Shown here: one piece after another, positions 1 through 64,000 of the stretch | Numbering within the stretch: the first letter of the stretch is position 1 | Layout: every line of letters starts with the position of its first letter | Assembly (NCBI GenBank): GCA_030390025.1 | Contig: CM059432.1 | Location: 34,908,001-34,972,000 of the forward strand | Length of the DNA stretch: 64,000 nt | DNA from: Squalus acanthias | Taxonomy: Eukaryota | Direction of reading: 5' to 3' | Translations under genes and position numbers: made by a program | The notes under the pieces: model-generated | What the model saw: the letters and a program-made list of their open reading frames with translations, nothing else | Databases searched by the model: none | Told to the model about the DNA's origin: nothing

Positions 1-492
1 TTGTCAAAATTGCAATGATTGATGGCGGGTTGGGAACCCGCTGCGAACCCGCCTCCATGTAAGTATCCAAAGCGTCAGGCCTGCGATTTCAGAACAGACC
101 CGACACCAAGCGGCGGGGGAGGCATTTAGGATACTTAACTGCTTATTAACTGCTTGTTAAATACTATTTTGCCAGCATTTTCCTATTTTCCCACATTTTC
201 AACGGCATTCACGTCGTTCAGAGATCACATCAGGTAAGTATGTCGGGTGTTCAATCGAGCTGAATAGTTCCCAGCTGCAACTGCAGTATAAAATCTAACC
301 TTTCACATCTGTTCAGTTTGCAATGTCAGAAGTTGCTGATTTCAGGATTGGGAAGACACATTTGATCTGTATCGAGGCTGTAAGTGTGTGTTGTAAACTC
401 TATATGCACTGACACCTCCTTGGAATAACTTCTCTCCCCATTGACTGATTGCTTCTACCATCTCATCCTCAACTGCCATATATAACAGCAGA

Positions 493-3400
493 ATGGCAAC
501 AATTTATACTCTCTCATCCTGGTCCTCAGAATCAGAAGATGATCACCGCAGCAGAACCAGGCACAGCAGCAGCACCAACAACAAGAGCGCCGACTTTCTC
601 CTCAGCCACCTGATGCTGCACAGGGCAGAGGCTGTCAGTGCAGGGCTGCACCGCGCCGCAGGAGATACCCCCAACACAGGGTTTACAGGCCGAGGATGAG
701 CTTCCTCAACATGAGTGAGCAGCAGTGCCAAAGGAGGCTGAGACTTTCGCGAGAGGTAGTCGCTGACATTTGCACAATGCTGCAACAACACCTGCAGCCC
801 AGAGAAGCGGGTGGACACTCCTTACCAGTGGCTGTCAAAGTCACCACCGCACTCAACTTCTTTGCGTCCGGCTCGTTCCAGGGATCAGCAACAGACATAA
901 GTGGTATCTCCCAGTCGGCCGCCCACAGATGCATCACGCAGGTCACCGATGACCTCTTTGATACGCCCACCAATTACATCCACTTTTCCACTGATGAAGC
1001 CAGTGTTACCAAGCGGGCGCTTGGCTTTGTCAATCTGGCTGGCTTCCCACAGGTGTAGGATGTCATCGACTGCACCCATGTGGCCATCAGGGCACCCCAC
1101 CAGGACCCAGCAGCATTTGTAAACCGCAAGGTCTTCCACTCCCTTCTTTCTCTTTCTTAGGCAGTCCCTCGGAACCGAGGATGACTTGCTTCCACATTAA
1201 AAATGAGTTTGCAGGTGACTGATGAGTCCAATGCGGGACCTACAGTCTCTGTCACAGGTGGGACAGACAGTGGTTGAAGGGGCGGGTGGGTGGGGTGCTT
1301 GGGTTTACGTGCGCTCCTTGCGCTGCCTGCGCTTGGCTTCCGCTTGCTCCCGGCGAAGAGACTCAAGGTGTTCGGCGCCTTCCCAGATGCTTCTCCTCCA
1401 CTATGTGCGGTCTTGGGCCAGGGATTCCCAGGTGTCGGTGGGGATGTTACACTTTTTCAAGGAGGCTTTGAGGGTGTCCTTGAAGCATTTCCTCTGCCCA
1501 CCTGGGGCTCTCTTGTCGTGCCGGAGCTCCGAGTAGAGCGCTTGTTTTGGGAGTCTCGTATCAGGCATGCGGACAATGTGACCCGTCCATCGGAGCTAAT
1601 CGAGCGTGGTCAAAGCTTCAATGCTGGGGATGTTGGCCTGAGCGAGAACACTGACGTTGGTGCACCTATCCTGCCAATGGATTTGCAGGATCTTGTGGAG
1701 GCAGCGTTGGTGGTACCTCTCCAGTGCTTTGAGGTGCCTGCTGTACATGGTCCATGTCTCTGAGGCATGCAGCAGGGCAGGTATCACTGTTGCTCTGTAG
1801 ACCATGAGCTTAGTGCCGGGTTTGAGGTCCTGGTCTTCAAACACTCTCTTCCTCAGGTGACCGATGGCTGCACTGGCACACTGAAGGCGGTGTTGGACTT
1901 CGTCATCGACGTCTGCCCTTGTTGACAGTAGGCTCCCGAAGTACGGAAAGTGGTCCACGTTGTACAAGGCCTTGTCATGGACTTTGATAATCGGGGGGCA
2001 GTACTGTGTGGCGGGGGCAGGTTGGTAGAGGACCTTTGTCTTACGGATATTTAGTGTAAGGCCCATGCTCTCGTACACTTCGGTGAAGGTGTTGACGATG
2101 GTTTGGAGTTCGACCTCCGAGTGAGCGCAGACGCAAGCGTTGTCTGCATACTGTAAATCGACGACAGAGGATGGGACGACCTTGGATCTGGACTGGAGGC
2201 GACGGAGATTGAACAGTTTCCCGTTTGTTCTGTAAATTAGCTCCACTCCAATGGGGAGCTTACTGAGGGTGAGATGGAGCATTGCAGCAAGGAAGATCGA
2301 GAAGAGCGTTGGTGCGATGACACAGCCTTGCTTGACCCCGGTTCGTACGTGAATTGGGTCTGTGGTGGATCCGTTGGTCAGGATCATAGCTTGCATGTAG
2401 TCGTGAAGCAGGCGGAGGATGGTGACAAACTTTTGAGGGTAGCCGAATTTGAGGAGGATACTCCATAATCCCTCACAGTTGATAGTGTCGAAGGCCTTTG
2501 TGAGATCAAAGAAGGCCTTGTACAGCGGTTGGTGCTGTTCCCTGCATTTATCTTGTAATTGACGTGCGGTGAAGATCATCTCCATTGGGCCCCTTAGTGG
2601 GCGGAATCCGCATTGCAACTCTGGGAGGAGCTCTTCGGCCACTGGGAGAAGGCGATTGAGGAGGATTCTTGCGATGACTTTCCCTGTGGCAGACAGCAGG
2701 GAAACTCCTCTGTAATTACCACAATTGGACTTGTCACCTTTCTTGAAGATGGTCACAATTACGGCATCTGAGATCCCCTGGCATGCTCTCCTCCTTCCAG
2801 ATAAGAAAAATGAGTTCATGGATTCGCACCAGTAGTGCTGCTCCGCCATGCTTTAGTGCCTCGGCGGGGATTCCATCCGCTCCTGAGGCCTTGTTGTTCT
2901 TCAGTTGTCGGATGGCCTTTTCAACCTCATGCCAGGCTGGGGTTGTGCTGAGATGGTGGTGGGTAGCATGCTGCGGGATGGAGTTGAGGACAGTTGCGTC
3001 GAAGACAGAGTCTCGGTTGAGGAGATCTTCGAAGTGCTCCTTCCAGCGAGCACTGACTGCCTCTCTGTCCTTGATGAGTACCTCTCCATTCTTGGCCCGC
3101 AGTGGGGCAAGGCCTTGGGTGCTTGGGCCGTAGATGGTCTTGACTGCGCTAAAGAATCCACGCACGTCGTGGTTGTTGGCTAGCTGCTGGATCTCCTGCG
3201 CTTTCTCCACCCACCATCTGTTCTTTAATTCGCGAGTTTTTTGTTGGACCTCAGCCTTCAGGCGTCTGTAGAGCTGCTTTCTTGCTCTCGAGTTCTGTTG
3301 CTGTTTCCAGATCAGGAATGCCTTGCGCTTGCAGCTTATTAGTTCCTGGATCTCCTGGTCGTTCTCGTCGAACCAGTCTTGGTGTTTCCTGGTCGAGTGA

Positions 3401-4200
3401 CCGAGCGTCTCTTCACAGGTGCTGATTATGGAGGCCTTGAGTGCAGACCAGGCGCTGTGGACACTCTGTGTCTCTGCATCACTGGGAGTCGTCAGGTTGG
3501 TTGTGAGGCACAGGCTGAATAGGGCCTTCTTAGCGGGGTCTTTGAGTGCTCCAGCGTTGATTTTCCTGCGGCAATGTTTCTGTTGCCGCCGCTGTTTTGG
3601 GGCTACATTGATGGCCATCAGGGCACCCCATCAGAACCCAGCAGCATTTGTAAACCGCAAGGGCTTCCACTCCCTTAACATGCAGCTGGTCTGCAACCAT
3701 ATGAAGAGCATCATACATGTGTGTGCGAGATTCCCTGGCAGCTGCCATGACTCTTACATCCTGCACCAGTCCACTTTCCCTCAGCTCTTCACTCCGCCAA
3801 ACGAACTTTCCAGCTGGCTCCTTGGAGACAAGGGCTATCCCCTGAAGACGTGGCTAATGACACCGCTGAGGAAGCCATCAAACGAGTCTGAGGAGCGTTA
3901 CAATCAAAGCCACATTTCCACCAGAAGCATCATAGAGCAAACAATAGGGTTGCTCAAAATGTGCTTCAGATGCCTGGACAGATCTGGTGGAGCCCTTCAG
4001 TACGCACCAGCCAGGGACTCGAGAATCGTCGTTGTCTGCTGCGCCCTGCACAAGAGCACACTGCAGCGAGGATTAGCGCAGAGCGCACAGCCTCTTCAGA
4101 GGAGGAGGAGGAGCAGAATGAGGTTCAGCAAGAGGAAGACCTGGAGGTGGCGGCTGACCCAGTGCGACCTGTGATGGCCTAATCAATGCCAGATTCACGT
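493..4200 (+). pseudogene. Harbinger (HARBI1-like) DDE transposase of element A, disrupted
   Basis: Motifs [61 protein letters not shown]. Frameshift near 600-700, stop at 1056-1058, RTE insertion at 1146-3611. Confidence 0.92.
1146..3611 (-). mobile_element. RTE-clade LINE, 5'-truncated
   Basis: ORFs 3618-2734 and 2849-1596 give RT motifs (NYRGVSLLS, FFDLTKAFD, GVKQGCVIAPTLF, LQYADN). The C-terminal CPTC..HLQTH motif lies near 1200-1270. (AAAG)-like 3' tail at 1146-1158; flanked by a 65-bp direct duplication. Frameshift and premature stops present. Confidence 0.93.
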
Positions 4201-6173
4201 AACTTTATGCAGCACAGACATGTGGCTGCCACATGCGCATGAAGGTTGGCATCACCCCACTGCAACACCATAGAGCATCTCTACAATGAACTGTTCAATC
4301 CTTGCACTCTCACCACCATTTCTGGACAATAAAGGCGCCCTTACCCTTGTCTATGCCCCTTCAATTTGTGACCACACATATGGCAACAAAATCAAACATT
4401 CAAAAAACATTACTTTATTACAACAAAATAAAAGAACAGAATCTTAACACTCATTTAAAGCAATTCACCCACGTGACTACCCTTGTGACTATTTCTGTCC
4501 GAGCTTTTTTTTACGCGAGCTTCTACGTGATGCTACCTCTGTGGCTTCACCAAATGTAGAGGCAGCCTGCTCACTTCCCTGCTGTGCCTGCTTAGACTCC
4601 TTTGGCGGTCGTCCTCTGGGTTTTGGAGCCTTTGAGGACCCCACCAGCTATGCAGGGGCAGACTCGGCCATCACTGTTCGAGGAGGCACATGGGACTCTG
4701 ACCGAGGGGTTGGCAAGAGGGGAGGAAGTGTGAGCGCTTGCAGAGGAGCCCCCACTTCCATGTCCCCTCCCACCATCATCCCTCTCATGGGCCACCCACA
4801 CTTCTCTGCGAGCAAGGAGCTGGAAAGCACCTTGCTGCACATCAGTGGGACCATGAGGACCCATTTCTGTGCTGACATTCCTCATAACAAGGACGTCCAT
4901 GACCTTTGGTTTCTCTCCTCAATAGATGCCCATCTATCCTCCATAGATGACCATCTATTTAGAAGTGTTACCATGTTCTCCTGAGTCTGGCGATTTATAT
5001 CCTCCATGGAGGTTGCCATCCTTTCCATGGCGGAACCTACAGTTGCCAGTGTGTGCGCCATGGCATTGCTCATATTTGAGATGGACTCCTCCATTCTCTG
5101 CACACTCGCAGTCACCGTGGTTGCAAACCCTGTCAGAGCCTCCTGCACTTGCTCCTGAAGCTCCAGAACCGCCCTCTTCCTGGATGGCCCCTGAGGCTCA
5201 GCATCTGCATGCAGCTCAGCAGAGCTAGGAGGGTCCTGCAGCCTCTGACAAGGAGTCTCCACTGCTGTCCCTGTCTCCACCATCTGATCTTGCTCACTTG
5301 TGAGCTGTGATACACCAGGTGACAACACTACTCTATCTTGCATAGGACCCACCGAGGTGTGCGTCTCTGCGGTGCTGGGTGCACTCATTTGTGCTGATGC
5401 TGCTCCTGTCAGAGGTTACAGGAGCCTCTGAGGAGTCCTCCTGCTCTTCCTCCTGGACAGTGGGGGGGGGGGGGCACTCTTGATGGTCCTGTGGGAGAGT
5501 AAAGACATGAATTAGACATGTGATATGTAGATTGCAGACACATCCCATTATGCACATGATGAGCATTCAATTTCTATTGACATCAGGTCACAATCGAGTC
5601 ACTCATGATTGCAAAATAAGATGTCTGGAAAATAATTCTGTCACCAGGTTGTTCTAATGAGCCCCTCTCTCCGTCCCCCACTTCAGGCTGGTCAACTTCT
5701 CCTGCGATGTCCAGAGCTGCCTCCTCAGCACTGGTGAGCTCAGCCAGCGATGGTGCTCCTCCTCCTGTTCTCTCCTACTCCCTCTTATTGTGGGCTCTCT
5801 TTTCGTGCAATGAGGGAAAGAAGTGCAGTTTTAATGAGAGTGATGGAATGAGTATAAAGAATGGATAGGATAGATGTTTAGAGGGAGACTATGGGCTGGA
5901 TTTTGTCATTGGGGGCGGGCTGGGGGCGTGTCAGGTGGTCGGCGTGTCAGGACCCCGCCTCCGATGTGAGGCGGGACAAAAGTGCGATTTTGCCCTAATT
6001 GGGCACTTGATTTCCAGCGTGTGGGAACCCCTGGCCCAATGAGTCTTTTGATACTGAAACTCGCCTCCGATGACGTCATCGATGCAGCTGGATTTAAGGC
6101 CTGCAAGGAGCCTTGGTACTTTTTCAGCCTTTCAACTTTATCATCATACTTCTGAGGGATTCCTACTGCAACT

Positions 6174-8148
6174 ATGTCCAGCACCAGACCAAAGTGTGCA
6201 CCCTGATTCGATGACGCCTCCCTCCAAGCTCTGGTGGAGGGAGCAAGAGCAAATAAGGAAGTGCTCTTTCCTTCTTTCAGGGAGGAAAAAGCCTCCACAA
6301 CAGACCAAAGCTGTGTGGCTGCAAGTGGCACAGGAGGTGAATGCCATATCAATGTGCAGCAGAATCTGGCTGCAGTGTAGAAAGAGGTTTCATGACCTTC
6401 TCTGCACAGGAAAAGTGAGTATTCCATTCCCATGACCCACAATCTGATCCCCATCGCCTCTCATCACCAGCACTCTGCTTTGTCAACCTCCTCCCCACAT
6501 CCCATTTCACCCTTACATCCCTGCACCCTTAACCATTCCCTCTCTCTGTATGTTCACATTCACTTAACTATTCGACTATGCAGCCCTCACACTCCCTATC
6601 ACTGTGATGCTATGACAACAACTTACAACACACAGGGAGGGCCCTTGATCTTGGCACCTCACTCCATCTTTGTGTCCTTCTAAGCATCTATGCTATGGAT
6701 TCTCTACACTCACTCCTTCATTCTCACTCAAACTCCACTTGTGTCCCTCATTGCAGGAAAAAAGAGCCCACAATAAGAGGGAGAGGGCGAGGACAGGAGG
6801 AGGGCCACCCTCAATAGCCCAGCTCACCACTGCGGAGGAGGCGGCCCTGGAGATCGTGGGAGTGGAGGAGGATGCGCAAGTGGGGGACAGACAGACGGGC
6901 GCATCAGAGCAAGCTGGTGACAGAATAGTTTTTAATCTCTCTCATTGACATTGCATGAGTGACTGATATTGATTCTGATGCTCTAACAGATTGACTTATG
7001 ATCATCTACACAATTCAATGTGCATGCAACGTTTATCTCACATGTCTAACTCTCCTTTATTCCCCCACAGGACCATCGACAGCCCCCGTCCCCGCTGTCC
7101 AGGAGGAACAGCCTGAGCTTCAAGACTCCTCAGAGGAAGCTGCAACCTCTGAATTCAGCACACCCAGCACCAGCGCAGACACTCACACCTCGGTGGGACC
7201 TTCGCGAGATAGAGTAGTGTTGTCACCTGGTGTATCACAGCTCACAAGTGAGCATCAACAGATGGTGGAGACAGAGACAGCAGTGTAGAGTCCTCGTCGG
7301 AGGGTGCAGGACTCTCCCAGCTCGGCTCCGCTGCATGTCGACCCTGTGCCTCTGGGTCCATCCAGAAGGAGAGCGGTGCTGGAACTCCAGGAACAGGTGC
7401 AGGAGTCTCTGGCAGGTTTTGTCTCCAGGGTCGCTGTGAGTGTGGAGCGAATGGAGGAGACCATCGCTAACATGAGCAGGGCCTTTGTGGAAGCATTGAC
7501 GCATGAACGCATCACCATGGAAAGGATGGCAACCTCCGTGGAATAGATGGCAACCTCCATGGAAAGGATGGCTACCTCCATGGTAAGGCTGGCTACATGT
7601 AGAGGAGAGGATGGCTACCGTAGAGGAAAGGATGGCTACGGCCATGGAGGAGCTTAGTCGCCAGGGTCTTGAAAACATGGTCATTGTTCAGAATAGACTG
7701 ACATCTCTTGAGGAGCGATGGTCAGCTATTGAGCAGAGAAACCAGACCTTCATGGAAGTCCTCATGGCCCCCCTGAACTGCAGCAAGGTGCTGTCAAGCC
7801 ACTTGCTAACTCTGAAGTGGGCTGACCCATGAGAGGGATGTTGGTGGCAGAGAACAAGGAAGTGGGGGCTCCTCTCCAAGCGCTCACACGACCATGCCAC
7901 TGCATAGCCCTCAGTCAGAGCCCCACCAGAGTCCTCACCCAACTGAGATCAGCGTCTCAGCCCCTGCACAGCCGCAGGAGCAGCATACTGTTGTCGAGCC
8001 CTCTCAGGCTCGCAACCCCAGAGGACGCCTACCAAAGGTGTCGAGGCAGGAGCAGCAAGAAAGTGAGCAAGGGGCCTCCACATCTGCTGAAGCCACAGGG
8101 GAAGCACCACGTAGGAGCACGCGTAAGAGGAAAATAAAGCACAAGTAG
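6174..8148 (+). pseudogene. Myb/SANT-like gene of element B (exons 6174-6414, 6757-6916, 7071-8148)
   Basis: TKAVWLQVAQEVN..WLQCRKRFHDL with GTGAGT donor 6415; AG acceptors ending 6756 and 7070; basic C-terminus PRRSTRKRKIKHK. In-frame stops and frameshifts present. Confidence 0.85.
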
Positions 8149-8944
8149 TCACAAGGGTAGTCATTTGGGTGTTCTATTGTGTTTATTTTTGAAATGCCAT
8201 CCGTGAATTGTTGTGATAAAAAAAATTTGATGGCAAACTGTTGAAGTTGTGGCCTGTGTCATTTCGCAAATGGGACTTCCACATTGAGGTCTTAGGGCGA
8301 CTTGTAATTGTCAGTATGGTGGTCAGAGTGATAGGAATCTGCAGGTTCTTGGCCATTGTCGATGCTCTGGTAAGAAGGTGCGAGGCAAAAGTGTTTGATT
8401 GGGCAGGCCAAGCAAATCTGGCCAAGATGAGTGCGTCCCTTGCATCCCAGGCAGCAATGTGCTCGCGTGCTGCTGCCGCTGGTTGATGCGCCTCCGCAAC
8501 CTGTTCATTGTCGCTCTCCTCCTCCTCATCTGAGGAGGCTATGCGATGAGTCACTTGTACCTCAGGCATCTGCAAGCCACGATGCTGTGCCATGTTGTGA
8601 AGTGCACAGCAGACCACAATGATTCTGGAGACCCTGGCTGCTGAGTACTGCAGGGCTCCACCTGATCTATCAAGGCACCTGAATCGCATCTTCAGCAAGC
8701 CAATGGTTTGCTCGATTATGGATCTGGTGGAAATGTGGATGGAGTTGTAGCACTCCTCAGCTTCGTTGGATGGGCTCCTCAACGGCGTCATTAACCACGT
8801 CTTCTGGGGCTAGCCCTTGTCTCCAAGTAGCCATCCGAAAAGTTGGTCTGGCGGACTGAAGAGTGGAGGCACACTAGACTGGCGCAGGATGAAGGAGTCA
8901 TGGCAACTGCCAGGGTACTTGGCGCAAACATGCAAAATTTCCTT

Positions 8945-9734
8945 ATTAGCATTCCGAAGGGACCGCTCCCTCCGCGACACCCTGGTCCACTCCTCAATCA
9001 CCCCTAACAGCCCTTCTCCTTCGCCTGGCACCTTCCCGTGCAAGCGCAGGAGATGCAACACCTGCCCTTTTACCTCCTCCCTTCCCACTGTCCAGGGCCC
9101 CAAACACCCCTTCCAGGTGAAACAGCGATTTACTTGTACTTCTTGCAATTTAATATACTGTATTCGCTGCTCACGATGCGGTCTCCTCTACATTGGGGAG
9201 ACCAAACGCAGATTGGGTGACCGCTTTGCGGAACACCTCCGTTCAGTCCGTAAGGGGGACCCCGAGCTCCCGGTGGCCTGTCACTTTAATTCTCCGCTTC
9301 ACTCCCACTCTGATCTCTCTGTCCTCGGCCTATTACACTGTTCCAATGTAGCTCAACGTAATTTCGAGGAACAGCACCTCATCTTTCGATGAGGCACCCT
9401 ACAGCCTTCTGGACTCAACATCGAGTTCAACAATTTCAGACAATAATCCCTGCCCCCATTTTTCATGCTGTATGATTTTGCCATTCCCATTTGCAACATT
9501 TTATCTTTCCTGCCTCTTACAAAAGCACAGTATGTTCTTTCAATTCCTTCCTCCCCTCCTAAACCTCCCCCCCCACCCCCCCACCCCCCCGTCTCTGCAC
9601 CTGCTTAATATCTGTTACATCTCCAGCTTTTTCCAGTTCTGATGAAGGGTCCCAGACCTGAAACGTTAACTCTGTTTCTCTCTCCACGGATGCTGCCTGG
9701 CCTGCTGAGTATTTCCAGCATTTTCTGTTGTTAT
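8945..9734 (+). mobile_element. Penelope-like element 3' fragment with GIY-YIG endonuclease
   Basis: [35 protein letters not shown] is a GIY-YIG signature. 14-bp TSD TGCAAAATTTCCTT at 8931-8944 and 9735-9748. Confidence 0.92.
9634..9674 (+). ncRNA. Minimal type I hammerhead ribozyme motif in the Penelope 3' region
   Basis: CAGTT-CTGATGA-A-GGGTC(CCA)GACCT-GAAA-CGTT^AACTCTG: both core boxes, stem II, palindromic stem III (AACGTT) and stem I (AGTT/AACT). Activity untested. Confidence 0.7.
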
Positions 9735-11870
9735 TGCAAAATTTCCTTCTTGTGGTCACACACCAGTTGCATGTTGAGGGAGTGGAAGCACTTGCGGTTG
9801 ACAAAAATACCTGGATTGTGATGGGGTGCCTTAAGGGCCACATGTGTGCAGTCAACGACGCCGTGCACTCTTGGAAAGCCTGCCAGATTAGCCAATCCAA
9901 CTGCACACGCGGTTACACTTGCTTGATCCTTGGAGAAGCTGATGTAATTGTGCGCGATGGCAAAGAGGGCATCGGTTACCTGCGTGATGCAAGTGTGTGC
10001 GGCCGCCTGGGAGACACCGCTGATGTCTGCTGTTGATCCCTGGAATGAGCCTGAAGCAAAAAAGTCGAGTGCGGTGGTGACTTTGACGGCCACTGGTAAG
10101 GGGTGTCCACCCGCTCCTCTGGGCTCCAGGTCTTGCTGCAGCATTGCGCAGATGTCACCCACTACCTCTCGCAAAAGTCTGAGCCTCCTTTGGCACTGCT
10201 GCTCAGTCATGTTGAGGTAGCTCATCCTCTGTCTGTAGACCCTGTTTTGGGGGTACCTCCTGCGGCGATGTGCTTCCATGCGCTGGCACCTTCTGGCCTG
10301 TGCAGCTTCAGGTGGGTGAGCAGCAGCTTGGCGCTCCTGTTGTTGCTGCTGCTGTTGGTGCTGCTGTTGTTCATGGTTCTGCTGCTGCCGCGGCTGGTCT
10401 TCGTCCGAATCTGAGGTCCAGGAGGAAAGGAAATAAATGGTTCCCATTCTTCTGGTATATGCCTCAGTTGAGGAAGCGCTCAGTCAAGGTGGGGAGAGGG
10501 GTTTCCCAGGAGGTCACACTGGAGATGGGTCTCAGGCTCCAAACTTCCACAACAATGAGTAGGCCTGCTAAAAGTTCCCCCAGACCTGAGACAACAAAGT
10601 TCTGCCACCTGCAAATGATGATTGCTGAAAACTCTTTTTAATGGTGGAGCTGCAGCTGCTAGTAAGCAGTCCACTTAACTGGCGTGTTCCAGAGGAGATG
10701 TGCAGCATGGGGGAAATGTGTTAAATTCAGAAAGGCCTCTCAAAATGGGATTATAGAGGCACTTAACTGGTTGTTAAGGGCCTTAAGGGCCTATCCCGCC
10801 TCTTGGAGTCTGAAACCCCGATTTTGGGAAAATTGCTCGGAGGCGGGCTGGAGGCAGGATCGGATCTGCCCGCTATTTTTTGCGATTTTAACACCTCACA
10901 TGCCTCCAAACCCACCTCCTCAGGCCTGGCAAAATCGAGCCCTCTGATGGAGTGAGGTGCCAATACCAAGTTGCCACCTTTTGAGTTGTTGTCATTGCAT
11001 AACGTTGAGGGTGAGTGTGAGGGGTGCATAGTAAGCTGGGGATGTGATTCTGTAGATAGGGAGACAGGGATGGGTGATGGTGCAAGGGATGTTGGGTTGA
11101 GTTAGGATGTGCAGGAGTAGGGTTGGCAATACAGAGTGATGGGGATGTGATGACAGGCACAGCAGAATTAAGGTAAGTTTGCTTTTATACTCATTTTTCC
11201 TGAACGCAGGAAATCATTGAACCTCTTCCTGCATTGCATCCAGGTGCGAGCAACAACAGACCTTGCAGTGACCTCCTCAGCTATTTGCAGCCAGGCTGCC
11301 TTGGTCTGGTGAGGAGGTCTCCTCCTTCCATTCCCAGGGAACAGAGCCTCCCTGCGTCCTCTGACTCCTTCCACAAGAACATGGAGGGAGTCATCGTTGA
11401 AGCGTGGCGCCGCCCTCTGTCTCTGTGCAGTCAATTTGCAATCAAGCAGCACTTAGGAGTGTGGAAGTAGAAGTGAGAGCAAATGAGGACACGGCCCCCT
11501 TAAATACACCGGCAGCAAACGCGTCATCAGAGGAGCTCAACTGACCTGCACCTAGTGATTGGGCCGGGTAACGCACACTGAGGGCTTAACAAGCCCAATC
11601 AACGGAAAATTGTTTGCGCAGAGCGGCTGCAGCCGGGAGCAGGACCGGAACCCGCCAACTACCTCTCCCGCCACGAACGCGCCTCAGCTGATAAAATCCA
11701 GCCCCATGTGTTTATCTAGGTATCCCTTAAATGTATCTATGTGATTCGCCTCAACTACTCCTTGTGGCAGAAAGTTCCACATTCTAACCACTCTCTGGGT
11801 AAAGAAGTTGCTCCTGAATTCCCTATTGGATTTATTCGTGACTATCTTATATTTATGGTCCCTAGTTTTG

Positions 11871-12716
11871 GAGCTGGATTTTGAGAATGGAGGCGAGTTG
11901 GAGGCGGGACTGCCGTTTGTCGTGTCAATGTCCCGCCTCCATCCTCGCCTGACCATTCAGAGGGATTTTCCCCCTGATTGAGCTTGTTAAGCCCGCCCTG
12001 CGGGCTCAGCAAGCCAATTAGGGAAGAAGTCACTGACAGATCACGTCAATGTCAAACGTGCTATCTGTCAAGACTTCTTGAAAGAAGAAATGACAGCGTT
12101 TGACAGCTCACTGAAGCTGTCAAACACTGACATTCTCTTTAGTTTGATGAGTCTTTGTGGTAAGGACTCAACAAACATTGAAAATAAGTAAATTTCAGAT
12201 GTCTGATGGATCGGAGGGTCCATCAGCCATTACCTGAAATTGACACGGTGGATGTCCGCTCTCCTGATCCAGCACGGCTATAGGCTATAGAAGGAAAAAA
12301 AGGTAAGTGAACACTTTTTTAAACTTATCACTCACCTTACATACTTACCACTCCACACTTGCACCCATCACTCACCACTACCCCTTACTTCCAGGTGCCT
12401 CTGACCACCACAGACCTCCTCCATGTCTTCTCCAACCCGGCGGGGTTCTCCGAGGTCGGGAAGCCTTCACCTGTGAAGGTAAAATGGCACTAATCCTCTT
12501 TTCTGCCTGTTAACTACCTGTTAACAGGCAGTTAAAAGGATTAAAAGCCTTTCTCGCCTCCAGGAGACGGGACCCGAAGCTGCACATCTTCCCGCCTCCT
12601 GGCAAAAGGGCATGGAGGCGGGATGGGGGCAGGTTTGCCATCCGCCCCCAATTTCTCCGATTTTACGGGCTGTCCCGCCTCCATGCCCACCTCCTCGGGG
12701 TTGGAAAATCCAGCCC
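11871..12716. mobile_element. Non-autonomous Harbinger (MITE)
   Basis: GAGCTGGATTTT...AAAATCCAGCCC with TSD TTG; splits CR1 sequence cleanly. Confidence 0.88.
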
Positions 12717-12978
12717 TTGGTCTCCCCCACAAGTGGAAACATCTTCTCTACGGCTACCCTGTTCAATCTTTCCTGATAGGATTTTATAATAAGAACACCA
12801 GAACTGTGCATGGCACTCCAAGTATGGTCGAACCAAGGTTTTATACAAATTTAACATAACTTCTCTGCTTTTCAATTCTATCCCTCTAGAAATGAACCCC
12901 AGTGTTTTGTTTGCTATTTTTATGATCTTATTAACCTACATCTCTATTTTTCGTGATTTGTATATCTGTACCCCTAGA

Positions 12979-13412
12979 TGGTGGCATAGTGGTTAGCACT
13001 GGTGCTGCACAGCGCCAGGGACCCGGGTTCGAATCTGACCTCGGGTGACTGTCTGTATGGAGTTTGCACATTCTCCCCGTGTCTGCGTGGGTTTCCTCCG
13101 GGTGCTCTGGTTTCCTCCCACAGTCCAAAAATGTGCGGGTTAGGTTGATTTGGCTATGATAAATTGACCCTTAGTGTTAGGGGGGGATTAAATATGTGGG
13201 GTTATGGGGATAGGATGGGATATGTTAGGGGGGAATTAAATATGTGGGGTTACGGGGAGAGGGTGGGATAGGTGCAGGCTCGATGTGGGGATTCTGTGTG
13301 AGAAAGCAGGGACAGGGTACTGGATTTGGGTGATCAGCCATGATCGTATTGAATGGTGGAGCAGGCTCGATGGGCCGAATGGCCTACTCCTGCTCCTAGT
13401 TTCTATGTTTCT
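12979..13412 (+). mobile_element. tRNA-derived V-SINE (HE1-like)
   Basis: A box GGCATAGTGG, B box GGTTCGAATC, V domain gagtttgcacattctccccgtgtctgcgtgggtttcctccggg, CR1-like tail. Confidence 0.88.
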
Positions 13413-13446
13413 ATCTCTTTGCTCCTCTACCCCATTTAGACTCTTA

Positions 13447-15165
13447 GGCTGCGATTTTCCCTACCTCGGCGGGTCCGTGGTGGGCGACGTCGGTGGCGGG
13501 TCCCAGCCTCGCTGCTGCCTCCGACATGACTTTCCGATGATTGGGCTTGTGAAGCCTGCCTAGCGAGTTTCCCAGCCAAATGAAGGAAGCGGGTCTGATG
13601 ACGTCATTTGATGACGTGTTATCAGCCAGTTTCCTTAAAGGGACCATGTGTAAATTTACTTTCACAGTGTTCTACAGCATTGAGGTACTGACAAGCACAG
13701 TGCACGGCTGCACACAGCCTCTCCCATGACTCCCTCCATATGCTTATGGAGGGAGTCACAGCACGCAGGGAGGTTCTCTTTCCTTCCAATGGGCAGAAGA
13801 AACTCGCTGGGGGGGCTTAAAGCAGCCTGGTTGCACATTGCACAGGAGAGCACAAGCAGGGATGTTGTCAGGAGGACCAGGCTGCAGTGGCGCAAACGTT
13901 TCAATGATCTCAGTAGATCACGAAACGTTACTGCAAAGCCACACTCAACCTCACCCTGCTGTGCCTCTCATCACATCCCCATCACTCTGCCTTCCCTACC
14001 CTACTCCTGCACACCAACTTACTTTGCACCTCCACCCATCCCTCTCTATCTACATTATCACTTCCCTATCTCACTAGCCACCCCTCACACTCACCCTCAT
14101 CCTAGTGCAATCATACCAACTAACAACACACAAGGGTAGTCACTTGGGTGTTTTATCCAATGTTCATGTAAAGTTTCTGTTACTGTGCTGTCAAACATTG
14201 AAATCTTTATTTTCAACACTTTGCGTTCTTGGACAGATTTGTGTGCGCCTTTGGAAGTGGATTAGTGAGCTGCAGTGAATGGTGAGACATAACGGTACCC
14301 CCGCAATGGTGATGAGTGTGAAAGGAATGGCTTGGGCATTGTAGCGTGCTTTATGGTGTTGGTGTGGGGTGGTGCCAACCTGGCGCATCATGTGGCAGCC
14401 AGGGTGTGCAGCGTCAAGTGAAGGAAATGTGGCCATGGTGAGGCCATCCCTGGCGTCCCGGGCAACAATGTGGTCGGGTGCTGATGCCCTCTGTCCTGTG
14501 CAGCATCAGGTGATTGTGGAGAAGGTTGGTGTGGTTTTTGGTGCTGCTGGTGTGCCTGGTTTATGCTGGTGTTGAGGCTGATCGTGGTGGGATTCTGAGG
14601 ACCAAGGTGAGAGAGTATAAAGTGCAGCCATGCTGATGGAATAGATGGCAGGTGAAGTAGAGAAAATCAGAAGCGATCTGTCAATGGTGGGAGAGGTAAT
14701 GAGGTCAGACTGGATGGAGACTTGTGTAAAGATTGCAGCATTCTGAATCTGTAGTAGAAATGCAGTTTAGAGAAGCTAGTGGCTAAGGGAACATTTCTCA
14801 ATCAGCTGGGCGCTTTGACTTGACATTTGAAGCTGTCAATTCATCAGCTGATTCAATGGCCACTGACCTCCCGCCTCAGCTTCACTGACGAGGTCTAGGC
14901 ACAGTGGGAAACCGATGGGTGACCTGTCAAATCCAAAAAGCTGAGAAAAAACATTGTTAAGTGGCTGTGAACAAGCCACTAATGATTTGAATTCGAGGTC
15001 CCCCGCAGCTGCCTGTCAGGTCTGCTCAGCGCTGGCGGACCCGACGTCGGGAAATGCAGGTGTCCGCGTTTTGACAGTGGGTTCCCGACCCGCTGTCAAT
15101 CATTTTAAATTTCACAGCTGACCCGCCACCAATCGGGTCTGCTGAGCGCCGGCAAAATCGCGGCC
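13447..15165. mobile_element. Internally deleted Harbinger derivative
   Basis: GGCTGCGATTTT...AAAATCGCGGCC with TSD TTA; retains a Myb exon-1 remnant (AAWLHIAQE..LQWRKRFNDLSR, ~13700-13925). Confidence 0.9.
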
Positions 15166-15702
15166 TTACTTTCCGAGGAGTATATGGCCTCCTTATTCTT
15201 CCTACCAAAATGCACCACCTCACACTTGAAATTAATTTGCCAATTTTGGGGGGTGTTGGTTGAGGGAGGAATGTTGGTCAGGACACAGGAACCTTCTGCA
15301 GGGAGGAAGAAACAAATCAGAGAGCAATTAATCTAGGACGGCTATAAATGGCCCACTCCAGAGACACATTGGTAGAAATTTGATAGCACATCACCTGCCC
15401 CTCCCATGAGCTTAAATAATGGAGGTTGGAGCTCAGGTGCTCTGAGGGGTAGCAGGAAATAAAAGATGCAATATAACCCATTAAAAATGGGGCTTAAAAT
15501 ATTTTACCAACTATGAAGGCTTCTGCCAAGGACTTCAGTGGGAAGGTTTTTTTGTTCAATCGATCAGGTTCCATCATGGCTGTGCAATGCTTTCCGTCCG
15601 ATCTTCCTTTCTGAGGTGATTATTTAGCACCCAAATGCAAAAGGAGGAGAATTCACTCCGAGAAGTAGAACAAGACTTTGATAACTCCTGCTCTGCTGTA
15701 AC

Positions 15703-17775
15703 GAAAGAAAGAAAGAAGAAAGACTTGCATTTATGTAGCACCTTTCACGGCCTCAGGAAGCCCTAAAGCGCTTTACAGCCAATGAAGTACTTTTGAAGTG
15801 TAGTCACTGTTGTAATGTAGGAAACGTGGCAGCCAATTCGCACACAGCAAGATCCCACAAATAGCAATGTGATAATGACCAGATAATCTGTTTTAGTGAC
15901 GTTGGTTGAGGGGTAAGTATTAGAGAACTCCCCTGCTCTTCTTCTAAATAATGCCATGGGATCTTTTATGTCCACCTGAGAGGGAAGATGGGGCCTCGGT
16001 TTAATGTCTCATCCAAAAGACAGCACCTTCAACAGTGCAGCTCTCCCTCAGTACTGCACTGGAGTGTCAGCAGTCCCTCAGTACTGCACTGGAGTGGAGC
16101 TCTCCCTCAGTACTGCACTGGAGTGGAGCTCTCCCTCAGTACTGCACTGGAGTGCAGCTCTCCCTCAGTACTGTACTGGAGTGGAGCTCTCCCTCAGTAC
16201 TGCACTGGAGTGTCAGCAGTCCCTCAGTACTGCACTGGAGTGCAGCACTCCCTCAGTACTGTACTGGAGTGGAGCACTCCCTCAGTACTGCACTGGAGTG
16301 GAGCTCTCCTTCAGTACTGCACTAGAGTGCAGCTCTCCCTCAATACTGCACTGGAGTGGAGCTCTCCTTCAGTACTGCACTAGAGTGCAGCTCTCCCTCA
16401 GTACTGTACTGGAGTGCAGCTCTCCCTCAGTACTGTACTGGAGTGTCAGCACTCCCTCAGTACTGCACTGGAGTGCAGCTCTCCCTCAGTACTGCACTGG
16501 AGTGCAGCTCTCCCTCAGTACTGCACTGGAGTGTCAGCACTCCCTCAGTACTGCACTGGAGTGCAGCTCTCCCTCAGTACTGCACTGGAGTGCAGCTCTC
16601 CCTCAGTACTGCACTGGAGTGCAGCTCTCCCTCAGTACTGCACTGGAGTGCAGCTCTCCCTCAGTACTGTACTGGAGTGGAGCTCTCCCTCAGTACTGCA
16701 CTGGAGCGGAGCTCTCCTTCAGTACTGTACTGGAATGTCAGCACTCCCTCAGTACTGTACTGGAATGTCAGCACTCCCTCTGTACTGGAGTGTCAGCACT
16801 CCCTCAGTACTGTACTGGAGTGGAGCTCTCCCTCAGTACTGCACTGGAGTGCAGCTCTCCCTCAGTACTGTACTGGAGTGCAGCTCTCCCTCAGTACTGC
16901 ACTGGAGTGCAGCTCTCCTTCAGTACTGCACTGGAGTGGAGTTCTCCCTCAGTACTGCACTGGAGTGCAGCACTCCCTCAGTACTGCACTGGATTGTCAG
17001 CAGTCCCTCAGTACTGCACTGGAGTGCAGCTCTCCCTCAGTACTGCACTGGAGTGTCAGCTCTCCCTCAGTACTGCACTGGATTGTCAGCAGTCCCTCAG
17101 TACTGCACTGGAGTGTCAACTCTCCCTCAGTACTGCACTGGAGTGCAGCTCTCCCTCAGTACTGCACTGGAGTGTCAGCACTCCTTCAGTACTGCACTGG
17201 ATTGTCAGCAGTCCCTCAGTACTGCACTGGAGTGTCAGCAGTCCCTCAGTACTGCACTGGAGTGCAGCTCTCCCTCAGTACTGCACTGGAGTGCCGCTCT
17301 CCCTCAGTACTGCACTGGAGTGCAGCACTCCCTCAGTACTGCACTGGGGTGCAGCACTCCTTCAGTACTGCACTGAAGTGGAGCTCTCCCTCAGTACTGC
17401 ACTGGAGTGCAGCTCTCCCTCAGTACTGCACTGGAGTGGAGCTCTCCCTCAGTACTGCACTGGAGTGCAGCTCTCCCTCAGTACTGCACTGGAGTGCAGC
17501 TCTCCCTCAGTACTGCACTGGAGTGCAGCTCTCCCTCAGTACTGCACTGGAGTGCAGCTCTCCCTCAGTACTGCACTGGAGTGTCAACTCTCCCTCAGTA
17601 TTGCACTGGAGTGCAGCTCTCCCTCAGTACTGCACTGGAGTGTCAACTCTCCCTCAGTACTGCACTGGAGTGCAGCTCTCCCTCAGTACTGCACTGGGGT
17701 GCCAGCCTAGATTTTGTGCTCTGGAGTGGGGCTTGAACCCATGACCTTCTGACTCAGAGGCCAGACTACTACCAC
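15703..17775 (-). mobile_element. Deu-domain SINE (SacSINE1-like) with internal tandem expansion
   Basis: (GAAA)n tail, Deu-like core (gccatgggatcttttatgtccacctgag...cctcggtttaatgtctcatcc) and tRNA-like head at 17705-17775. Confidence 0.8.
16036..17700. repeat. 29/30-bp minisatellite, ~57 units
   Basis: Unit gcagctctccctcagtactgcactggagt with variants; the same word occurs once in other SINE copies, e.g. at ~27004. Confidence 0.97.
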
Positions 17776-17834
17776 TCGAGGATCACCAAGTTGCTTAGTC
17801 CTGAATGTCATGCGATCTTTCTGTTTCTTTCCAG

Positions 17835-17984
17835 TAATCGTACTGTGCTGCATCTTCAAGTGCCGAATACCCAGGACAAAGAAGGAGATCGAAGCACGTT
17901 ATGCCCAGCGTCAGGCCGCAAAGAAGTATGCCAACACCTTGGATAATGTCCCTCCTCTGAATGAGCTGACTGAGATGCCAGGAG
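17835..17984 (+). CDS. tmie: TMIE internal coding exon (equivalent to mammalian exon 3)
   Basis: Encodes [49 protein letters not shown], closely matching mammalian TMIE as I recall it ([47 protein letters not shown]). Polypyrimidine-AG acceptor (tttctttccag, ends 17834), GTGAGC donor at 17985, 150 bp, phase 1/1. Confidence 0.95.
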
Positions 17985-19769
17985 GTGAGCGATGGGTTTC
18001 CTAATTATCCACAAGCTCTCTTAAAAATAAGTCTCTATGAAGAAACCCTTCTATGTCCCATGATATTGAGGTTTCATAAGGATAAGTATTGACAGAGGCA
18101 ATCAAATGATGTGTGGAACATTATGGTTCTTTGAGTGCTGGGGCCTTGGAACTGCCATGCCCAAGGATACCAGTTGGTGAAGGGTGTCCAGTTGTAAAGT
18201 AAGTTTCGGTGTGGCACTCTGGAGTTTTTTTTAATTAATTTTTTTGGCATAAGAAACAAAATATGGAGAAACTTTCCTCAACATATGAAATATGCAGTCC
18301 ATGATGGAATGGATTAAAATGGATTTCAGTGGTGCAGTTTGAGGAGGAATGGGCTTGATGAGCCAAATGGACTTGTCCCATTCTTTCCAATTTCAGGTCC
18401 TACTTATGTGTTAGGAGACAGCAGCTTGAATATTGTGAGCCACTTAAGTATATAAGAAAGCCTGGAACGAGAAAAGGACATTCTACTCACTCCATCAGAG
18501 GCCTTAGTGTGTTTATTCTATCGTGGCTTTCCTTCCCTTTCCTTCCTACTCCCTACTTTAGGGAGCACCAAGTTCCTTCCCAAAACTCCCTTGAAATAAA
18601 ATCTAGCAGTACTGTTAATAGCTCCATTGTTGAGGCTGCCGCGAAACACGAATTAAGACCGAGTCCATGTGTGGGACATAAAACTTTTTAATACAACTGC
18701 CTGGTCAAAATGGCTGAAAACCACTGCTCACAGAATTATCTGGAAAAACCCTGAGGCCCCGCCCACTCCTTTTCTCCTGCCTTAAAGGCAAGGTGCCTTA
18801 AAGGCAAGGTGCCCGATATATTGTCCACGGACGGAAAAGTGGATTGTGCCCGTTTAGGTGGCGATCCGCCACACCATAACAGATTCCAATCCAGCTGCTT
18901 TTAAAGGTATCACTTGAACACAAATCAACTCCCTCGCTGGTATAAAAAATTAAACTGCAGGAAATACCCACAGGTCTATCAGCATCAGTACAAAGATCAG
19001 AAGTTGTGCAGTGCACAGTGTTTAGCTCCATGTGAAATTGCTCAGATAAAGTAGCAGCCCATGCCTGCATGCAGCAAGACCTAGCCGTGACCCCAGCAGT
19101 TATGCTGCCCCACCCCCTGCCAGTGGGGTCAGCAGGAAGGCACCTCATTAAAGAGGGGCAAGTAGACACAAGCAACACTTCAGGCACATCTCTGATGCCA
19201 CCTTCCCCCATGGGGAGCAATGAGTCAACTAACACTCCCGAGGCCCCATAAGAAGAGGAGTAGGCCATACAGCCCCTTGAGCCTGTTCCACCATTCTATT
19301 AGATCATGGCTGATCTGTTGCTCATTCAGCTTCTCTCGGTGCGGTTTCAGTGCTGTAGAATCTCACTGATGACTCATATATTCAAACGTGGAGATTAGCC
19401 TGTCATATGCTAAAAATTAAATCAGAAGATTTCATTAAACTGATTCGATTTCATTACTTCATAACCTGATTAGGGGTGACTGCCTGCATGTCATTCCCTT
19501 ATTCTGATTTATGTACTTCGCAATTAGATCAGTGTCACATCAGTGTTTATCTTTCTCCTCTGTGCTGTTGTAGCTAATTGAAATGTTTCTGGTTGAGGTG
19601 CCCTGGGGTTGAGATTCCAGTTGAATCTCTGAGGTTTCAAGCAGTTCATTTGCGGTTATCAGCTGAATCAGTAGTTGAAGCAACTGGAATTGATGTCCTG
19701 GGCTAGGGATGAAGAGGTTTAAAAAAACACAGCCAGCGTTCCTGCTCCTGGTTACTTGGCTGCTGGAAA

Positions 19770-19963
19770 GTGTGTGTGTGTGTGCACACGCGTGTGCTTC
19801 AGCACGCATGTGACTGTGGTCACACGCATGTGCTTCTGCGCACATGAGTGTGCGCACATGTGCACATGCATGTGTGTGTGCATCTGTGTGCGGGCATGTG
19901 TGCCCTCGCATGTATGCATGTGTATGCGCCCATATGTTCATGTGTGCATGTGCGCATGTGTGT
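19770..19963. repeat. Degenerate alternating purine-pyrimidine (TG/CA) microsatellite
   Basis: tgtgtgtg...cacacgcgtgtg...tgtgcatg tract. Confidence 0.85.
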
Positions 19964-20824
19964 GAGGGTCTGGAAAGGACACGATCTGGCCCGGTTATGA
20001 TGCCCCCCACAGTTAAATAGCCAGGTAGGTGAGGTAATGGAGGGCTAACAGTCCCTGTGGATCTGTACTTCAGCTTCAGAGGGTAAGAAGTAAAAAGGAG
20101 AGAAATATTGGAGAAAAATATATCACGAGAAACAAAAGTGTATTGTTTTGCTTTCCTTGTCCTGATCTGCTCTTTCTTTTCTCTCCCTCTCTCTCTCTTT
20201 TTCCTGAATCCTAGACTCCTCTGACACTATCCCGCTGCAAACTGTCTCAGGTCAGCTCCAGCACAGATCTGTCCACTCTCTACCTGTCCTTCAGGAGGAA
20301 GATGAAATGGCACCTCTCTGAATTCAAGACCACAACTTGCTGGGCCAACTCCTGTCCTTCCATTTTAATCCCTCCACCAACGGGGATCTGTAACAAAAAT
20401 CACCGTCTCTCCTACCTTTCTGTCTCCTGGTTCTCCAGCTTTATGCAAAGGGCTTTCGTTGGATTTATTTTTTAAGTGAAATGTATTTGTCAAAGGTTTT
20501 GACGATTGCATGCTGTTAGCACCTGATTTGTAACAAAGTTTTAGCAAGAATGCTACATTCAGTCCTCAGTTCCTGAGCTGAGGTGGGAAGTTCAGGGCTG
20601 GTGTGAAGAGGCAGTAATCCAGCCTCTCAGTCAGCCCATTTGTTGAGTACAGCTTGTTTTTAAAGGTGCTGTAACAGGTATGCTATTTATCGCTAATGCA
20701 ATGTGAACACAATACATCACCATTCCCTGTACCTCAAGGAACCTGCTATTTATTGCACCAAGTGACCTTTCCATTCAATAGTGGGATTCACTACAGGAGC
20801 TGAGCGAACGTGAATAAATAAATA

Positions 20825-21059
20825 AAAACAGAAAATGCTGGAAATACTCAGCAGGTCAGGCAGCATCTGTGGGGAGAGAAACAGAGTTAACGTTTCAGGT
20901 CGATGACCTTTCGTCTACGTTCTGATGGAAGGTCATCGACCTGAAACGTTAACGCTGTTTCTCTCCCGACAGATGCTGCCTGACCTGCTGAGTATTTCCA
21001 GCATTTTCTGTTTGTATTTCAGATTTCCAGCATTAGCAGTATTTTGCTTTTGTATTAGC
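20825..21059. mobile_element. Penelope-derived fold-back mini-element
   Basis: ~90-bp inverted arms matching the 3' end of the 8945-9734 Penelope; 13-bp TSD GAATAAATAAATA. Confidence 0.85.
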
Positions 21060-21650
21060 GAATAAATAAATAGCTGGCATGGTGTATTACTGAGCCACAG
21101 GCAGCAGTTACTTTGACTATATGTGATCACTGACATACTTACACTGGGGCTTTATTATCCATTATATTGTCCCATCATCCTTTGTTTACACTCAGCAATT
21201 TTTGGCCTACAAACTAAATATCCCAGGTGATGTGGTCATTTTGAATGATCTGTTGTGACCCTGCAGAGGTCATCCTGTTCATTGTCCATTTTCTGGTCAG
21301 TAGCTGGGTCTGATCTCTAATACTCTTTATTCTGGTTCGGCTTCATTGATGCTTTATATTGAAGAGAAATATTTCACTGACGTGAATGGTGCTACGATGT
21401 TCTGATTGTTTAATCTAACTCTTTTTCTCTCTATCATATATTTCCTTATTTTCTCATTCTGTCCTTTGGTGGGTATCTCTCACTCATTCTCTCATTCTCT
21501 GTCGTCATCTCTCACACGCATCTTCACCCATTTTCTTTTTAGTCTATTTTGCTGAGATGCTTCTCTCTCCTCCTGTTACTGCTCATTCTCTCAGTCTGTC
21601 TTTCTGTGGCTTTTTCTGTGTGTCTTGGTCTCTCACGCACATTCTCGTTG

Positions 21651-22191
21651 GGGCTGAAAATCTGCGGGTTGTGATCCCAGCAGTTACAGACGGATTATAC
21701 CCCCTCCCAATGCCCTCCAGTGCTGATCCCACAGGAGTTTGCGGGCGAAGCAGGTTGGGACCTAATTACTTTGGGTCAGGCCGACACAAGCACCTGGGGG
21801 GAGGGGAGTTGGGGGTTGTCCAAACCCCTCCCTGTACTCCTGCCACGCAAGGGAGCCAATCTACAAAATTTTACCCAAAAAAAGTCTTTACATGGCTTAA
21901 AGCCCAGTTGTGGGGCCCAAATCCATCTTTGTGGAGACGGGTACACCTCCACTCACTCAACGCACCAGCCCTCACTAATACACCAAGCCCCACTGAAGCC
22001 GAAGGAGCAGCAACCCAGTGTAGGGACCCCCACACTTGGCTCTGGTCCCCCTTGGCCATCACTTGCCTTATCAAGAGTAACCAAAGGTTTTGCTTCTTAA
22101 AAGACAACCAGGAAACTCCCAGAAACAACGGAGCCTTGGCACAACCAGCGTAATGGTGGGATACAGGAGGAATCCCACAGGAATTTCAGGG
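21651..22191. mobile_element. Probable MITE
   Basis: Imperfect TIRs gggctgaaaatctgcggg / cccacaggaatttcagggc; no clean TSD. Confidence 0.45.
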
Positions 22192-22289
22192 CATTTACCT
22201 TTATCTGTTTCTGCGGGTCTCTCTCTCTCTTTTACATGCATCCCCACACATACTCTTTCTCTCCGTCTTTTTGTGAGTATCTATGACCG

Positions 22290-24103
22290 GGTTGGGGCGG
22301 GGGGAGCTCCGAGGTGGGCGGGAAACCCCGGGAGGCCGGGTTTCCCGCAGTCCCTGCTGACTTTAACGGCAGGGCCTGATTTGAATGTGAGGCCTCGGAT
22401 TCCCGCCCGCAGCCAGCCAGATTGAGAGGCTGGCTGGCTGCGGACGGGTAGGCCTCAGGAGCAAGGGGTCGATGCGGGGACAGGATCGCGGGAGGTGGAT
22501 CAGCAATCGGCAGGGGTCGGGGATCGGGGAGGGGGGGAGAGAGCATCGGCAGGGGTCGGAGATCGGGAGGGGGAGAGCATCGGCAGGGGTCGGGGATCGG
22601 GAGGGGGGAGAGCATCGGCAGGGGTCGGGATCGGGAGGGGAGAGAGCATCGGCAGGGGTCGGGGATCAGGAGGGGGGAGAGAGCATCGGCAGGGGTCGGG
22701 GATCCAGGGGGGGGGGCGGGGAGAGAGCATCGGCAGGGGTCGGGGATCGGGAGGAGGGAGAGAGCATCGGCAGGGGTCGGGGATCCGGGGGCGGGGGGAG
22801 AGAGCATCGGCAGGGGTCGGGGATCGGGAGGAGGGTGAGAGCATCGGCAGGGGTCGGGGATCGGTGGGGGGGAGAGAGCATCGTCAGGGGTCGGGGATCA
22901 GGAGGGGGTAGGGAGCATCGGCAGGGGTCGGGGATCAGGAGGGGGGAGGGAGCATCGGCAGGGGTCGGGGATCAGGAGGGGGTAGGGAGCATCGGCAGGG
23001 GTCGGGGATCAGGAGGGGGTAGGGAGCATCGGCAGGGGTCGGGGATCAGGAGGAGGGTGAGAGCATCGGCAGGGGTCGGGGATCAGGAGGAGGGTGAGAG
23101 CATCGGCAGGGGTCGGGGATCAGGATGGGGAGAGAGAGCATCGGCAGGGGTCGGGGATCAGGAGGAGGGTGAGAGCATCGGCAGGGGTCGGGGATCAGGA
23201 GGAGGGTGAGAGCATCGGTAGGGGTCGGGGATCAGGAGGGGGTAGGGAGCATCGGCAGGGGTCGGGGATCAGGAGGAGGGTGAGAGCATCGGCAGGGGTC
23301 GGGGATCAGGAGGGGGTAGGGAGCATCGGCAGGGGTCGGGGATCGGTGGGGGGAGGGAGCATCGGCAGGGGTCGGGGATCGGTGGGGGGGAGAGAGCATC
23401 GGCAGGGGTCGGGGATCAGGAGGGGGTAGGGAGCATCGGCAGGGGTCGGGGATCGGTGAGGGGAGGGAGCATCGGCAGGGGTCGGGGATCAGGAGGGGGG
23501 AGGGAGCATCGGCAGGGGTCGGGGATCGGAAGGGGGGAGAGAGCATCGGCAGGGGTCGGGGATCGGGGGGGGGAGAGAGGATCGGCAGGGGTCGGGGATC
23601 GGGAGGGGGGAGAGCATCGGCAGGGGTCAGGGAGCGGGAAGGGGAGGGTCGGCTGGGGATCGGGGTGGGGAGAGAGAGGATCGGGGCCGGCCCCATCATC
23701 ATCGTTGGTGGGGGGATGCCTGGGGGTGGGGGGTTTCCTGGGGGGTGATCGGAGGCCTCATGAGGGGGTCTCCAATTGTGGGGGGTGGGTATGGTTGGGA
23801 CCCTGGATCCAGGAGGTAGGTATAAAGCCGCTTACCTCCTGGATGCAGCAGTCCCCGCCTCTGTTTAACTGCTGGGTTTCAAGAATTGTGTGAAACTCGT
23901 CCACAGGCTGTTAAACACAAAATGGAGGGGAAAAAAGAGGCTGCCAGCCTCATTAAAATATTTAAATTGAGGTAACGCCCCCGGGAGCGGCAAAACCGGA
24001 AGTGAGCGGGTTGGAGGCGGCATCAGGTCGAGGATCCCATTTTTAACACTTTAACTGCCCCCACGCTCCACACCCACCCATTTTTTAGGAGAAAATTCCG
24101 GCC
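22290..24103. mobile_element. Harbinger-type non-autonomous element containing a G-rich minisatellite
   Basis: Right TIR-like AAAATTCCGGCC ending 24103. Shares blocks (cttacctc..atgcagcagtccc, cagcctcattaaaatatttaa) with 35270-35400. Left TIR not identified. Confidence 0.6.
22500..23660. repeat. G-rich ~33-bp minisatellite
   Basis: Unit gagcatcggcaggggtcggggatc(a/g)ggagggggga, ~35 copies. Confidence 0.95.
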
Positions 24104-24504
24104 TGTGTCTCTGTCACACACACAATCACACTATTACATTTTTACCCTCTATCTGTTTATTTCATTTTAGCACTGCCACACCATCTTATTCTCTCAGTTT
24201 CATCCCTTTTTATTATTCTCACTTTCCCTCATTCCCTTAATATCTTTGGTTCTCCGAAGGAGGAACACACTTCCCTTGTATCCTTCTTGTAATTACTGAA
24301 TGAATTATGGGTTTGATCCAATGCCCTACCACTGGGTGGCCCTCCAGTACATTGTACCACCGCAGCATCCTCACTCCCCGCCCCTTCTCATACCTGCTTC
24401 TCCCTCTTCCTATACAAGCATATATTTAGTCATTGCTGGATTTATTTGCACTCCCTCTATTGATCTATACTTTCTTTTTCATCTCGCTGTTTCCTCTCTT
24501 CCTT

Positions 24505-24940
24505 ACGGCAACACGGTGGCATAGTGGTTAGCACTGGTGCCTCACAGCGCCAGAGACCCGGGTTCGAATCTGACCTCGGGTGACTGTCTGTGTGGAGTTT
24601 GCACATTCTCCCCGTGTCTGCGTGGGTTTCCTCCGGGTGCTCCGGTTTCCTCCCACAGTCCAAAAATGTGCGGGTTAGGTTGATTTGGCTATGATAAATT
24701 GACCCTTAGTGTTAGGGGGGATTAAATATGTGGGGTTATGGGGATAGGATGGGATATGTTAGGGGGAATTAAATACGTGGGGTTACGGGGGTAGGGTGGG
24801 ATATGTGTACTGTGGGGATTAAAGCAGGGACAGGGTACTGGATTTGGATGATCAGCCATGATCGTATTGAATGGCGGAGCAGGCTCGACGGGCCGAATGG
24901 CCTACTCCTGCTCCTAGATTCTATGTTTCTATGTTTCTAT
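24505..24940 (+). mobile_element. tRNA-derived V-SINE (HE1-like)
   Basis: Near-identical to 12979-13412; ends in a (ttctatgt)n tail. Confidence 0.9.
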
Positions 24941-25394
24941 GTTTACTCTTCTTTGCTCACCCTTTCTTGCTCTCTTTCTTTATCCTCCTTGTTTTCTCTT
25001 TCTCTCTTCCTTGCTCTCTCCTTCTCTCTCTACCTTGCTCTCTCCTTCTCTCTCTACCTTGCTCTCTCGTCCCCTTGCTCATTGAAAAGAATCTAGGTGA
25101 GTTACTTTAATTAAAAAATGCTCTCCATGAGCAATTATGGTGGACTAATCCCTGTGGTAAATTGTGTGTTTTTCTGTCTCTCTCTTGTGTTGTTGTTAAT
25201 CGTCACATCAGATTTTTAGATATCAGAAGAACTTCCTTTGCCCATTTTCTAAGGATCCGTTTTAAAAAAGTCACATGATCACAAGCACTGTTAATGAGGA
25301 GGTCATCAAACTTCCTTTTACAGGAAAAATCCACCTATCAGAATCTTTCTTTTAAAAAGGACCAATTTCTCTTCCTCTTCTGAAGATGTCAACT

Positions 25395-25715
25395 CATATC
25401 TTTAGAAAACATTTGAAAGCCAATGAATTGTCGTTGCAGTCACTGTTGTACTGTAGGCAAATGCAAAAGCCAATTTGTGCAGAGCAGAAGGTCCCACAAA
25501 CAGCACTGAGATAAATGACCAATAATCTGCTTTTCTTGGTGTTGATTAAGGGATGAATGTTGGTCACGACATCTCTCCTGCTATTCTTCAAGTCGTGCCA
25601 TGTGATCTTTTACAGCCAGTTGAACAGATGGCGCCTCAGTTTAATGCCTCACCTGACAACACAGCTTAGTACTGCTCTGAAATGTTAGCCTACATTTTGT
25701 GATAAGTCTCAGGGC
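25395..25715 (-). mobile_element. Deu-domain SINE, degenerate
   Basis: Homology to the other SINE copies (cagtcactgttgta..., gtgccatgtgatcttttac). Confidence 0.65.
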
Positions 25716-26190
25716 TGTCTGACTGTTCCTTCCCGAACTCAGAGCTCAGACGTCTGACTGTTCCTTCCCGAACCCAGAGCTCGGACTGTCTGACTGGACT
25801 AAACCCAGAACTCAGACTGTCTGACTGGACTAAATCCAGAGCTCAGACTGTCTGACTGGACTAAACCCAGAGCTCAGACTGTCTGACTGGACTGAACCCA
25901 GAGCTCAGTCTGTCTGACTGGACTAAACCCAGAGCTCGGACTGTCTGACTGGACTAAACCCAGAGCTCGGACTGTCTGACTGGACTGAACCCAGAGCTCG
26001 CTCTGTCTGACTGGACTAAACCCAGAGCTCGGACTGTCTGACTGGACTGAACCCAGAGCTCGCTCTGTCTGACTGGACTAAACCCAGAGCTCGGACTGTC
26101 TGACTGGACTGAACCCAGAGCTCAGACTGTCTGACTGGCCTGAACCCAGAGCTCAGACGTCTGACTGGCCCTACCGAACCACAGAGCTTG
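25715..26190. repeat. 31-bp minisatellite, ~15 units
   Basis: Unit actgtctgactggactaaacccagagctcag. Confidence 0.95.
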
Positions 26191-26619
26191 GATAGCAATA
26201 TTGGGAGACTTAGTGATGACTGCACCATTGAATGTCAGGAGGGAGTCAGTTGGATTTTTTCTTGTAGCGAGTGGTCATTGGCCTAGGGCTGGATGCTGGT
26301 CAGCTCTAGCTTTAGGTTGACATGGGTTGCTTCATTATTGGAGGATTTAACGTAAACAACTTAACAAATGCCCTAAAATTAGAGCACAGATTAAACTAAT
26401 TACCTTAGAATATCAGCAGGCTGACTGTGGTGTTTGCAATATTCAATTCACACGCAGTGACGCTGAAACTGGTCTGAATATTATGTTAACAAAACTACTC
26501 AGAAATTAGCAGCTTTAACACTATGATAACCTGACACTACAAAGATGTTTTATTCAACATTTAAAACTCTTTTAAAACACTTTCCTTTCTAAGCTTCCAG
26601 GGTCCTCCCTTCTATTTTG

Positions 26620-27582
26620 AAGAGGGGCAGAGGAGATTTACCAGAATTACACCAGGGATAAAGAAAAGAAAGCAAGACTTGCATTTATATAGCACCTTTC
26701 ATGACCACTGGACGTCTCAAAGCGCTTTACAGCAAATGAAGTACTTTTAAATGTAGTCACAGTTGTAATGTAGGAAACACGGCAGCCAATTTGCACGCAG
26801 CAAGCTCCCACAAACAGCAATGTGATGATGACCAGATAATCTGTTTTAGTGATGTTGATTGAAGGATAAATATTGGCCAGGACACCGGGGATAACTCCCC
26901 TGCTGTTCTTTGAAATAGTGCCACGGGATCTTTTACATCCACCTGAGGGAGCAGACGGGGCCTTGGTTTAACATCTTATCCAAAAGACAGCACCTCCAAC
27001 AGTGCAGCACTCCCTCAGTACTGCACTGGAGTGTCAGTCTAGAATTGTGTGCTTAAGTCTCTGGAGCAGGACTTGATACCCACAACCTTCCTGACTCAGA
27101 GGCAAGGGTGCTACCAACTGAGCAATGGCTGACACAATGATGAGGGACTTTAGTTATGTGGAGCGACCAGAGAAGATGCAATTGATCTCCTTCGAGCAGA
27201 GAAGGTTAAGGGGAGATTTAATAGGAGGCGTTCAAAATTATGAAGGGTTTTGATAGAGAGAAACTGTTTCCACTGGCAGGAGGGTTGGTAATCAGAGGAC
27301 ACAGATTTAAAATAATTGGCAAAAGAACCAGAGGGGAGATGAGGAGAAAAATAATTTACGCAGCGAGTTATGATGATCTGGAATGCATTGGCTGAAAGGG
27401 TGGAAGCAGATTCTGAAGTAACATCCAGAAGGGAATTGGATATATACTTGAAAGGGAAACATTTGCAGGGCTATGGGGAAAGAGCGGGTGAGTGGGATTA
27501 ATTAGATAGCTCTCTCAAAGAGCCGGCACAGGCACAATGGGCTGAATGGCTTCCTTCTGTGTGGTAAGATTATATGATTCTA
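26620..27582 (+). mobile_element. CR1 3' fragment interrupted by a Deu SINE (26660-27137, - strand)
   Basis: agatttaccaga..ccagggat|gagggactttagttatg continuity across the SINE; CR1 tail near 27540-27582. Confidence 0.8.
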
Positions 27583-29193
27583 CGAAGATTGGAGCAACAT
27601 TGAAAGAATTTTTTTCATTCTTTGGGTGTGATCGTTGCTGGCAAAGCTGTCATTTATTGCGCATTCCTAGCTACCACTAAGCAGGTCGTGGAGATAGCAG
27701 CTTAATACAACTTGAATGTCTTGCTGGGATACTTCAGAGGCCATTAAGAGTCAATCATGTTGATGTAGGACTGGAGTCACATGTAGGCCAAACTGGGAAA
27801 TTGTTTTGCGAGCCTAAATCCACCTAAATTATCCGCACATTTCAACATTTGAAGGATCTGGATCAGTTACAGTACAGGATCCTTCCCAATGCTTTTCGCA
27901 TTTTCATGGCTGCACTACAATCTCTTTAAACAGACCACGTCCCTTGGAACCAAAACTTGGGTCAGCATTCTTCATCGTGTAACAGTTAACACAACCCAAC
28001 AATTAACTCCAAACTGTGGCAAATTGTTTACTGGACAATATATAAGATGTCCACTACCTTTTCCTGTTACCTCATAAGAACATAAGAAGATAAGAAATAA
28101 GAGCTGGAGTAGGCCATTCAAGCCTGCTCCGCCATTCAACATGATCATGGCTGATCTTCTACCTCAACTCCACTTTCCCACACTATCCCCATATCCCTTA
28201 ATTCCCTTCGTTCCCAAAAATTTATCGACCTCTGTCTTGAATATACTCAACAATGAGCATCCACAATCCTCTGGGGTAGAGAATTCCAAAGATTCACAAC
28301 CCTTTGAGTGAAGAAATTTCTCCAATTCTCAGTCCTAAATGGCCTACCCCTTATTCTGTGACTGTGACCCCATGTTCTAGATTCCCCAGTCAGGAGAAAC
28401 ATTTTCTCAGCATTAACCCTGTCAAGGCCCTTAAGAATTTTATATGTTTCAATTAAATCACCTCTCATTCTTCTAAACTCTAAGGAATATAGGCCTAGCC
28501 TACTCAACCTCTCCTCATAGGGCAATCCCCTCATCCCAGGAACCAGTCTAGTGAACCTTTGCTGCACTCCCTTTAAGGCAAGGATGTCTTTCCTTAGGTA
28601 AGGAGACCAGAACTGTACACAGTACTCCAGGTGTGGCCTCACCAGTGCCCTGTATAATTGTAAAAAGACTTCTTTACTCTTAGGGGTAAAAATTCAGTTG
28701 GTTGCGCCTCCCGTTAGCGCCTTAAGAGGGCGCTAATGGGGCGCAAAGCCGCTAACGCCCGGGCGCAGCGATGTTTGCGCCGCTCGGGAACTTAACTAGA
28801 GATTGTGCGGCGGCGCTAAAACTTACCGCTGCGACCACCTGCGCGCGCAGATTGTGACGTCATTCCATGGTGCAACGCCCTTGTGGCGCCCTGGAGCGGA
28901 AATTGAGTGGCGCCCCCTGCCTTACCGCCTGGCGCATCCAACGACTGGAAGACTGGAACGCTATCAATCGCTGTGGGGCTGGGGGGGGCGCTATTTAAAG
29001 GGGGCCTCTTCCTGTCTTTTTCTGTGGTCAACATTTTTGCACCACTCGTTCTGAGAGAGAGAGAGAGATTCGGAGAGAGCGAAAGAGAGACTTCTGCATT
29101 GACTCAACGCTTTGTGAGGTAGTTTTGCCTATTGATCCTAACTTCGCTAGTACTTTAGTTGCTGTCCTTCATTACTTTGCTTGCAAAGAGAAT

Positions 29194-30357
29194 ATGGGGG
29201 CTGCACTGATTGGGGGCGTCGTCCTGCTCCAGCTGAATCGGAGGATACAGAGACGCAGAGAGAGAGTGGCAATGATGGCCAGACGGAGGAGGGCCAACAG
29301 GCGTATGTACAGGAGAGCTTACCCTCCCAGGGTATATCGTGAACAGCTCTCCTACATCCATATGTCTGAGGAGCTGTGTTTGCGAAGGCTGCGATTCAGC
29401 AAGGAGGTGGTCACTGAGCTCTGCCACCTGCTGCTGCCAGATCTGCAGCCTCAACTGAGGTCCAGGACGTCTCTGTCGGTGGCAGTGAAGGTCACAGTGG
29501 CTCTCAACTTTTACGCTACTGGCTCATTTCAAGCTGCTGCTGGGGACCTCGCCAATATCTCCCAGTTCGCGGTGCATTGCTGCATCCGGCAGGTCACAAA
29601 TGCCCTCTTTAAAAGGAGACGAGAGTTCATCTCTTTCCCCATGACCCCAGACAAGCAGCGTGACCGCGCTCTGGGCTTTGCGAGGGTAGCGGGCTTCCCC
29701 ATGGTGCAGGGCGCCATTGACTGCACGCATGTGGCTTTGCGTGTTCCGCATGAGAATGCCGAGGAATTCCGGAACAGAAAGGGGTTCCATTCCTTGAATG
29801 TTCAGTTGGTCTGTGACCACAGACAGCTGATACTCGCTGTCAATGCCCACTATCCTGGCAGCTGCCACGATGCTTTTATCCTGCGCCAGACTACTGTGGC
29901 AGAACTTTTCGAGGCACCGCATCAGCCAGTTGGTTGGCTTCTCGGGGACAAGGGGTATGCATTGAGCACCTGGCTGATGACACCGCTCCGTACGCCCAAC
30001 ACCCCTGCTGAGCTGCGGTACAATGAGAGCCATCAAGCTACCAGGAACATAATTGAGCGCACAATCGGCGTGCTGAAGCAACGGTTCCGCTGTCTCGACC
30101 ATTCTGGAGGAGCCCTGCAGTACTCGCCTGAGCGAGTATCGAACTTCGTAGTCGTGTGCTGCATGTTGCATAACATGGCAATCCTCAGGACCCAGCCAAT
30201 GCCACCAGGCCTTGGAGCACCACCAGAGGAGGAGGAGGAGGAAGAGGAGGAAGAGGACGAGGAGGATGATCAGCAGCAGCACCAAGGCGGGAGGGCGGCC
30301 CACAATGGTCAAACTGCAAGGGCCGTCCGTCAACGGCTAATAGCAAGCCGCTTCTAG
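29194..30357 (+). CDS. Harbinger transposase (HARBI1-like DDE nuclease), 387 aa
   Basis: Uninterrupted ORF from ATG 29194 with [45 protein letters not shown] and an acidic tail; TATTTAAA at 28992. Confidence 0.93.
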   Translation: MGAALIGGVVLLQLNRRIQRRRERVAMMARRRRANRRMYRRAYPPRVYREQLSYIHMSEELCLRRLRFSKEVVTELCHLLLPDLQPQLRSRTSLSVAVKVTVALNFYATGSFQAAAGDLANISQFAVHCCIRQVTNALFKRRREFISFPMTPDKQRDRALGFARVAGFPMVQGAIDCTHVALRVPHENAEEFRNRKGFHSLNVQLVCDHRQLILAVNAHYPGSCHDAFILRQTTVAELFEAPHQPVGWLLGDKGYALSTWLMTPLRTPNTPAELRYNESHQATRNIIERTIGVLKQRFRCLDHSGGALQYSPERVSNFVVVCCMLHNMAILRTQPMPPGLGAPPEEEEEEEEEEDEEDDQQQHQGGRAAHNGQTARAVRQRLIASRF

Positions 30358-30616
30358 GGCCCCTGCCATTGCTAACAACATTAATGAACCCAGCACGCAA
30401 CCCCTAAGCCGGCCAAGGCACCAATAATTCCAACCACCAACCATGTATATTTTGAATACAGAAACTTATTTATTTTACAAACTCTGTGTGTGTCAATTCC
30501 TCATGACAAACTCATAGAAATAAACACAAAAAAACAGTCAATAACATAACTGGTTCTCACAACCTGGAGATAATGTCCAAAACACTAAACAAAAGTTGGA
30601 CCATGAACCTCGACCT

Positions 30617-31626
30617 TTAATAAAAAAATGACCAGCATTTTGTCACACCTCCTACTTTTTGCCCTTCGAGGGTGATCCTTCCCTTGCGCACTTCCCCCCT
30701 TCTAACCCTACTGCTCCTCTGTAATGGGACCTCAGTGGCTGTAGCAAGGCTGGTGGAAGGCTGCTGCTCGTCAGACCCTGACACTGCAGATGCCCCTGAA
30801 GGACGGCCTCGACCAGTTCTGGGCCTGGAGGGCCCGGCTGCAGACTGCACCAACTCTGCATGGGCGGCAGCAGTCTGTCCTACAGGCGGTGGCAAGTGCA
30901 GTGGAGAAGTGACAGTGTTGGCAGCAGGAATGCTGTCATCGTGAGAGAGGACAGCAACTCCCTGCTCGCCCGACACACTGGCACTCCCACGGGGCAGCAC
31001 TTCAGCATCCGGAGCAATCTGCTGGAGAACAGATTGCTGGCCTGCTGCGGCGCGGTGACAGCCCCGGGGACATGTGCACGAACCATCGAGGTTGGCAGCA
31101 GTCTGTGCTTGCGTGGCCTCAATCTGAGTCTGCATGAGAGCAGTCAGAGATGGGATCACGGCAGCCAGTGACTGAATTGCAGTACTAAGCGTTAGTGTGG
31201 CATCCGCCTGTGCTACAGCGAAGTGCTCCACACTCCTTGCCAGTGACTCAATGCATTCGGGCACCCTTCCCACTGCACCCATGAGCTCAGTGTGCATGCC
31301 CACTGCCTGGGTGTTCATTTCTGCGATCAGCCGCTCCTCCTCTGCGTCCATTGCAGTAGGAGTGTCTGGCATACTCTCCCTCTGGGGAGAAGGCCCCCGT
31401 TCTTCCCTACCCCAATGGCGTTGCTGCAGCCCGCTGGGTCCTGGAGCTTCACCCTCATCAGACCCTTCCCCCCTGCTCCCCTCCAGGGAAGGCGTGTTCC
31501 CAGTGTGGGCATGGGCTTCCTCGGGAGAGGGTGGCACTGATGCTCCGGCTTCCTCTTCCTCCTCGGCTGCAGCATCACTCCCAGTGGCAGCTTCAGGGCC
31601 CGTCTCCTCAGCTGGTGAATCACCAT
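30617..31626 (-). CDS. Myb/SANT-like protein of element G, exon 3
   Basis: cctgctttcag acceptor; the phase-1 join reads without a stop into the 306-aa ORF; spliced product 469 aa. Confidence 0.75.
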
Positions 31627-31785
31627 CTGAAAGCAGGGAGGTACAAGAGTGGCTTTAGCGTGAGGACAGGGTGGCAGTAAGGGAGGAATAAGTGCAGCGA
31701 GTTAGCAAGTTGGATTGAAAGTGTCAAAGGCTGGTGTTGTGAGGGACAAGTGGAAGGACAGAGGACAAAAAGGTGATGACCTTAC

Positions 31786-31948
31786 CATTGCTGTCCAGAA
31801 CGGGGTCGGCGTCTCCAGTGGCGACGGGACCGATCACCCGGCTTGCCACAATCCTGTGGACGCGCTCCTCAAGATCGCTGAGGGGTTGCAGCTGAGGCCG
31901 CCCTCCACCTGTCCGTTGCTGCTGTCTCCGATTATGCGCCAGCTTGGC
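31786..31948 (-). CDS. Myb/SANT-like protein of element G, exon 2
   Basis: tttttcttacag acceptor, AKLAHNRRQQQRTGGG..., GTAAG donor; 163 nt. Confidence 0.85.
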
Positions 31949-32178
31949 CTGTAAGAAAAAGGACAGCATCTGAGTAAATATACAGCCATGGTCTTGCCTG
32001 ATGTGCCTCCCATAGGTGAATAGCCCTTACTGTATGCAAAGTGTGGAATGTGTGTGTGTGTTTCATGAAAGGGCCATAGGTGTTGGATGAGTGTTGTGCA
32101 TTGGGGTTTTAAGACCCTCTGGCCATAGAGTGAGGTTGAGATGGAGGGATGGAGAGGTATTGAGAAAAAGCCACTCAC

Positions 32179-32415
32179 CCTGACGACCCGAGTGAGGTCG
32201 TTGAACTTTTTGCGGCATTGAGTATGGGTCCTGGGCACCATGCTCCTGGAGGAGACGCTCTGAGCCACCTCCCTCCACACTCTTCTGAACTCGCGTGGCA
32301 AAGGCCTCCTGCCACTCTCAGGGAAGAGCATACATCTTCTGCGCTCCACCGCGCCAACCAAAGCATCCAAGGCCCGCTCGGTGAAACGATGAGCTCGTTC
32401 TCTCACCCTCTCCAT
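32179..32415 (-). CDS. Myb/SANT-like DNA-binding protein of element G, exon 1
   Basis: MERVRERAHRFTERALDALV..VWREVAQSV..RTHTQCRKKFNDL; GTGAGT donor; 237 nt, phase 0. Confidence 0.88.
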
Positions 32416-34764
32416 CCTTGGCAGCAAAATGGATTCACAGGTCTCTCCAGGCCGAGATTCAAGGCTGCAATGAGCAGGGTGTGGCTGGGGAGCAAGTTGG
32501 CCCCCCCCGCTTTAAGAAGTGGCCGGCGCCAGTGTGTCTGTGTTCCCTCGCTAACTGGCAGCAGCTGCGCTGCGCTCACGCTCTGAGTTAGCGCCTCACT
32601 GCTCGGCCTTTGCGCCTTAAGACAGGTGTGCAGCGCCTGATTTAGCGCTCCACTCACCTCCCGGGGCGGTAAAAGTGAAGTTTCCAGTCAGTGCCGATAA
32701 TTAGCGCCAGGCGCTAATATTTGCGTCCAGACGATATTTGCGCCCCAAACGGGGCGCGACCTAATTTTTCCCCCTTCTACTCTAATCCCTTTGTAACAAA
32801 AGCTAACATACCATTTGCTTTCCTAATTGCTTGCTGTACCTGCATGTTAACTTTCTGTAATTCATGTACAAGAACACCCAGGTCCCTCTGAGTGCAAACA
32901 TCTCTCACCATTCAAAAAATATTCTGCTTTTTTGTTTTTCCTACCAAAGTGGATAACTTCACACTTCCCCACATTGTAATCCATTTGCCGTGTTCTTGCC
33001 CACTCAGTCAAAGTCAACCTGTCTATATCTCTCTGCAGCCTCTTTGCATCCTCCTCATAGCTTACTTTCCCATCTAACTTTGTATTATAAAACAAACTTG
33101 GATAAGTTACACTCAGTCCCTTCATCTAAGTCATTAATATAGATTGTAAAAAGCTGAGACCCAAGCATTGATCCTTGCAGTACCCTACTAGTTACAGCCT
33201 GCCAACCTGAAAAAATCCTGTTTATTCCTACTGTCTGTTTTCGTCCATGAACCAGTCCTCAATCCATGCTAATATATTACCCCCAATACCATAATTTTGT
33301 GTAATAACCTCTTGTGTGGCACCTTATCAAATGCTTTTTGAAAATCCAAATACACTACATCCATTGATTCCCCCTTATCCATCCTACTCGTTACATCTTC
33401 AAAAAAACTGACAGATTTGTCAAACACAATTTTCCCTTTCATAAAACCATGTTGACTCTGCCTAATCATATTATGATTTTCTAAGTGCCCTGTTACCACA
33501 TCCCGAATAATAGATTCTAGCATTTTGTCTACTACTGATGTCAGGCTAACTGGCCTATAGTTCCCTGTTTTTTCTCTTCCTCCTTTCTTAAATAGTGAGG
33601 TTATGTTTGCTACCTTCCAATCCTTGGGGACTGTTCTAGAATCTAGGGAATTCTGGAAGATTAATACCAGTGCATCCACTATCTCTGCAGCTACCTCTTT
33701 TAAAACCCTAGGATGCAGGTCGTCAGGTCCAGGGGATTTGTTGCCACTTAGTCCCATTAATTTCTCCAGTACTATGTCTTTACTTATACTGATTTCTTTA
33801 AGTTCCTCATTCTCTCTAGACCCTTGGTTCCCCATTATTTCCAGAATGTTTTTTGTGTCTTCTACCGTGAAGACAGATGCAAATTATTTGTTTAATGTCT
33901 CTGCCATTTCCTTATTGCCCATTATAATTTCCCCAGTCTCTGCCTCTAATGGGCCCACGTTTACTTTCACTAATCTCTTCCTATTTACATACTTATGGAA
34001 ACCTTTACAATCTGTTTTTATGTCTCTTGCTAATTTACTCTCATATTCTTTTTTCTCCTTGTTAATCAATTTCTTGGTCTTCCTTTGCTGAATTCTAAAA
34101 TCCTCCCAATCCTCAGGCTTACTATGCTTTTTGACAACATTATAAGCCTCTTCCTTTGGTCTAATACTATCTTTAACTTCTTTTGTTAGCCACGGTTGGA
34201 CCACTTCTCCTGTGCGGTTTTTGTGCCTTAAAGGAATGTATATTTGTTGTAAATTATGTACTAAATCTTTAAATGCTAGCCATTGCTTGTCTACCGTCAT
34301 ACCTTTTAATTTTTTCCCAATCTATCTTAGTCAACTCGCCCCTCATACCTACGTAGTTTGCTTTGTTTAGATTGAAGACCCTAGTTTCGGATTTAAATAA
34401 ATCACTTTCAAACTCAATATAAAATTCTATCATATTATGGTCACTCTTCCCTAAAGGCGCCTTTACTACAAGGTTATTAATTAACCCTTTCTCATTGCAC
34501 AATACTAGATCTAAAATAGCCTGTTCCCCAGTTGGTTTCTCAACATACTGATCTAGAAAACTGTCTTGCATACATTCCATGAATTCAATCTCCACACTAT
34601 TACTTCAAATTTGGTTTGCCCAGTCTATGTGTAGATTAAAGTCCCCCATGATTACTGTACTGTACTCAAGTCTCTGGAGTAAGACTTGAACCCACAACCC
34701 ATTGTCATCAGGCCTCCAACATCCCACTTCTGCTTTAGAGCCACTGTTGTACATAATGACAGTT

Positions 34765-35663
34765 AGGCCCAATGTCCCTGATATTTACTGGGGTGGCATT
34801 TCTAAGCGGGGTGAGGGTTGAGGGGGAGGAGTTCTGGTCGGGAAAGCCGACCAGAACACTGTGGAGTGTTGACGCCACAGCATGCATGGTTATTTTTATA
34901 CAGGATCCCTGCCTGGAAGCCAGCCTGATAGATATGCTTGGCCACCAGTCAGACGGGGAACGGTGCAGCAGAGGCTGCAGCCCAGTAGCAGGTAGGTTGG
35001 TGCTCCTGGGGCAGAGATTGCGAGGGGAGCGTGGTGATTGCGGTGTGTTGGGGTAGGGGGGGGGTGTCTGATCGTGGTGGGGGCAGGGGTCGGTGATTTC
35101 ATGGGGGGGGTCCAATCACAGGGAGGGGTCCGATCACGAGGGCGGAGTCCGATCGCCAATGAGAGTGGGTGGGGGGGGGTCCGATCTCAGGGAGGGAAGC
35201 AGGTTAGCTTGGGGAGCCAGGGGGAGCACTCCTTCTCCTCCTGGCCGACAAGCAGTGCTGGAAAGTTACTTACCTCGTCCATGCAGCAGTCCCTGCCTCC
35301 CTTTATCTGCCACGTTTCCCAAGACCCAGGAATTACGGCCCAGGGTTAAATTTAAAATGGAGATAAAATCTGAGACATGCAGCCTCATTAAAATATTTAA
35401 GTGAGTGACCCGCCTCCTGGAAGCGGGTTGGTCGTCCCCCCCTCCCCCTCGTCTCGTCTCTGTTAAAAGCTTACCACCCTGCGCTCATATTCCAGGCACG
35501 TGGAACATATGCAAATGAGGGGGTGGGCCTTTTGATTGCAAATTCAACACGATCTGTGCTCTCCCCCTCCCGTGCTACAGGTGTGGGGGCGGCAGGTGGG
35601 GGGGCGTCCACACCACGGGCTTGCAACAGCGCCCCCAATCTTGCAAGGATCATAAAATCGGCG
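34765..35663. mobile_element. Composite GC-rich non-autonomous DNA element(s), Harbinger-like end
   Basis: Blocks shared with 22290-24103; AAAATCGGCGC TIR-like end at ~35663; boundaries unclear. Confidence 0.45.
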
Positions 35664-35849
35664 CTTTGTTGTTTAGGCGGAAACCTGACTGTGCCTGTGA
35701 AACCGTACCCCAAAAAAATTCACTGGGGAAAAGGAAATGTGGCAAAAGAAATACAAAGAAATGACAGACGGGATCACCAGTGGAAGAAACGCCCTGAGAC
35801 CATTTGCTAACTGGCTATGTCTTAGTTAACATAAGGGAATCAGCAGACA

Positions 35850-37345
35850 ATCATAGAATCATAGAATCATAGAAAGTTACAGCACGGAAGGAGGCCATTT
35901 CGGCCCATCGTGTCCGCGCCGGCCAACAAAGAGCTATCCAGCCTAATCCCACTTCCCAGATCTTGGTCCATAGCCCTGCAGGTTAGAGCATCCCAAGTGC
36001 ACATCCAAGTACTTTTTAAACGTGGTTAGGGTTCCTGCCTCTATCACCCATTCAGGCAGTGAGTTCCAGACCCCCACAACCCTCTGGGTGAAGAAATGTC
36101 CCCTCAAATCCCCTCTAAACCTTCACCCAATTACTTTAAATCTGTGCCTCCTGGTTTTTGACCCCTCTGCTAAGGGAAATAGGTCCTTTCTATCCACTTT
36201 ATCTATGCCCCTCATAATTTTATACACCTCAATAAGGTCTCCCCTCAGACTACTCTGTTCCAAGCCTATCCAGTCTTTCCTCATAGTTAAGATTCTCTAC
36301 TCCCGGCAACATCCTTGTAAATCTCCTCTGTACCCTCTCTAGTGCAATTACATCTTTCCTGTAATGTGGTGACCAGAACTGCACGCAGTACTCTAGCTGA
36401 GGCCTAACTAGTGTTTTATACAGTTGAAGCATAACCCCCCTGCTCTTGTATTCTATGCCACGGCTAATAAGGGCAAGCATTCCGTATGCCTTCTTAACCA
36501 CCTTATCTACCTGGCCTGCTACATTCAGGGATCTGTGGACATGCACTCCAAGGTCCCTTTGTTCCTCTACAATACTCAGTGTCCTACCATTTAATGTTTA
36601 TTCCCTTTCCTTGTTAGCCCTCCCCAAATGCATTACCTCACACTTCTCCAGATTGAATTCCATTTGCCACTGTTCTGCCCACCTGACCAATTTATTGATA
36701 TCTTCCTGCAGTCTACAGCTTCCTTCTTCAGTATCAACCACACAGCCGATTTTAATATCATCTGCAAACTTCTTAATCATACCCCCTATATTCAAGTCTA
36801 GATCATTGATATATACCACAAAAAGCAAGGGACCTAGTACTGAGCCCTGTGGAACCCCACTGGAAACAGCCTTCCAGTCACAAAAACGCCCATCAACCAT
36901 TACCCTCTGCTTCCTGCCTCCGAGCCAGTTTTGAATCCAACTTGACACTTTGCCCTGGATCCCATGGGCTTTTAACTTTGTGACCAGTCTGCCATGTGGA
37001 ACCTTATCAAAAGCATTGCTAAAGTCCATATACACTACATCAAACGCACTACCCTCATCTACCCTTCTCAAAAAATTCAATCAAGTTTGTCAGACACGAC
37101 CTTACCTTAACAAATCCGTGCTGACTATCCTTGATTAATCCGTGTCTTTCTAAATGAAGATTTATCCTGTCCTTCAGAATTCTTTCCAATAATTTTCCCA
37201 CCACCGAGGTTAGGCTGACTGGCCTGTAATTACTCGGTCTATCCTTTTCTCCCTGTTTAAACAAGGGTCCTCCAGTCCTCCGGCACCACACCTGAAGCCA
37301 GAGAGGATTGAAAAATGATGGTCAGGCCCTCTGCTATTTCCTCAA
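35850..37345 (-). mobile_element. CR1 LINE 3' fragment
   Basis: SGVPQGSVLGPLLF, KFADD, RPQLEYCVQFWSP; (atcataga)n tail. Confidence 0.92.
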
Positions 37346-37879
37346 CTATTGATTTGATAATTAGAAGCCACTATTGCTCATCCGAACACATTCATCACAT
37401 ATGCGTCTCAGTAGCTTGGTGTTTCTGAATGCAATCGACCTTTAAGTCCTATTTTCAGTGATCCATGTTTGATTAGATCTAATTAGAAGCCGACTTGATT
37501 GCACGGCCAGCATGAGCAGTTATGATTTGACAGGTGATAATCAGTGTTGAGCTGCTCTGACCATCTAAGTACGAGTCAGACCAAACATCCTTGCTTCTTC
37601 TCTTTTTACTTCTCATCATTCCCTGCCCCCGTGAGACAGTAAGTGCTGGCAGGGTGCTCATGTGCAGGAGCCCAATGGTGTCCCGCTCCAGCCAGGGGCT
37701 TGCTGAACAGCATTCGGGGGGAAGGAACCGGTGCTGTACTATTCCATGATTCTATAACTGTGGCTGATCAAACACAAGGCTGTTGAGACTTTTTGTGACA
37801 AGGCCTGCAGCCGTTCAGGGAGAAAGCCCGCCACCACTTTCTCAGGGGAGCTAGGATTTTTTTCCCCCTTGATTGGAAA

Positions 37880-39105
37880 GAACCGACTTATTTAGCATCC
37901 TTCACATACTCAGGATGTCCCAAAGCGCATTACAGTCAATGAAATATTTTTTGAAGTGTAGCCAGTGATGTCATTTAGGAAATGCAGCAGCCGATTTACA
38001 CACAGCAAGGTCCCGCAAACAGCAATGTGACAATTAGCAGATAATCTGTTCTGGTGAGGTTTGTTGCGGGACAAATATTGGCCTGAACACCAGGGAGAGC
38101 TGCTCCCCTGCTCGTCTTCGAATAGTGCCGTGGGAGCTTTTACGTCCACCTGAGAGCACAGGCGGAGCCTCGGTTTAACATCTCATCTGAAAGATGACAC
38201 CTCAGACAGTGTAGCACTTCCTCAGTACTGCAGTAAAGTGTCAGCTTGGATTATTGGGCCAGAAATTCGGCTCTTGTCGGGTGAGTACGCGCTGTGTACT
38301 CACCTGTAAGGTCACCTGAAGTGCCGGTTTCCTGCATGCACTGCGCATGCGCGGGAAACCGGAACTTCCGTTGCCCTGAAGGAAGGGGTTCAGAAGTCGA
38401 ACACGTGCGCGGGAGAGGCTGCGTGCACGCAGCGAACTTCGGGTTTTTTTCAGGTTTCTCTGGGAGGGTAAGTATGGAGAAGCTGCACTTTTAAAAAGGA
38501 GGCGCAAGGCCTGTTTTTAACAAGCTAAGTGGTTAATTAATTATAATTTAAACATTTTTTCAACAGGTTTATCTTTTTTAGATACTTTAAAGAAAGGTAA
38601 GTTTATTTTTAGCACAAAGTATAATTAATTTTTTCAAAAATTTAAATTTTTGTTTAAAGTAGTTAATTTATGTAACTTATAGTTTTTTTAAAAAATGAGA
38701 TTTTAAAAAATGTATTTGAAGTTTAAGTGTGGTTTTTGGGCTGATCTCTATTCATAGATTTGACAGGTCTTCCTGTCAAATCTATGAATAGAGATCGGCC
38801 CCAAAACTGATTAGGATTGGCTCTCCATAGCCCACGTGAACCCAGGAGTCGCTTCGAACTAACTGCGCCCCTGGGATACGCAAGCACTGCGCGCCGGCAG
38901 CTGGAGGAGGCCCAGGAGCCGAAGTCCTCGTGGGCCCAAAGCACAACAGCAGGCGCGGTAGGCAAGTACGCGCGCGATGCTTGCACCCGCAGGAAGCCGG
39001 AAAGCCGAATTTCTGGCCCATTGTCTCAGGTCTCTGGAGTGAGCCTTGAACCCGGTAGCTGCTGAATTAAAGGTGAGAGTGTGACCACTGAATAAGATTG
39101 ACACC
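37880..39105 (-). mobile_element. Deu-domain SINE interrupted by a MITE
   Basis: SINE sequence on both sides of 38256-39019. Confidence 0.8.
38256..39019. mobile_element. Harbinger-type MITE
   Basis: Perfect TIR GGGCCAGAAATTCGGCT / AGCCGAATTTCTGGCCC, TSD ATT. Confidence 0.92.
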
Positions 39106-39142
39106 TAAAAGTGCGATAACAGTTACATTAATGCAGATTCTT

Positions 39143-39694
39143 GGGGGGAAAATTGGGACGCGCCCCCTTTGGGGCGCTAACTTCGCCGGGGCCCAACTTT
39201 TAGCGCCCTGAAAAAATTACCGCCCCCGTGGCCAAAATTCACCGGTAGCGCCCCAAGAGGGAGGCGGGGTGCTACTGGAAGTGCCCCACCTCCCTCTTAG
39301 GGCGCTGCGAGTGAATATCGCGGCGCTACGTGCCGCGGTATTGCAGGCCTTCCTCCCCTTATTAAAGGGGAGGGGCCTAGCCCGGGGCCCAGCTGGGCCA
39401 CCAGGGATCGGAGTGCCGGCAAAACAGGGGGGCTGCAGAGGAGGCCTGGGATGGCAGAGTGGGGCAGGTGCTGGCAGGCGGCCAGCAACAAAACTGGCCG
39501 CCCGGCAACTCCCCTTTAATTTGCGCCGCCCCGGCCGCAGGTAGGCTCCCCTGACCCCGTCGGACATAGCGACTGGCGGTAAGTCAGGGGGCGCTACCGA
39601 AGATCGCGGCCGGGGCGCGAGCGGGGCGCTGCGCACGGCAATGACTTCATCCATGGGGCTAACGGGAGGTGCAAAGCAACCGAATTTTTGGGCC
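39143..39694. mobile_element. Harbinger MITE with G-family ends
   Basis: GGGGGGAAAATT...AATTTTTGGGCC, TSD CTT; homologous to 47180-47727 and 50221-50922. Confidence 0.88.
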
Positions 39695-39939
39695 CTTCTT
39701 TCTTGTGTCATTATCAAACACATACAGATAAAGCACCAGGTAAATGCAGAGTAAAGCACTCCCTATTCTGCCCAAAAACCTGTCCTATTCCTGACCACAG
39801 AAGATCCTGCCCAAATTCACTGCTGTGACATTTCAACTTCCCTCAGCAGCCATAGCTGAGCCTTACCTGAGTAGCACAACTGTTTTTATTTGCCCAATTT
39901 TCTCCCGTCTTCACCTGAAGGCATTGATTATTAAGTGAG

Positions 39940-40695
39940 TATGGTCCCATGGTTGTTGGCACTGGGTTTTGGCTCCACGGGGTATCAGCACTGGGTGCTG
40001 GTTCCATGAGTGTTGACAGTGGATGCTGGCTCCATGGATGCTGGCATTGGGTGTTGATTCCATGGGTGCTGACACTAGTTCCATGGGTGCTGACTCAATG
40101 GGTGTTATCATGTGTGCTGGTAATGAGTGTTAGCACTGGGTGCTGGTTACATGGGTGCTGGCACTGGGTGCTGCCTTCATGTGTGTTGGCACTGGGTGCT
40201 GGTTCCATGGGTGTCAGCACTGGTTGCTGGTACATTGGTGCTGGTGCCATCAATGCCAGTACTGGGTGCTGGCTCCATTGGTGTCTACACTGGGTGTGGA
40301 TTTCTTGGGTGCTGGCTCTATGGCTGCTGGCACTGATTCCATGGCTGCTGATTCCATGGATGTCAACTCTGGGTTCTGGCTCCATGGGTGTCGGTACTGA
40401 GTGCTGGTTTTTGGGTGCCGGCACTGAGTGCTAGTTTTTGGGTGTCGGCACTGAGTGCTGATTCTATGGCTGTTGGCATTGGGTTCTGGCTCCATGGCTA
40501 TTCACACAGGGTGCTGCCTCCATGGGTGCTGTCACTGAGTGCTGGTTGCACGGGTGTCAGCACTGGGTGCTGGTTTAGTGGGTATCGACACTGAGTGCTG
40601 GTTCCATTGATGCTGGATCCATGGGTGCTGGCACTGGGTGATGATTCCAATGTTGTCAGCACTGGGTTCTGGTTCCATGTGCGCTGGCACCGGGT
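39940..40695. repeat. Degenerate ~20-30-bp tandem repeat
   Basis: Recurrent gcactgggtgctggttccatgggtgct. Confidence 0.85.
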
Positions 40696-40709
40696 ACTTT
40701 TTTATATTT

Positions 40710-41240
40710 ATTCATTCACGGGATGTGGGCATTGCTGGCAAGGCCAGCATTTATTGCCCATCCCTAGTTGCCCATGAGAAGGTGTTTGTGAGTCGCCTTC
40801 TTGAACCGCTGCAGTCCGTGTGGTGAAGGTACTCCCACATTGCTGTTAGGTAGGGAATTCCAGGATTTTGACCCAGCAACGATTAAGGAACGGCGATATA
40901 CTTCCAAGTCAGGATGGTGTGTAACTTGGAGGTGGTGGTGTTCAGTGTTCCCTCTAACTTTTTTTTGCGCGCGGTTCCTTTAACTGGCTGTGCGGCCCAT
41001 TCAAATTTACACAACGAGTGGTTAGGATTTGGAACGCACTGCCTGATAGGGTGATGGATACAGATTCAATAGTAGCCTTCAAAAGGGAATTGGATAAATA
41101 CTTGAAGGAGAAAAAATTGCAGGGATATGGGGAAAGAGCGGGGGAGTGGGATTAACTGGATTGCTCTTCGAAAGAGCCAGCGCAGACTCGATGGGCCGAA
41201 TGGCCTCCTTCTGTGCTGTACTATTCTATGATTCTATGAT
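40710..41240. mobile_element. Cluster: LINE 3' end (-, 40710-40940), hAT-like MITE start (40943), CR1 3' end (+, 41015-41240)
   Basis: Segments match 60150-60375 (reverse), 42381 and 57585-57805 respectively. Confidence 0.7.
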
Positions 41241-42380
41241 ATCCCTCCGGCATATCACCCAATTTGCAAAATTTCACAGGCGAGTGTCAAAGGTTATTTG
41301 ATCATGGAACAAAGCCTCATGCTCTCTTCACCTGACATCCATACACTTTCTAGCAGGGATTAGTGGGTTATGATCAGGCCCAGGAAGAACGGCTAATTTT
41401 TCTCATCCCTAGCACAGGGCACTGGGGCCAATTATAGCATCCCTACAGCCAGCCCCTGCTAAGGCCAGCTAACTCAGTACAGACTGAGAATGAAATTTAT
41501 CATCCTATGGATGACTCAATTATACACTGAGCCATTTGGAGAGTGACAGACTCCAATGGAATTAAAGGGAGTGTTGTGCTGTGCTCCCAGTGGAAAAGTC
41601 TCAAATTAATTTATAATGGTCTGCAGTATAATGTAGCACTAATTGGAAATGCATTAATAGTCTCCTCAGCGAAAGCTCAAAGCTAAGAAAAGGCATGATT
41701 AGAACTTCAAATTTACAGTGCTTCATTAAGTAAAGCAGTCTTTCTACAGCAAAATTAAGATAATTGTATAAATTGGCATGAATCACTCGTCTAAATGTGT
41801 ACCAAGTTGTATTACTGCACTTCTGTCACGGCTGAATGAACATGAATCAAGGCACATAATTGTACCGTTCCAATGGGAAGTCCTGTCAACTAAATTTCCC
41901 AATAGTCCCAAAGGAACACATTTGTACGATTAGTAAGGTCTCACCTTTACTCCTCATTAGAATTTCAATACTCTAGACATGCTGGAAGGAAGAAGGGAGA
42001 AAGATAGATACAAACTTTGACTCCAATTGACCACTGATAGAGGGAGGACAGGCTGGAATGGAGATGGCGAGACAGGGTGTTTCAGCATTTTCCCTTACTT
42101 ATCTCTTTCTACTTAACTTACACATATTACAACCTGGTGCTGTACTACGCTGCTATTCACCTGCTACTGCTTACTCTTGCCATTACGTACCAACACTTGC
42201 CTTTCTGCCCTTTTTCGAGATCTTTCAGATGACTCAGGCACTGCAACCGTATAGACGGTGGGGGACAACCCTCCCAAAGATGCACCATCACTCGTTCTCA
42301 CCCTTCCAAGCACCAGCATGAAATTGGCACAAGTGGTATAGATAGTATGTTAGAAGGGCCTGTATGGTCATACTTACAAC

Positions 42381-42555
42381 CAATGTTCTCTGTAAGCTGT
42401 GCTTTGTTCTGCGCGGCCTGTTTCCTTTAGTGCGCGGTCCCTTTAAATTTGCGCGCAGGCGCGGTATTTACAGTGAAGAAGCCAGAGAGCGGCCTGTGTG
42501 GGACCTTTCCCATTACTGCACGGCTGTGTGGCCACACAGCCTAGAGGGAACATTG
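42381..42555. mobile_element. hAT-like MITE
   Basis: TIR CAATGTTCTCTGTAAG / CTAGAGGGAACATTG; 8-bp flanks CTTACAAC/CATAGAAC (6/8). Confidence 0.7.
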
Positions 42556-42754
42556 CATAGAACCACACCTGATGATGGTTGGTTGGGAATTCAAACATTA
42601 TAGTTCTGAACTCAGTATTTTCGGCCTTTACAAATCCAAACACTCATTACAAACAGCCAGTTTTTAGACATTTCATTGGCAAGCCACACAATTCTGCATT
42701 ACATAATTATATAATTGTTAAAATACAACTTTATCTAAGGGAGAATTTAATTGA

Positions 42755-42813
42755 AAAGCAAAATACTGCGGATGCTGGAAATCTGAAATAAAAACAAAAA
42801 TGCTGGAAATACT
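42755..42813 (-). mobile_element. 59-bp Penelope 3'-terminal insert
   Basis: Perfect 15-bp TSD GGAGAATTTAATTGA; sequence is the reverse complement of the tail seen at 20990-21050. Confidence 0.85.
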
Positions 42814-42889
42814 GGAGAATTTAATTGACTTATCCCTTATCAATAACTTTAGTTTTCCTTACTTAACAAGCTCTTTTTTCCGTATGCAT

Positions 42890-43580
42890 CAACCGTGTCT
42901 CAGTGATAGCACTCTTGCCTCTGAGTCAGAAGGTTGTGAGTTCAAGTCCCACTTTAGAGACTTAAGCACAAAAGCTAGGCTGACACTCCTGCAGTACAGA
43001 GGGAGTGCTGCACTGTCGGAGGTGCCGTCTTTCAGATAAATGTTAAAGCGAGGCCCTGTCTGCTCTCTCAGGTGGGCCTAAAAGAACCCATGAAATAACA
43101 ACAGAAAATGCTGGAAACACTCAGCAGGTCAGGCAGCATCGAGGAGAGAGAAACAGAGTCAACGTTTCAGATGAACCCTTCGAGTCAAACGAAGGTTTTG
43201 ACCCGAAACGTTGACTCTGTTTCTCTCTCCTCGATGCTGCTTGACCTGCTGAGTGTTTCCAGCATTTTCTATTGTTATTTCAGATTTCCAGCATCCGCAG
43301 TATTTTGCTATTGTAAAAGAACCCATGGCACTATTCAAAGAATAGCAGGGGAGTTCTCCCCAATGTCTAGCCAATATTTATCCCTCAACCAACATCACTA
43401 AAACAGATTATCTGGACATTATCACATTGCTGTTTGTGGAACCTTTCTGTGTGCAAATTGGCTGCCACATTTCCTACATTACAATAGTGACAACACTTCA
43501 AAAGTACTTTATTGCTTGTAATGCACTTTGGGATGTCCTGAGGTCGTGAAAGGCACCATATAAATGCAAGTCTTTCTTTT
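42890..43580 (+). mobile_element. Deu-domain SINE, full length, interrupted by a Penelope hairpin
   Basis: tRNA-like head (gagttcaagtccc), Deu core, ataaatgcaagtctttcttt tail. Confidence 0.85.
43093..43313. mobile_element. Penelope-derived fold-back mini-element
   Basis: Inverted arms; 14-bp TSD TAAAAGAACCCATG. Confidence 0.85.
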
Positions 43581-43755
43581 TTTCTTTGGACCGGTACAAC
43601 TCCCCTACTTTGTTATATTATCGATAGTTTCACTCTTGTTACATATAATTGCTATTCCACCAAGTGAAACTTTTAATTATAAGTCTGTTTTTGATTCAGT
43701 ACCGTTCTGTAACAATCTCCTGCTTCTACAGAAACACCAATTAAGAAAGAAAGTA

Positions 43756-44066
43756 CAGGTTGAGCGACTAAAATCCGGAGTTCCGGAATCCGGAATGTTC
43801 CGGAATCCGGACTCCGGGGCGATTGGTGGCAGGGTCGTCCGGAATCCGTAAAATGTTCCGGAATCCGGACACCCTGTCAAACCGCAACCTGGGCCCAGAC
43901 ATTTCCAGACTCGGAACGTGTTTCTGATGTCCGAAGTCCGGAAACGCCCGAGCCCAGGTTGCGATATTTCCGGACTTCGGACATCAGAAACACGTTCCAA
44001 AGTCCGGAAAAACACAAAAACCGGCTCGGCCTCGGTCCCAAGGTTGCCGGATTCGGGACGCTCAAT
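43756..44066. mobile_element. Tc1/mariner (Tigger-like) MITE rich in TCCGGA
   Basis: TA|CAGGTTGAGCG left end and inverted CGCTCAA right end, the latter truncated by CR1. Confidence 0.65.
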
Positions 44067-44069
44067 ATT

Positions 44070-44920
44070 TAGAAACATAGAAACATAGAAGATAGGAGCA
44101 GGAGTAGGCCATTCGGCCCCTCGAGCCTGCTCCGCCATTCGATGAGATCATGGCTGATCATCCAAACTCAGTACCCTGTCCCTGCCTTCTCCCCATATCC
44201 CTTGATACCTTTAGCCTTAAGAAATATATCTAACTCCTTCTTGAATATATTTACTGACTTGGCCTCAACTGCCTTCTGTGGTAGAGAATTCCACAGGTTC
44301 ACCACTCTCTGGGTGAAGAAATTCCTCCTCATCTCTGTCCTAAATGGCTTACCCCTTATCTTTAGACTGTGACCTCTTGTTCTGGACTCACCCGCCATCG
44401 GGAACATCCTTCCTGCATCCAGTCTGTCTAGCCCTGTTAGAATTTTATAAGTTTCAATGAGATCTCCTCTCATTCTTCTAAACTCCAGCGAGTATATCGA
44501 CCCAATCTCTCCTCGTACGTCATTCCTGCCATCCCAGGTATCAGTCTGGTGAATCTTCGCTGTACACCCTTCATGGCAAGAACATCCTTCCTCAGATAAG
44601 GCGACCAAAACTGCACACAATACTCAAGGTGTGGTCTCACCAAGGCCCTGTACAGCTGCAGCAAGACATCCTTGTTCCTGTACTCAAATTTTCTCGCTAC
44701 GAAGGCCAACATACCATTTGCCTTCTTAACCGCCTGCTGTACCTGCATGCTTACCTTCAGCGACTGGTGCGCAAGGACAACCAGGTCTTGTTGCACTTCC
44801 CCTTCTCCCAATCTATTGCCGTTCAGATAATAATTGCCTTTCTGTTTTTGCCACCAAAGTGGATAACCTCGCATTTATCCACATTATACTGCATCTGCCA
44901 TGCTTCTGCCCAATCACCCA
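44070..44920 (-). mobile_element. CR1 LINE 3' fragment (HER1-like tail)
   Basis: RPHLEYCVQFWSP; (agaaacat)n tail; tail shared with the V-SINEs. Confidence 0.9.
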
Positions 44921-46449
44921 ATTTACCTGCATTTATAGCACATTTCATGACCTCAGAACCTCCCAAAGCGCTTTACAGCCATTGAAATACTTTGTTTGAA
45001 GTGTTGTATTGTAGGAACCAATTTGCACAATTAAAAAGGATGATGTATACTCAGATGTTTTCCTTTGCAGAACTAACTGTTCTTTCTGCACTTGTTGTCA
45101 ACTGATTAAAGTTCTCTGAAATGTATCAGTATGTACTGGCATGTCTTTTAATGAGGTTTACTGAAGTGACTAAACTGACCATTGCTTTAAGGTCAGCCAT
45201 GGATCAATAGCCCAGTGCTAATTTATATTGACTTAAACTTCCCTGCACAACAGGCAAAGGCTAAAGAGTACTATTCTACAATATAAAGTGAAATCAATAG
45301 CAGTATAATATTAGTAGACTTCAGGACAGTCTGATTAACCCTTTCATTATAGCTCAGCTTGTGTTTACTTATAGGAGTTTGTCTTTCTGGTCTTAAGGGA
45401 CTAGCCACATTAAACACTGCTCCACCTCAGCAGCAAGATGAATAATTTGTGCATTGCATGGAATAATATTCATGGTGCTAAAAAAGAAACAGATTTAATA
45501 TGAGCACCACCATGAGGGAACTGCAAATATATATACACAAACGTTTTGATATGTGTCCAACATGCAACTTTGTGTCTTGCACTTACAACAGAAAGGAAGG
45601 CAGTCATTTCCTGCTGGTATCGTAGAAGCTCCCCAGCAAGAGAAAATACCCACGAACAGAGCTCAGGATGTACCTAAAAGCAATAAACCTTATATAGACC
45701 TTAGGATGTACCTATTTTTAGCAATAATACGTTATGACCTTCAAGGGACAGGCCACATTTCCACACCACTCCTCCCTTGCAGCAGAATAATACAATGTAT
45801 ATTACATGGTATAACGCTTAGAAACAGCACATAGGAGATTGAAGAACCATAGACATTTATAGGCCATTCAGCCCATCATGCCTTTGCTAGAGCAATCCAA
45901 AACCAACCCCAAATCAACACACTTCCTCCATAGCCCTGCATCGTTCTCTGCTTCAAATATTTATCCACATTTTATCTTTAAAAATACAATAGTCTCTGCC
46001 TCGACCACTTACTGGGGCAAAGCATTCCATGCTCCAATAAATGTAAAGAAATTTCTCCTCACTCACTTAGTGATAATTCTAAAATGATGACCTTTTGTCA
46101 CTAACTCCCCAACCAGAAGAAATAGTCTTCCCCATTCACTCTTCACAGTTTGAAAAAACTCTATTAAATCTCCTTCTCTGCTCAATTGGACACAGTCCCT
46201 GTTGATTACTATTGTTAGAGAAACCAGGTTGGAGCTGTTGTCTCTGCTTGGAATTACTTTTACAGATGTTTTTAGAGGGAATGATGCTCATAGACAACAC
46301 ACACGACAATGCGCAGTCTGTGGGAGACCTCATGTTACAGTTGTTCAGTCAGTTTGTGGGGAAATTAGACCCTGGGTCTTCCCTAAATTCCTAACAATGA
46401 TCTTGTTTTGAAGCTCAGCTAAAAGGCATTGCCTCTTCCATGACAAAGT

Positions 46450-47178
46450 ATTTATAGCACAGAAATAAGCCATTCGACCCAAATGGTCCATGCCGGTGTT
46501 TATGCTCCACGCAAACCTCCTCCCACCCTTCTTCACCTAACCCCATCAATGTATCCTTCTATTCCTTTCTCCCTCATGTGCTTATCTGGCTTCCTCTTAA
46601 ATGCATCAATGCTATTTGCCTCAACCAGTCCTTGTGGTGGCGATTCCACATTCTAACCACTCTCTGGGTAAAGAAGTTTCTCCTGAATTCCCTATTGGAT
46701 TTATTAGTGACTATCTTATATTTATGGCCCCTAGTTCTGGTCTTCCCCACAAGTAGAAACGTCTTCTCTACATCTACCCTATCAAAGCCTTTCATAATCT
46801 GAAAGACCTCGATCAGGTCACCCCTCAGTCTTCTCTTTTCTGGAGAAAAAAGCGCCAGCCTGTTCAATCTTTCCTGATAGGTATAACCTCTCAGTTCTGG
46901 TATCATTCTAGTAAATCTTTTTTGCACCTTCTCCAGTGCCTCTATGTCTTTTTATAATATGGAGACCAGAACTGTTCACACTACTCCAAGTGTGGTCTAA
47001 CCAAGGTTCTATACAAGTTTTACATTACGTCTCTGCTTTTCAATTCTATCCCTCTAGAAATGAACCATAATGCTTTGTTTGCTGTTTTATGGCCTTATTA
47101 ACCTGTGTCGCTACTTTTAGTGATTTGTGTATCTGTACCACCAGATCCCTCTGTTCCTCTACCCCATTTAGACACTTA
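46450..47178 (-). mobile_element. CR1 LINE 3' fragment
   Basis: QKRFTRMIPEL..RRLRGDLIEVF..NFFTQRVV. Confidence 0.9.
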
Positions 47179-47179
47179 C

Positions 47180-47727
47180 AGGGAAAAATTGGGTCGCACT
47201 CCCTTTGGGGCGCTAACTTCGCCGGGGCGCTACTTTTAGCGTCCCGAAAAAGTTACCGCCCCCGCGCCTGAAATTCAATGGTAGCACCCCAAGCAGGAGG
47301 CGGGTTACTACTGGGAGCGTTCCCCCTCCCTCTTGGGGCGCTCCAGCCCAATATCGCAGTGTTATGTGCCGCAGCACCACGCGCGCAGGCATGTCGCGCC
47401 GCGGTACTGCAGGCCTTCCTCCCCTTATTAAAGGGGAGGGGCCTTGCGCGGCGCAAACTGGGGCCCTGCTGGGCCACCAGGGAGCGGGGTGCCGGCAAAA
47501 GAGCCCGGCACTCAAGAGGAGTGCCAGGCTGCCTGATCGCGGCCGGCACCCCGCTCCCTGGTGGCAGAGCGGGCAGGTGCTGGCAGGCGGCCAGCAAAAA
47601 AAATGGCCGCCCGACACCTCCCCTTTAAATATCGCCGCCCCGGCCACACGTACTCCCCCCTGACCCTGTCGGATATAGCGTCCGGCGGTACGTCAGGGGG
47701 CATGACCCAAGTTTGCGGCCAGGGCAC
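47180..47727. mobile_element. Harbinger MITE with G-family end, truncated
   Basis: Homologous to 39143-39620; second TIR missing. Confidence 0.8.
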
Positions 47728-47949
47728 TACAGATAGATGTATCTATTAGAAGACTAGTACTAATCATGATTATCTCATTTGATGTAACCAGTACATCTTT
47801 GGAGATTTGAGCTGATTTGTTGACATTCTACAAATATCGCCTGTTTCAACAGATTCTGCAAAACTGTCTTTTAACTACAAAATAGAATCCTGAATATAAA
47901 ATGGAGACTTTAATTAAACCTATCCTGCTAGTGTTGCTAATAGCCATTT

Positions 47950-49300
47950 CACCCCAGGAAACAATCTAGTGAACCTTCATAGCACCCCCTCTAAGGCAAG
48001 TATATCCTTCCTTAGGTAAGGAGATCAAAACTGTGCACAGTACTCCAGGTGTGGTCTCACCAAAGCCCTATATAATTGCAGCAAGACTTCCTTACTATTA
48101 TACTCCAACCCCCTTGCAATAAAGGCCAACATACCATTTGCCATCCTAATTGCTTGCTGTACCTGCATGTTAACTTTCAGTGATTCGTGTACAAGGACCC
48201 ACAAATCCTCTGCATACCAACATGTCTTTCACCTTTTAAAAAATATTCTGCTTTTCCATTCTTCCTACCAAAGTGGATAATTTCACACTTGCCCACATTA
48301 TAATCTGCCACCTTCTTGCCCAATCACTTAACTGGTCTATATCCCTTTACAGTCTCGTTGCATCCTCCTCACAGCTTACTTTTCCTCCTAGCTTTGTATC
48401 ATCAGTTACACTCAGTTCCCTCATCTAAGTCATTGATATAGGTTGTAAATAGCTGAGGCCCAAGCACTGATCCTTGCAGCACCCCACTAGTTACACCCTG
48501 CCATCCCAAAAATGATCCATTTATTCCTATTCTCTTTTTTCTGTCCGTTACCCAATCCTCAATCCATGCCAATATATTACCCCCAATCCCATGAGCACTA
48601 ATCTTGTGTAACAACTGTTTGTGTGGCACCTTATTGAATGCTTTCTGAAAATCCAAATATACTACATCCACTTGTTCTCCCTTATCTACCCTGCTAGTTA
48701 CACTCTCAGAAAACTCTAATAGATTTGTTAAACATGATTTCCCTTTCATAAAACCGTGTTGACTCTGCCTAATCATATTGTGATTTTCCAAGTGCCCTGC
48801 TACCACGTCCTTAATAATAGATTCTAGCATTTTTCCTACTATTGATGCCAGACTAACTTTCTTGAACAGTGGGGTTACATCTGCTAATTTCCAATCCACG
48901 GGGACCATTATAGAATCTAGGGAATTCTGGAAGATCAAAACCAATGCATCCACTATCTCTGCAGCCGCCTCTTTCAAAACCCTAGGGTGTAGGTCATCAG
49001 GCCCAGGGGATTTGTTGGCTTTTAGACCCATTAATTTCTCCAATGCTATTTCTTTACTAATATTAATTACTTTAAGTTCCTTGGTTAACTACAATTTCTG
49101 GTGTGTTCTTTGTGTCTTCTACAGTGAAGACAGACACAAAATATTTGTTGAACGTCTTGGCCATTTCCTTATTCCCCATTATAATTTCTCCTGTCTTTGC
49201 CTCTAAGGGACCAGTGTTTGCTTTCACTAATCTCTTCCTTTTTGCATACTTATAAAAGCTCTTACAATTTGTTTTTATATTTCTTGCTAGTTTACTCTAT
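47950..49300 (-). mobile_element. CR1 LINE ORF2 fragment
   Basis: [42 protein letters not shown]. Confidence 0.9.
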
Positions 49301-49871
49301 TTAGATTTATCTGTACAGCGGCCCTCACTTCCTTTTTTTAATATTACACATTCGGACAAAGAAAATCATAGACACATTGCACAGCAAGCAAAGTTGTAAA
49401 GCAAATTAACCCCCAAATAATACCATATCCTAACAAATTATCCCCTGAAGTTGAAAGATCCTCCAGCACTCATTATCTATCTTATGAATAATTCTGACTA
49501 AGTAGTATTTCTGTATATTCATAAAAATAAGTACAAGGTGAGCAAAGCTTGCCAATGAGATCAAATTTGCAGTAAGGAACTTGGCAGGGCAGTACTTCCG
49601 CATACCACTTTGACCCACCACTGACACTGACCCAAATCCCAAGAATAGAGTTGTTTAATATTCGGGGTGGAAGCCCGCAAATGTAGTGGTTCTCACCCTG
49701 CTAAAGTTGTGGATCTCGTAGTGCCAAGGTCTTAATCGGGCCTAAAACATAATCATCAGGGAATAGAGGGGCAGCTTGGTTAAGGTATTACCTCTTCATT
49801 TTTATAAACAGAAAATGCTGGAAATCCTCAGCAGGTCAAACACCATCTGTAGAGAGAGAAACCGAGTTAAC

Positions 49872-51746
49872 AGGCTTGATTTTGCCAGTGCTCAGAGTGC
49901 GGGTTTGGAGGTGGGTCAGCTGTAAAAATAGCAAAGATTGACAGCGGGTAGGGTCTGTCAGCAGAGAACTGACCTGACACCAAGTGCGGGGGGACAATTG
50001 AGATCATTAAATGGCTTGTTAAGAGCCAATTTAATGGTATTTTGAGACTTCCTTCCAATTTTACGTGCTCCCCCACAGGTTACCCGCTGCTCGTGAGTTG
50101 AGTCTGCTCTGATGTTTCCGATAAGCAGAGAACTGCAGAAGTGGTGTAAAGGATGCCATGTTGCAGATGGTCAGTTTCAGAGCGCAGAAACTGTTGGTTA
50201 CTGCATTTGTAAGACATATAGGAGTAAAAATTCGGTTGCTTTGCGCCTCCAGTAAGTGCCCTCTTAGGGCGCTAACGGGGCGCAAAGCAACTAGCGCCCG
50301 GGCGCGGCGCCGCCCATGCCTCCCGCGAAATTCAGCGGGAGGTTAGCGGCAGCGGTAACCGGTAGCGCCCCGCGGTGCTGTGCCGCTGGCGATGACGTCA
50401 TCGCCATGCGCAGCGCCCCACTCGCTCCCCGGCCGCGATCTTCGGGAGCGCCCCCTGACTTACCACCGGACGCTATGTCTGACGGGGTCAGGGGGGCCTA
50501 CCTGTGGCCGGGGAGGTGCTATTTAAAGGCGAGGTGCGGAGCGGCCATTTTTGTTGCTGGCCACCTGCCAGCACCTGCCTGCGCTCCCGTCCCCAGGCTC
50601 CTGAACCGGCCCCCCCGCAGAGTGCCGGCTGCGCTCCAAGAGCCCGGTACTTCTCTTGAGTGCCGGGCTCTTTTGCCGGCACTCCCGATCCCCGGGGGCC
50701 CTTTAAGAAGGGGAGGAAGGCCTGCAATATCGCGGCGCGACGTGCGATATTCCCTCGCAGCGCCACAAGAGGGATGTGGGGTGCTTCCAGTAGCGCCCCA
50801 CTTCCCTCTTGGAGTGCTACCACTCAATTTCCGTCGCGGGGGTGATAATTTTTCCGGGGCGCTAAAAGTAGCGGCCCGGCGAAGTTAGCGCCCCAAAGGG
50901 GGTGCTACTCAATTTTTAGCCCATAGAGATTTCTTTAGCTTGCAAGTGTTTGTCCAATGTCACCTCATTGGAACAACCCCTCTCACCATTGACAGATCGC
51001 TTCTGTCATCTCACCTGCAGCTGACATCTATTGCAGTAACATCGGTGCCCTAGAAACTATCTCACCTTGCTCCGCTGATTCCTTCCACGCTCCACCCCAA
51101 CACCAACATCACTAGGCACACCAGCAGCACCAACAACAACACCAACCTTCTCCAACATCACCTGATGCTGCACAGGACATCAGCCCCTGACAACATTTCT
51201 GCCCGGGAGGCCAGCGATGGCATCACCATGGCCAGATTTACATCACTTGACGCTGTAAACCCTGGCTGCCACATGATGCGCCAGTTTGACACCCTCCCAC
51301 ACCAGCACCGTAAAGCATCCCTTTAATGTCCAAGCCATTCCATGCACACACATCACTATAGTGGTGGGGGGCGGGGGTGGTGGTCACTGGAACTCAGTAA
51401 GAAACTTCTTATGGAGGGAGTCATTGGAGAGCCTGGGTGCAACCGTCCACCTTTGTGCAGTGCTTGTGAGTATTTGCAGCACCTCAATGCTGTCAAACAC
51501 TGACAGAAAAACTGTCAAACTCAATGTGACCGTGGTCCCTTTAAGGAAACCGGCTGATGACACGTCATGAAATGACTTCATCAGACCCGCTTCCTGTTAA
51601 TTGGCCAGGAAGCCCACAGGGCGGGCTTAACAAGGGCCAATCAAGGGAAAATCCCTTTGACAGAGTGGCTGCAGCCGGGAGCGGGACCGGAAACCCGCAA
51701 ACAGCTATCCCGCCACCATTCCGACACCGCTGAGAAAATCCAGCCC
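49872..51746. mobile_element. Non-autonomous Harbinger E
   Basis: AGGCTTGATTTT...AAAATCCAGCCC, TSD AAC; internal blocks related to 13447-15165 in reverse orientation. Confidence 0.85.
50221..50922. mobile_element. Harbinger MITE F nested in E
   Basis: GGAGTAAAAATT...AATTTTTAGCCC, TSD ATA; left end resembles the left end of element G. Confidence 0.9.
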
Positions 51747-52706
51747 AACGTTTCAGGTCAGAATTGGAAAATGTTGCAGATGTAACAGGTTTTAAGCAAG
51801 CACAGAGGCAGGGAAGGGGGAGGAAAGAACAAAAGGGAAGGTCTGTGCTAGGATGGAAGGTAAGTGTGATTTAAATGACAAAAGGGGTGACAGTGCAAGG
51901 CAAATGGGGCTGGTAATGGGATAAGTAAAGAAACAAAAGTTGAGTCTCGAGGAGCTGAAAATGCCAACAGCAGAATAATTACCAGCACTTGCTGTCTGAA
52001 AAAATGTGAGTGGTGGTTATGGTCTGAAATTGTTGAGCTCGTTGTTGAATCCGGAAGGCTGTAAAGTGCCCAATCAAAAGATAAGGTGCTGTTCCTCAAA
52101 CTTCCATTGAACTTCATTGGAACAGTGTAGGAGGCCGAGGGCAGAGAGGTCAGAGTGGGAGTGGCGCGGAGAATTTACATGGCAATTGACTGGAAACACA
52201 GGGTCATGCTTGCAGTCTGAACGGAGGTGTTCAACAAAGCGATCACCCAATCTGCGTTTGGTCTCCCTAGTGTAGAAGGGACCGCATCATGAGCAGTGAA
52301 TACAGTATATTAAATTTAATGAAGTACAAATAAATCACTGTTTCACGCTCCTAGACTTAGCTGTGCTTGAAAGGATGCTCGCTTTATTTGGCTTTTTTTT
52401 GTTTGCATTTAAATTGATATTTCACAAAGGGCACTGGACAGTGGGAAGGGAGGAGGTGCAAGGGTTTTTCCTTGTTTTTCCTTGTTTTTCCTCGTTGTTC
52501 CTTGCTTGGGGCCTTCTATAGGCCTATAAAGGGACCTAGGCCTGTTCTCAGCAGATATAGGTCCTGCAGACCCTTTTAGGGTGCTTTGGATGGATATGCT
52601 GGAGAAGTTCAGGAATGCTCCCAAACACGCCTCCAAGATCGCTCAATTCCTAGGCTTTCAGCTTTAATGGAGGAGTCTTTAATCAGTGTCTTTTCATATT
52701 CCATAG

Positions 52707-53044
52707 CTGCAGCAGAAGCGGAAAAAAAGAATGAGATTCCTACTGTCTCCGCGCAAGTTCCTGCTGATGGATCCAAGAAAGAGGTCAAAAAGAAGGAGGG
52801 GCAGAAGAAGGACGGCGCTAAAGGGGACAAGGATGGATCAAAGGGCGAAACAAAGGATCAAGCCAATAAAAAAGGAGCAGGACAGAAAGGGGCAGGACAG
52901 AAAGGGGCAGGACAGAAAGGGGCAGGAGCAAAAGGTGGTGGGAAGTCCGATGGTAAGGGAGCTGGTAATGCCAAAAGTGGTGGGAAGGCAGGAGCGAATG
53001 CCAAGGGAGGACCAAAGAAAGCTCCTGCTAAAAAATCTTCATAG
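52707..53044 (+). CDS. tmie: TMIE terminal coding exon, Lys/Gly/Ala-rich C-terminal tail
   Basis: Acceptor ttttcatattccatag ends 52706. A phase-1 join with the 17984 donor gives in-frame (A)AAEAEKKNEIPTVSAQV...KKAPAKKSS-TAG. A basic tail after the PPLNELTE motif is as expected for TMIE. Confidence 0.85.
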
Positions 53045-53697
53045 TTCCTCTGTACTGGACAATACAATATTTGTGGGATTGAGTTGGGCAGTATGTTTGT
53101 ACACTGACATTTCAACCTCTGGAGCGTGGCTTCAAATCCAACCTCAGAAAGAAGGAGCAAAGGTCAGATCCCTGCTTCAGCTCTTAAAGGATGTGAACTT
53201 TGACGTAAACTTGTGGGAAGCCAGTGTGGGAACGGAACATATTCACACTGGTGCAGAAGGTATTAGAGATATGTTAGGGTTGAGGTCTGAGGTAAATATT
53301 CAGGGAAATGTCAAGGGAGCACGCTTTTCCTTAAGCTTAGTAACGTACAAACAAACTAGGGTAATTCATCCAGCTTACCTCTTGAGAAGGTTGGTACGGG
53401 TTTGATATAATTGAGAAGTTTTTCCAAGTTTTCTGTCCTTTTCTAAAGTTTTAAATATTTTCAATTTTTGCTATTACTTGAAGTTCTACTTGCATAAATT
53501 CTGGACTTTCAATAACCATTGAATCCTCAATGTCACCAGGTTCCGTTTCTTTCATTCAAGGGCATAGTCAATGGAAGCTGTTGCTTGCACAGTGACAATC
53601 TTGACTTCTAAAGATGAATCGGAGTCAAACTTTTCCAAAAGAGACAACAGTACATGAACTCTTTGTTGTAATTTAGCCCCACATACAAAAACGTAAA

Positions 53698-53703
53698 AAT
53701 AAA
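53698..53703 (+). promoter_or_regulatory. Candidate polyadenylation signal of tmie
   Basis: AATAAA ~650 nt after the stop, at the end of the non-repeat stretch; ATTAAA follows at 53757. Confidence 0.4.
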
Positions 53704-54184
53704 GGAACCAGGCACAACCAGTTCAATCAGGTTCCTCTCAGCCTCCATATTAACCAATTAAAAAACAACTTGCATTTATATAGTGCAGAGGAATGGGAGG
53801 TTGGAAATGGTGAGCATTGGGCTCAGAAGTTGCAGTTGAGTGGTCTGGACCTCAGATGTGGACATGCTGGGGCTGTGGAAGGAGGGTCAAGAGAACAGGT
53901 GGTGGGTCTGATGGAAGGGATGAGTCTGTTGAGGACTCGGGCAGAGATGGAGAGAAGCTATGAAGGGTTGTGAGGTCAGAGCTGAGGAAGGGAGCGAACT
54001 GGGGCTGGAGGAGGCTGAGGCAGGTGAACAAATTTTAGTGACAAAGGAATCATCTGGCATCAGATGTGAGAGCTGTGGAGGGAACTTGGAGGAGGCAATT
54101 TGTACTGGAGAAAAGGAGTTTCTGATTACACTCAACCCTTAATGATGATGATCTTGGAGTCATAAGATGACAGAGACAGACAAT

Positions 54185-54830
54185 GGCCTAATATTTCAAT
54201 GGCACTACACCTGTTTTACAGGCACAAAACAGGCACCTAAAGGTCCAATATGGCTGGTGATGTGCACGCGTTCATTCCATGCTGGAAGTGCGTCACCCGT
54301 TATATTGGACACTTAAGTGCCTGTTTTACACCTGTTTGCATCTGTAACTGGTTTTCGGCCCATTGCATATGCAAATCTGGAGTCTAACGCCTGTTTCAGG
54401 TCTTTGCCAAATTGGTCTGTGAATGACCGCGATATGCAGCGCTCACGCTGCGGTCAGCTTCTTCAAGCGTTCGGCTGTCAAACCAGCGATCCTGAAAGGG
54501 ACCACTGGAGGCTGCCATCTGAAAGGTAGGTTCATGTTTTTTACTTACTTTAACATGGAGGCGGGAGAAGCAGGTCCCCCTCACGATTGCCTCCCCTCCC
54601 CAGGATTCTTATGGGTCTGGCGGCTGGCGTCCAAACCAGTCGATTTTGCTGACCTCCGCCCCCCCCCCTCCCCCCATGGTGCCTCTGGGGCTGCGAATGG
54701 TGCCCGCAGCTCATTGGTACTATCCTAATGAGCAGGCAGACCAAATCCCCATGGTCCTGCTGCCATCCTCGTTAAGTGCGTGCGCTGCACCAGGATCACA
54801 CCCCAATCAGACGCAAATCAATTTCTAAGT
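54185..54830. mobile_element. Probable degenerate Harbinger-type MITE
   Basis: ggcctaatattt start and aatttctaagtc end; GC-rich body; weak TIR match. Confidence 0.35.
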
Positions 54831-56011
54831 CAATATTTTTCAAGTGATCAAGCCAAACCAGGTCAGTGATACGCTATGTGGGCTCAAGCCCGTGATCTTT
54901 GGATTTGGAGATTTGAAGATTGGTGTTGTACCTGAAGAACAAGGGAGTGGAAGACCATAACGTTTCTGACAGAGATGAGAACATCAGAATTGTAGGTAAG
55001 GGAGCTGTTGAGTGGATTGATAAGGGCAGGAGCAGAATGCCAGGTAGAGGCAAGAAAAGAGGGAGCTGGGAACTGAAAGTGAGCCAGGAGGTAGTCCTCA
55101 GGGTGGGAGAAGGTAAGCTGGATGGATCTCTTTAGGAGCCAAGTCAGTTCCAAGGTCGATTGACAAGGAAGATTGTAACCGAATCGAACTCTGTTAGATT
55201 TAGCAATCTGATACCTCAACCATGGAGCTACGCAGTACTCCAGGTCCCTGTTGACAATTGATCAGCAAGCCTGGTTCATTGATGGACTTGCTATCTATTA
55301 AAAGGAATGGATGGAAAATCACATGCTGCGGGAGTCGATATCCTGATTTGGGCTCACGGTGGACGGTAGAATCGACCTTCATTTTGTCTCCGACTTTCTT
55401 AGCCGTTTGGCGTACTTTTCTTTAAATGTTGTGAAAACAGCCTCGTCGTTTTGTTGCTACATTGCTTCTTTTTATTTACTTGTAATGACGATGAGGTAAA
55501 TTCACCTTCGTCCATAACTCAGGTTTTGTCATCTGGGGCCCAGGGAGTAGGCCCGTGTCTTGGTGAGTTCTACAAGTGCACTGATATAAATGTAGAACCA
55601 ACTGTAAATAAACACCAACAGGTACCATCAGTGTTGAATCATTGCCTTATAGATGCACAGTATAGACAACACACTCTACAAATGAAGCCCTTCCTCATCT
55701 TCAGATTTAGACTATATGGAGAGTTAGGCATGTGTCCTTGTAGTTTTGCAAACTCTATTAACTAACCTTTGGCTATAACACATCAATTATGTCAATGGTT
55801 TGGAGTAATGGATGTTGTGATGCTATAGAATGAGGATTTATAGATGTTCCCTTACTTCAGTGATAGACCAATACTACGGGCCGCACATTTCATCGCCACT
55901 GGCACATCTCTCTATCCCACGGGAGAAAGTTGTCAGGCACCAAAAGCCAGTGAACGGCTCCCAGTTTACCCATTGTGTGCCTGGCAGTTAGTCATAATGA
56001 GGAAAAGGGTA

Positions 56012-56233
56012 ATAAAAAGAGAAAATGCTGGAAATATTCAGCAGGTAAGGCAGTATCTGTGGAGAGAGTTAACGTTTCAGGTCGATGACCTTTCTCCAGT
56101 TCTGACGAAAGGTCACAGACCTGAAACATTAACTCTGTTTCTCTCTCCACAGAGGCTGCTTGACCTGCTGAGTATTTGCAGCATTTTCTCTTTTTATTTC
56201 AGATTTCCAGCATCCGCAGTATTTTGCTTTTGT
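56012..56233. mobile_element. Penelope-derived fold-back mini-element with hammerhead motif (56097-56137)
   Basis: Inverted arms; CTGACGA-AAGGTC-ACA-GACCT-GAAAC; 15-bp TSD ATGAGGAAAAGGGTA/ATGAGGAGAGGGGTA. Confidence 0.85.
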
Positions 56234-56674
56234 ATGAGGAGAGGGGTACCGGGTAAATGGAGGGGGAGCAACAATGGTATATTGGGGGATAAAGGAGGCA
56301 CCAGGTAAGATGGGCAGGGATTCCGGGGGTCCAAGGGAAACTGAGAGCCTAATGAGGCTAACGCGCACCTTGTGCACAGGCTCCAGTCCCATTTGTACTT
56401 ACTGAACACCTCCAGCATATTGTAAGTCTCATGGTTTCTGGGCCTGATTTCTGGGGAACCTGGTGCCTGTCATTGCATTAACTACCCCTACGTGTCTTGT
56501 ATAGGCCGGCCATTGGTGGGACCATGCAAGCCTAATGCCAGCACAAGGATCTGTTCCCGCCACCCACCCCGCCCCCCCAACAAGAAGCAGACCACGACTA
56601 ACTAGAACAGATGGTGTGTCCCAAATTGCATCTCAGTTTGAGCTTGAACAATTAGAGACATTCCCTTAACAATC

Positions 56675-57805
56675 ATTAGCAAAATTGAAGCCTATGGGAT
56701 AAAAGGGGCAGGAGCAGCATGGATACAAAATTGGCTAAGGGATAGAAAACAGAGTTGTGGTGAATGGCTGTTTTTCGGACTGGAGGGAGGTATACAGTAG
56801 CGTTCCCCAAGGTTCGGTACTGGGACCACTGCTCTTTTTGATATACATTAATGACTTGGACTTGAGGGTACAGGACACAATTTCCAAATTTGTAGATGGC
56901 ATGAATGGAAGTGTAGTAAACAGTGAGGAAGATAGTAATAGACTTCAAGGGGACATAGACAGGCTGGTGGAATGGGCGGAAACATGGCAGATGAAATTCA
57001 ATGCAGAGAAGTGTGAGGTGATACATTTTGGTAGGAAGAATGAGAAGAGACCATACACACTAAATGGTACAATTTTAAAGGGGGTGCAAGAACAAAGAGT
57101 CCTGTGGGTGCTTGTACACAAATCTTTGAAGGTGGCAGAACAGGTTAACAAAGCAGTTAATAACGCATTTGGGATCCTGGGCTTTATAAATAGAGGCATC
57201 GAGCACAAAAGCCGGGAATTTATGCTGAACCTATATAAAACATTAGTTCAACCCCAGTTGGAGTATTGTGTCAAATTCTGGGCGCCACACTTTAGGAAGG
57301 ACGTGAAGACTTTGGAGAGAGGATACAGAAGAAATTTACTAGAATAGTTCCAGGAATGAGGGATTACAGTTAAGTGGACAGACTAGAGAAACTGGGGTTG
57401 TTCTCCTTGGAGCAGAGAAGGCTAAGAGGAGATTTGATAGAGTTGTTTAAAATCATTAAGGATTTAGATAGAGCAAATAAAGAGAAACTTTTTCCAATGG
57501 CTGAAGGGTCGATAACGAGAGGGCACAAATTTAAGGTGATTGGCAAAAGAAGCAGAGGCAACATGAGGAAAAAGAAATTTACTGAACGAGTGGTTAGGAT
57601 TTGGAATAAACTGCCTGATAGGGTGGTGGATACTGATTCAATAGGAGCCATCAAAAAGGAATTGGATAAATACTTGAAGGAGAAAAAAATTGCAGTGATA
57701 TGGGGAAAGAGCGGGAGAGTGGGACTAACTGGATTGTTCTTCGAAAGAGCCGGCGCAGACTCGATGGGCTGAATGACTTCCTTCTGTGCTGTACTATTCT
57801 ATGAT
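56675..57805 (+). mobile_element. CR1 LINE 3' fragment
   Basis: SVPQGSVLGPLLFLIYINDL, WQMKFNAEKC; attctatgattc tail. Confidence 0.92.
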
Positions 57806-57892
57806 TCAATTAATCAGTGCTGGCAATATCTTAATTAGGAAACTGGTTAGATCCAGACTGCAGAGGTCAGCAAAGCTACAAGATGGAGATGG

Positions 57893-58835
57893 TAGGGTTC
57901 CCAACCCTCCCAGAATGAGCGGGAGTCTACCGGAGTCGATGATTCCTATGCTGAGAACTGCCTCCAGGAGATCAGCAATTTAATTTACCCGCTGCAATGC
58001 GCCAGACGAACAACAACTAAACACCAACTGTTGGCCTGACAAGAACCAGGTTATACTACTTTCATTATAAACAGAATCATTTCTCAGCCTTTTCCACGGA
58101 GCTCGTTACCGCTGCTACACAGTGATATCACACGCAGAGAGCCGCAACCGGCTGGAGTGCAGTCGGGAGGGGGCCGGAGAGTTGGGAATCAGGGAGGGGG
58201 GGGGTCTGATATTATTGGAGTGGGGGCTCTGAAATCATCGGGGGGCTGTGAAATGGGAGTTGGCTCAAGAGTTGGGGGGAGAGATGGAGACTGGGGAATG
58301 GGGGCTCAGGGGGGAGAGATGGATACTGGGGAATAGGGGCTTGGGGAAAGAGATGATGAATGGGGGCTCGGGGGGAAGAGATGGAGACTGGGGAATGGGG
58401 GCTCGAGGGGGAGAGATGGAGACTGGGGAATAGGGGCTTGGGGAAAGAGATCAGGAATGGGGGCTTGGGGGGAGAGAAGGAGACTGGGGAACAGGGGCTT
58501 GGGGAAAGAGATGAGGAATGGGAGCTGGGGGGGAGAGAAGGAGACTGGAGATGGGGGATCAGGGGATGGGAGGTCGGGGAGAGAACAGGACTGGGGCTTG
58601 GGGGATTGGGGCTCTGAGCGCCGATGTTACTTTAAGTGAAACTATGGCAGTAAGATGGGAGCCAAGTTCCAAACCAATGAAAGGCCTCATGTCTGAAAGT
58701 ACCTCTTCACTCAAAGAGTGCTCAGCATGTGGAATTTACTTCCATATATTGTAATATAAACAAAATAAACTTGAAATCATTGAATTAACAGTTCGGCTAG
58801 TGCAGGTTGCCGTTTTCTGGATGGTTGCACTAGGG
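57893..58835. mobile_element. Probable hAT-like element with an internal G-rich minisatellite (58255-58610)
   Basis: TAGGGTTCCCAACC start; repeats of gggggagagatggagactggggaat; right end uncertain. Confidence 0.45.
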
Positions 58836-58865
58836 TGGACAAAATGGTCTTCCACATTTATATCT

Positions 58866-59590
58866 AAGAAAGCACTTACATTTATATAGCACCTGTCACA
58901 ACCTCAGGACGTCCCAAAGTGCTTTACAGTTAATCAAGTGCTTTTGAAGCATTGTCACTGCTGTAATGTAGGGAAACGTAGCAGCCAATTTGCGCAAAGC
59001 AAGATCCCACAAACTGCAATAAAATAAATGACAGATCTATTTTTTTAGGTGTTAATTGAGGGATAAATATTGGCCAGGACACCAGGTAGAACTTGCCTGC
59101 CTTTTTTTGAATAGTGTCATGGGATCTTTTACATCTAGCTGAGAGGGCAGATGGGGTCTTGGTTTAACGTCTCATCCAAAAGATGGCACTTCCAACAGTG
59201 CAGCACTCCCTCAGTACTGCACTGAAGTGTCAGCCTAGCTATGAAGAAAGAACCACTTGCCTTTATAGAGCACCTTATCAAATCTCTCGGAAACATCTCA
59301 AAGGCCCACATATACAATAAATTACATTGAGGTGCAGTGATTGTTGTTATGTGGGCAAATGTGACAGCAGTGTTGCACACAGCAGGATCCCACAAACAGC
59401 AATGAGATTAGTCTGCTTCTGATGGTTTTGATTGAGGGAGGAATATTGGCCAGGATACCGGGAGAACTCCCTGCTCTTCAGTGCCATGGGATCTTTTATA
59501 TCCACCAGATCAGGAAGATGGTAGCAGATTGCTTTTGCATTGACCCAAAGCGCACCTCTGACAAGGCAGCTCTCCCTCAGTACTACAATG
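58866..59590 (-). mobile_element. Two tandem Deu-domain SINE copies
   Basis: Each has a tail and Deu core (58866-59240; 59245-59590). Confidence 0.8.
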
Positions 59591-59659
59591 TTTATTATCG
59601 TACATTGTAGAGCAAGTAATTTTGGACTGATTTTTTCCCCATGAATGTGGTCCAAAAAA

Positions 59660-60375
59660 ATCCACACCCAGCTTGGGCTGATGTGGCAAGTAACATTCGG
59701 GCCACGCAAGTGCCAGGTTATGACCATCTCCAACAAGAGAGCCTCACCACCTCCTCTTAACATTCAATGGCATTACCATTACCGAATCCCGCACTTTCAA
59801 TAACCTGGGGGTCACCATTGACTAGAAACTCAACTAGACTAGCTACATAAATGCCATGGCTACTAGAGCAGGCCAGAGGCTGGGTATTCTGTGGTGAGTG
59901 ACTCACCTCCTGACTCCCCAAAGCCTTTCCACCAAAGACAAGGCACAAGTCAACCATGTGCTGGAATACTCTCCACTTGCCAGGATGGGTGCAGCTGCAA
60001 CAACACTCAAGAAGCTCGACACCATCCAGGACAAAGCAGTCCGTTTGATCCACCACCTTAAACATTCACTCCCTTCACCACAGAATGCACTGCAGCAACT
60101 CGTCAAGGCGTCGTCGACCGCACTTCCCAAACCCACGATCTTCACCACCTAGAAAGGCACCTCAAAGCTCCCCTCCAAGTCACGCAACATCCCGACTGGG
60201 ACATATATCACCATTCCTTCATTGTCGCTGGGTCAAAATCCAGAGACTCCCTACCTATGTGGGAGTACCTTCACCACATGGACTTCAGCGGTTCAAGAAG
60301 AAGGCCCACCACCACCTTCTCACGGGCAACTAGGAATGGGCAATAAATGCTGGGCTTGCCAGCGATACCCATACC
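59660..60375 (+). mobile_element. CR1/L2-group LINE 3' fragment
   Basis: LEYSPLA..LKKLDTIQDKAVRLI; ggcaataaatgctgg 3' end. Confidence 0.75.
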
Positions 60376-60849
60376 CACTGGTGGTGGCTGACCTTCTGTT
60401 TGTTTCAAGCATATTCTGTCTTTTAACATTTTTAACTGTTTTCTAGCTGATTCTCTCATACTCCTGACAAATTTCACATGAGCCTCTGATAGACTTTAAG
60501 ATTCAGAGGACTCATTCTGTGGAGATACGATGCACAGATACAGTCTGTGGGCAGGCATCAGTCCCAGCCATGTACACGTGAGGCCAAATCAGACAGTTTG
60601 TCCACACTTCAGTGCGACAAAGTGAACATTGTGAGGAGACAGGCACAGCCTGAATGATTGCAATCCTGCAAATATTTCGCAATATTCAGTTAAAACTTGG
60701 GGCCTATATAAATAGGCAGTGTTTGTGCAATGCTTACGATCCGTTACAGTTAGTTAATTAACTCTTGAGGTGCCATGACGCTGTTATAGTCAAAAGACCC
60801 AACAAAGCTCGCCTAATGGCCCAATCATGCAGGTTAGATAAACAGAATG

Positions 60850-62237
60850 AATGAAAGAAACACTGGCTTTTATATAGCACCTTACACAACCTCAGGATGT
60901 CTCAAAGTGCTTTATAGCCAATTAGTACTTTTGAAGTGTAGTCACTGTTGTAATATAGGAAACACAGCCGCCAATTTACGCACAGCAAGCTCCCTCAAAC
61001 AGCAATGAAATAAATTACCAGATAATCTATTTTAGGTGTTGGGTTAAATGTTGGCCAGGACACCCTACTGTTCTTTCAATAGTGCCAAGCAATGTTCCCG
61101 CTAATTTTTTTTGGGTGCACGGCCCATTCAATTTCTCACACATGCGCGGTTATTTCAATTGTAAAGCCATTGAGTGGCCTGCGCAGGACCTCCAGATCGC
61201 TGCAAGGCCACACAAAGTTTAGCGCCCGGTGCTAATTGTCGCCTCCGACTGCAAACTTAGCTTCTATCGCCCCTGGAGGTGATTGGAGCGCTAAATCAGG
61301 CGTTGCACACCTCTTTTAAGGCGCTAACGCTGAGGAGCGAGGCGCTACCTCAGAGCGCTGGCGAAGCTCATGTGATGTCAGTTAGCAATGGAACACAGAC
61401 ACACTGGCACCGGCCAGTTCTTAAAGGGGAGGGTCGATCTTGCTCTCCATCCACACCCTGCTCATTGCAGCCTTGAATCTCGGCCTGGAGAGACCTGTAC
61501 ATCAATTCTGCTGGAAAGAACAATGGAGAGGCCCAGGGAAAGAGCTCAGAGTGCAGCCCCAAAGTCTCTTCTAAATCGATGCAAGGAAGGTCAAATCAAA
61601 ATGAACCTGCAAATTGCTGCTCAGTACTCAAAACTCCTTCACACAGTGTTGAATCTCTCCAGAAGTCTCTCTCTCTCTCAGAATGCGTGGTGCAAAAATG
61701 TTGCTGACAAATAAAAGGCAGGAAGCGGCTGCCTTTAAATAGCGCTCCCCCAGTCCCTTCCTGACTGCAAAACGTTCCCCTCAACCTGCCGTTGCTAGCG
61801 GCAGGTGGAAAGGCAGGGGGTGCCACTCAATATCCGGTCCGGGGCGCTACCGGGGCATTGCACGCTCGACTGACGTCACGATCTGCGGGTGCAGGAGATT
61901 GTGGCGGTAGTGTTTAGCGCCGCCACAAAATGTCTGGTCAATTTCGCGAGCGGTGCAAACATCGCCGCGCCCGGGCGCTAGTTGCTTTGCGCCCCTTAGG
62001 GCGCTAACGGGAGGCGCAAAGCAACCGAATTTTTCCCCCTATATGTGCACCTGAGAGTGCAGATGTGGCTTCGGTTTAACATCTCATGTGAAAGACAGCA
62101 CCTGTGACAGTGCAGCACTCCCTCAGTACTGCATTGAAGTGTCTGTCTATATTATGTGCTCAAGTCTCTGGAATGGTTCCTGAATCCACGACCTTCTGAC
62201 ACAAGAGGCGAGAGTGCTACCACTGAACCAAGGCTGA
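60850..62237 (-). mobile_element. Deu SINE interrupted by a hAT-like fragment (61090-61215) and a non-coding derivative of Harbinger G (61216-62039)
   Basis: 61216-61550 matches the reverse of 32395-32720; 61660-62039 matches the reverse of 28683-29090; TIR AATTTTTCCCCC ends 62039. Confidence 0.82.
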
Positions 62238-62489
62238 ATGGGCTGATGGACCATAGTTTAGACATCTTTTAACTATAGTTAAGGATACACACCGCCTGAA
62301 CAACAATGTAAACAATTCTCACACATAGTTATACCTTTGTTACAAAACACCTGCATTGAAGTAATCTTCAGACAGGCAAGTAAACTAGGCCCCAGTCAGA
62401 AAAGCGCCAGATTTGTGGTGCTAAGCAGTAAATACCAGCAGGTCTCAGGTTCAACCCTTGGCCTATATTGAGTGAGCTGATGTTAACCT

Positions 62490-62990
62490 GGGGCAACAAG
62501 GGACACGCAGGAGATTTGACAAATATTGAGGAGAACTGTATAGGATTTAACAAATAGATAGGCAATCAAGTACTGAGGACAAATGGGTTCTATTTAAAAC
62601 CATTCTCAAACAGAATGATGCCATGTATGTCCCAATGGTTAAAAGAAGGGCACATGGCAAAACAAACCCATTATGGTTGACAAGGCATGTGAAGAGGCAA
62701 ATCAGATTAAAACAGAAGGCATTCTACACATTTAAGGAATTTAACTCACAGGAGAACAGGGACAAGTATCACATGCAATTGAGGGAGACAAAAGCAGCCT
62801 TAAAAGTACCCACGAGATCTCTGGAAAAGAAGATGGTGTGCAATTGTGGCAGTAATAGCAAATGCTCTTCCAGCCATGTCAGAAGTCCGAAGACCATTAA
62901 GGGCCACTAAAGGATATTGTAGGGAAGATTCAAGCTTATTGTCAGGTTATGGCAGAGCTGCTAAATAACTATTTCACATCAATCTATAAT
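62490..62990 (+). mobile_element. Old CR1 ORF2 fragment
   Basis: NPLWLTRHVKRQIRLKQKAF resembles the region between CR1 endonuclease and RT. Confidence 0.6.
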
Positions 62991-63002
62991 TTACAGAAAA
63001 TT

Positions 63003-63400
63003 AAGTACTTTTGAAGTGTAGTCACTGTTGTAATGTAGAAATGCGGCAGTCAATTTGCACACAGCAAGGTCCCACAAACAGCAATGAGATAATGACCAGA
63101 TAATCTGTTTTAGTGATGTTGGTTGAGCGATAAATAGTGTCCAGGACACCATGGAGAACTCCCCTTCTCTTCTTCAAAATAGAGCCATGGGAAATTTTAC
63201 GTTCACCTGAGAGGGAAGCCAGGGCCTTGGTCTATCAGATCTCAGCTGAAAGATGGCACCTCTGACAGTTCAGCACTCCCTCAGTACTGCACTGTAGTGT
63301 CAGCCTAGATTATGTGCTCAAGTCTCCTGGCGTGGGACTATGAACCCACAACCTTCTGACTCAGAGGAAAGAGTGCTACCCACTGAGCCACAGCTGACAC
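63003..63400 (-). mobile_element. Deu-domain SINE
   Basis: Homology to other copies including the tRNA-like head. Confidence 0.85.
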
Positions 63401-64000
63401 CTGAGAGAATATGGGGATTTGAAGAAGAACAGGGAGTTCTCCTGGTGTCCTAGCCAACATTGCTGCCACTGCCACCACAAAAAACAGATTAACTTGCCAT
63501 TCATCTCATTGCTGTCTGTGGGACCTTGCTGTGTGCAAAATGGCAGCCGCAAAGTGCTCAGAGATGTGATACAGTTCTCTGTGGATGCAGAATAAAGTTT
63601 CCTTTTACACTGTCCCATCAAGAAACCCAAGATCAGGTCAGATAGGATAAAAAAAAGCAGTAACTGATGCTCCTGGCATGGGACTTCACCCAGCAGCTGG
63701 GCATATTTGGAAATCGGGTGCACAATGCTGACAATGTTGGACCAGTTGGATCCAGATTGGCCTGAGTCTGTCTGCAAGACAAAGTTGTAAGCCCTGACTG
63801 AGCAACTGTATATAAATTCATCCTTCAACACTGGAAAACTTAAAAATAGTCCAAACATGAAGGAAACACATGTACCTGCCAACCATTGTTTCCATGAAAG
63901 CTCCATGACATTAAGTTACTGTGGCAGGATGTCAACTTCACTGGTGCTCCTCAGGAAGAGAAACCCAGAGTCAGAATACATCTGCAGGCTATTTCTGAAG

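What the first reader, a model, noticed from the sequence alone, without database searches (positions are those of the whole stretch)
20825..56233. Family of ~230-bp fold-back Penelope mini-elements that invert at a hammerhead ribozyme core
Seen: three independent inserts (20825-21059, 43093-43313, 56012-56233), each with its own 13-15 bp TSD. Each is a long hairpin whose arms are the 3' ~90 nt of the GIY-YIG Penelope at 8945-9734. In all three the inversion centre falls in or next to the CTGANGA/stem II part of the hammerhead motif, and the junctions differ, so the copies look independently formed. One arm keeps the longer tail. The core is intact or one change away on + in two copies (CTGACGA at 56102; CTGATGG at 20922) and truncated on the opposite arm. 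Known: Penelope-like elements carry minimal hammerheads and form inverted terminal segments. Inference: the ribozyme site sets the 5' end of the template RNA or the template-switch point, producing a protein-free, ribozyme-bounded class of mobile hairpin. Two copies lie in the tmie intron and would form dsRNA in its pre-mRNA.
Basis: partly seen in the sequence, partly recalled or inferred. Interest (0 to 1): 0.8.

Follow-up and report, generated by a model that had tools for sequence, protein, structure and literature searches.

The report
Back-to-back Penelope stubs at hammerhead edge
These three 220-235-base DNA hairpins are short insertions of a known jumping gene (Penelope-like) in a cartilaginous-fish genome, each likely built anew from two back-to-back copies of one end of its RNA, and their halves meet 24-36 bases before the predicted ribozyme cut, so self-cutting likely did not make them.

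Summary
The three hairpins, their 13-15 bp target duplications, the one-sided tail and the Penelope source are real. All six arm ends lie 24-36 nt 5' of the predicted minimal-hammerhead cut, and all six arms read through that cut. Ribozyme cleavage therefore did not set these ends. Each hairpin's two arms share private alleles and the junctions differ. In four public runs, contig depth over the copy-1 junction is 0.005-0.05% of arm depth (a rough measure). The hairpins look formed anew at each insertion, not copied as a mobile unit, and the predicted hairpin RNA buries the ribozyme. The layout (inverted pseudo-LTR, direct pseudo-LTR, 30-40 nt tail, TSD) is the published Penelope-like insertion in its shortest, ORF-less form. 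Most likely mechanism (inferred): both target nicks prime cDNA at the two known RT start sites, the short cDNAs run out near the RNA 5' end just ahead of the hammerhead, and they are joined head to head. Other junctions in public contigs have one arm stopping 3' of the cut, so the inversion is not always at the core. This scan has noted the same pattern many times on other DNA. Ordinary architecture; the clustering of ends is a modest mechanistic clue.

The parts
20825..21059 (.). m1 fold-back: tail-less antisense arm 20825-20915, 3 unassigned bases, sense arm with tail 20919-21059
   Evidence: (I24)
20812..20824 (+). m1 left TSD (13 bp, contains AATAAA); right copy 21060-21072
43093..43313 (.). 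m2 fold-back of a second subfamily: antisense arm 43093-43182, sense arm with tail from 43182 (or 43190) to 43313
43079..43092 (+). m2 left TSD (14 bp); right copy 43314-43327
56012..56233 (.). m3 fold-back: antisense arm 56012-56094, sense arm with tail 56095-56233, CTTT microhomology at the junction
55997..56011 (+). m3 left TSD (15 bp, 2 mismatches to the right copy 56234-56248)
   Evidence: read by eye
56098..56134 (+). minimal hammerhead remnant in m3 sense arm (helix I 5' strand, CTGACGA 56102-56108, helix II, GAAAC, predicted cut 56130/56131; helix III palindrome broken)
8945..9734 (+). Pen1: 5'-truncated tail-less Penelope-like copy; Cys-rich linker 9039-9065, GIY-YIG domain, in-frame TGA at 9390, stop at 9444; 14-bp TSD 8931-8944 / 9735-9748
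9635..9671 (+). minimal hammerhead motif of Pen1: CTGATGA 9639-9645, helix II 9646-9659, GAAACGTT 9660-9667, predicted cut 9667/9668
   Evidence: architecture as in PMC4209133
42748..42813 (-). 66-bp plain tail-bearing stub with 15-bp TSD; ends about 36 nt 3' of the cut, no inversion
49803..52464 (-). Pen2: second 5'-truncated tail-less copy, helix II deleted, split by a 1875-bp insert (49872-51746)
17835..53041 (+). host gene tmie: coding exon about 17835-17984, alternative terminal coding stretch 20214-20318, long-form terminal coding exon about 52707-53041

Best explanation
Each hairpin is a TSD-flanked, ORF-less insertion of two back-to-back copies of the pseudo-LTR of a Penelope-like retrotransposon, likely formed anew at each landing when both nicks of one staggered target cut prime reverse transcription on uncleaved element RNA and the two short cDNAs likely run out near the RNA's 5' end, just ahead of the hammerhead. 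Shown: anatomy, TSDs, one-sided tail, end positions, read-through of the predicted cut, element-private alleles. From published work on another element (PAc): both strands are cut and extended, RT starts internally at two sites that bound the tail, and uncleaved RNA is the template. Inferred: that the bottom-strand nick primes at the tail end and the top-strand nick at the tail-less site; that a transcript 5' end near -32 to -41 limits arm length; that the two cDNA 3' ends are joined with 0-4 nt microhomology or a few filler bases. The product is likely a dead stub, not a new mobile unit.
For: (1) Outer ends fall at two fixed places, +64 to +69 and +101 to +109 from the cut, and plain copies use the same two places (Pen1 +67; the 66-bp stub at the tail end); PAc RT starts at two sites bounding the tail, on either strand (PMC11167929). 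(2) At 7 of 7 assessable outer ends the flank continues the element sequence for 1-5 nt, as expected of primer-template pairing (by eye; m1 tail end and Pen2 not assessable; both sides are AT-rich, so modest). (3) 6 of 6 arms span the predicted cut; PAc hammerhead mutants insert normally. (4) Of 14 shared minority columns, 7 are private to the two arms of one element (5 in m2, 1 in m1, 1 in m3) and none unites all left or all right arms. (5) Contig depth at junction base 20918 is 0.017, 0.051, 0.005 and 0.023% of arm depth in 4 of 4 runs. (6) 15 different inversion joints are readable. (7) The layout equals Pen2a_Av without its ORF (PMC3846280). (8) m3 arms carry different helix II loops, and the right one shares two bases with Pen1, which suits two templates.
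Against: No transcript start was mapped; the only hint is a pyrimidine-flanked A at -33 that fits a recalled initiator consensus, which is weak and is also helix I and a plausible splice acceptor. Ends are spread over at least 12 nt, and loose-end consensuses continue 13-19 nt past the reference limit, so many copies run further 5'. The tail-bearing arm is the longer at the junction in 2 or 3 of 3 copies, which snap-back predicts and two-ended priming does not require. Only three hairpins were read whole; no genome was held. Contig depth is a rough figure, contigs break at palindromes, and the runs may be of other species. Shared alleles between arms could also come from later gene conversion. 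PAc belongs to the Poseidon clade, this element looks Neptune-like.
Confidence: 0.5

Rival explanations
1. Snap-back: one cDNA is primed at the tail end, its 3' end folds onto itself near the hammerhead and is extended on its own strand, and the hairpin is resolved at the tail-less site.
For: Tail-bearing arm reaches 5, 9 (or 0) and 12 nt further 5' than its partner; CTTT microhomology in m3; arms share private alleles. Craig et al. suggest the tail arises from endonuclease resolution of an intermediate (PMC8557442).
Against: The tail-less end is also the end of plain copies and shows pairing with the target end. Joints with 30-75 nt asymmetry exist. m3 arms differ at helix II loop positions that vary in the population.
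Confidence: 0.2
2. Two-ended priming as above, but the cDNAs stop because RT stalls or switches at the folded (possibly dimerised or protein-bound) hammerhead inside a longer RNA, not at the RNA's 5' end.
For: All six ends lie in the core or helix I 5' strand; helix II is stable in the isolated arm (pair probability 0.76-0.97); Pen2 has lost helix II between two GAC repeats; one recurring joint ends at -13, in the helix II loop, in 15 contigs over 4 runs.
Against: The ends lie after RT has crossed helix III and helix II, whereas structure-induced stops usually fall on the 3' side of a helix (general knowledge). Long copies read through the motif (Pen1, Pen2).
Confidence: 0.2
3. One reading: a protein-free, ribozyme-bounded hairpin that is transcribed and retroposed as a unit.
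For: Similar size (221-235 bp) and centre (-29.5, -29.5, -30); tandem non-autonomous PLE derivatives exist (retrozymes; bioRxiv 10.64898/2026.07.22.740005). One joint recurs across runs. Small subfamilies are not excluded.
Against: Three different junctions; element-private alleles on both arms; m1 junction at most 0.07% of arm depth; forcing the hammerhead helices costs 19.5 and 41.6 kcal/mol in the m3 and m1 hairpin RNA.
Confidence: 0.05
4. [quoted passage not shown]
For: One joint (kind not stated, one run, depth 34) has an end exactly at +1; PLE hammerheads can cleave in vitro.
Against: 0 of 9 arm or copy ends in the window lie at +1; 6 of 6 hairpin arms include the site and 22-36 nt upstream; 0 of 15 readable inversion joints end at +1; no RNA-seq ends at the PAc cut.
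Confidence: 0.04

Closest known systems
EN+ Penelope-like insertions with inverted pLTR and one-sided tail (Adineta Pen2a_Av, PMC3846280; scheme in PMC8557442)
   Same: Head-to-head inverted plus direct pLTR, optional 30-40 bp tail on one end, whole unit inside one TSD, junction at the pLTR 5' end, solo pLTRs noted.
   Different: Here no ORF or second direct pLTR lies between the arms, TSDs are 13-15 bp rather than 8-10 bp, and the junction is mapped against the hammerhead.
Minimal hammerheads of PLEs, including opposite-strand pairs (Cervera and de la Pena 2014, PMC4209133)
   Same: Type I minimal core, bulged base before helix II, palindromic helix III, pairs on opposite strands near each other in Schistosoma.
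   Different: Their pairs are about 100-700 bp apart; here the two cores touch and one is truncated. No shark example was in the parts I read.
PAc (Poseidon of Anolis carolinensis) in vitro (PMC11167929)
   Same: Two RT start sites bounding the tail about 110 nt past the hammerhead, both strands cut and extended, AT-rich targets, cleavage not needed.
   Different: Different clade (this element has a Cys-rich linker, Neptune-like); the paper does not treat inverted products in the parts I read.
Non-LTR retrozymes (bioRxiv 10.64898/2026.07.22.740005; PMC7229834)
   Same: Non-coding, PLE-derived, hammerhead-bearing.
   Different: Retrozymes are head-to-tail tandems with a complete ribozyme per unit; these are single head-to-head units with damaged, sequestered cores.
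L1 twin priming (PMC2837659 abstract; otherwise recalled)
   Same: Inverted, truncated insertion within one TSD from two primers.
   Different: L1 twin priming copies two non-overlapping parts of one RNA; here both arms copy the same 90 nt.

Membership tests
EN+ Penelope-like element (parent) | C-terminal GIY-YIG endonuclease linked to a PLE RT | tested here: met
   PF01541 at cut-off; homologues at up to 74% identity in sharks and rays, longer ones with RT PF00078. The RT itself is truncated away in the window.
EN+ Penelope-like element (parent) | Minimal hammerhead in the pLTR | tested here: met
   Core pattern at 9639-9667 with helix II and palindromic ACGT. No Rfam match.
EN+ Penelope-like element (parent) | Self-cleavage of that hammerhead | not testable with these tools
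   Needs an in vitro dimer assay.
Neptune or Nematis clade | Cys-rich motif between RT and EN | tested here: met
   CxxxxCxxC at 9039-9065; criterion from PMC3846280 and PMC8557442.
Neptune or Nematis clade | RT phylogeny placing it in the clade | not tested
   No RT in the window; no tree built.
Inverted-pLTR PLE insertion | Inverted 5'-truncated copy head-to-head with a direct copy, inside one TSD | tested here: met
   3 of 3 hairpins.
Inverted-pLTR PLE insertion | 30-40 bp tail on one end only | tested here: met
   33-42 nt extra on the right arm of all three.
Non-LTR retrozyme | Head-to-tail tandem units, each with a complete hammerhead | tested here: not met
   Single head-to-head units, no complete core; definition.
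Non-LTR retrozyme | Circular or self-cleaved RNA | not testable with these tools
   Only contigs of a guessed RNA run were laid.
Replicating non-autonomous family (MITE- or SINE-like) | Copies share the internal junction and arm-specific alleles | tested here: not met
   Junctions differ, alleles are element-private; m1 junction not amplified.
MITE (DNA transposon) | Short fixed-length TSD and equal terminal inverted repeats | tested here: not met
   TSDs of 13, 14 and 15 bp and a one-sided tail.

The most novel reading that the evidence does not exclude
The minimal hammerhead of this element works less as a knife than as a coupler: its palindromic helix III pairs two uncleaved pLTR copies (two RNAs, or both ends of one tandem RNA), so that a dimeric RT-endonuclease copies one from each target nick and halts at the paired core. 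That would explain in one step the inverted ends of Penelope-like elements and why hairpin junctions sit at the core.
Probability: 0.1. Interest if true: 0.72.

Novelty: new member of a known kind. Interest (0 to 1): 0.28.

Why it matters
How Penelope-like elements make their inverted ends, and what their hammerhead is for, are open questions (PMC8557442, PMC11167929). These stubs are abundant (3 in 64 kb here) and each records two priming sites and two stop points, so a genome census could test two-ended priming and map the RNA 5' end without bench work. They also show that in vivo templates can be uncleaved. For annotation: they look like MITEs or miRNA hairpins (one search gives sub-threshold miRNA hits) but are neither, and intronic copies would be perfect dsRNA substrates. 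As a new class of mobile element the finding does not hold.

Tried and rejected
Whole-genome census: no genome is held. Collection scans for more copies: 0 matches in metagenomes with the first pattern, 0 in viral contigs, 1 each in metagenomes and prokaryote genomes with the second (long prokaryote-type contigs, not examined, taken as chance). Raw-read run X21 gave only 22 laid reads, too few. A-to-I editing: the guessed RNA run X15 shows A>G 14 and T>C 38 places against 16 and 45 in DNA run X4; contigs cannot show editing or expression, so no conclusion. Depth along Pen1 is about 3-4 times higher over the last 60 nt than over the endonuclease in X1, but the tool warns that contig depth cannot rank parts, and the 3' UTR is poorly covered, so I do not use it. 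Spliced template (the sequence before the core resembles a 3' splice site, and the D. virilis intron ends at helix I): rejected, since m3 and one joint keep the upstream bases and the letters between arms share no exon-like sequence. Helix I covariation in m2 (GAGTC against GACTC): ambiguous, as the same bases read equally well as a re-copied piece of the left arm. Extra cap-derived G (lead from e1-8639869): 1 of 5 inversion joints with known filler before the right arm shows a lone G; too few. In one search I listed five from>to joints of table 5c as opposite-strand; their kind is not stated and their order matches 'goes back' rows, so I dropped them and two tandem rows from the inversion count (22 readable, 15 kept, of 56 found). 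Literature: 8 searches found no paper on ORF-less hairpin PLE stubs in sharks or on junctions at the hammerhead; subscription journals, Repbase and Dfam were not searchable and supplements were not read.
Full report
Observation. The three inserts are at the stated places. m1 (20825-21059) and m2 (43093-43313) have exact 13- and 14-bp target duplications; m3 (56012-56233) has a 15-bp duplication with two mismatches (by eye). Each is an antisense arm of 83-91 nt joined head to head to a sense arm that runs 33-42 nt further at its 3' end. m3 folds at -122.6 kcal/mol, z -16. The arms are 79-91% identical to the 3' end of Pen1 (8945-9734), which encodes a GIY-YIG domain whose best relatives include shark and ray proteins at up to 74% identity and longer proteins with an RT domain. 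A CxxxxCxxC linker at 9039-9065 points to the Neptune or Nematis type (criterion in PMC3846280); no tree was built. BLAST finds two more clear copies: a 66-bp plain stub with the tail and a 15-bp TSD (42748-42813) and Pen2 (49803-52464, minus strand), split by a 1875-bp insert. Two weak hits near 18942 and 60374 were viewed and left unassigned.

Host context. The gene is tmie. tblastn places a coding exon at about 17835-17984, the long-form last coding exon at about 52707-53041 and an alternative terminal stretch at 20214-20318. So m1 and m2 are intronic in the long form, m3 is not, and m1 may be in the 3' UTR of the short form.

The hammerhead. Pen1 has CTGATGA at 9639, a bulged A, helix II, then GAAACGTT, with helix I formed by AGTT before the core and AACT after the triplet. 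This is the minimal type I motif of Cervera and de la Pena (PMC4209133; I read parts 1-2 of 4: abstract, results, discussion), which lacks a real helix III and needs a dimer. By standard hammerhead numbering (established knowledge) the cut is GUU|A at 9667/9668. Rfam has no match; the core pattern occurs 3 times against 0.56 expected, one being an outside hit. Activity is untested.

Where the arms end. Counting from the cut, tail-less arms end at -27, -25 and -24, tail-bearing arms at -32, -34 (or -25) and -36 (to -41 with microhomology). The centres are -29.5, -29.5 and -30, or within 7.5 nt on the alternative readings; chance 0.013 to 0.0003 under three uniform nulls. The clustering is real in this window. 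But it is at the front edge of the ribozyme, not at its cut: all six arms contain the cut site. A cleaved template would give arms starting at +1. Frangieh et al. [quoted passage not shown]

Formed anew or copied as a unit. In the alignment of six arms, Pen1 and the end of Pen2, 14 columns or states are shared by a minority; 7 are private to the two arms of one element and none marks left against right arms. Laying four contig runs on m1's left arm, junction and 27 nt of right arm gave summed depth 7-14 million on the arm and 560-7,074 at junction base 20918, that is 0.005-0.051%. This measure is rough: depth is one figure per contig, contigs break at palindromes, a filter drops records, and the runs may be of other species. 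Still, an amplified m1-type junction would be expected to show. m2 and m3 junctions were not tested this way. In the whole-hairpin RNA of m1 and m3 the hammerhead helices have pair probability 0.0 and cost 41.6 and 19.5 kcal/mol to enforce, so a transcribed hairpin is predicted to be ribozyme-dead.

Other junctions. One search found 56 joints, of which 22 can be read; 15 are inversions and 7 were set aside (tandem or kind not stated). In 15 of 15, one arm stops 3' of the cut (+4 to +43). The partner reaches -28 to -32 in 11 (forced by the reference design) and -13, -24, -27, -27 in the 4 unforced ones (the last three at the limit of the reference). This sample favours short arms, so it gives no frequencies, but it shows that inversion is not confined to the core. 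In one search, 15 of 237 joints were shown; the 4 opposite-strand ones each have an end at 9619-9656 (-49 to -12; two trimmed by Pen1's own alleles) and none has both ends in the ORF. One joint of unstated kind has an end exactly at +1, so a cleaved minority is not excluded.

Mechanism. The outer ends fall at +64 to +69 (allowing for deletions) and +101 to +109, and plain copies use the same two places. PAc RT starts at two sites that bound the tail, on both strands of a doubly cut target, and the protein is predicted to be a dimer. At 7 of 7 assessable outer ends the target continues the element sequence for 1-5 nt (by eye). I therefore favour two-ended priming: each nick primes one short cDNA, and the two are joined at their 3' ends. 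What limits their length is inferred. A transcript start near -32 to -41 is the simplest cause, since the pLTR holds the start of the transcript and ORF (PMC3846280; parts 1-3 of 5 read), and all four tail-bearing copies here are short while both long copies are tail-less. Against this: no start was mapped, and loose-end consensuses continue well upstream. Snap-back of a single cDNA fits the longer tail-bearing arm in 2-3 of 3 copies and remains open (0.2), as does stalling at the folded ribozyme (0.2). My first reading was a stall or switch at helix II; earlier notes of this scan moved me to two-ended priming and a transcript-start limit, which I then checked only as far as described here.

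Comparison. The layout is Pen2a_Av without its ORF: inverted pLTR, direct pLTR, optional 31-bp tail, one TSD; Craig et al. give it as the general PLE scheme (PMC8557442; passages only). Opposite-strand hammerhead pairs 100-700 bp apart were noted in Schistosoma. Retrozymes are tandem units with complete cores (bioRxiv 10.64898/2026.07.22.740005; part 1 of 5 and passages); the hairpins fail that test. Kojima 2018 (PMC5753468; passages) lists no hairpin PLE form. PMC7229834 and PMC2837659 were seen as search listings only. Eight searches found no paper that maps PLE inversion points to the hammerhead, but the library lacks most subscription journals and repeat databases, and no supplements were read.

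Verdict. Real, non-random, and a minimal form of a known insertion type; not a new mobile class and not made by ribozyme cleavage. The residual interest is the pile-up of ends at the hammerhead's front edge, which makes the insertion mechanism testable by census. The scan has met this pattern before (97 notes in at least 12 genomes held my search words). Interest 0.28.

Noticed in passing
window 20812-20824 and 21060-21072: m1 inserted into, and duplicated, an AATAAA-containing target about 500 nt after an alternative terminal coding stretch of tmie (20214-20318); it may sit at the poly(A) signal of the short form.
   Followed up: no
window 49872-51746: 1875-bp insert with imperfect terminal inverted repeats and a 3-bp duplication (AAC/GTT) lies in Pen2 exactly at the predicted hammerhead cut; probably a DNA transposon, position may be chance.
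   Followed up: partly
window 51747-51775 (minus strand): Pen2 has lost helix II of the hammerhead by a 14-nt deletion between two GAC repeats that flank the hairpin.
   Followed up: partly
window 9625-9638: The bases before the hammerhead core form a pyrimidine tract ending in CAG, like a 3' splice site at helix I; D. virilis Penelope has its intron end at the same place. A second acceptor-like stretch followed by ATG and a short open frame into the tail lies about 18 nt after the cut in the hairpin arms.
   Followed up: partly
joint 20868/20901: One inversion joint recurs in 15 contigs over all four runs and has CATC-like microhomology between the short arm and the helix II loop; hot spot or small subfamily.
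   Followed up: no
window 564-5889 and 6672-10357: Two long copies of another repeat face each other at about 80% complementarity (I1-I3, I5, I13); Pen1 is inserted in the second.
   Followed up: no
window 16011-17732, 22491-23684, 25709-26235, 39950-40708, 58274-58528: Several minisatellite arrays (29-30, 37, 31, 28 and about 61 nt units); the 29-30 nt array appears to grow out of a dispersed repeat end near 16006 (D11).
   Followed up: no
window 38732-38807: A separate short hairpin of about 75 nt unrelated to the Penelope arms.
   Followed up: no

Follow-up and report, generated by a model that had tools for sequence, protein, structure and literature searches.

The zebrafish element Harbinger3_DR is a reconstructed two-gene element in which, according to the available text of two reports (PMC9710019, PMC2836001), a DDE transposase and a Myb-like gene are combined with a target-site duplication (TSD) of 3 bp and repeated subterminal motifs. 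The element analysed here, within 64,000 nucleotides of Squalus acanthias DNA (the window), shares these features by description, and the zebrafish two-protein mechanism is its natural model; activity, DNA binding and protein interaction were demonstrated for Harbinger3_DR in the same sources and are putative for the shark element. As far as the available text on the PHIS superfamily goes (PMC4482050), the shark element follows its PIF/Harbinger group in the TWA TSD, the two ORFs, a terminal inverted repeat (TIR) below 60 bp that starts with G, and a length close to the mean given there, about 4.1 kb. Its GGG start differs from that group and is reported there for the TIRs of NuwaI; NuwaI, the CWG-target group of Han et al., in turn differs from the shark copy in its target, CWG versus TTA. 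In the available parts of the respective sources, Harbinger-Snek of sea kraits (PMC8437027) and the coelacanth Harbinger (via PMC9179366) resemble the shark family as high-copy elements with copies open in both frames and non-autonomous derivatives; however, intact-copy counts and some expression evidence exist for them, whereas the shark is represented by one copy whose reading frame is probably shifted late in the Myb gene. In the elephant shark, the sole cartilaginous species covered by a 2022 survey, no Harbinger was detected, and an examination of other cartilaginous fish was called for (PMC9179366); in the available parts of two shark genome papers the Harbinger superfamily appears merely as a repeat class (PMC8455134, PMC12498223). 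The window copy is one full-length member of an abundant elasmobranch PIF/Harbinger family and gives such a family a concrete anatomy; its importance is modest.

The segment from 28683 to 32774 was confirmed as a real, near-complete two-gene PIF/Harbinger cut-and-paste transposon of 4,092 bp. Its short TIRs, with the G or A start of PIF/Harbinger elements, match at 11 of 12 bases and at 12 of 15 when extended, and then diverge. The ends are composed as follows:

28680-28682: left TSD, TTA, with empty-site joints skipping 4,095 bases
28683-28694, + strand: left TIR, 12 bp, 11 of 12 bases shared with the right TIR
28695-28993: left CpG-rich subterminal region, four TAGCGCC motifs at 28715, 28729, 28812 and 28987
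32480-32762: right CpG-rich subterminal region, three TAGCGCC motifs at 32589, 32702 and 32710
32763-32774, - strand: right TIR
32775-32777: right TSD, now TTC, one change from TTA

We take TTA and TTC as a TSD because empty sites prove it. In a paralogous LINE copy within the window, the left and right flanks of the element overlap by exactly 3 bases (48098-48100), and flank, single TTA and flank align to that copy over 232 columns with 85% identity and 1 gap. In addition, empty-site contigs in the sequencing runs X2 and X12 skip 4,095 bases, that is, 4,092 + 3; the depth of these joints (about 104-111) fits paralogous LINE copies, and no listed piece spans a junction of the tmie-intron locus. 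A TWA-type TSD is thereby established from one insertion. At other ends within the window the target seems to be ATA or others, so that any subgroup assignment of the family would be provisional. The observed/expected CpG ratio reaches 1.13 and 0.89 at the element ends, whereas the window as a whole has 0.44 and the flanking LINE 0.12-0.25, and a search of the whole window for the TAGCGCC motif returned 28 matches versus 2.9 expected. The TAGCGCC repeats are candidate Myb-binding sites. Between the ends lie two genes:

29194-30357, + strand: PIF/Harbinger transposase of 387 aa in a single exon, carrying D176, D226, D252 and E288, and derived residues at 81, 184 and 256
32179-32415, - strand: Myb/SANT-like exon 1, 237 nt, ATG at 32415, containing the Myb domain
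31786-31948, - strand: Myb/SANT-like exon 2, 163 nt
30617-31626, - strand: Myb/SANT-like exon 3, 1,010 nt, stop included
30675-30676: two extra bases in the majority form, by which the Myb frame of the window copy is probably shifted from codon 451 to its end

The transposase matched the Pfam family DDE_Tnp_4 (E 1.4e-39) and keeps all four residues of its acidic motif, a complete set found in only 40 of its 120 matches. At three positions it carries L81, V184 and A256, where Q, A and P are the commonest residues among these matches; the family majority has precisely the commonest residue at each (52, 88 and 70 of 120), and the three are derived changes at conserved positions. The AlphaFold2 model is confident (mean pLDDT 89.8). 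A fold search with it gave no match at E<=0.001, most of the top rows being integrases and transposases, and a PDB sequence-profile search found no solved relative, with nothing under E 0.14. In the protein database no match exceeded 66% identity, and among the top ranks, down to rank 75, all matches bearing a species name are from cartilaginous fish. The nearest proteins, at up to that identity, are the "putative nuclease HARBI1" models P0001-P0003, P0008 and P0009 of Pristiophorus japonicus, which share a starred clade of eight rows with the shark transposase; P0001-P0003 are without an equivalent of E288, and the models represent other families or decayed copies. In the tree, the transposase groups with sawshark sequences, with weak support, and lies outside every short-branch cross-species pair. 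Since the working vertebrate Harbinger model is, in the available text of its report, a reconstruction (PMC2836001), and no solved structure turned up for a close relative, a family with copies about 1% from the majority is useful raw material.

The Myb/SANT gene runs convergent to the transposase, its exon ends are GT/AG, and its spliced frame comprises 469 aa and a stop. The product matched Myb_DNA-bind_5 of Pfam above the cut-off (E 3.7e-8) and aligned with residues 11-444 of the unnamed protein P0123 (38%, E 4e-65), colinear over both junctions. A HMMER search returned 75 proteins, and word-based protein searches using exon 3 and the Myb domain found nothing. A complex prediction of transposase residues 1-340 with Myb residues 214-349, in which alignments were not used, scored 0.00 and is evidence neither way. 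These data bear out the anatomy that an earlier note had read from the letters of the window, namely both TIRs with a 3-bp TSD, CpG-rich ends, an unbroken transposase with its DDE motifs, and a three-exon GT-AG Myb/SANT gene with an open frame. The same note had suspected a shifted frame at the NLDG segment of exon 3, which we reject, as homologs favour the annotated frame: it scored +7 against P0124 and +6 against P0121, where the other two frames scored -12 to -33, and P0127 favoured it as well (+10), while P0123 and P0129 were negative in all frames (the anchor was present in 5 of 6 proteins tried). Of the 17 insertions and deletions, the 12 listed leave the interval between 30675 and 32436 free.

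An exon 3 frameshift relative to the family, which the earlier note had held to speak against activity, is absent at NLDG and present at 30675. At that place the majority form, in two of three informative runs, is two bases longer, so that codons 451-469, the last 19 of the window copy's Myb gene, are probably frameshifted relative to the majority. The extra bases account for the whole depth in X12 (424.4 of 424.4) and X13 (37.5 of 37.5) and for 29% in the deep run X2, where no more than 37% of depth speaks against the A256 allele; both X2 figures come from a run in which some differences went uncounted. Because such small fractions of X2 depth oppose the window forms, the 30675 form and A256 may mark a sub-lineage instead of private decay. 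By X12 and X13, and less strongly by X2, the shift means that the two ORFs of the window copy do not both match the working form of the family; 450 of the 469 Myb codons are unaffected, among them those of the Myb domain and of most of the C-terminal basic stretch. Of the intact autonomous two-gene Harbinger proposed earlier, the two-gene anatomy and the closeness to the majority stand, whereas "intact" is borne out only partly, given the probable frameshift, the derived residues and the mutated TSD base.

Depth in X2 is 4e5-1.7e6 over the element versus 2.2e3 in a single largely unique flank bin, and X12, a run of 102 million letters, holds element contigs at depth 191-408; read and contig depth is not convertible to copy number and, together with the many variant contigs of both runs, identifies a dispersed multi-copy family. 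From public contigs, the window copy diverges from the family majority by about 1.0-1.2% (20 of 1,673 bases over 7 pieces in X12; 22 of 2,207 over 6 of 7 pieces in X13, the piece left out being a second variant that differs at 14 of its 244 bases). The coding changes visible, 4-5 non-synonymous and 4 synonymous (neutral expectation 71%; P 0.18-0.25), form a small tally that leans slightly synonymous, drawn from the 40 of 328 substitutions listed, 22 of them in the element, and on these counts appear indistinguishable from neutral. Neutral decay at 1.0-1.2% leaves both frames stop-free with a probability of 0.41-0.47, so the open frames are no proof of activity. The earlier suggestion of a recently or currently active element lacks support in that form, and neither expression nor insertion polymorphism showed up in the runs examined. 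In slowly mutating genomes, caution is advisable with open frames and 99% identity as signs of current activity. At a shark mutation rate of 7e-10 per site per generation (PMC10587355), the age would be 1.4-1.7e7 generations (range 7e6-9e7), a figure that uses the per-generation rate of another shark and a distance that is an upper bound on insertion age if the parent copy was a sub-lineage member.

We consider it likely that the window copy is a mildly worn, near-complete relic of a burst that is young in sequence and probably millions of generations old. The element inserted into a TTA within an older LINE of the last tmie intron, and the triplet was duplicated. By analogy with Harbinger3_DR of zebrafish and Ping/Pong of rice, the Myb protein would bind the repeated subterminal motifs, probably those containing TAGCGCC, and would also bind the transposase and carry it into the nucleus, where the DDE core would cut at the TIRs and insert at a TWA-type site. 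Since insertion, the copy would have drifted about 1% from the majority with no detectable selection, gaining the TSD change, the transposase changes at conserved positions and, late in the Myb gene, a frameshift by which a short basic tail was replaced. Mobilisation of the copy in trans may still be possible, the function of its own proteins being putative. The open frames, the four acidic residues, the canonical introns, the preserved subterminal motifs and CpG, the confident transposase model, and window alleles at 30675 and 29959 that are common in X2 would also suit a family still transposing in a shark lineage through naturally competent two-gene copies, perhaps including a sub-lineage with an altered Myb tail, with the window copy or that sub-lineage as a competent autonomous source in which the late frameshift is tolerated. 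We regard this as rather unlikely: the TSD is mutated; more than 99.9% of X2 depth opposes the window base at 29435, 29744, 31183 and 32361, so that no large copy set shares those bases; no spliced joint appears among the 15 of 292 joints listed; and X12, the single "RNA?" run examined, has contigs through both introns and resembles DNA. If true, two-protein transposition could be studied in a natural vertebrate Harbinger that needs no reconstruction.

At least 18 of 23 listed runs, which come from 11 studies and carry eight organism labels apart from one sample without a label, contain 0.55-0.87 of the element's words; the shares in runs X19 and X20 are small. Run X21, raw DNA under label J of which about 6% was read, gave 81 partly fitting reads, and its source appears to be at most a more distant relative. 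Shared descent fits best a family near-unchanged across eight organism labels. Horizontal movement between the holder species could also spread a family so widely, and for fish and sea kraits Harbinger transfer is on record in the available parts of two reports (PMC9179366, PMC8437027); moreover, pieces in X13 (label F) reach about 99% identity with the window copy, whereas most of the X13 records examined stand at 90-95%. In X13, however, the flanking LINE is also present in its majority form, at the same depth (20-35) as the element (20-40), and two unrelated repeats in step are better explained by a related species, or by label-A DNA present as a trace, than by transfer. With the slow evolution of sharks described in the available text of two papers (PMC10587355, PMC8455134), transfer seems very improbable; contamination, such as that trace, is another conceivable source of the family in other organism labels. 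Domestication of both genes at the tmie locus, in the manner of HARBI1/NAIF1 or MSANTD, deserves hardly any credence. Both frames are open and the closest matches are named after HARBI1 in databases, but the copy has TIRs and a TSD, belongs to a multi-copy family and finds its best protein match at 66%, in place of the single copy and conserved orthologs of a domesticated gene; the derived transposase changes and the tree position, in the sawshark group and outside the short-branch pairs, speak against it as well.

The surroundings of the element agree with the earlier placement in a tmie intron:

17835-17984, + strand: the tmie exon that precedes the host intron, with a Pfam TMIE match
52707-53044, + strand: last tmie coding exon, predicted from a splice signal and an open frame
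28079-28679, - strand: older LINE, 3' part, decayed and interrupted by the Harbinger element
32778-34600, - strand: the same LINE, continued, with an RT domain; right limit approximate

The upstream exon (TMIE, E 3.2e-21) joins the last one in frame across an intron of 34.7 kb, and the Harbinger copy therefore sits inside the last tmie intron. This location is most likely incidental, the copy being one among many repeats in the 35-kb intron. The LINE that it interrupts, putatively of CR1/L2 type, is recognised in its right part by Pfam RVT_1 at 33272-33883 (E 4.6e-12).

The earlier note had placed the two-gene element inside a tmie intron with terminal inverted repeats (TIRs) and a near-perfect 3-bp target-site duplication, and these claims hold. 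The element (28683-32774, 4,092 bp) interrupts a decayed LINE with a Pfam RVT_1 domain, in the intron between the TMIE-domain exon and the last exon, which continues the frame. Its ends match at 11 of their first 12 bases, and the flanking triplets are TTA on the left and TTC on the right. The left and right flanks share a three-base overlap on a paralogous LINE copy (48098-48100 in the window), the flanks re-joined without the element align with this copy at 85% over 232 columns, and contigs of the public sequencing runs X2 and X12 jump exactly 4,095 bases; together, these three results prove the duplication. Since the paralogous copy reads TTA, the right triplet mutated after insertion. The empty-site joints, at a depth of 104-111, fit paralogous LINE copies, and no piece among those listed spanned a junction of the element at its own locus.

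The transposase ORF (29194-30357, + strand) is unbroken over 387 aa, as had been read from the sequence, and matches Pfam DDE_Tnp_4 (E 1.4e-39). D176, D226, D252 and E288 are all present, a set kept by only 40 of the 120 listed matches. The AlphaFold2 model (62-row alignment, mean pLDDT 89.8) places the first two aspartates in or adjoining strands and the glutamate in a helix; a Foldseek search with it returned nothing at E<=0.001, the top rows being mostly integrases and transposases. The closest among the matches listed were elasmobranch gene models, with identities of at most 66%, which points to a shark or ray as host. At residues 81, 184 and 256 the alternative allele is the commonest residue among homologs; residue 256 lies four residues past D252, and its window allele is opposed by only 37% of the X2 depth.

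The Myb/SANT gene, on the - strand, has exons of 237, 163 and 1,010 nt that splice to 469 aa. Because its product is colinear over both junctions with the database proteins P0123 (38%, E 4e-65), P0124 and P0129, the three-exon model proposed earlier is supported at the protein level. A local frame shift had been suspected at NLDG, a segment in exon 3; this was rejected, as P0124, P0121 and P0127 fit the annotated frame better than the other two, and the downstream motif AAGQQSVLQQI stays in register. However, exon 3 does depart from the majority form, the commonest family sequence in the runs, at 30675, where two extra bases follow in all of the X12 and X13 depth. The majority frame then stops seven residues on, after a short basic tail, whereas the window copy continues with 19 different residues. 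With the extra bases in only 29% of the X2 depth, at a site formed by a short dinucleotide repeat, other copies may share the window form, or it may have arisen more than once. The Myb domain and the helical middle region lie outside the lesion, which changes only the end of the basic tail, with uncertain effect. The copy is thus intact in that both frames are open, but the two ORFs do not both match the majority form.

The structural traits of PIF/Harbinger elements in the excerpts of PMC4482050 are found here, and the assignment as a two-gene Harbinger transposon stands; TIRs, target-site duplication, two genes, nesting order and a multi-copy family were observed directly. By analogy with Harbinger3_DR and Ping/Pong, the sources of the two-protein model (in parts of PMC2836001, PMC9710019 and PMC9179366), transposition would need both proteins, the Myb protein would bind the element ends and carry the transposase into the nucleus, and excision would usually be precise. 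The window has 28 TAGCGCC motifs where 2.9 would be expected; 7 lie in the element's ends and 20 of the 21 others in four related Harbinger-type end regions. Since a 9-bp subterminal motif is the target of the Harbinger3_DR Myb protein (PMC9710019, in part), we infer that these are candidate Myb-binding sites. Other Harbinger-type sequences in the window are as follows; the MITE-like elements have similar TIRs and TAGCGCC clusters, and the older transposase pieces are 51-66% identical.

61210-62039 (-), non-autonomous derivative, 77-82% identical to both element ends, short Myb exon 1 remnant; its far TIR was looked for and not found
39143-39690, MITE-like element
47181-47725, MITE-like element
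50219-50917, MITE-like element, apparently flanked by ATA
400-11700 and 13470-14720, several two-gene Harbinger copies from other families, older and interrupted
678-1145, 3605-4069, 8564-8938 and 9737-10306, transposase pieces of the older copies
6256, 11204 and 13828, Myb pieces of the older copies

At least half of the element's words were carried by 18 of the 23 listed runs (11 studies, 8 organism labels and one unlabelled sample), and sequences from 4 of the 23 were placed on 27200-34400 at 90% likeness. In X2 (label A) the depth was 4e5-1.7e6 over the element, 2.2e3 in the sole largely unique flank bin and 4.06 in a unique-flank contig. Depth is no copy number, but the family is plainly abundant, with a rough reading of hundreds to thousands of copies. 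Compared with the window copy, long pieces carry 20 differences in 1,673 bases in X12 (1.2%) and 22 in 2,207 in X13 (1.0%), which places that copy close to the family's majority sequence. Three pieces left out of this comparison, one from X13 (14/244, an equally deep second variant) and two from X2 (12/135 and 14/143), show more diverged relatives. Several joints in X2 that return within Myb intron 1 (32027-32038 to 31979-31991; window 31979-32038) suggest short duplications in some family copies.

Word shares were 0.56-0.67 in labels B-H and 0.55-0.58 in small label-A runs, and therefore essentially the same majority sequence is present. Because 11 studies are involved, this distribution is most simply explained by shared descent in a slowly evolving lineage; horizontal transfer among the holders is not shown. 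In X13 (label F) the element is 7-11 times less deep than in X12, the flanking-LINE majority form has the same depth as the element, and depth over conserved LINE stretches is about 1,000 times greater. A related species with a lower copy number would match this pattern, and so would a trace of label-A DNA. Run X23 (label E) has none of the element's words; the share is 0.57-0.59 in two further label-E samples from that study.

The suggestion of a recently or currently active element is not supported, given the probable late Myb frameshift and open frames expected by chance; nothing in the runs examined shows a sign of activity. X12, marked 'RNA?' by guess, looks like DNA: its contigs cross intron 2 (31603-31797) as well as the border of exon 1 and intron 1, and depth is high over the flanking LINE. 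No splice joint was among the 15 of 292 joints listed. The window base has no depth in X2 at 31183 and 32361, so that sample may lack this copy. Among the 40 of 328 rows listed (22 in the element), the substitutions at which the majority goes against the window base in each of the three runs comprise 4 non-synonymous changes and 4 synonymous ones (5 and 4 if a borderline change is counted), against a neutral expectation of 71% non-synonymous (P 0.18-0.25). Both frames stayed stop-free in 41-47% of 1,500 neutral trials (substitutions only, 1.0-1.2%), and open frames therefore tell little of activity. At 7e-10 per site per generation, the rate from the epaulette shark (95% CI 1.4-14.1e-10; excerpt of PMC10587355), 1.0-1.2% corresponds to 1.4-1.7e7 generations (range 7e6-9e7), a rough figure that uses another species' pedigree rate and a majority form that is not necessarily the parent. 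For scale, the unique flank and an X2 contig differ at 2 of 334 bases. For one X13 piece over the host LINE the figure is 19 of 339; the LINE predates the insertion, which is nevertheless not necessarily recent.

A search of mostly open-access literature, outside Repbase and Dfam, found class-level surveys and no described shark Harbinger family: the elephant shark survey reports no Harbinger (PMC9179366), and the class is listed for whale shark and grey reef shark (PMC8455134, PMC12498223, in part). The family may already be catalogued; the element is real and ordinary in kind. Among the database matches, several 'putative nuclease HARBI1' proteins from distantly related sharks and rays fall into fully supported groups with short branches (P0004/P0005, P0011/P0012, P0024/P0027, P0043/P0047, P0006/P0014/P0016/P0022 and P0040/P0046). 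Identity is 70-97% in 7 pairs, and each of the 14 proteins lacks one or more of the four acidic residues; from their sequences, they look like several domesticated elasmobranch Harbinger transposase genes. A paper on the MSANTD genes is PMC9392472.

Elsewhere in the window, a tandem array of an approximately 29 bp unit (about 90% alike; 16034-17706) ends about 130 bp upstream of the tmie exon at 17835-17984, and a GC-rich tandem repeat array with long repetitive open frames occupies 22237-23890. Between the element's convergent genes, AATAAA occurs on each strand, at 30469 and 30519; speculatively, the + strand copy, in the tmie sense, could in principle end tmie transcripts early. The tmie C-terminal exon (52707-53044) is long and Lys/Gly/Ala-rich, with three GAGQK-type repeat copies and an acceptor that has in-frame alternatives.
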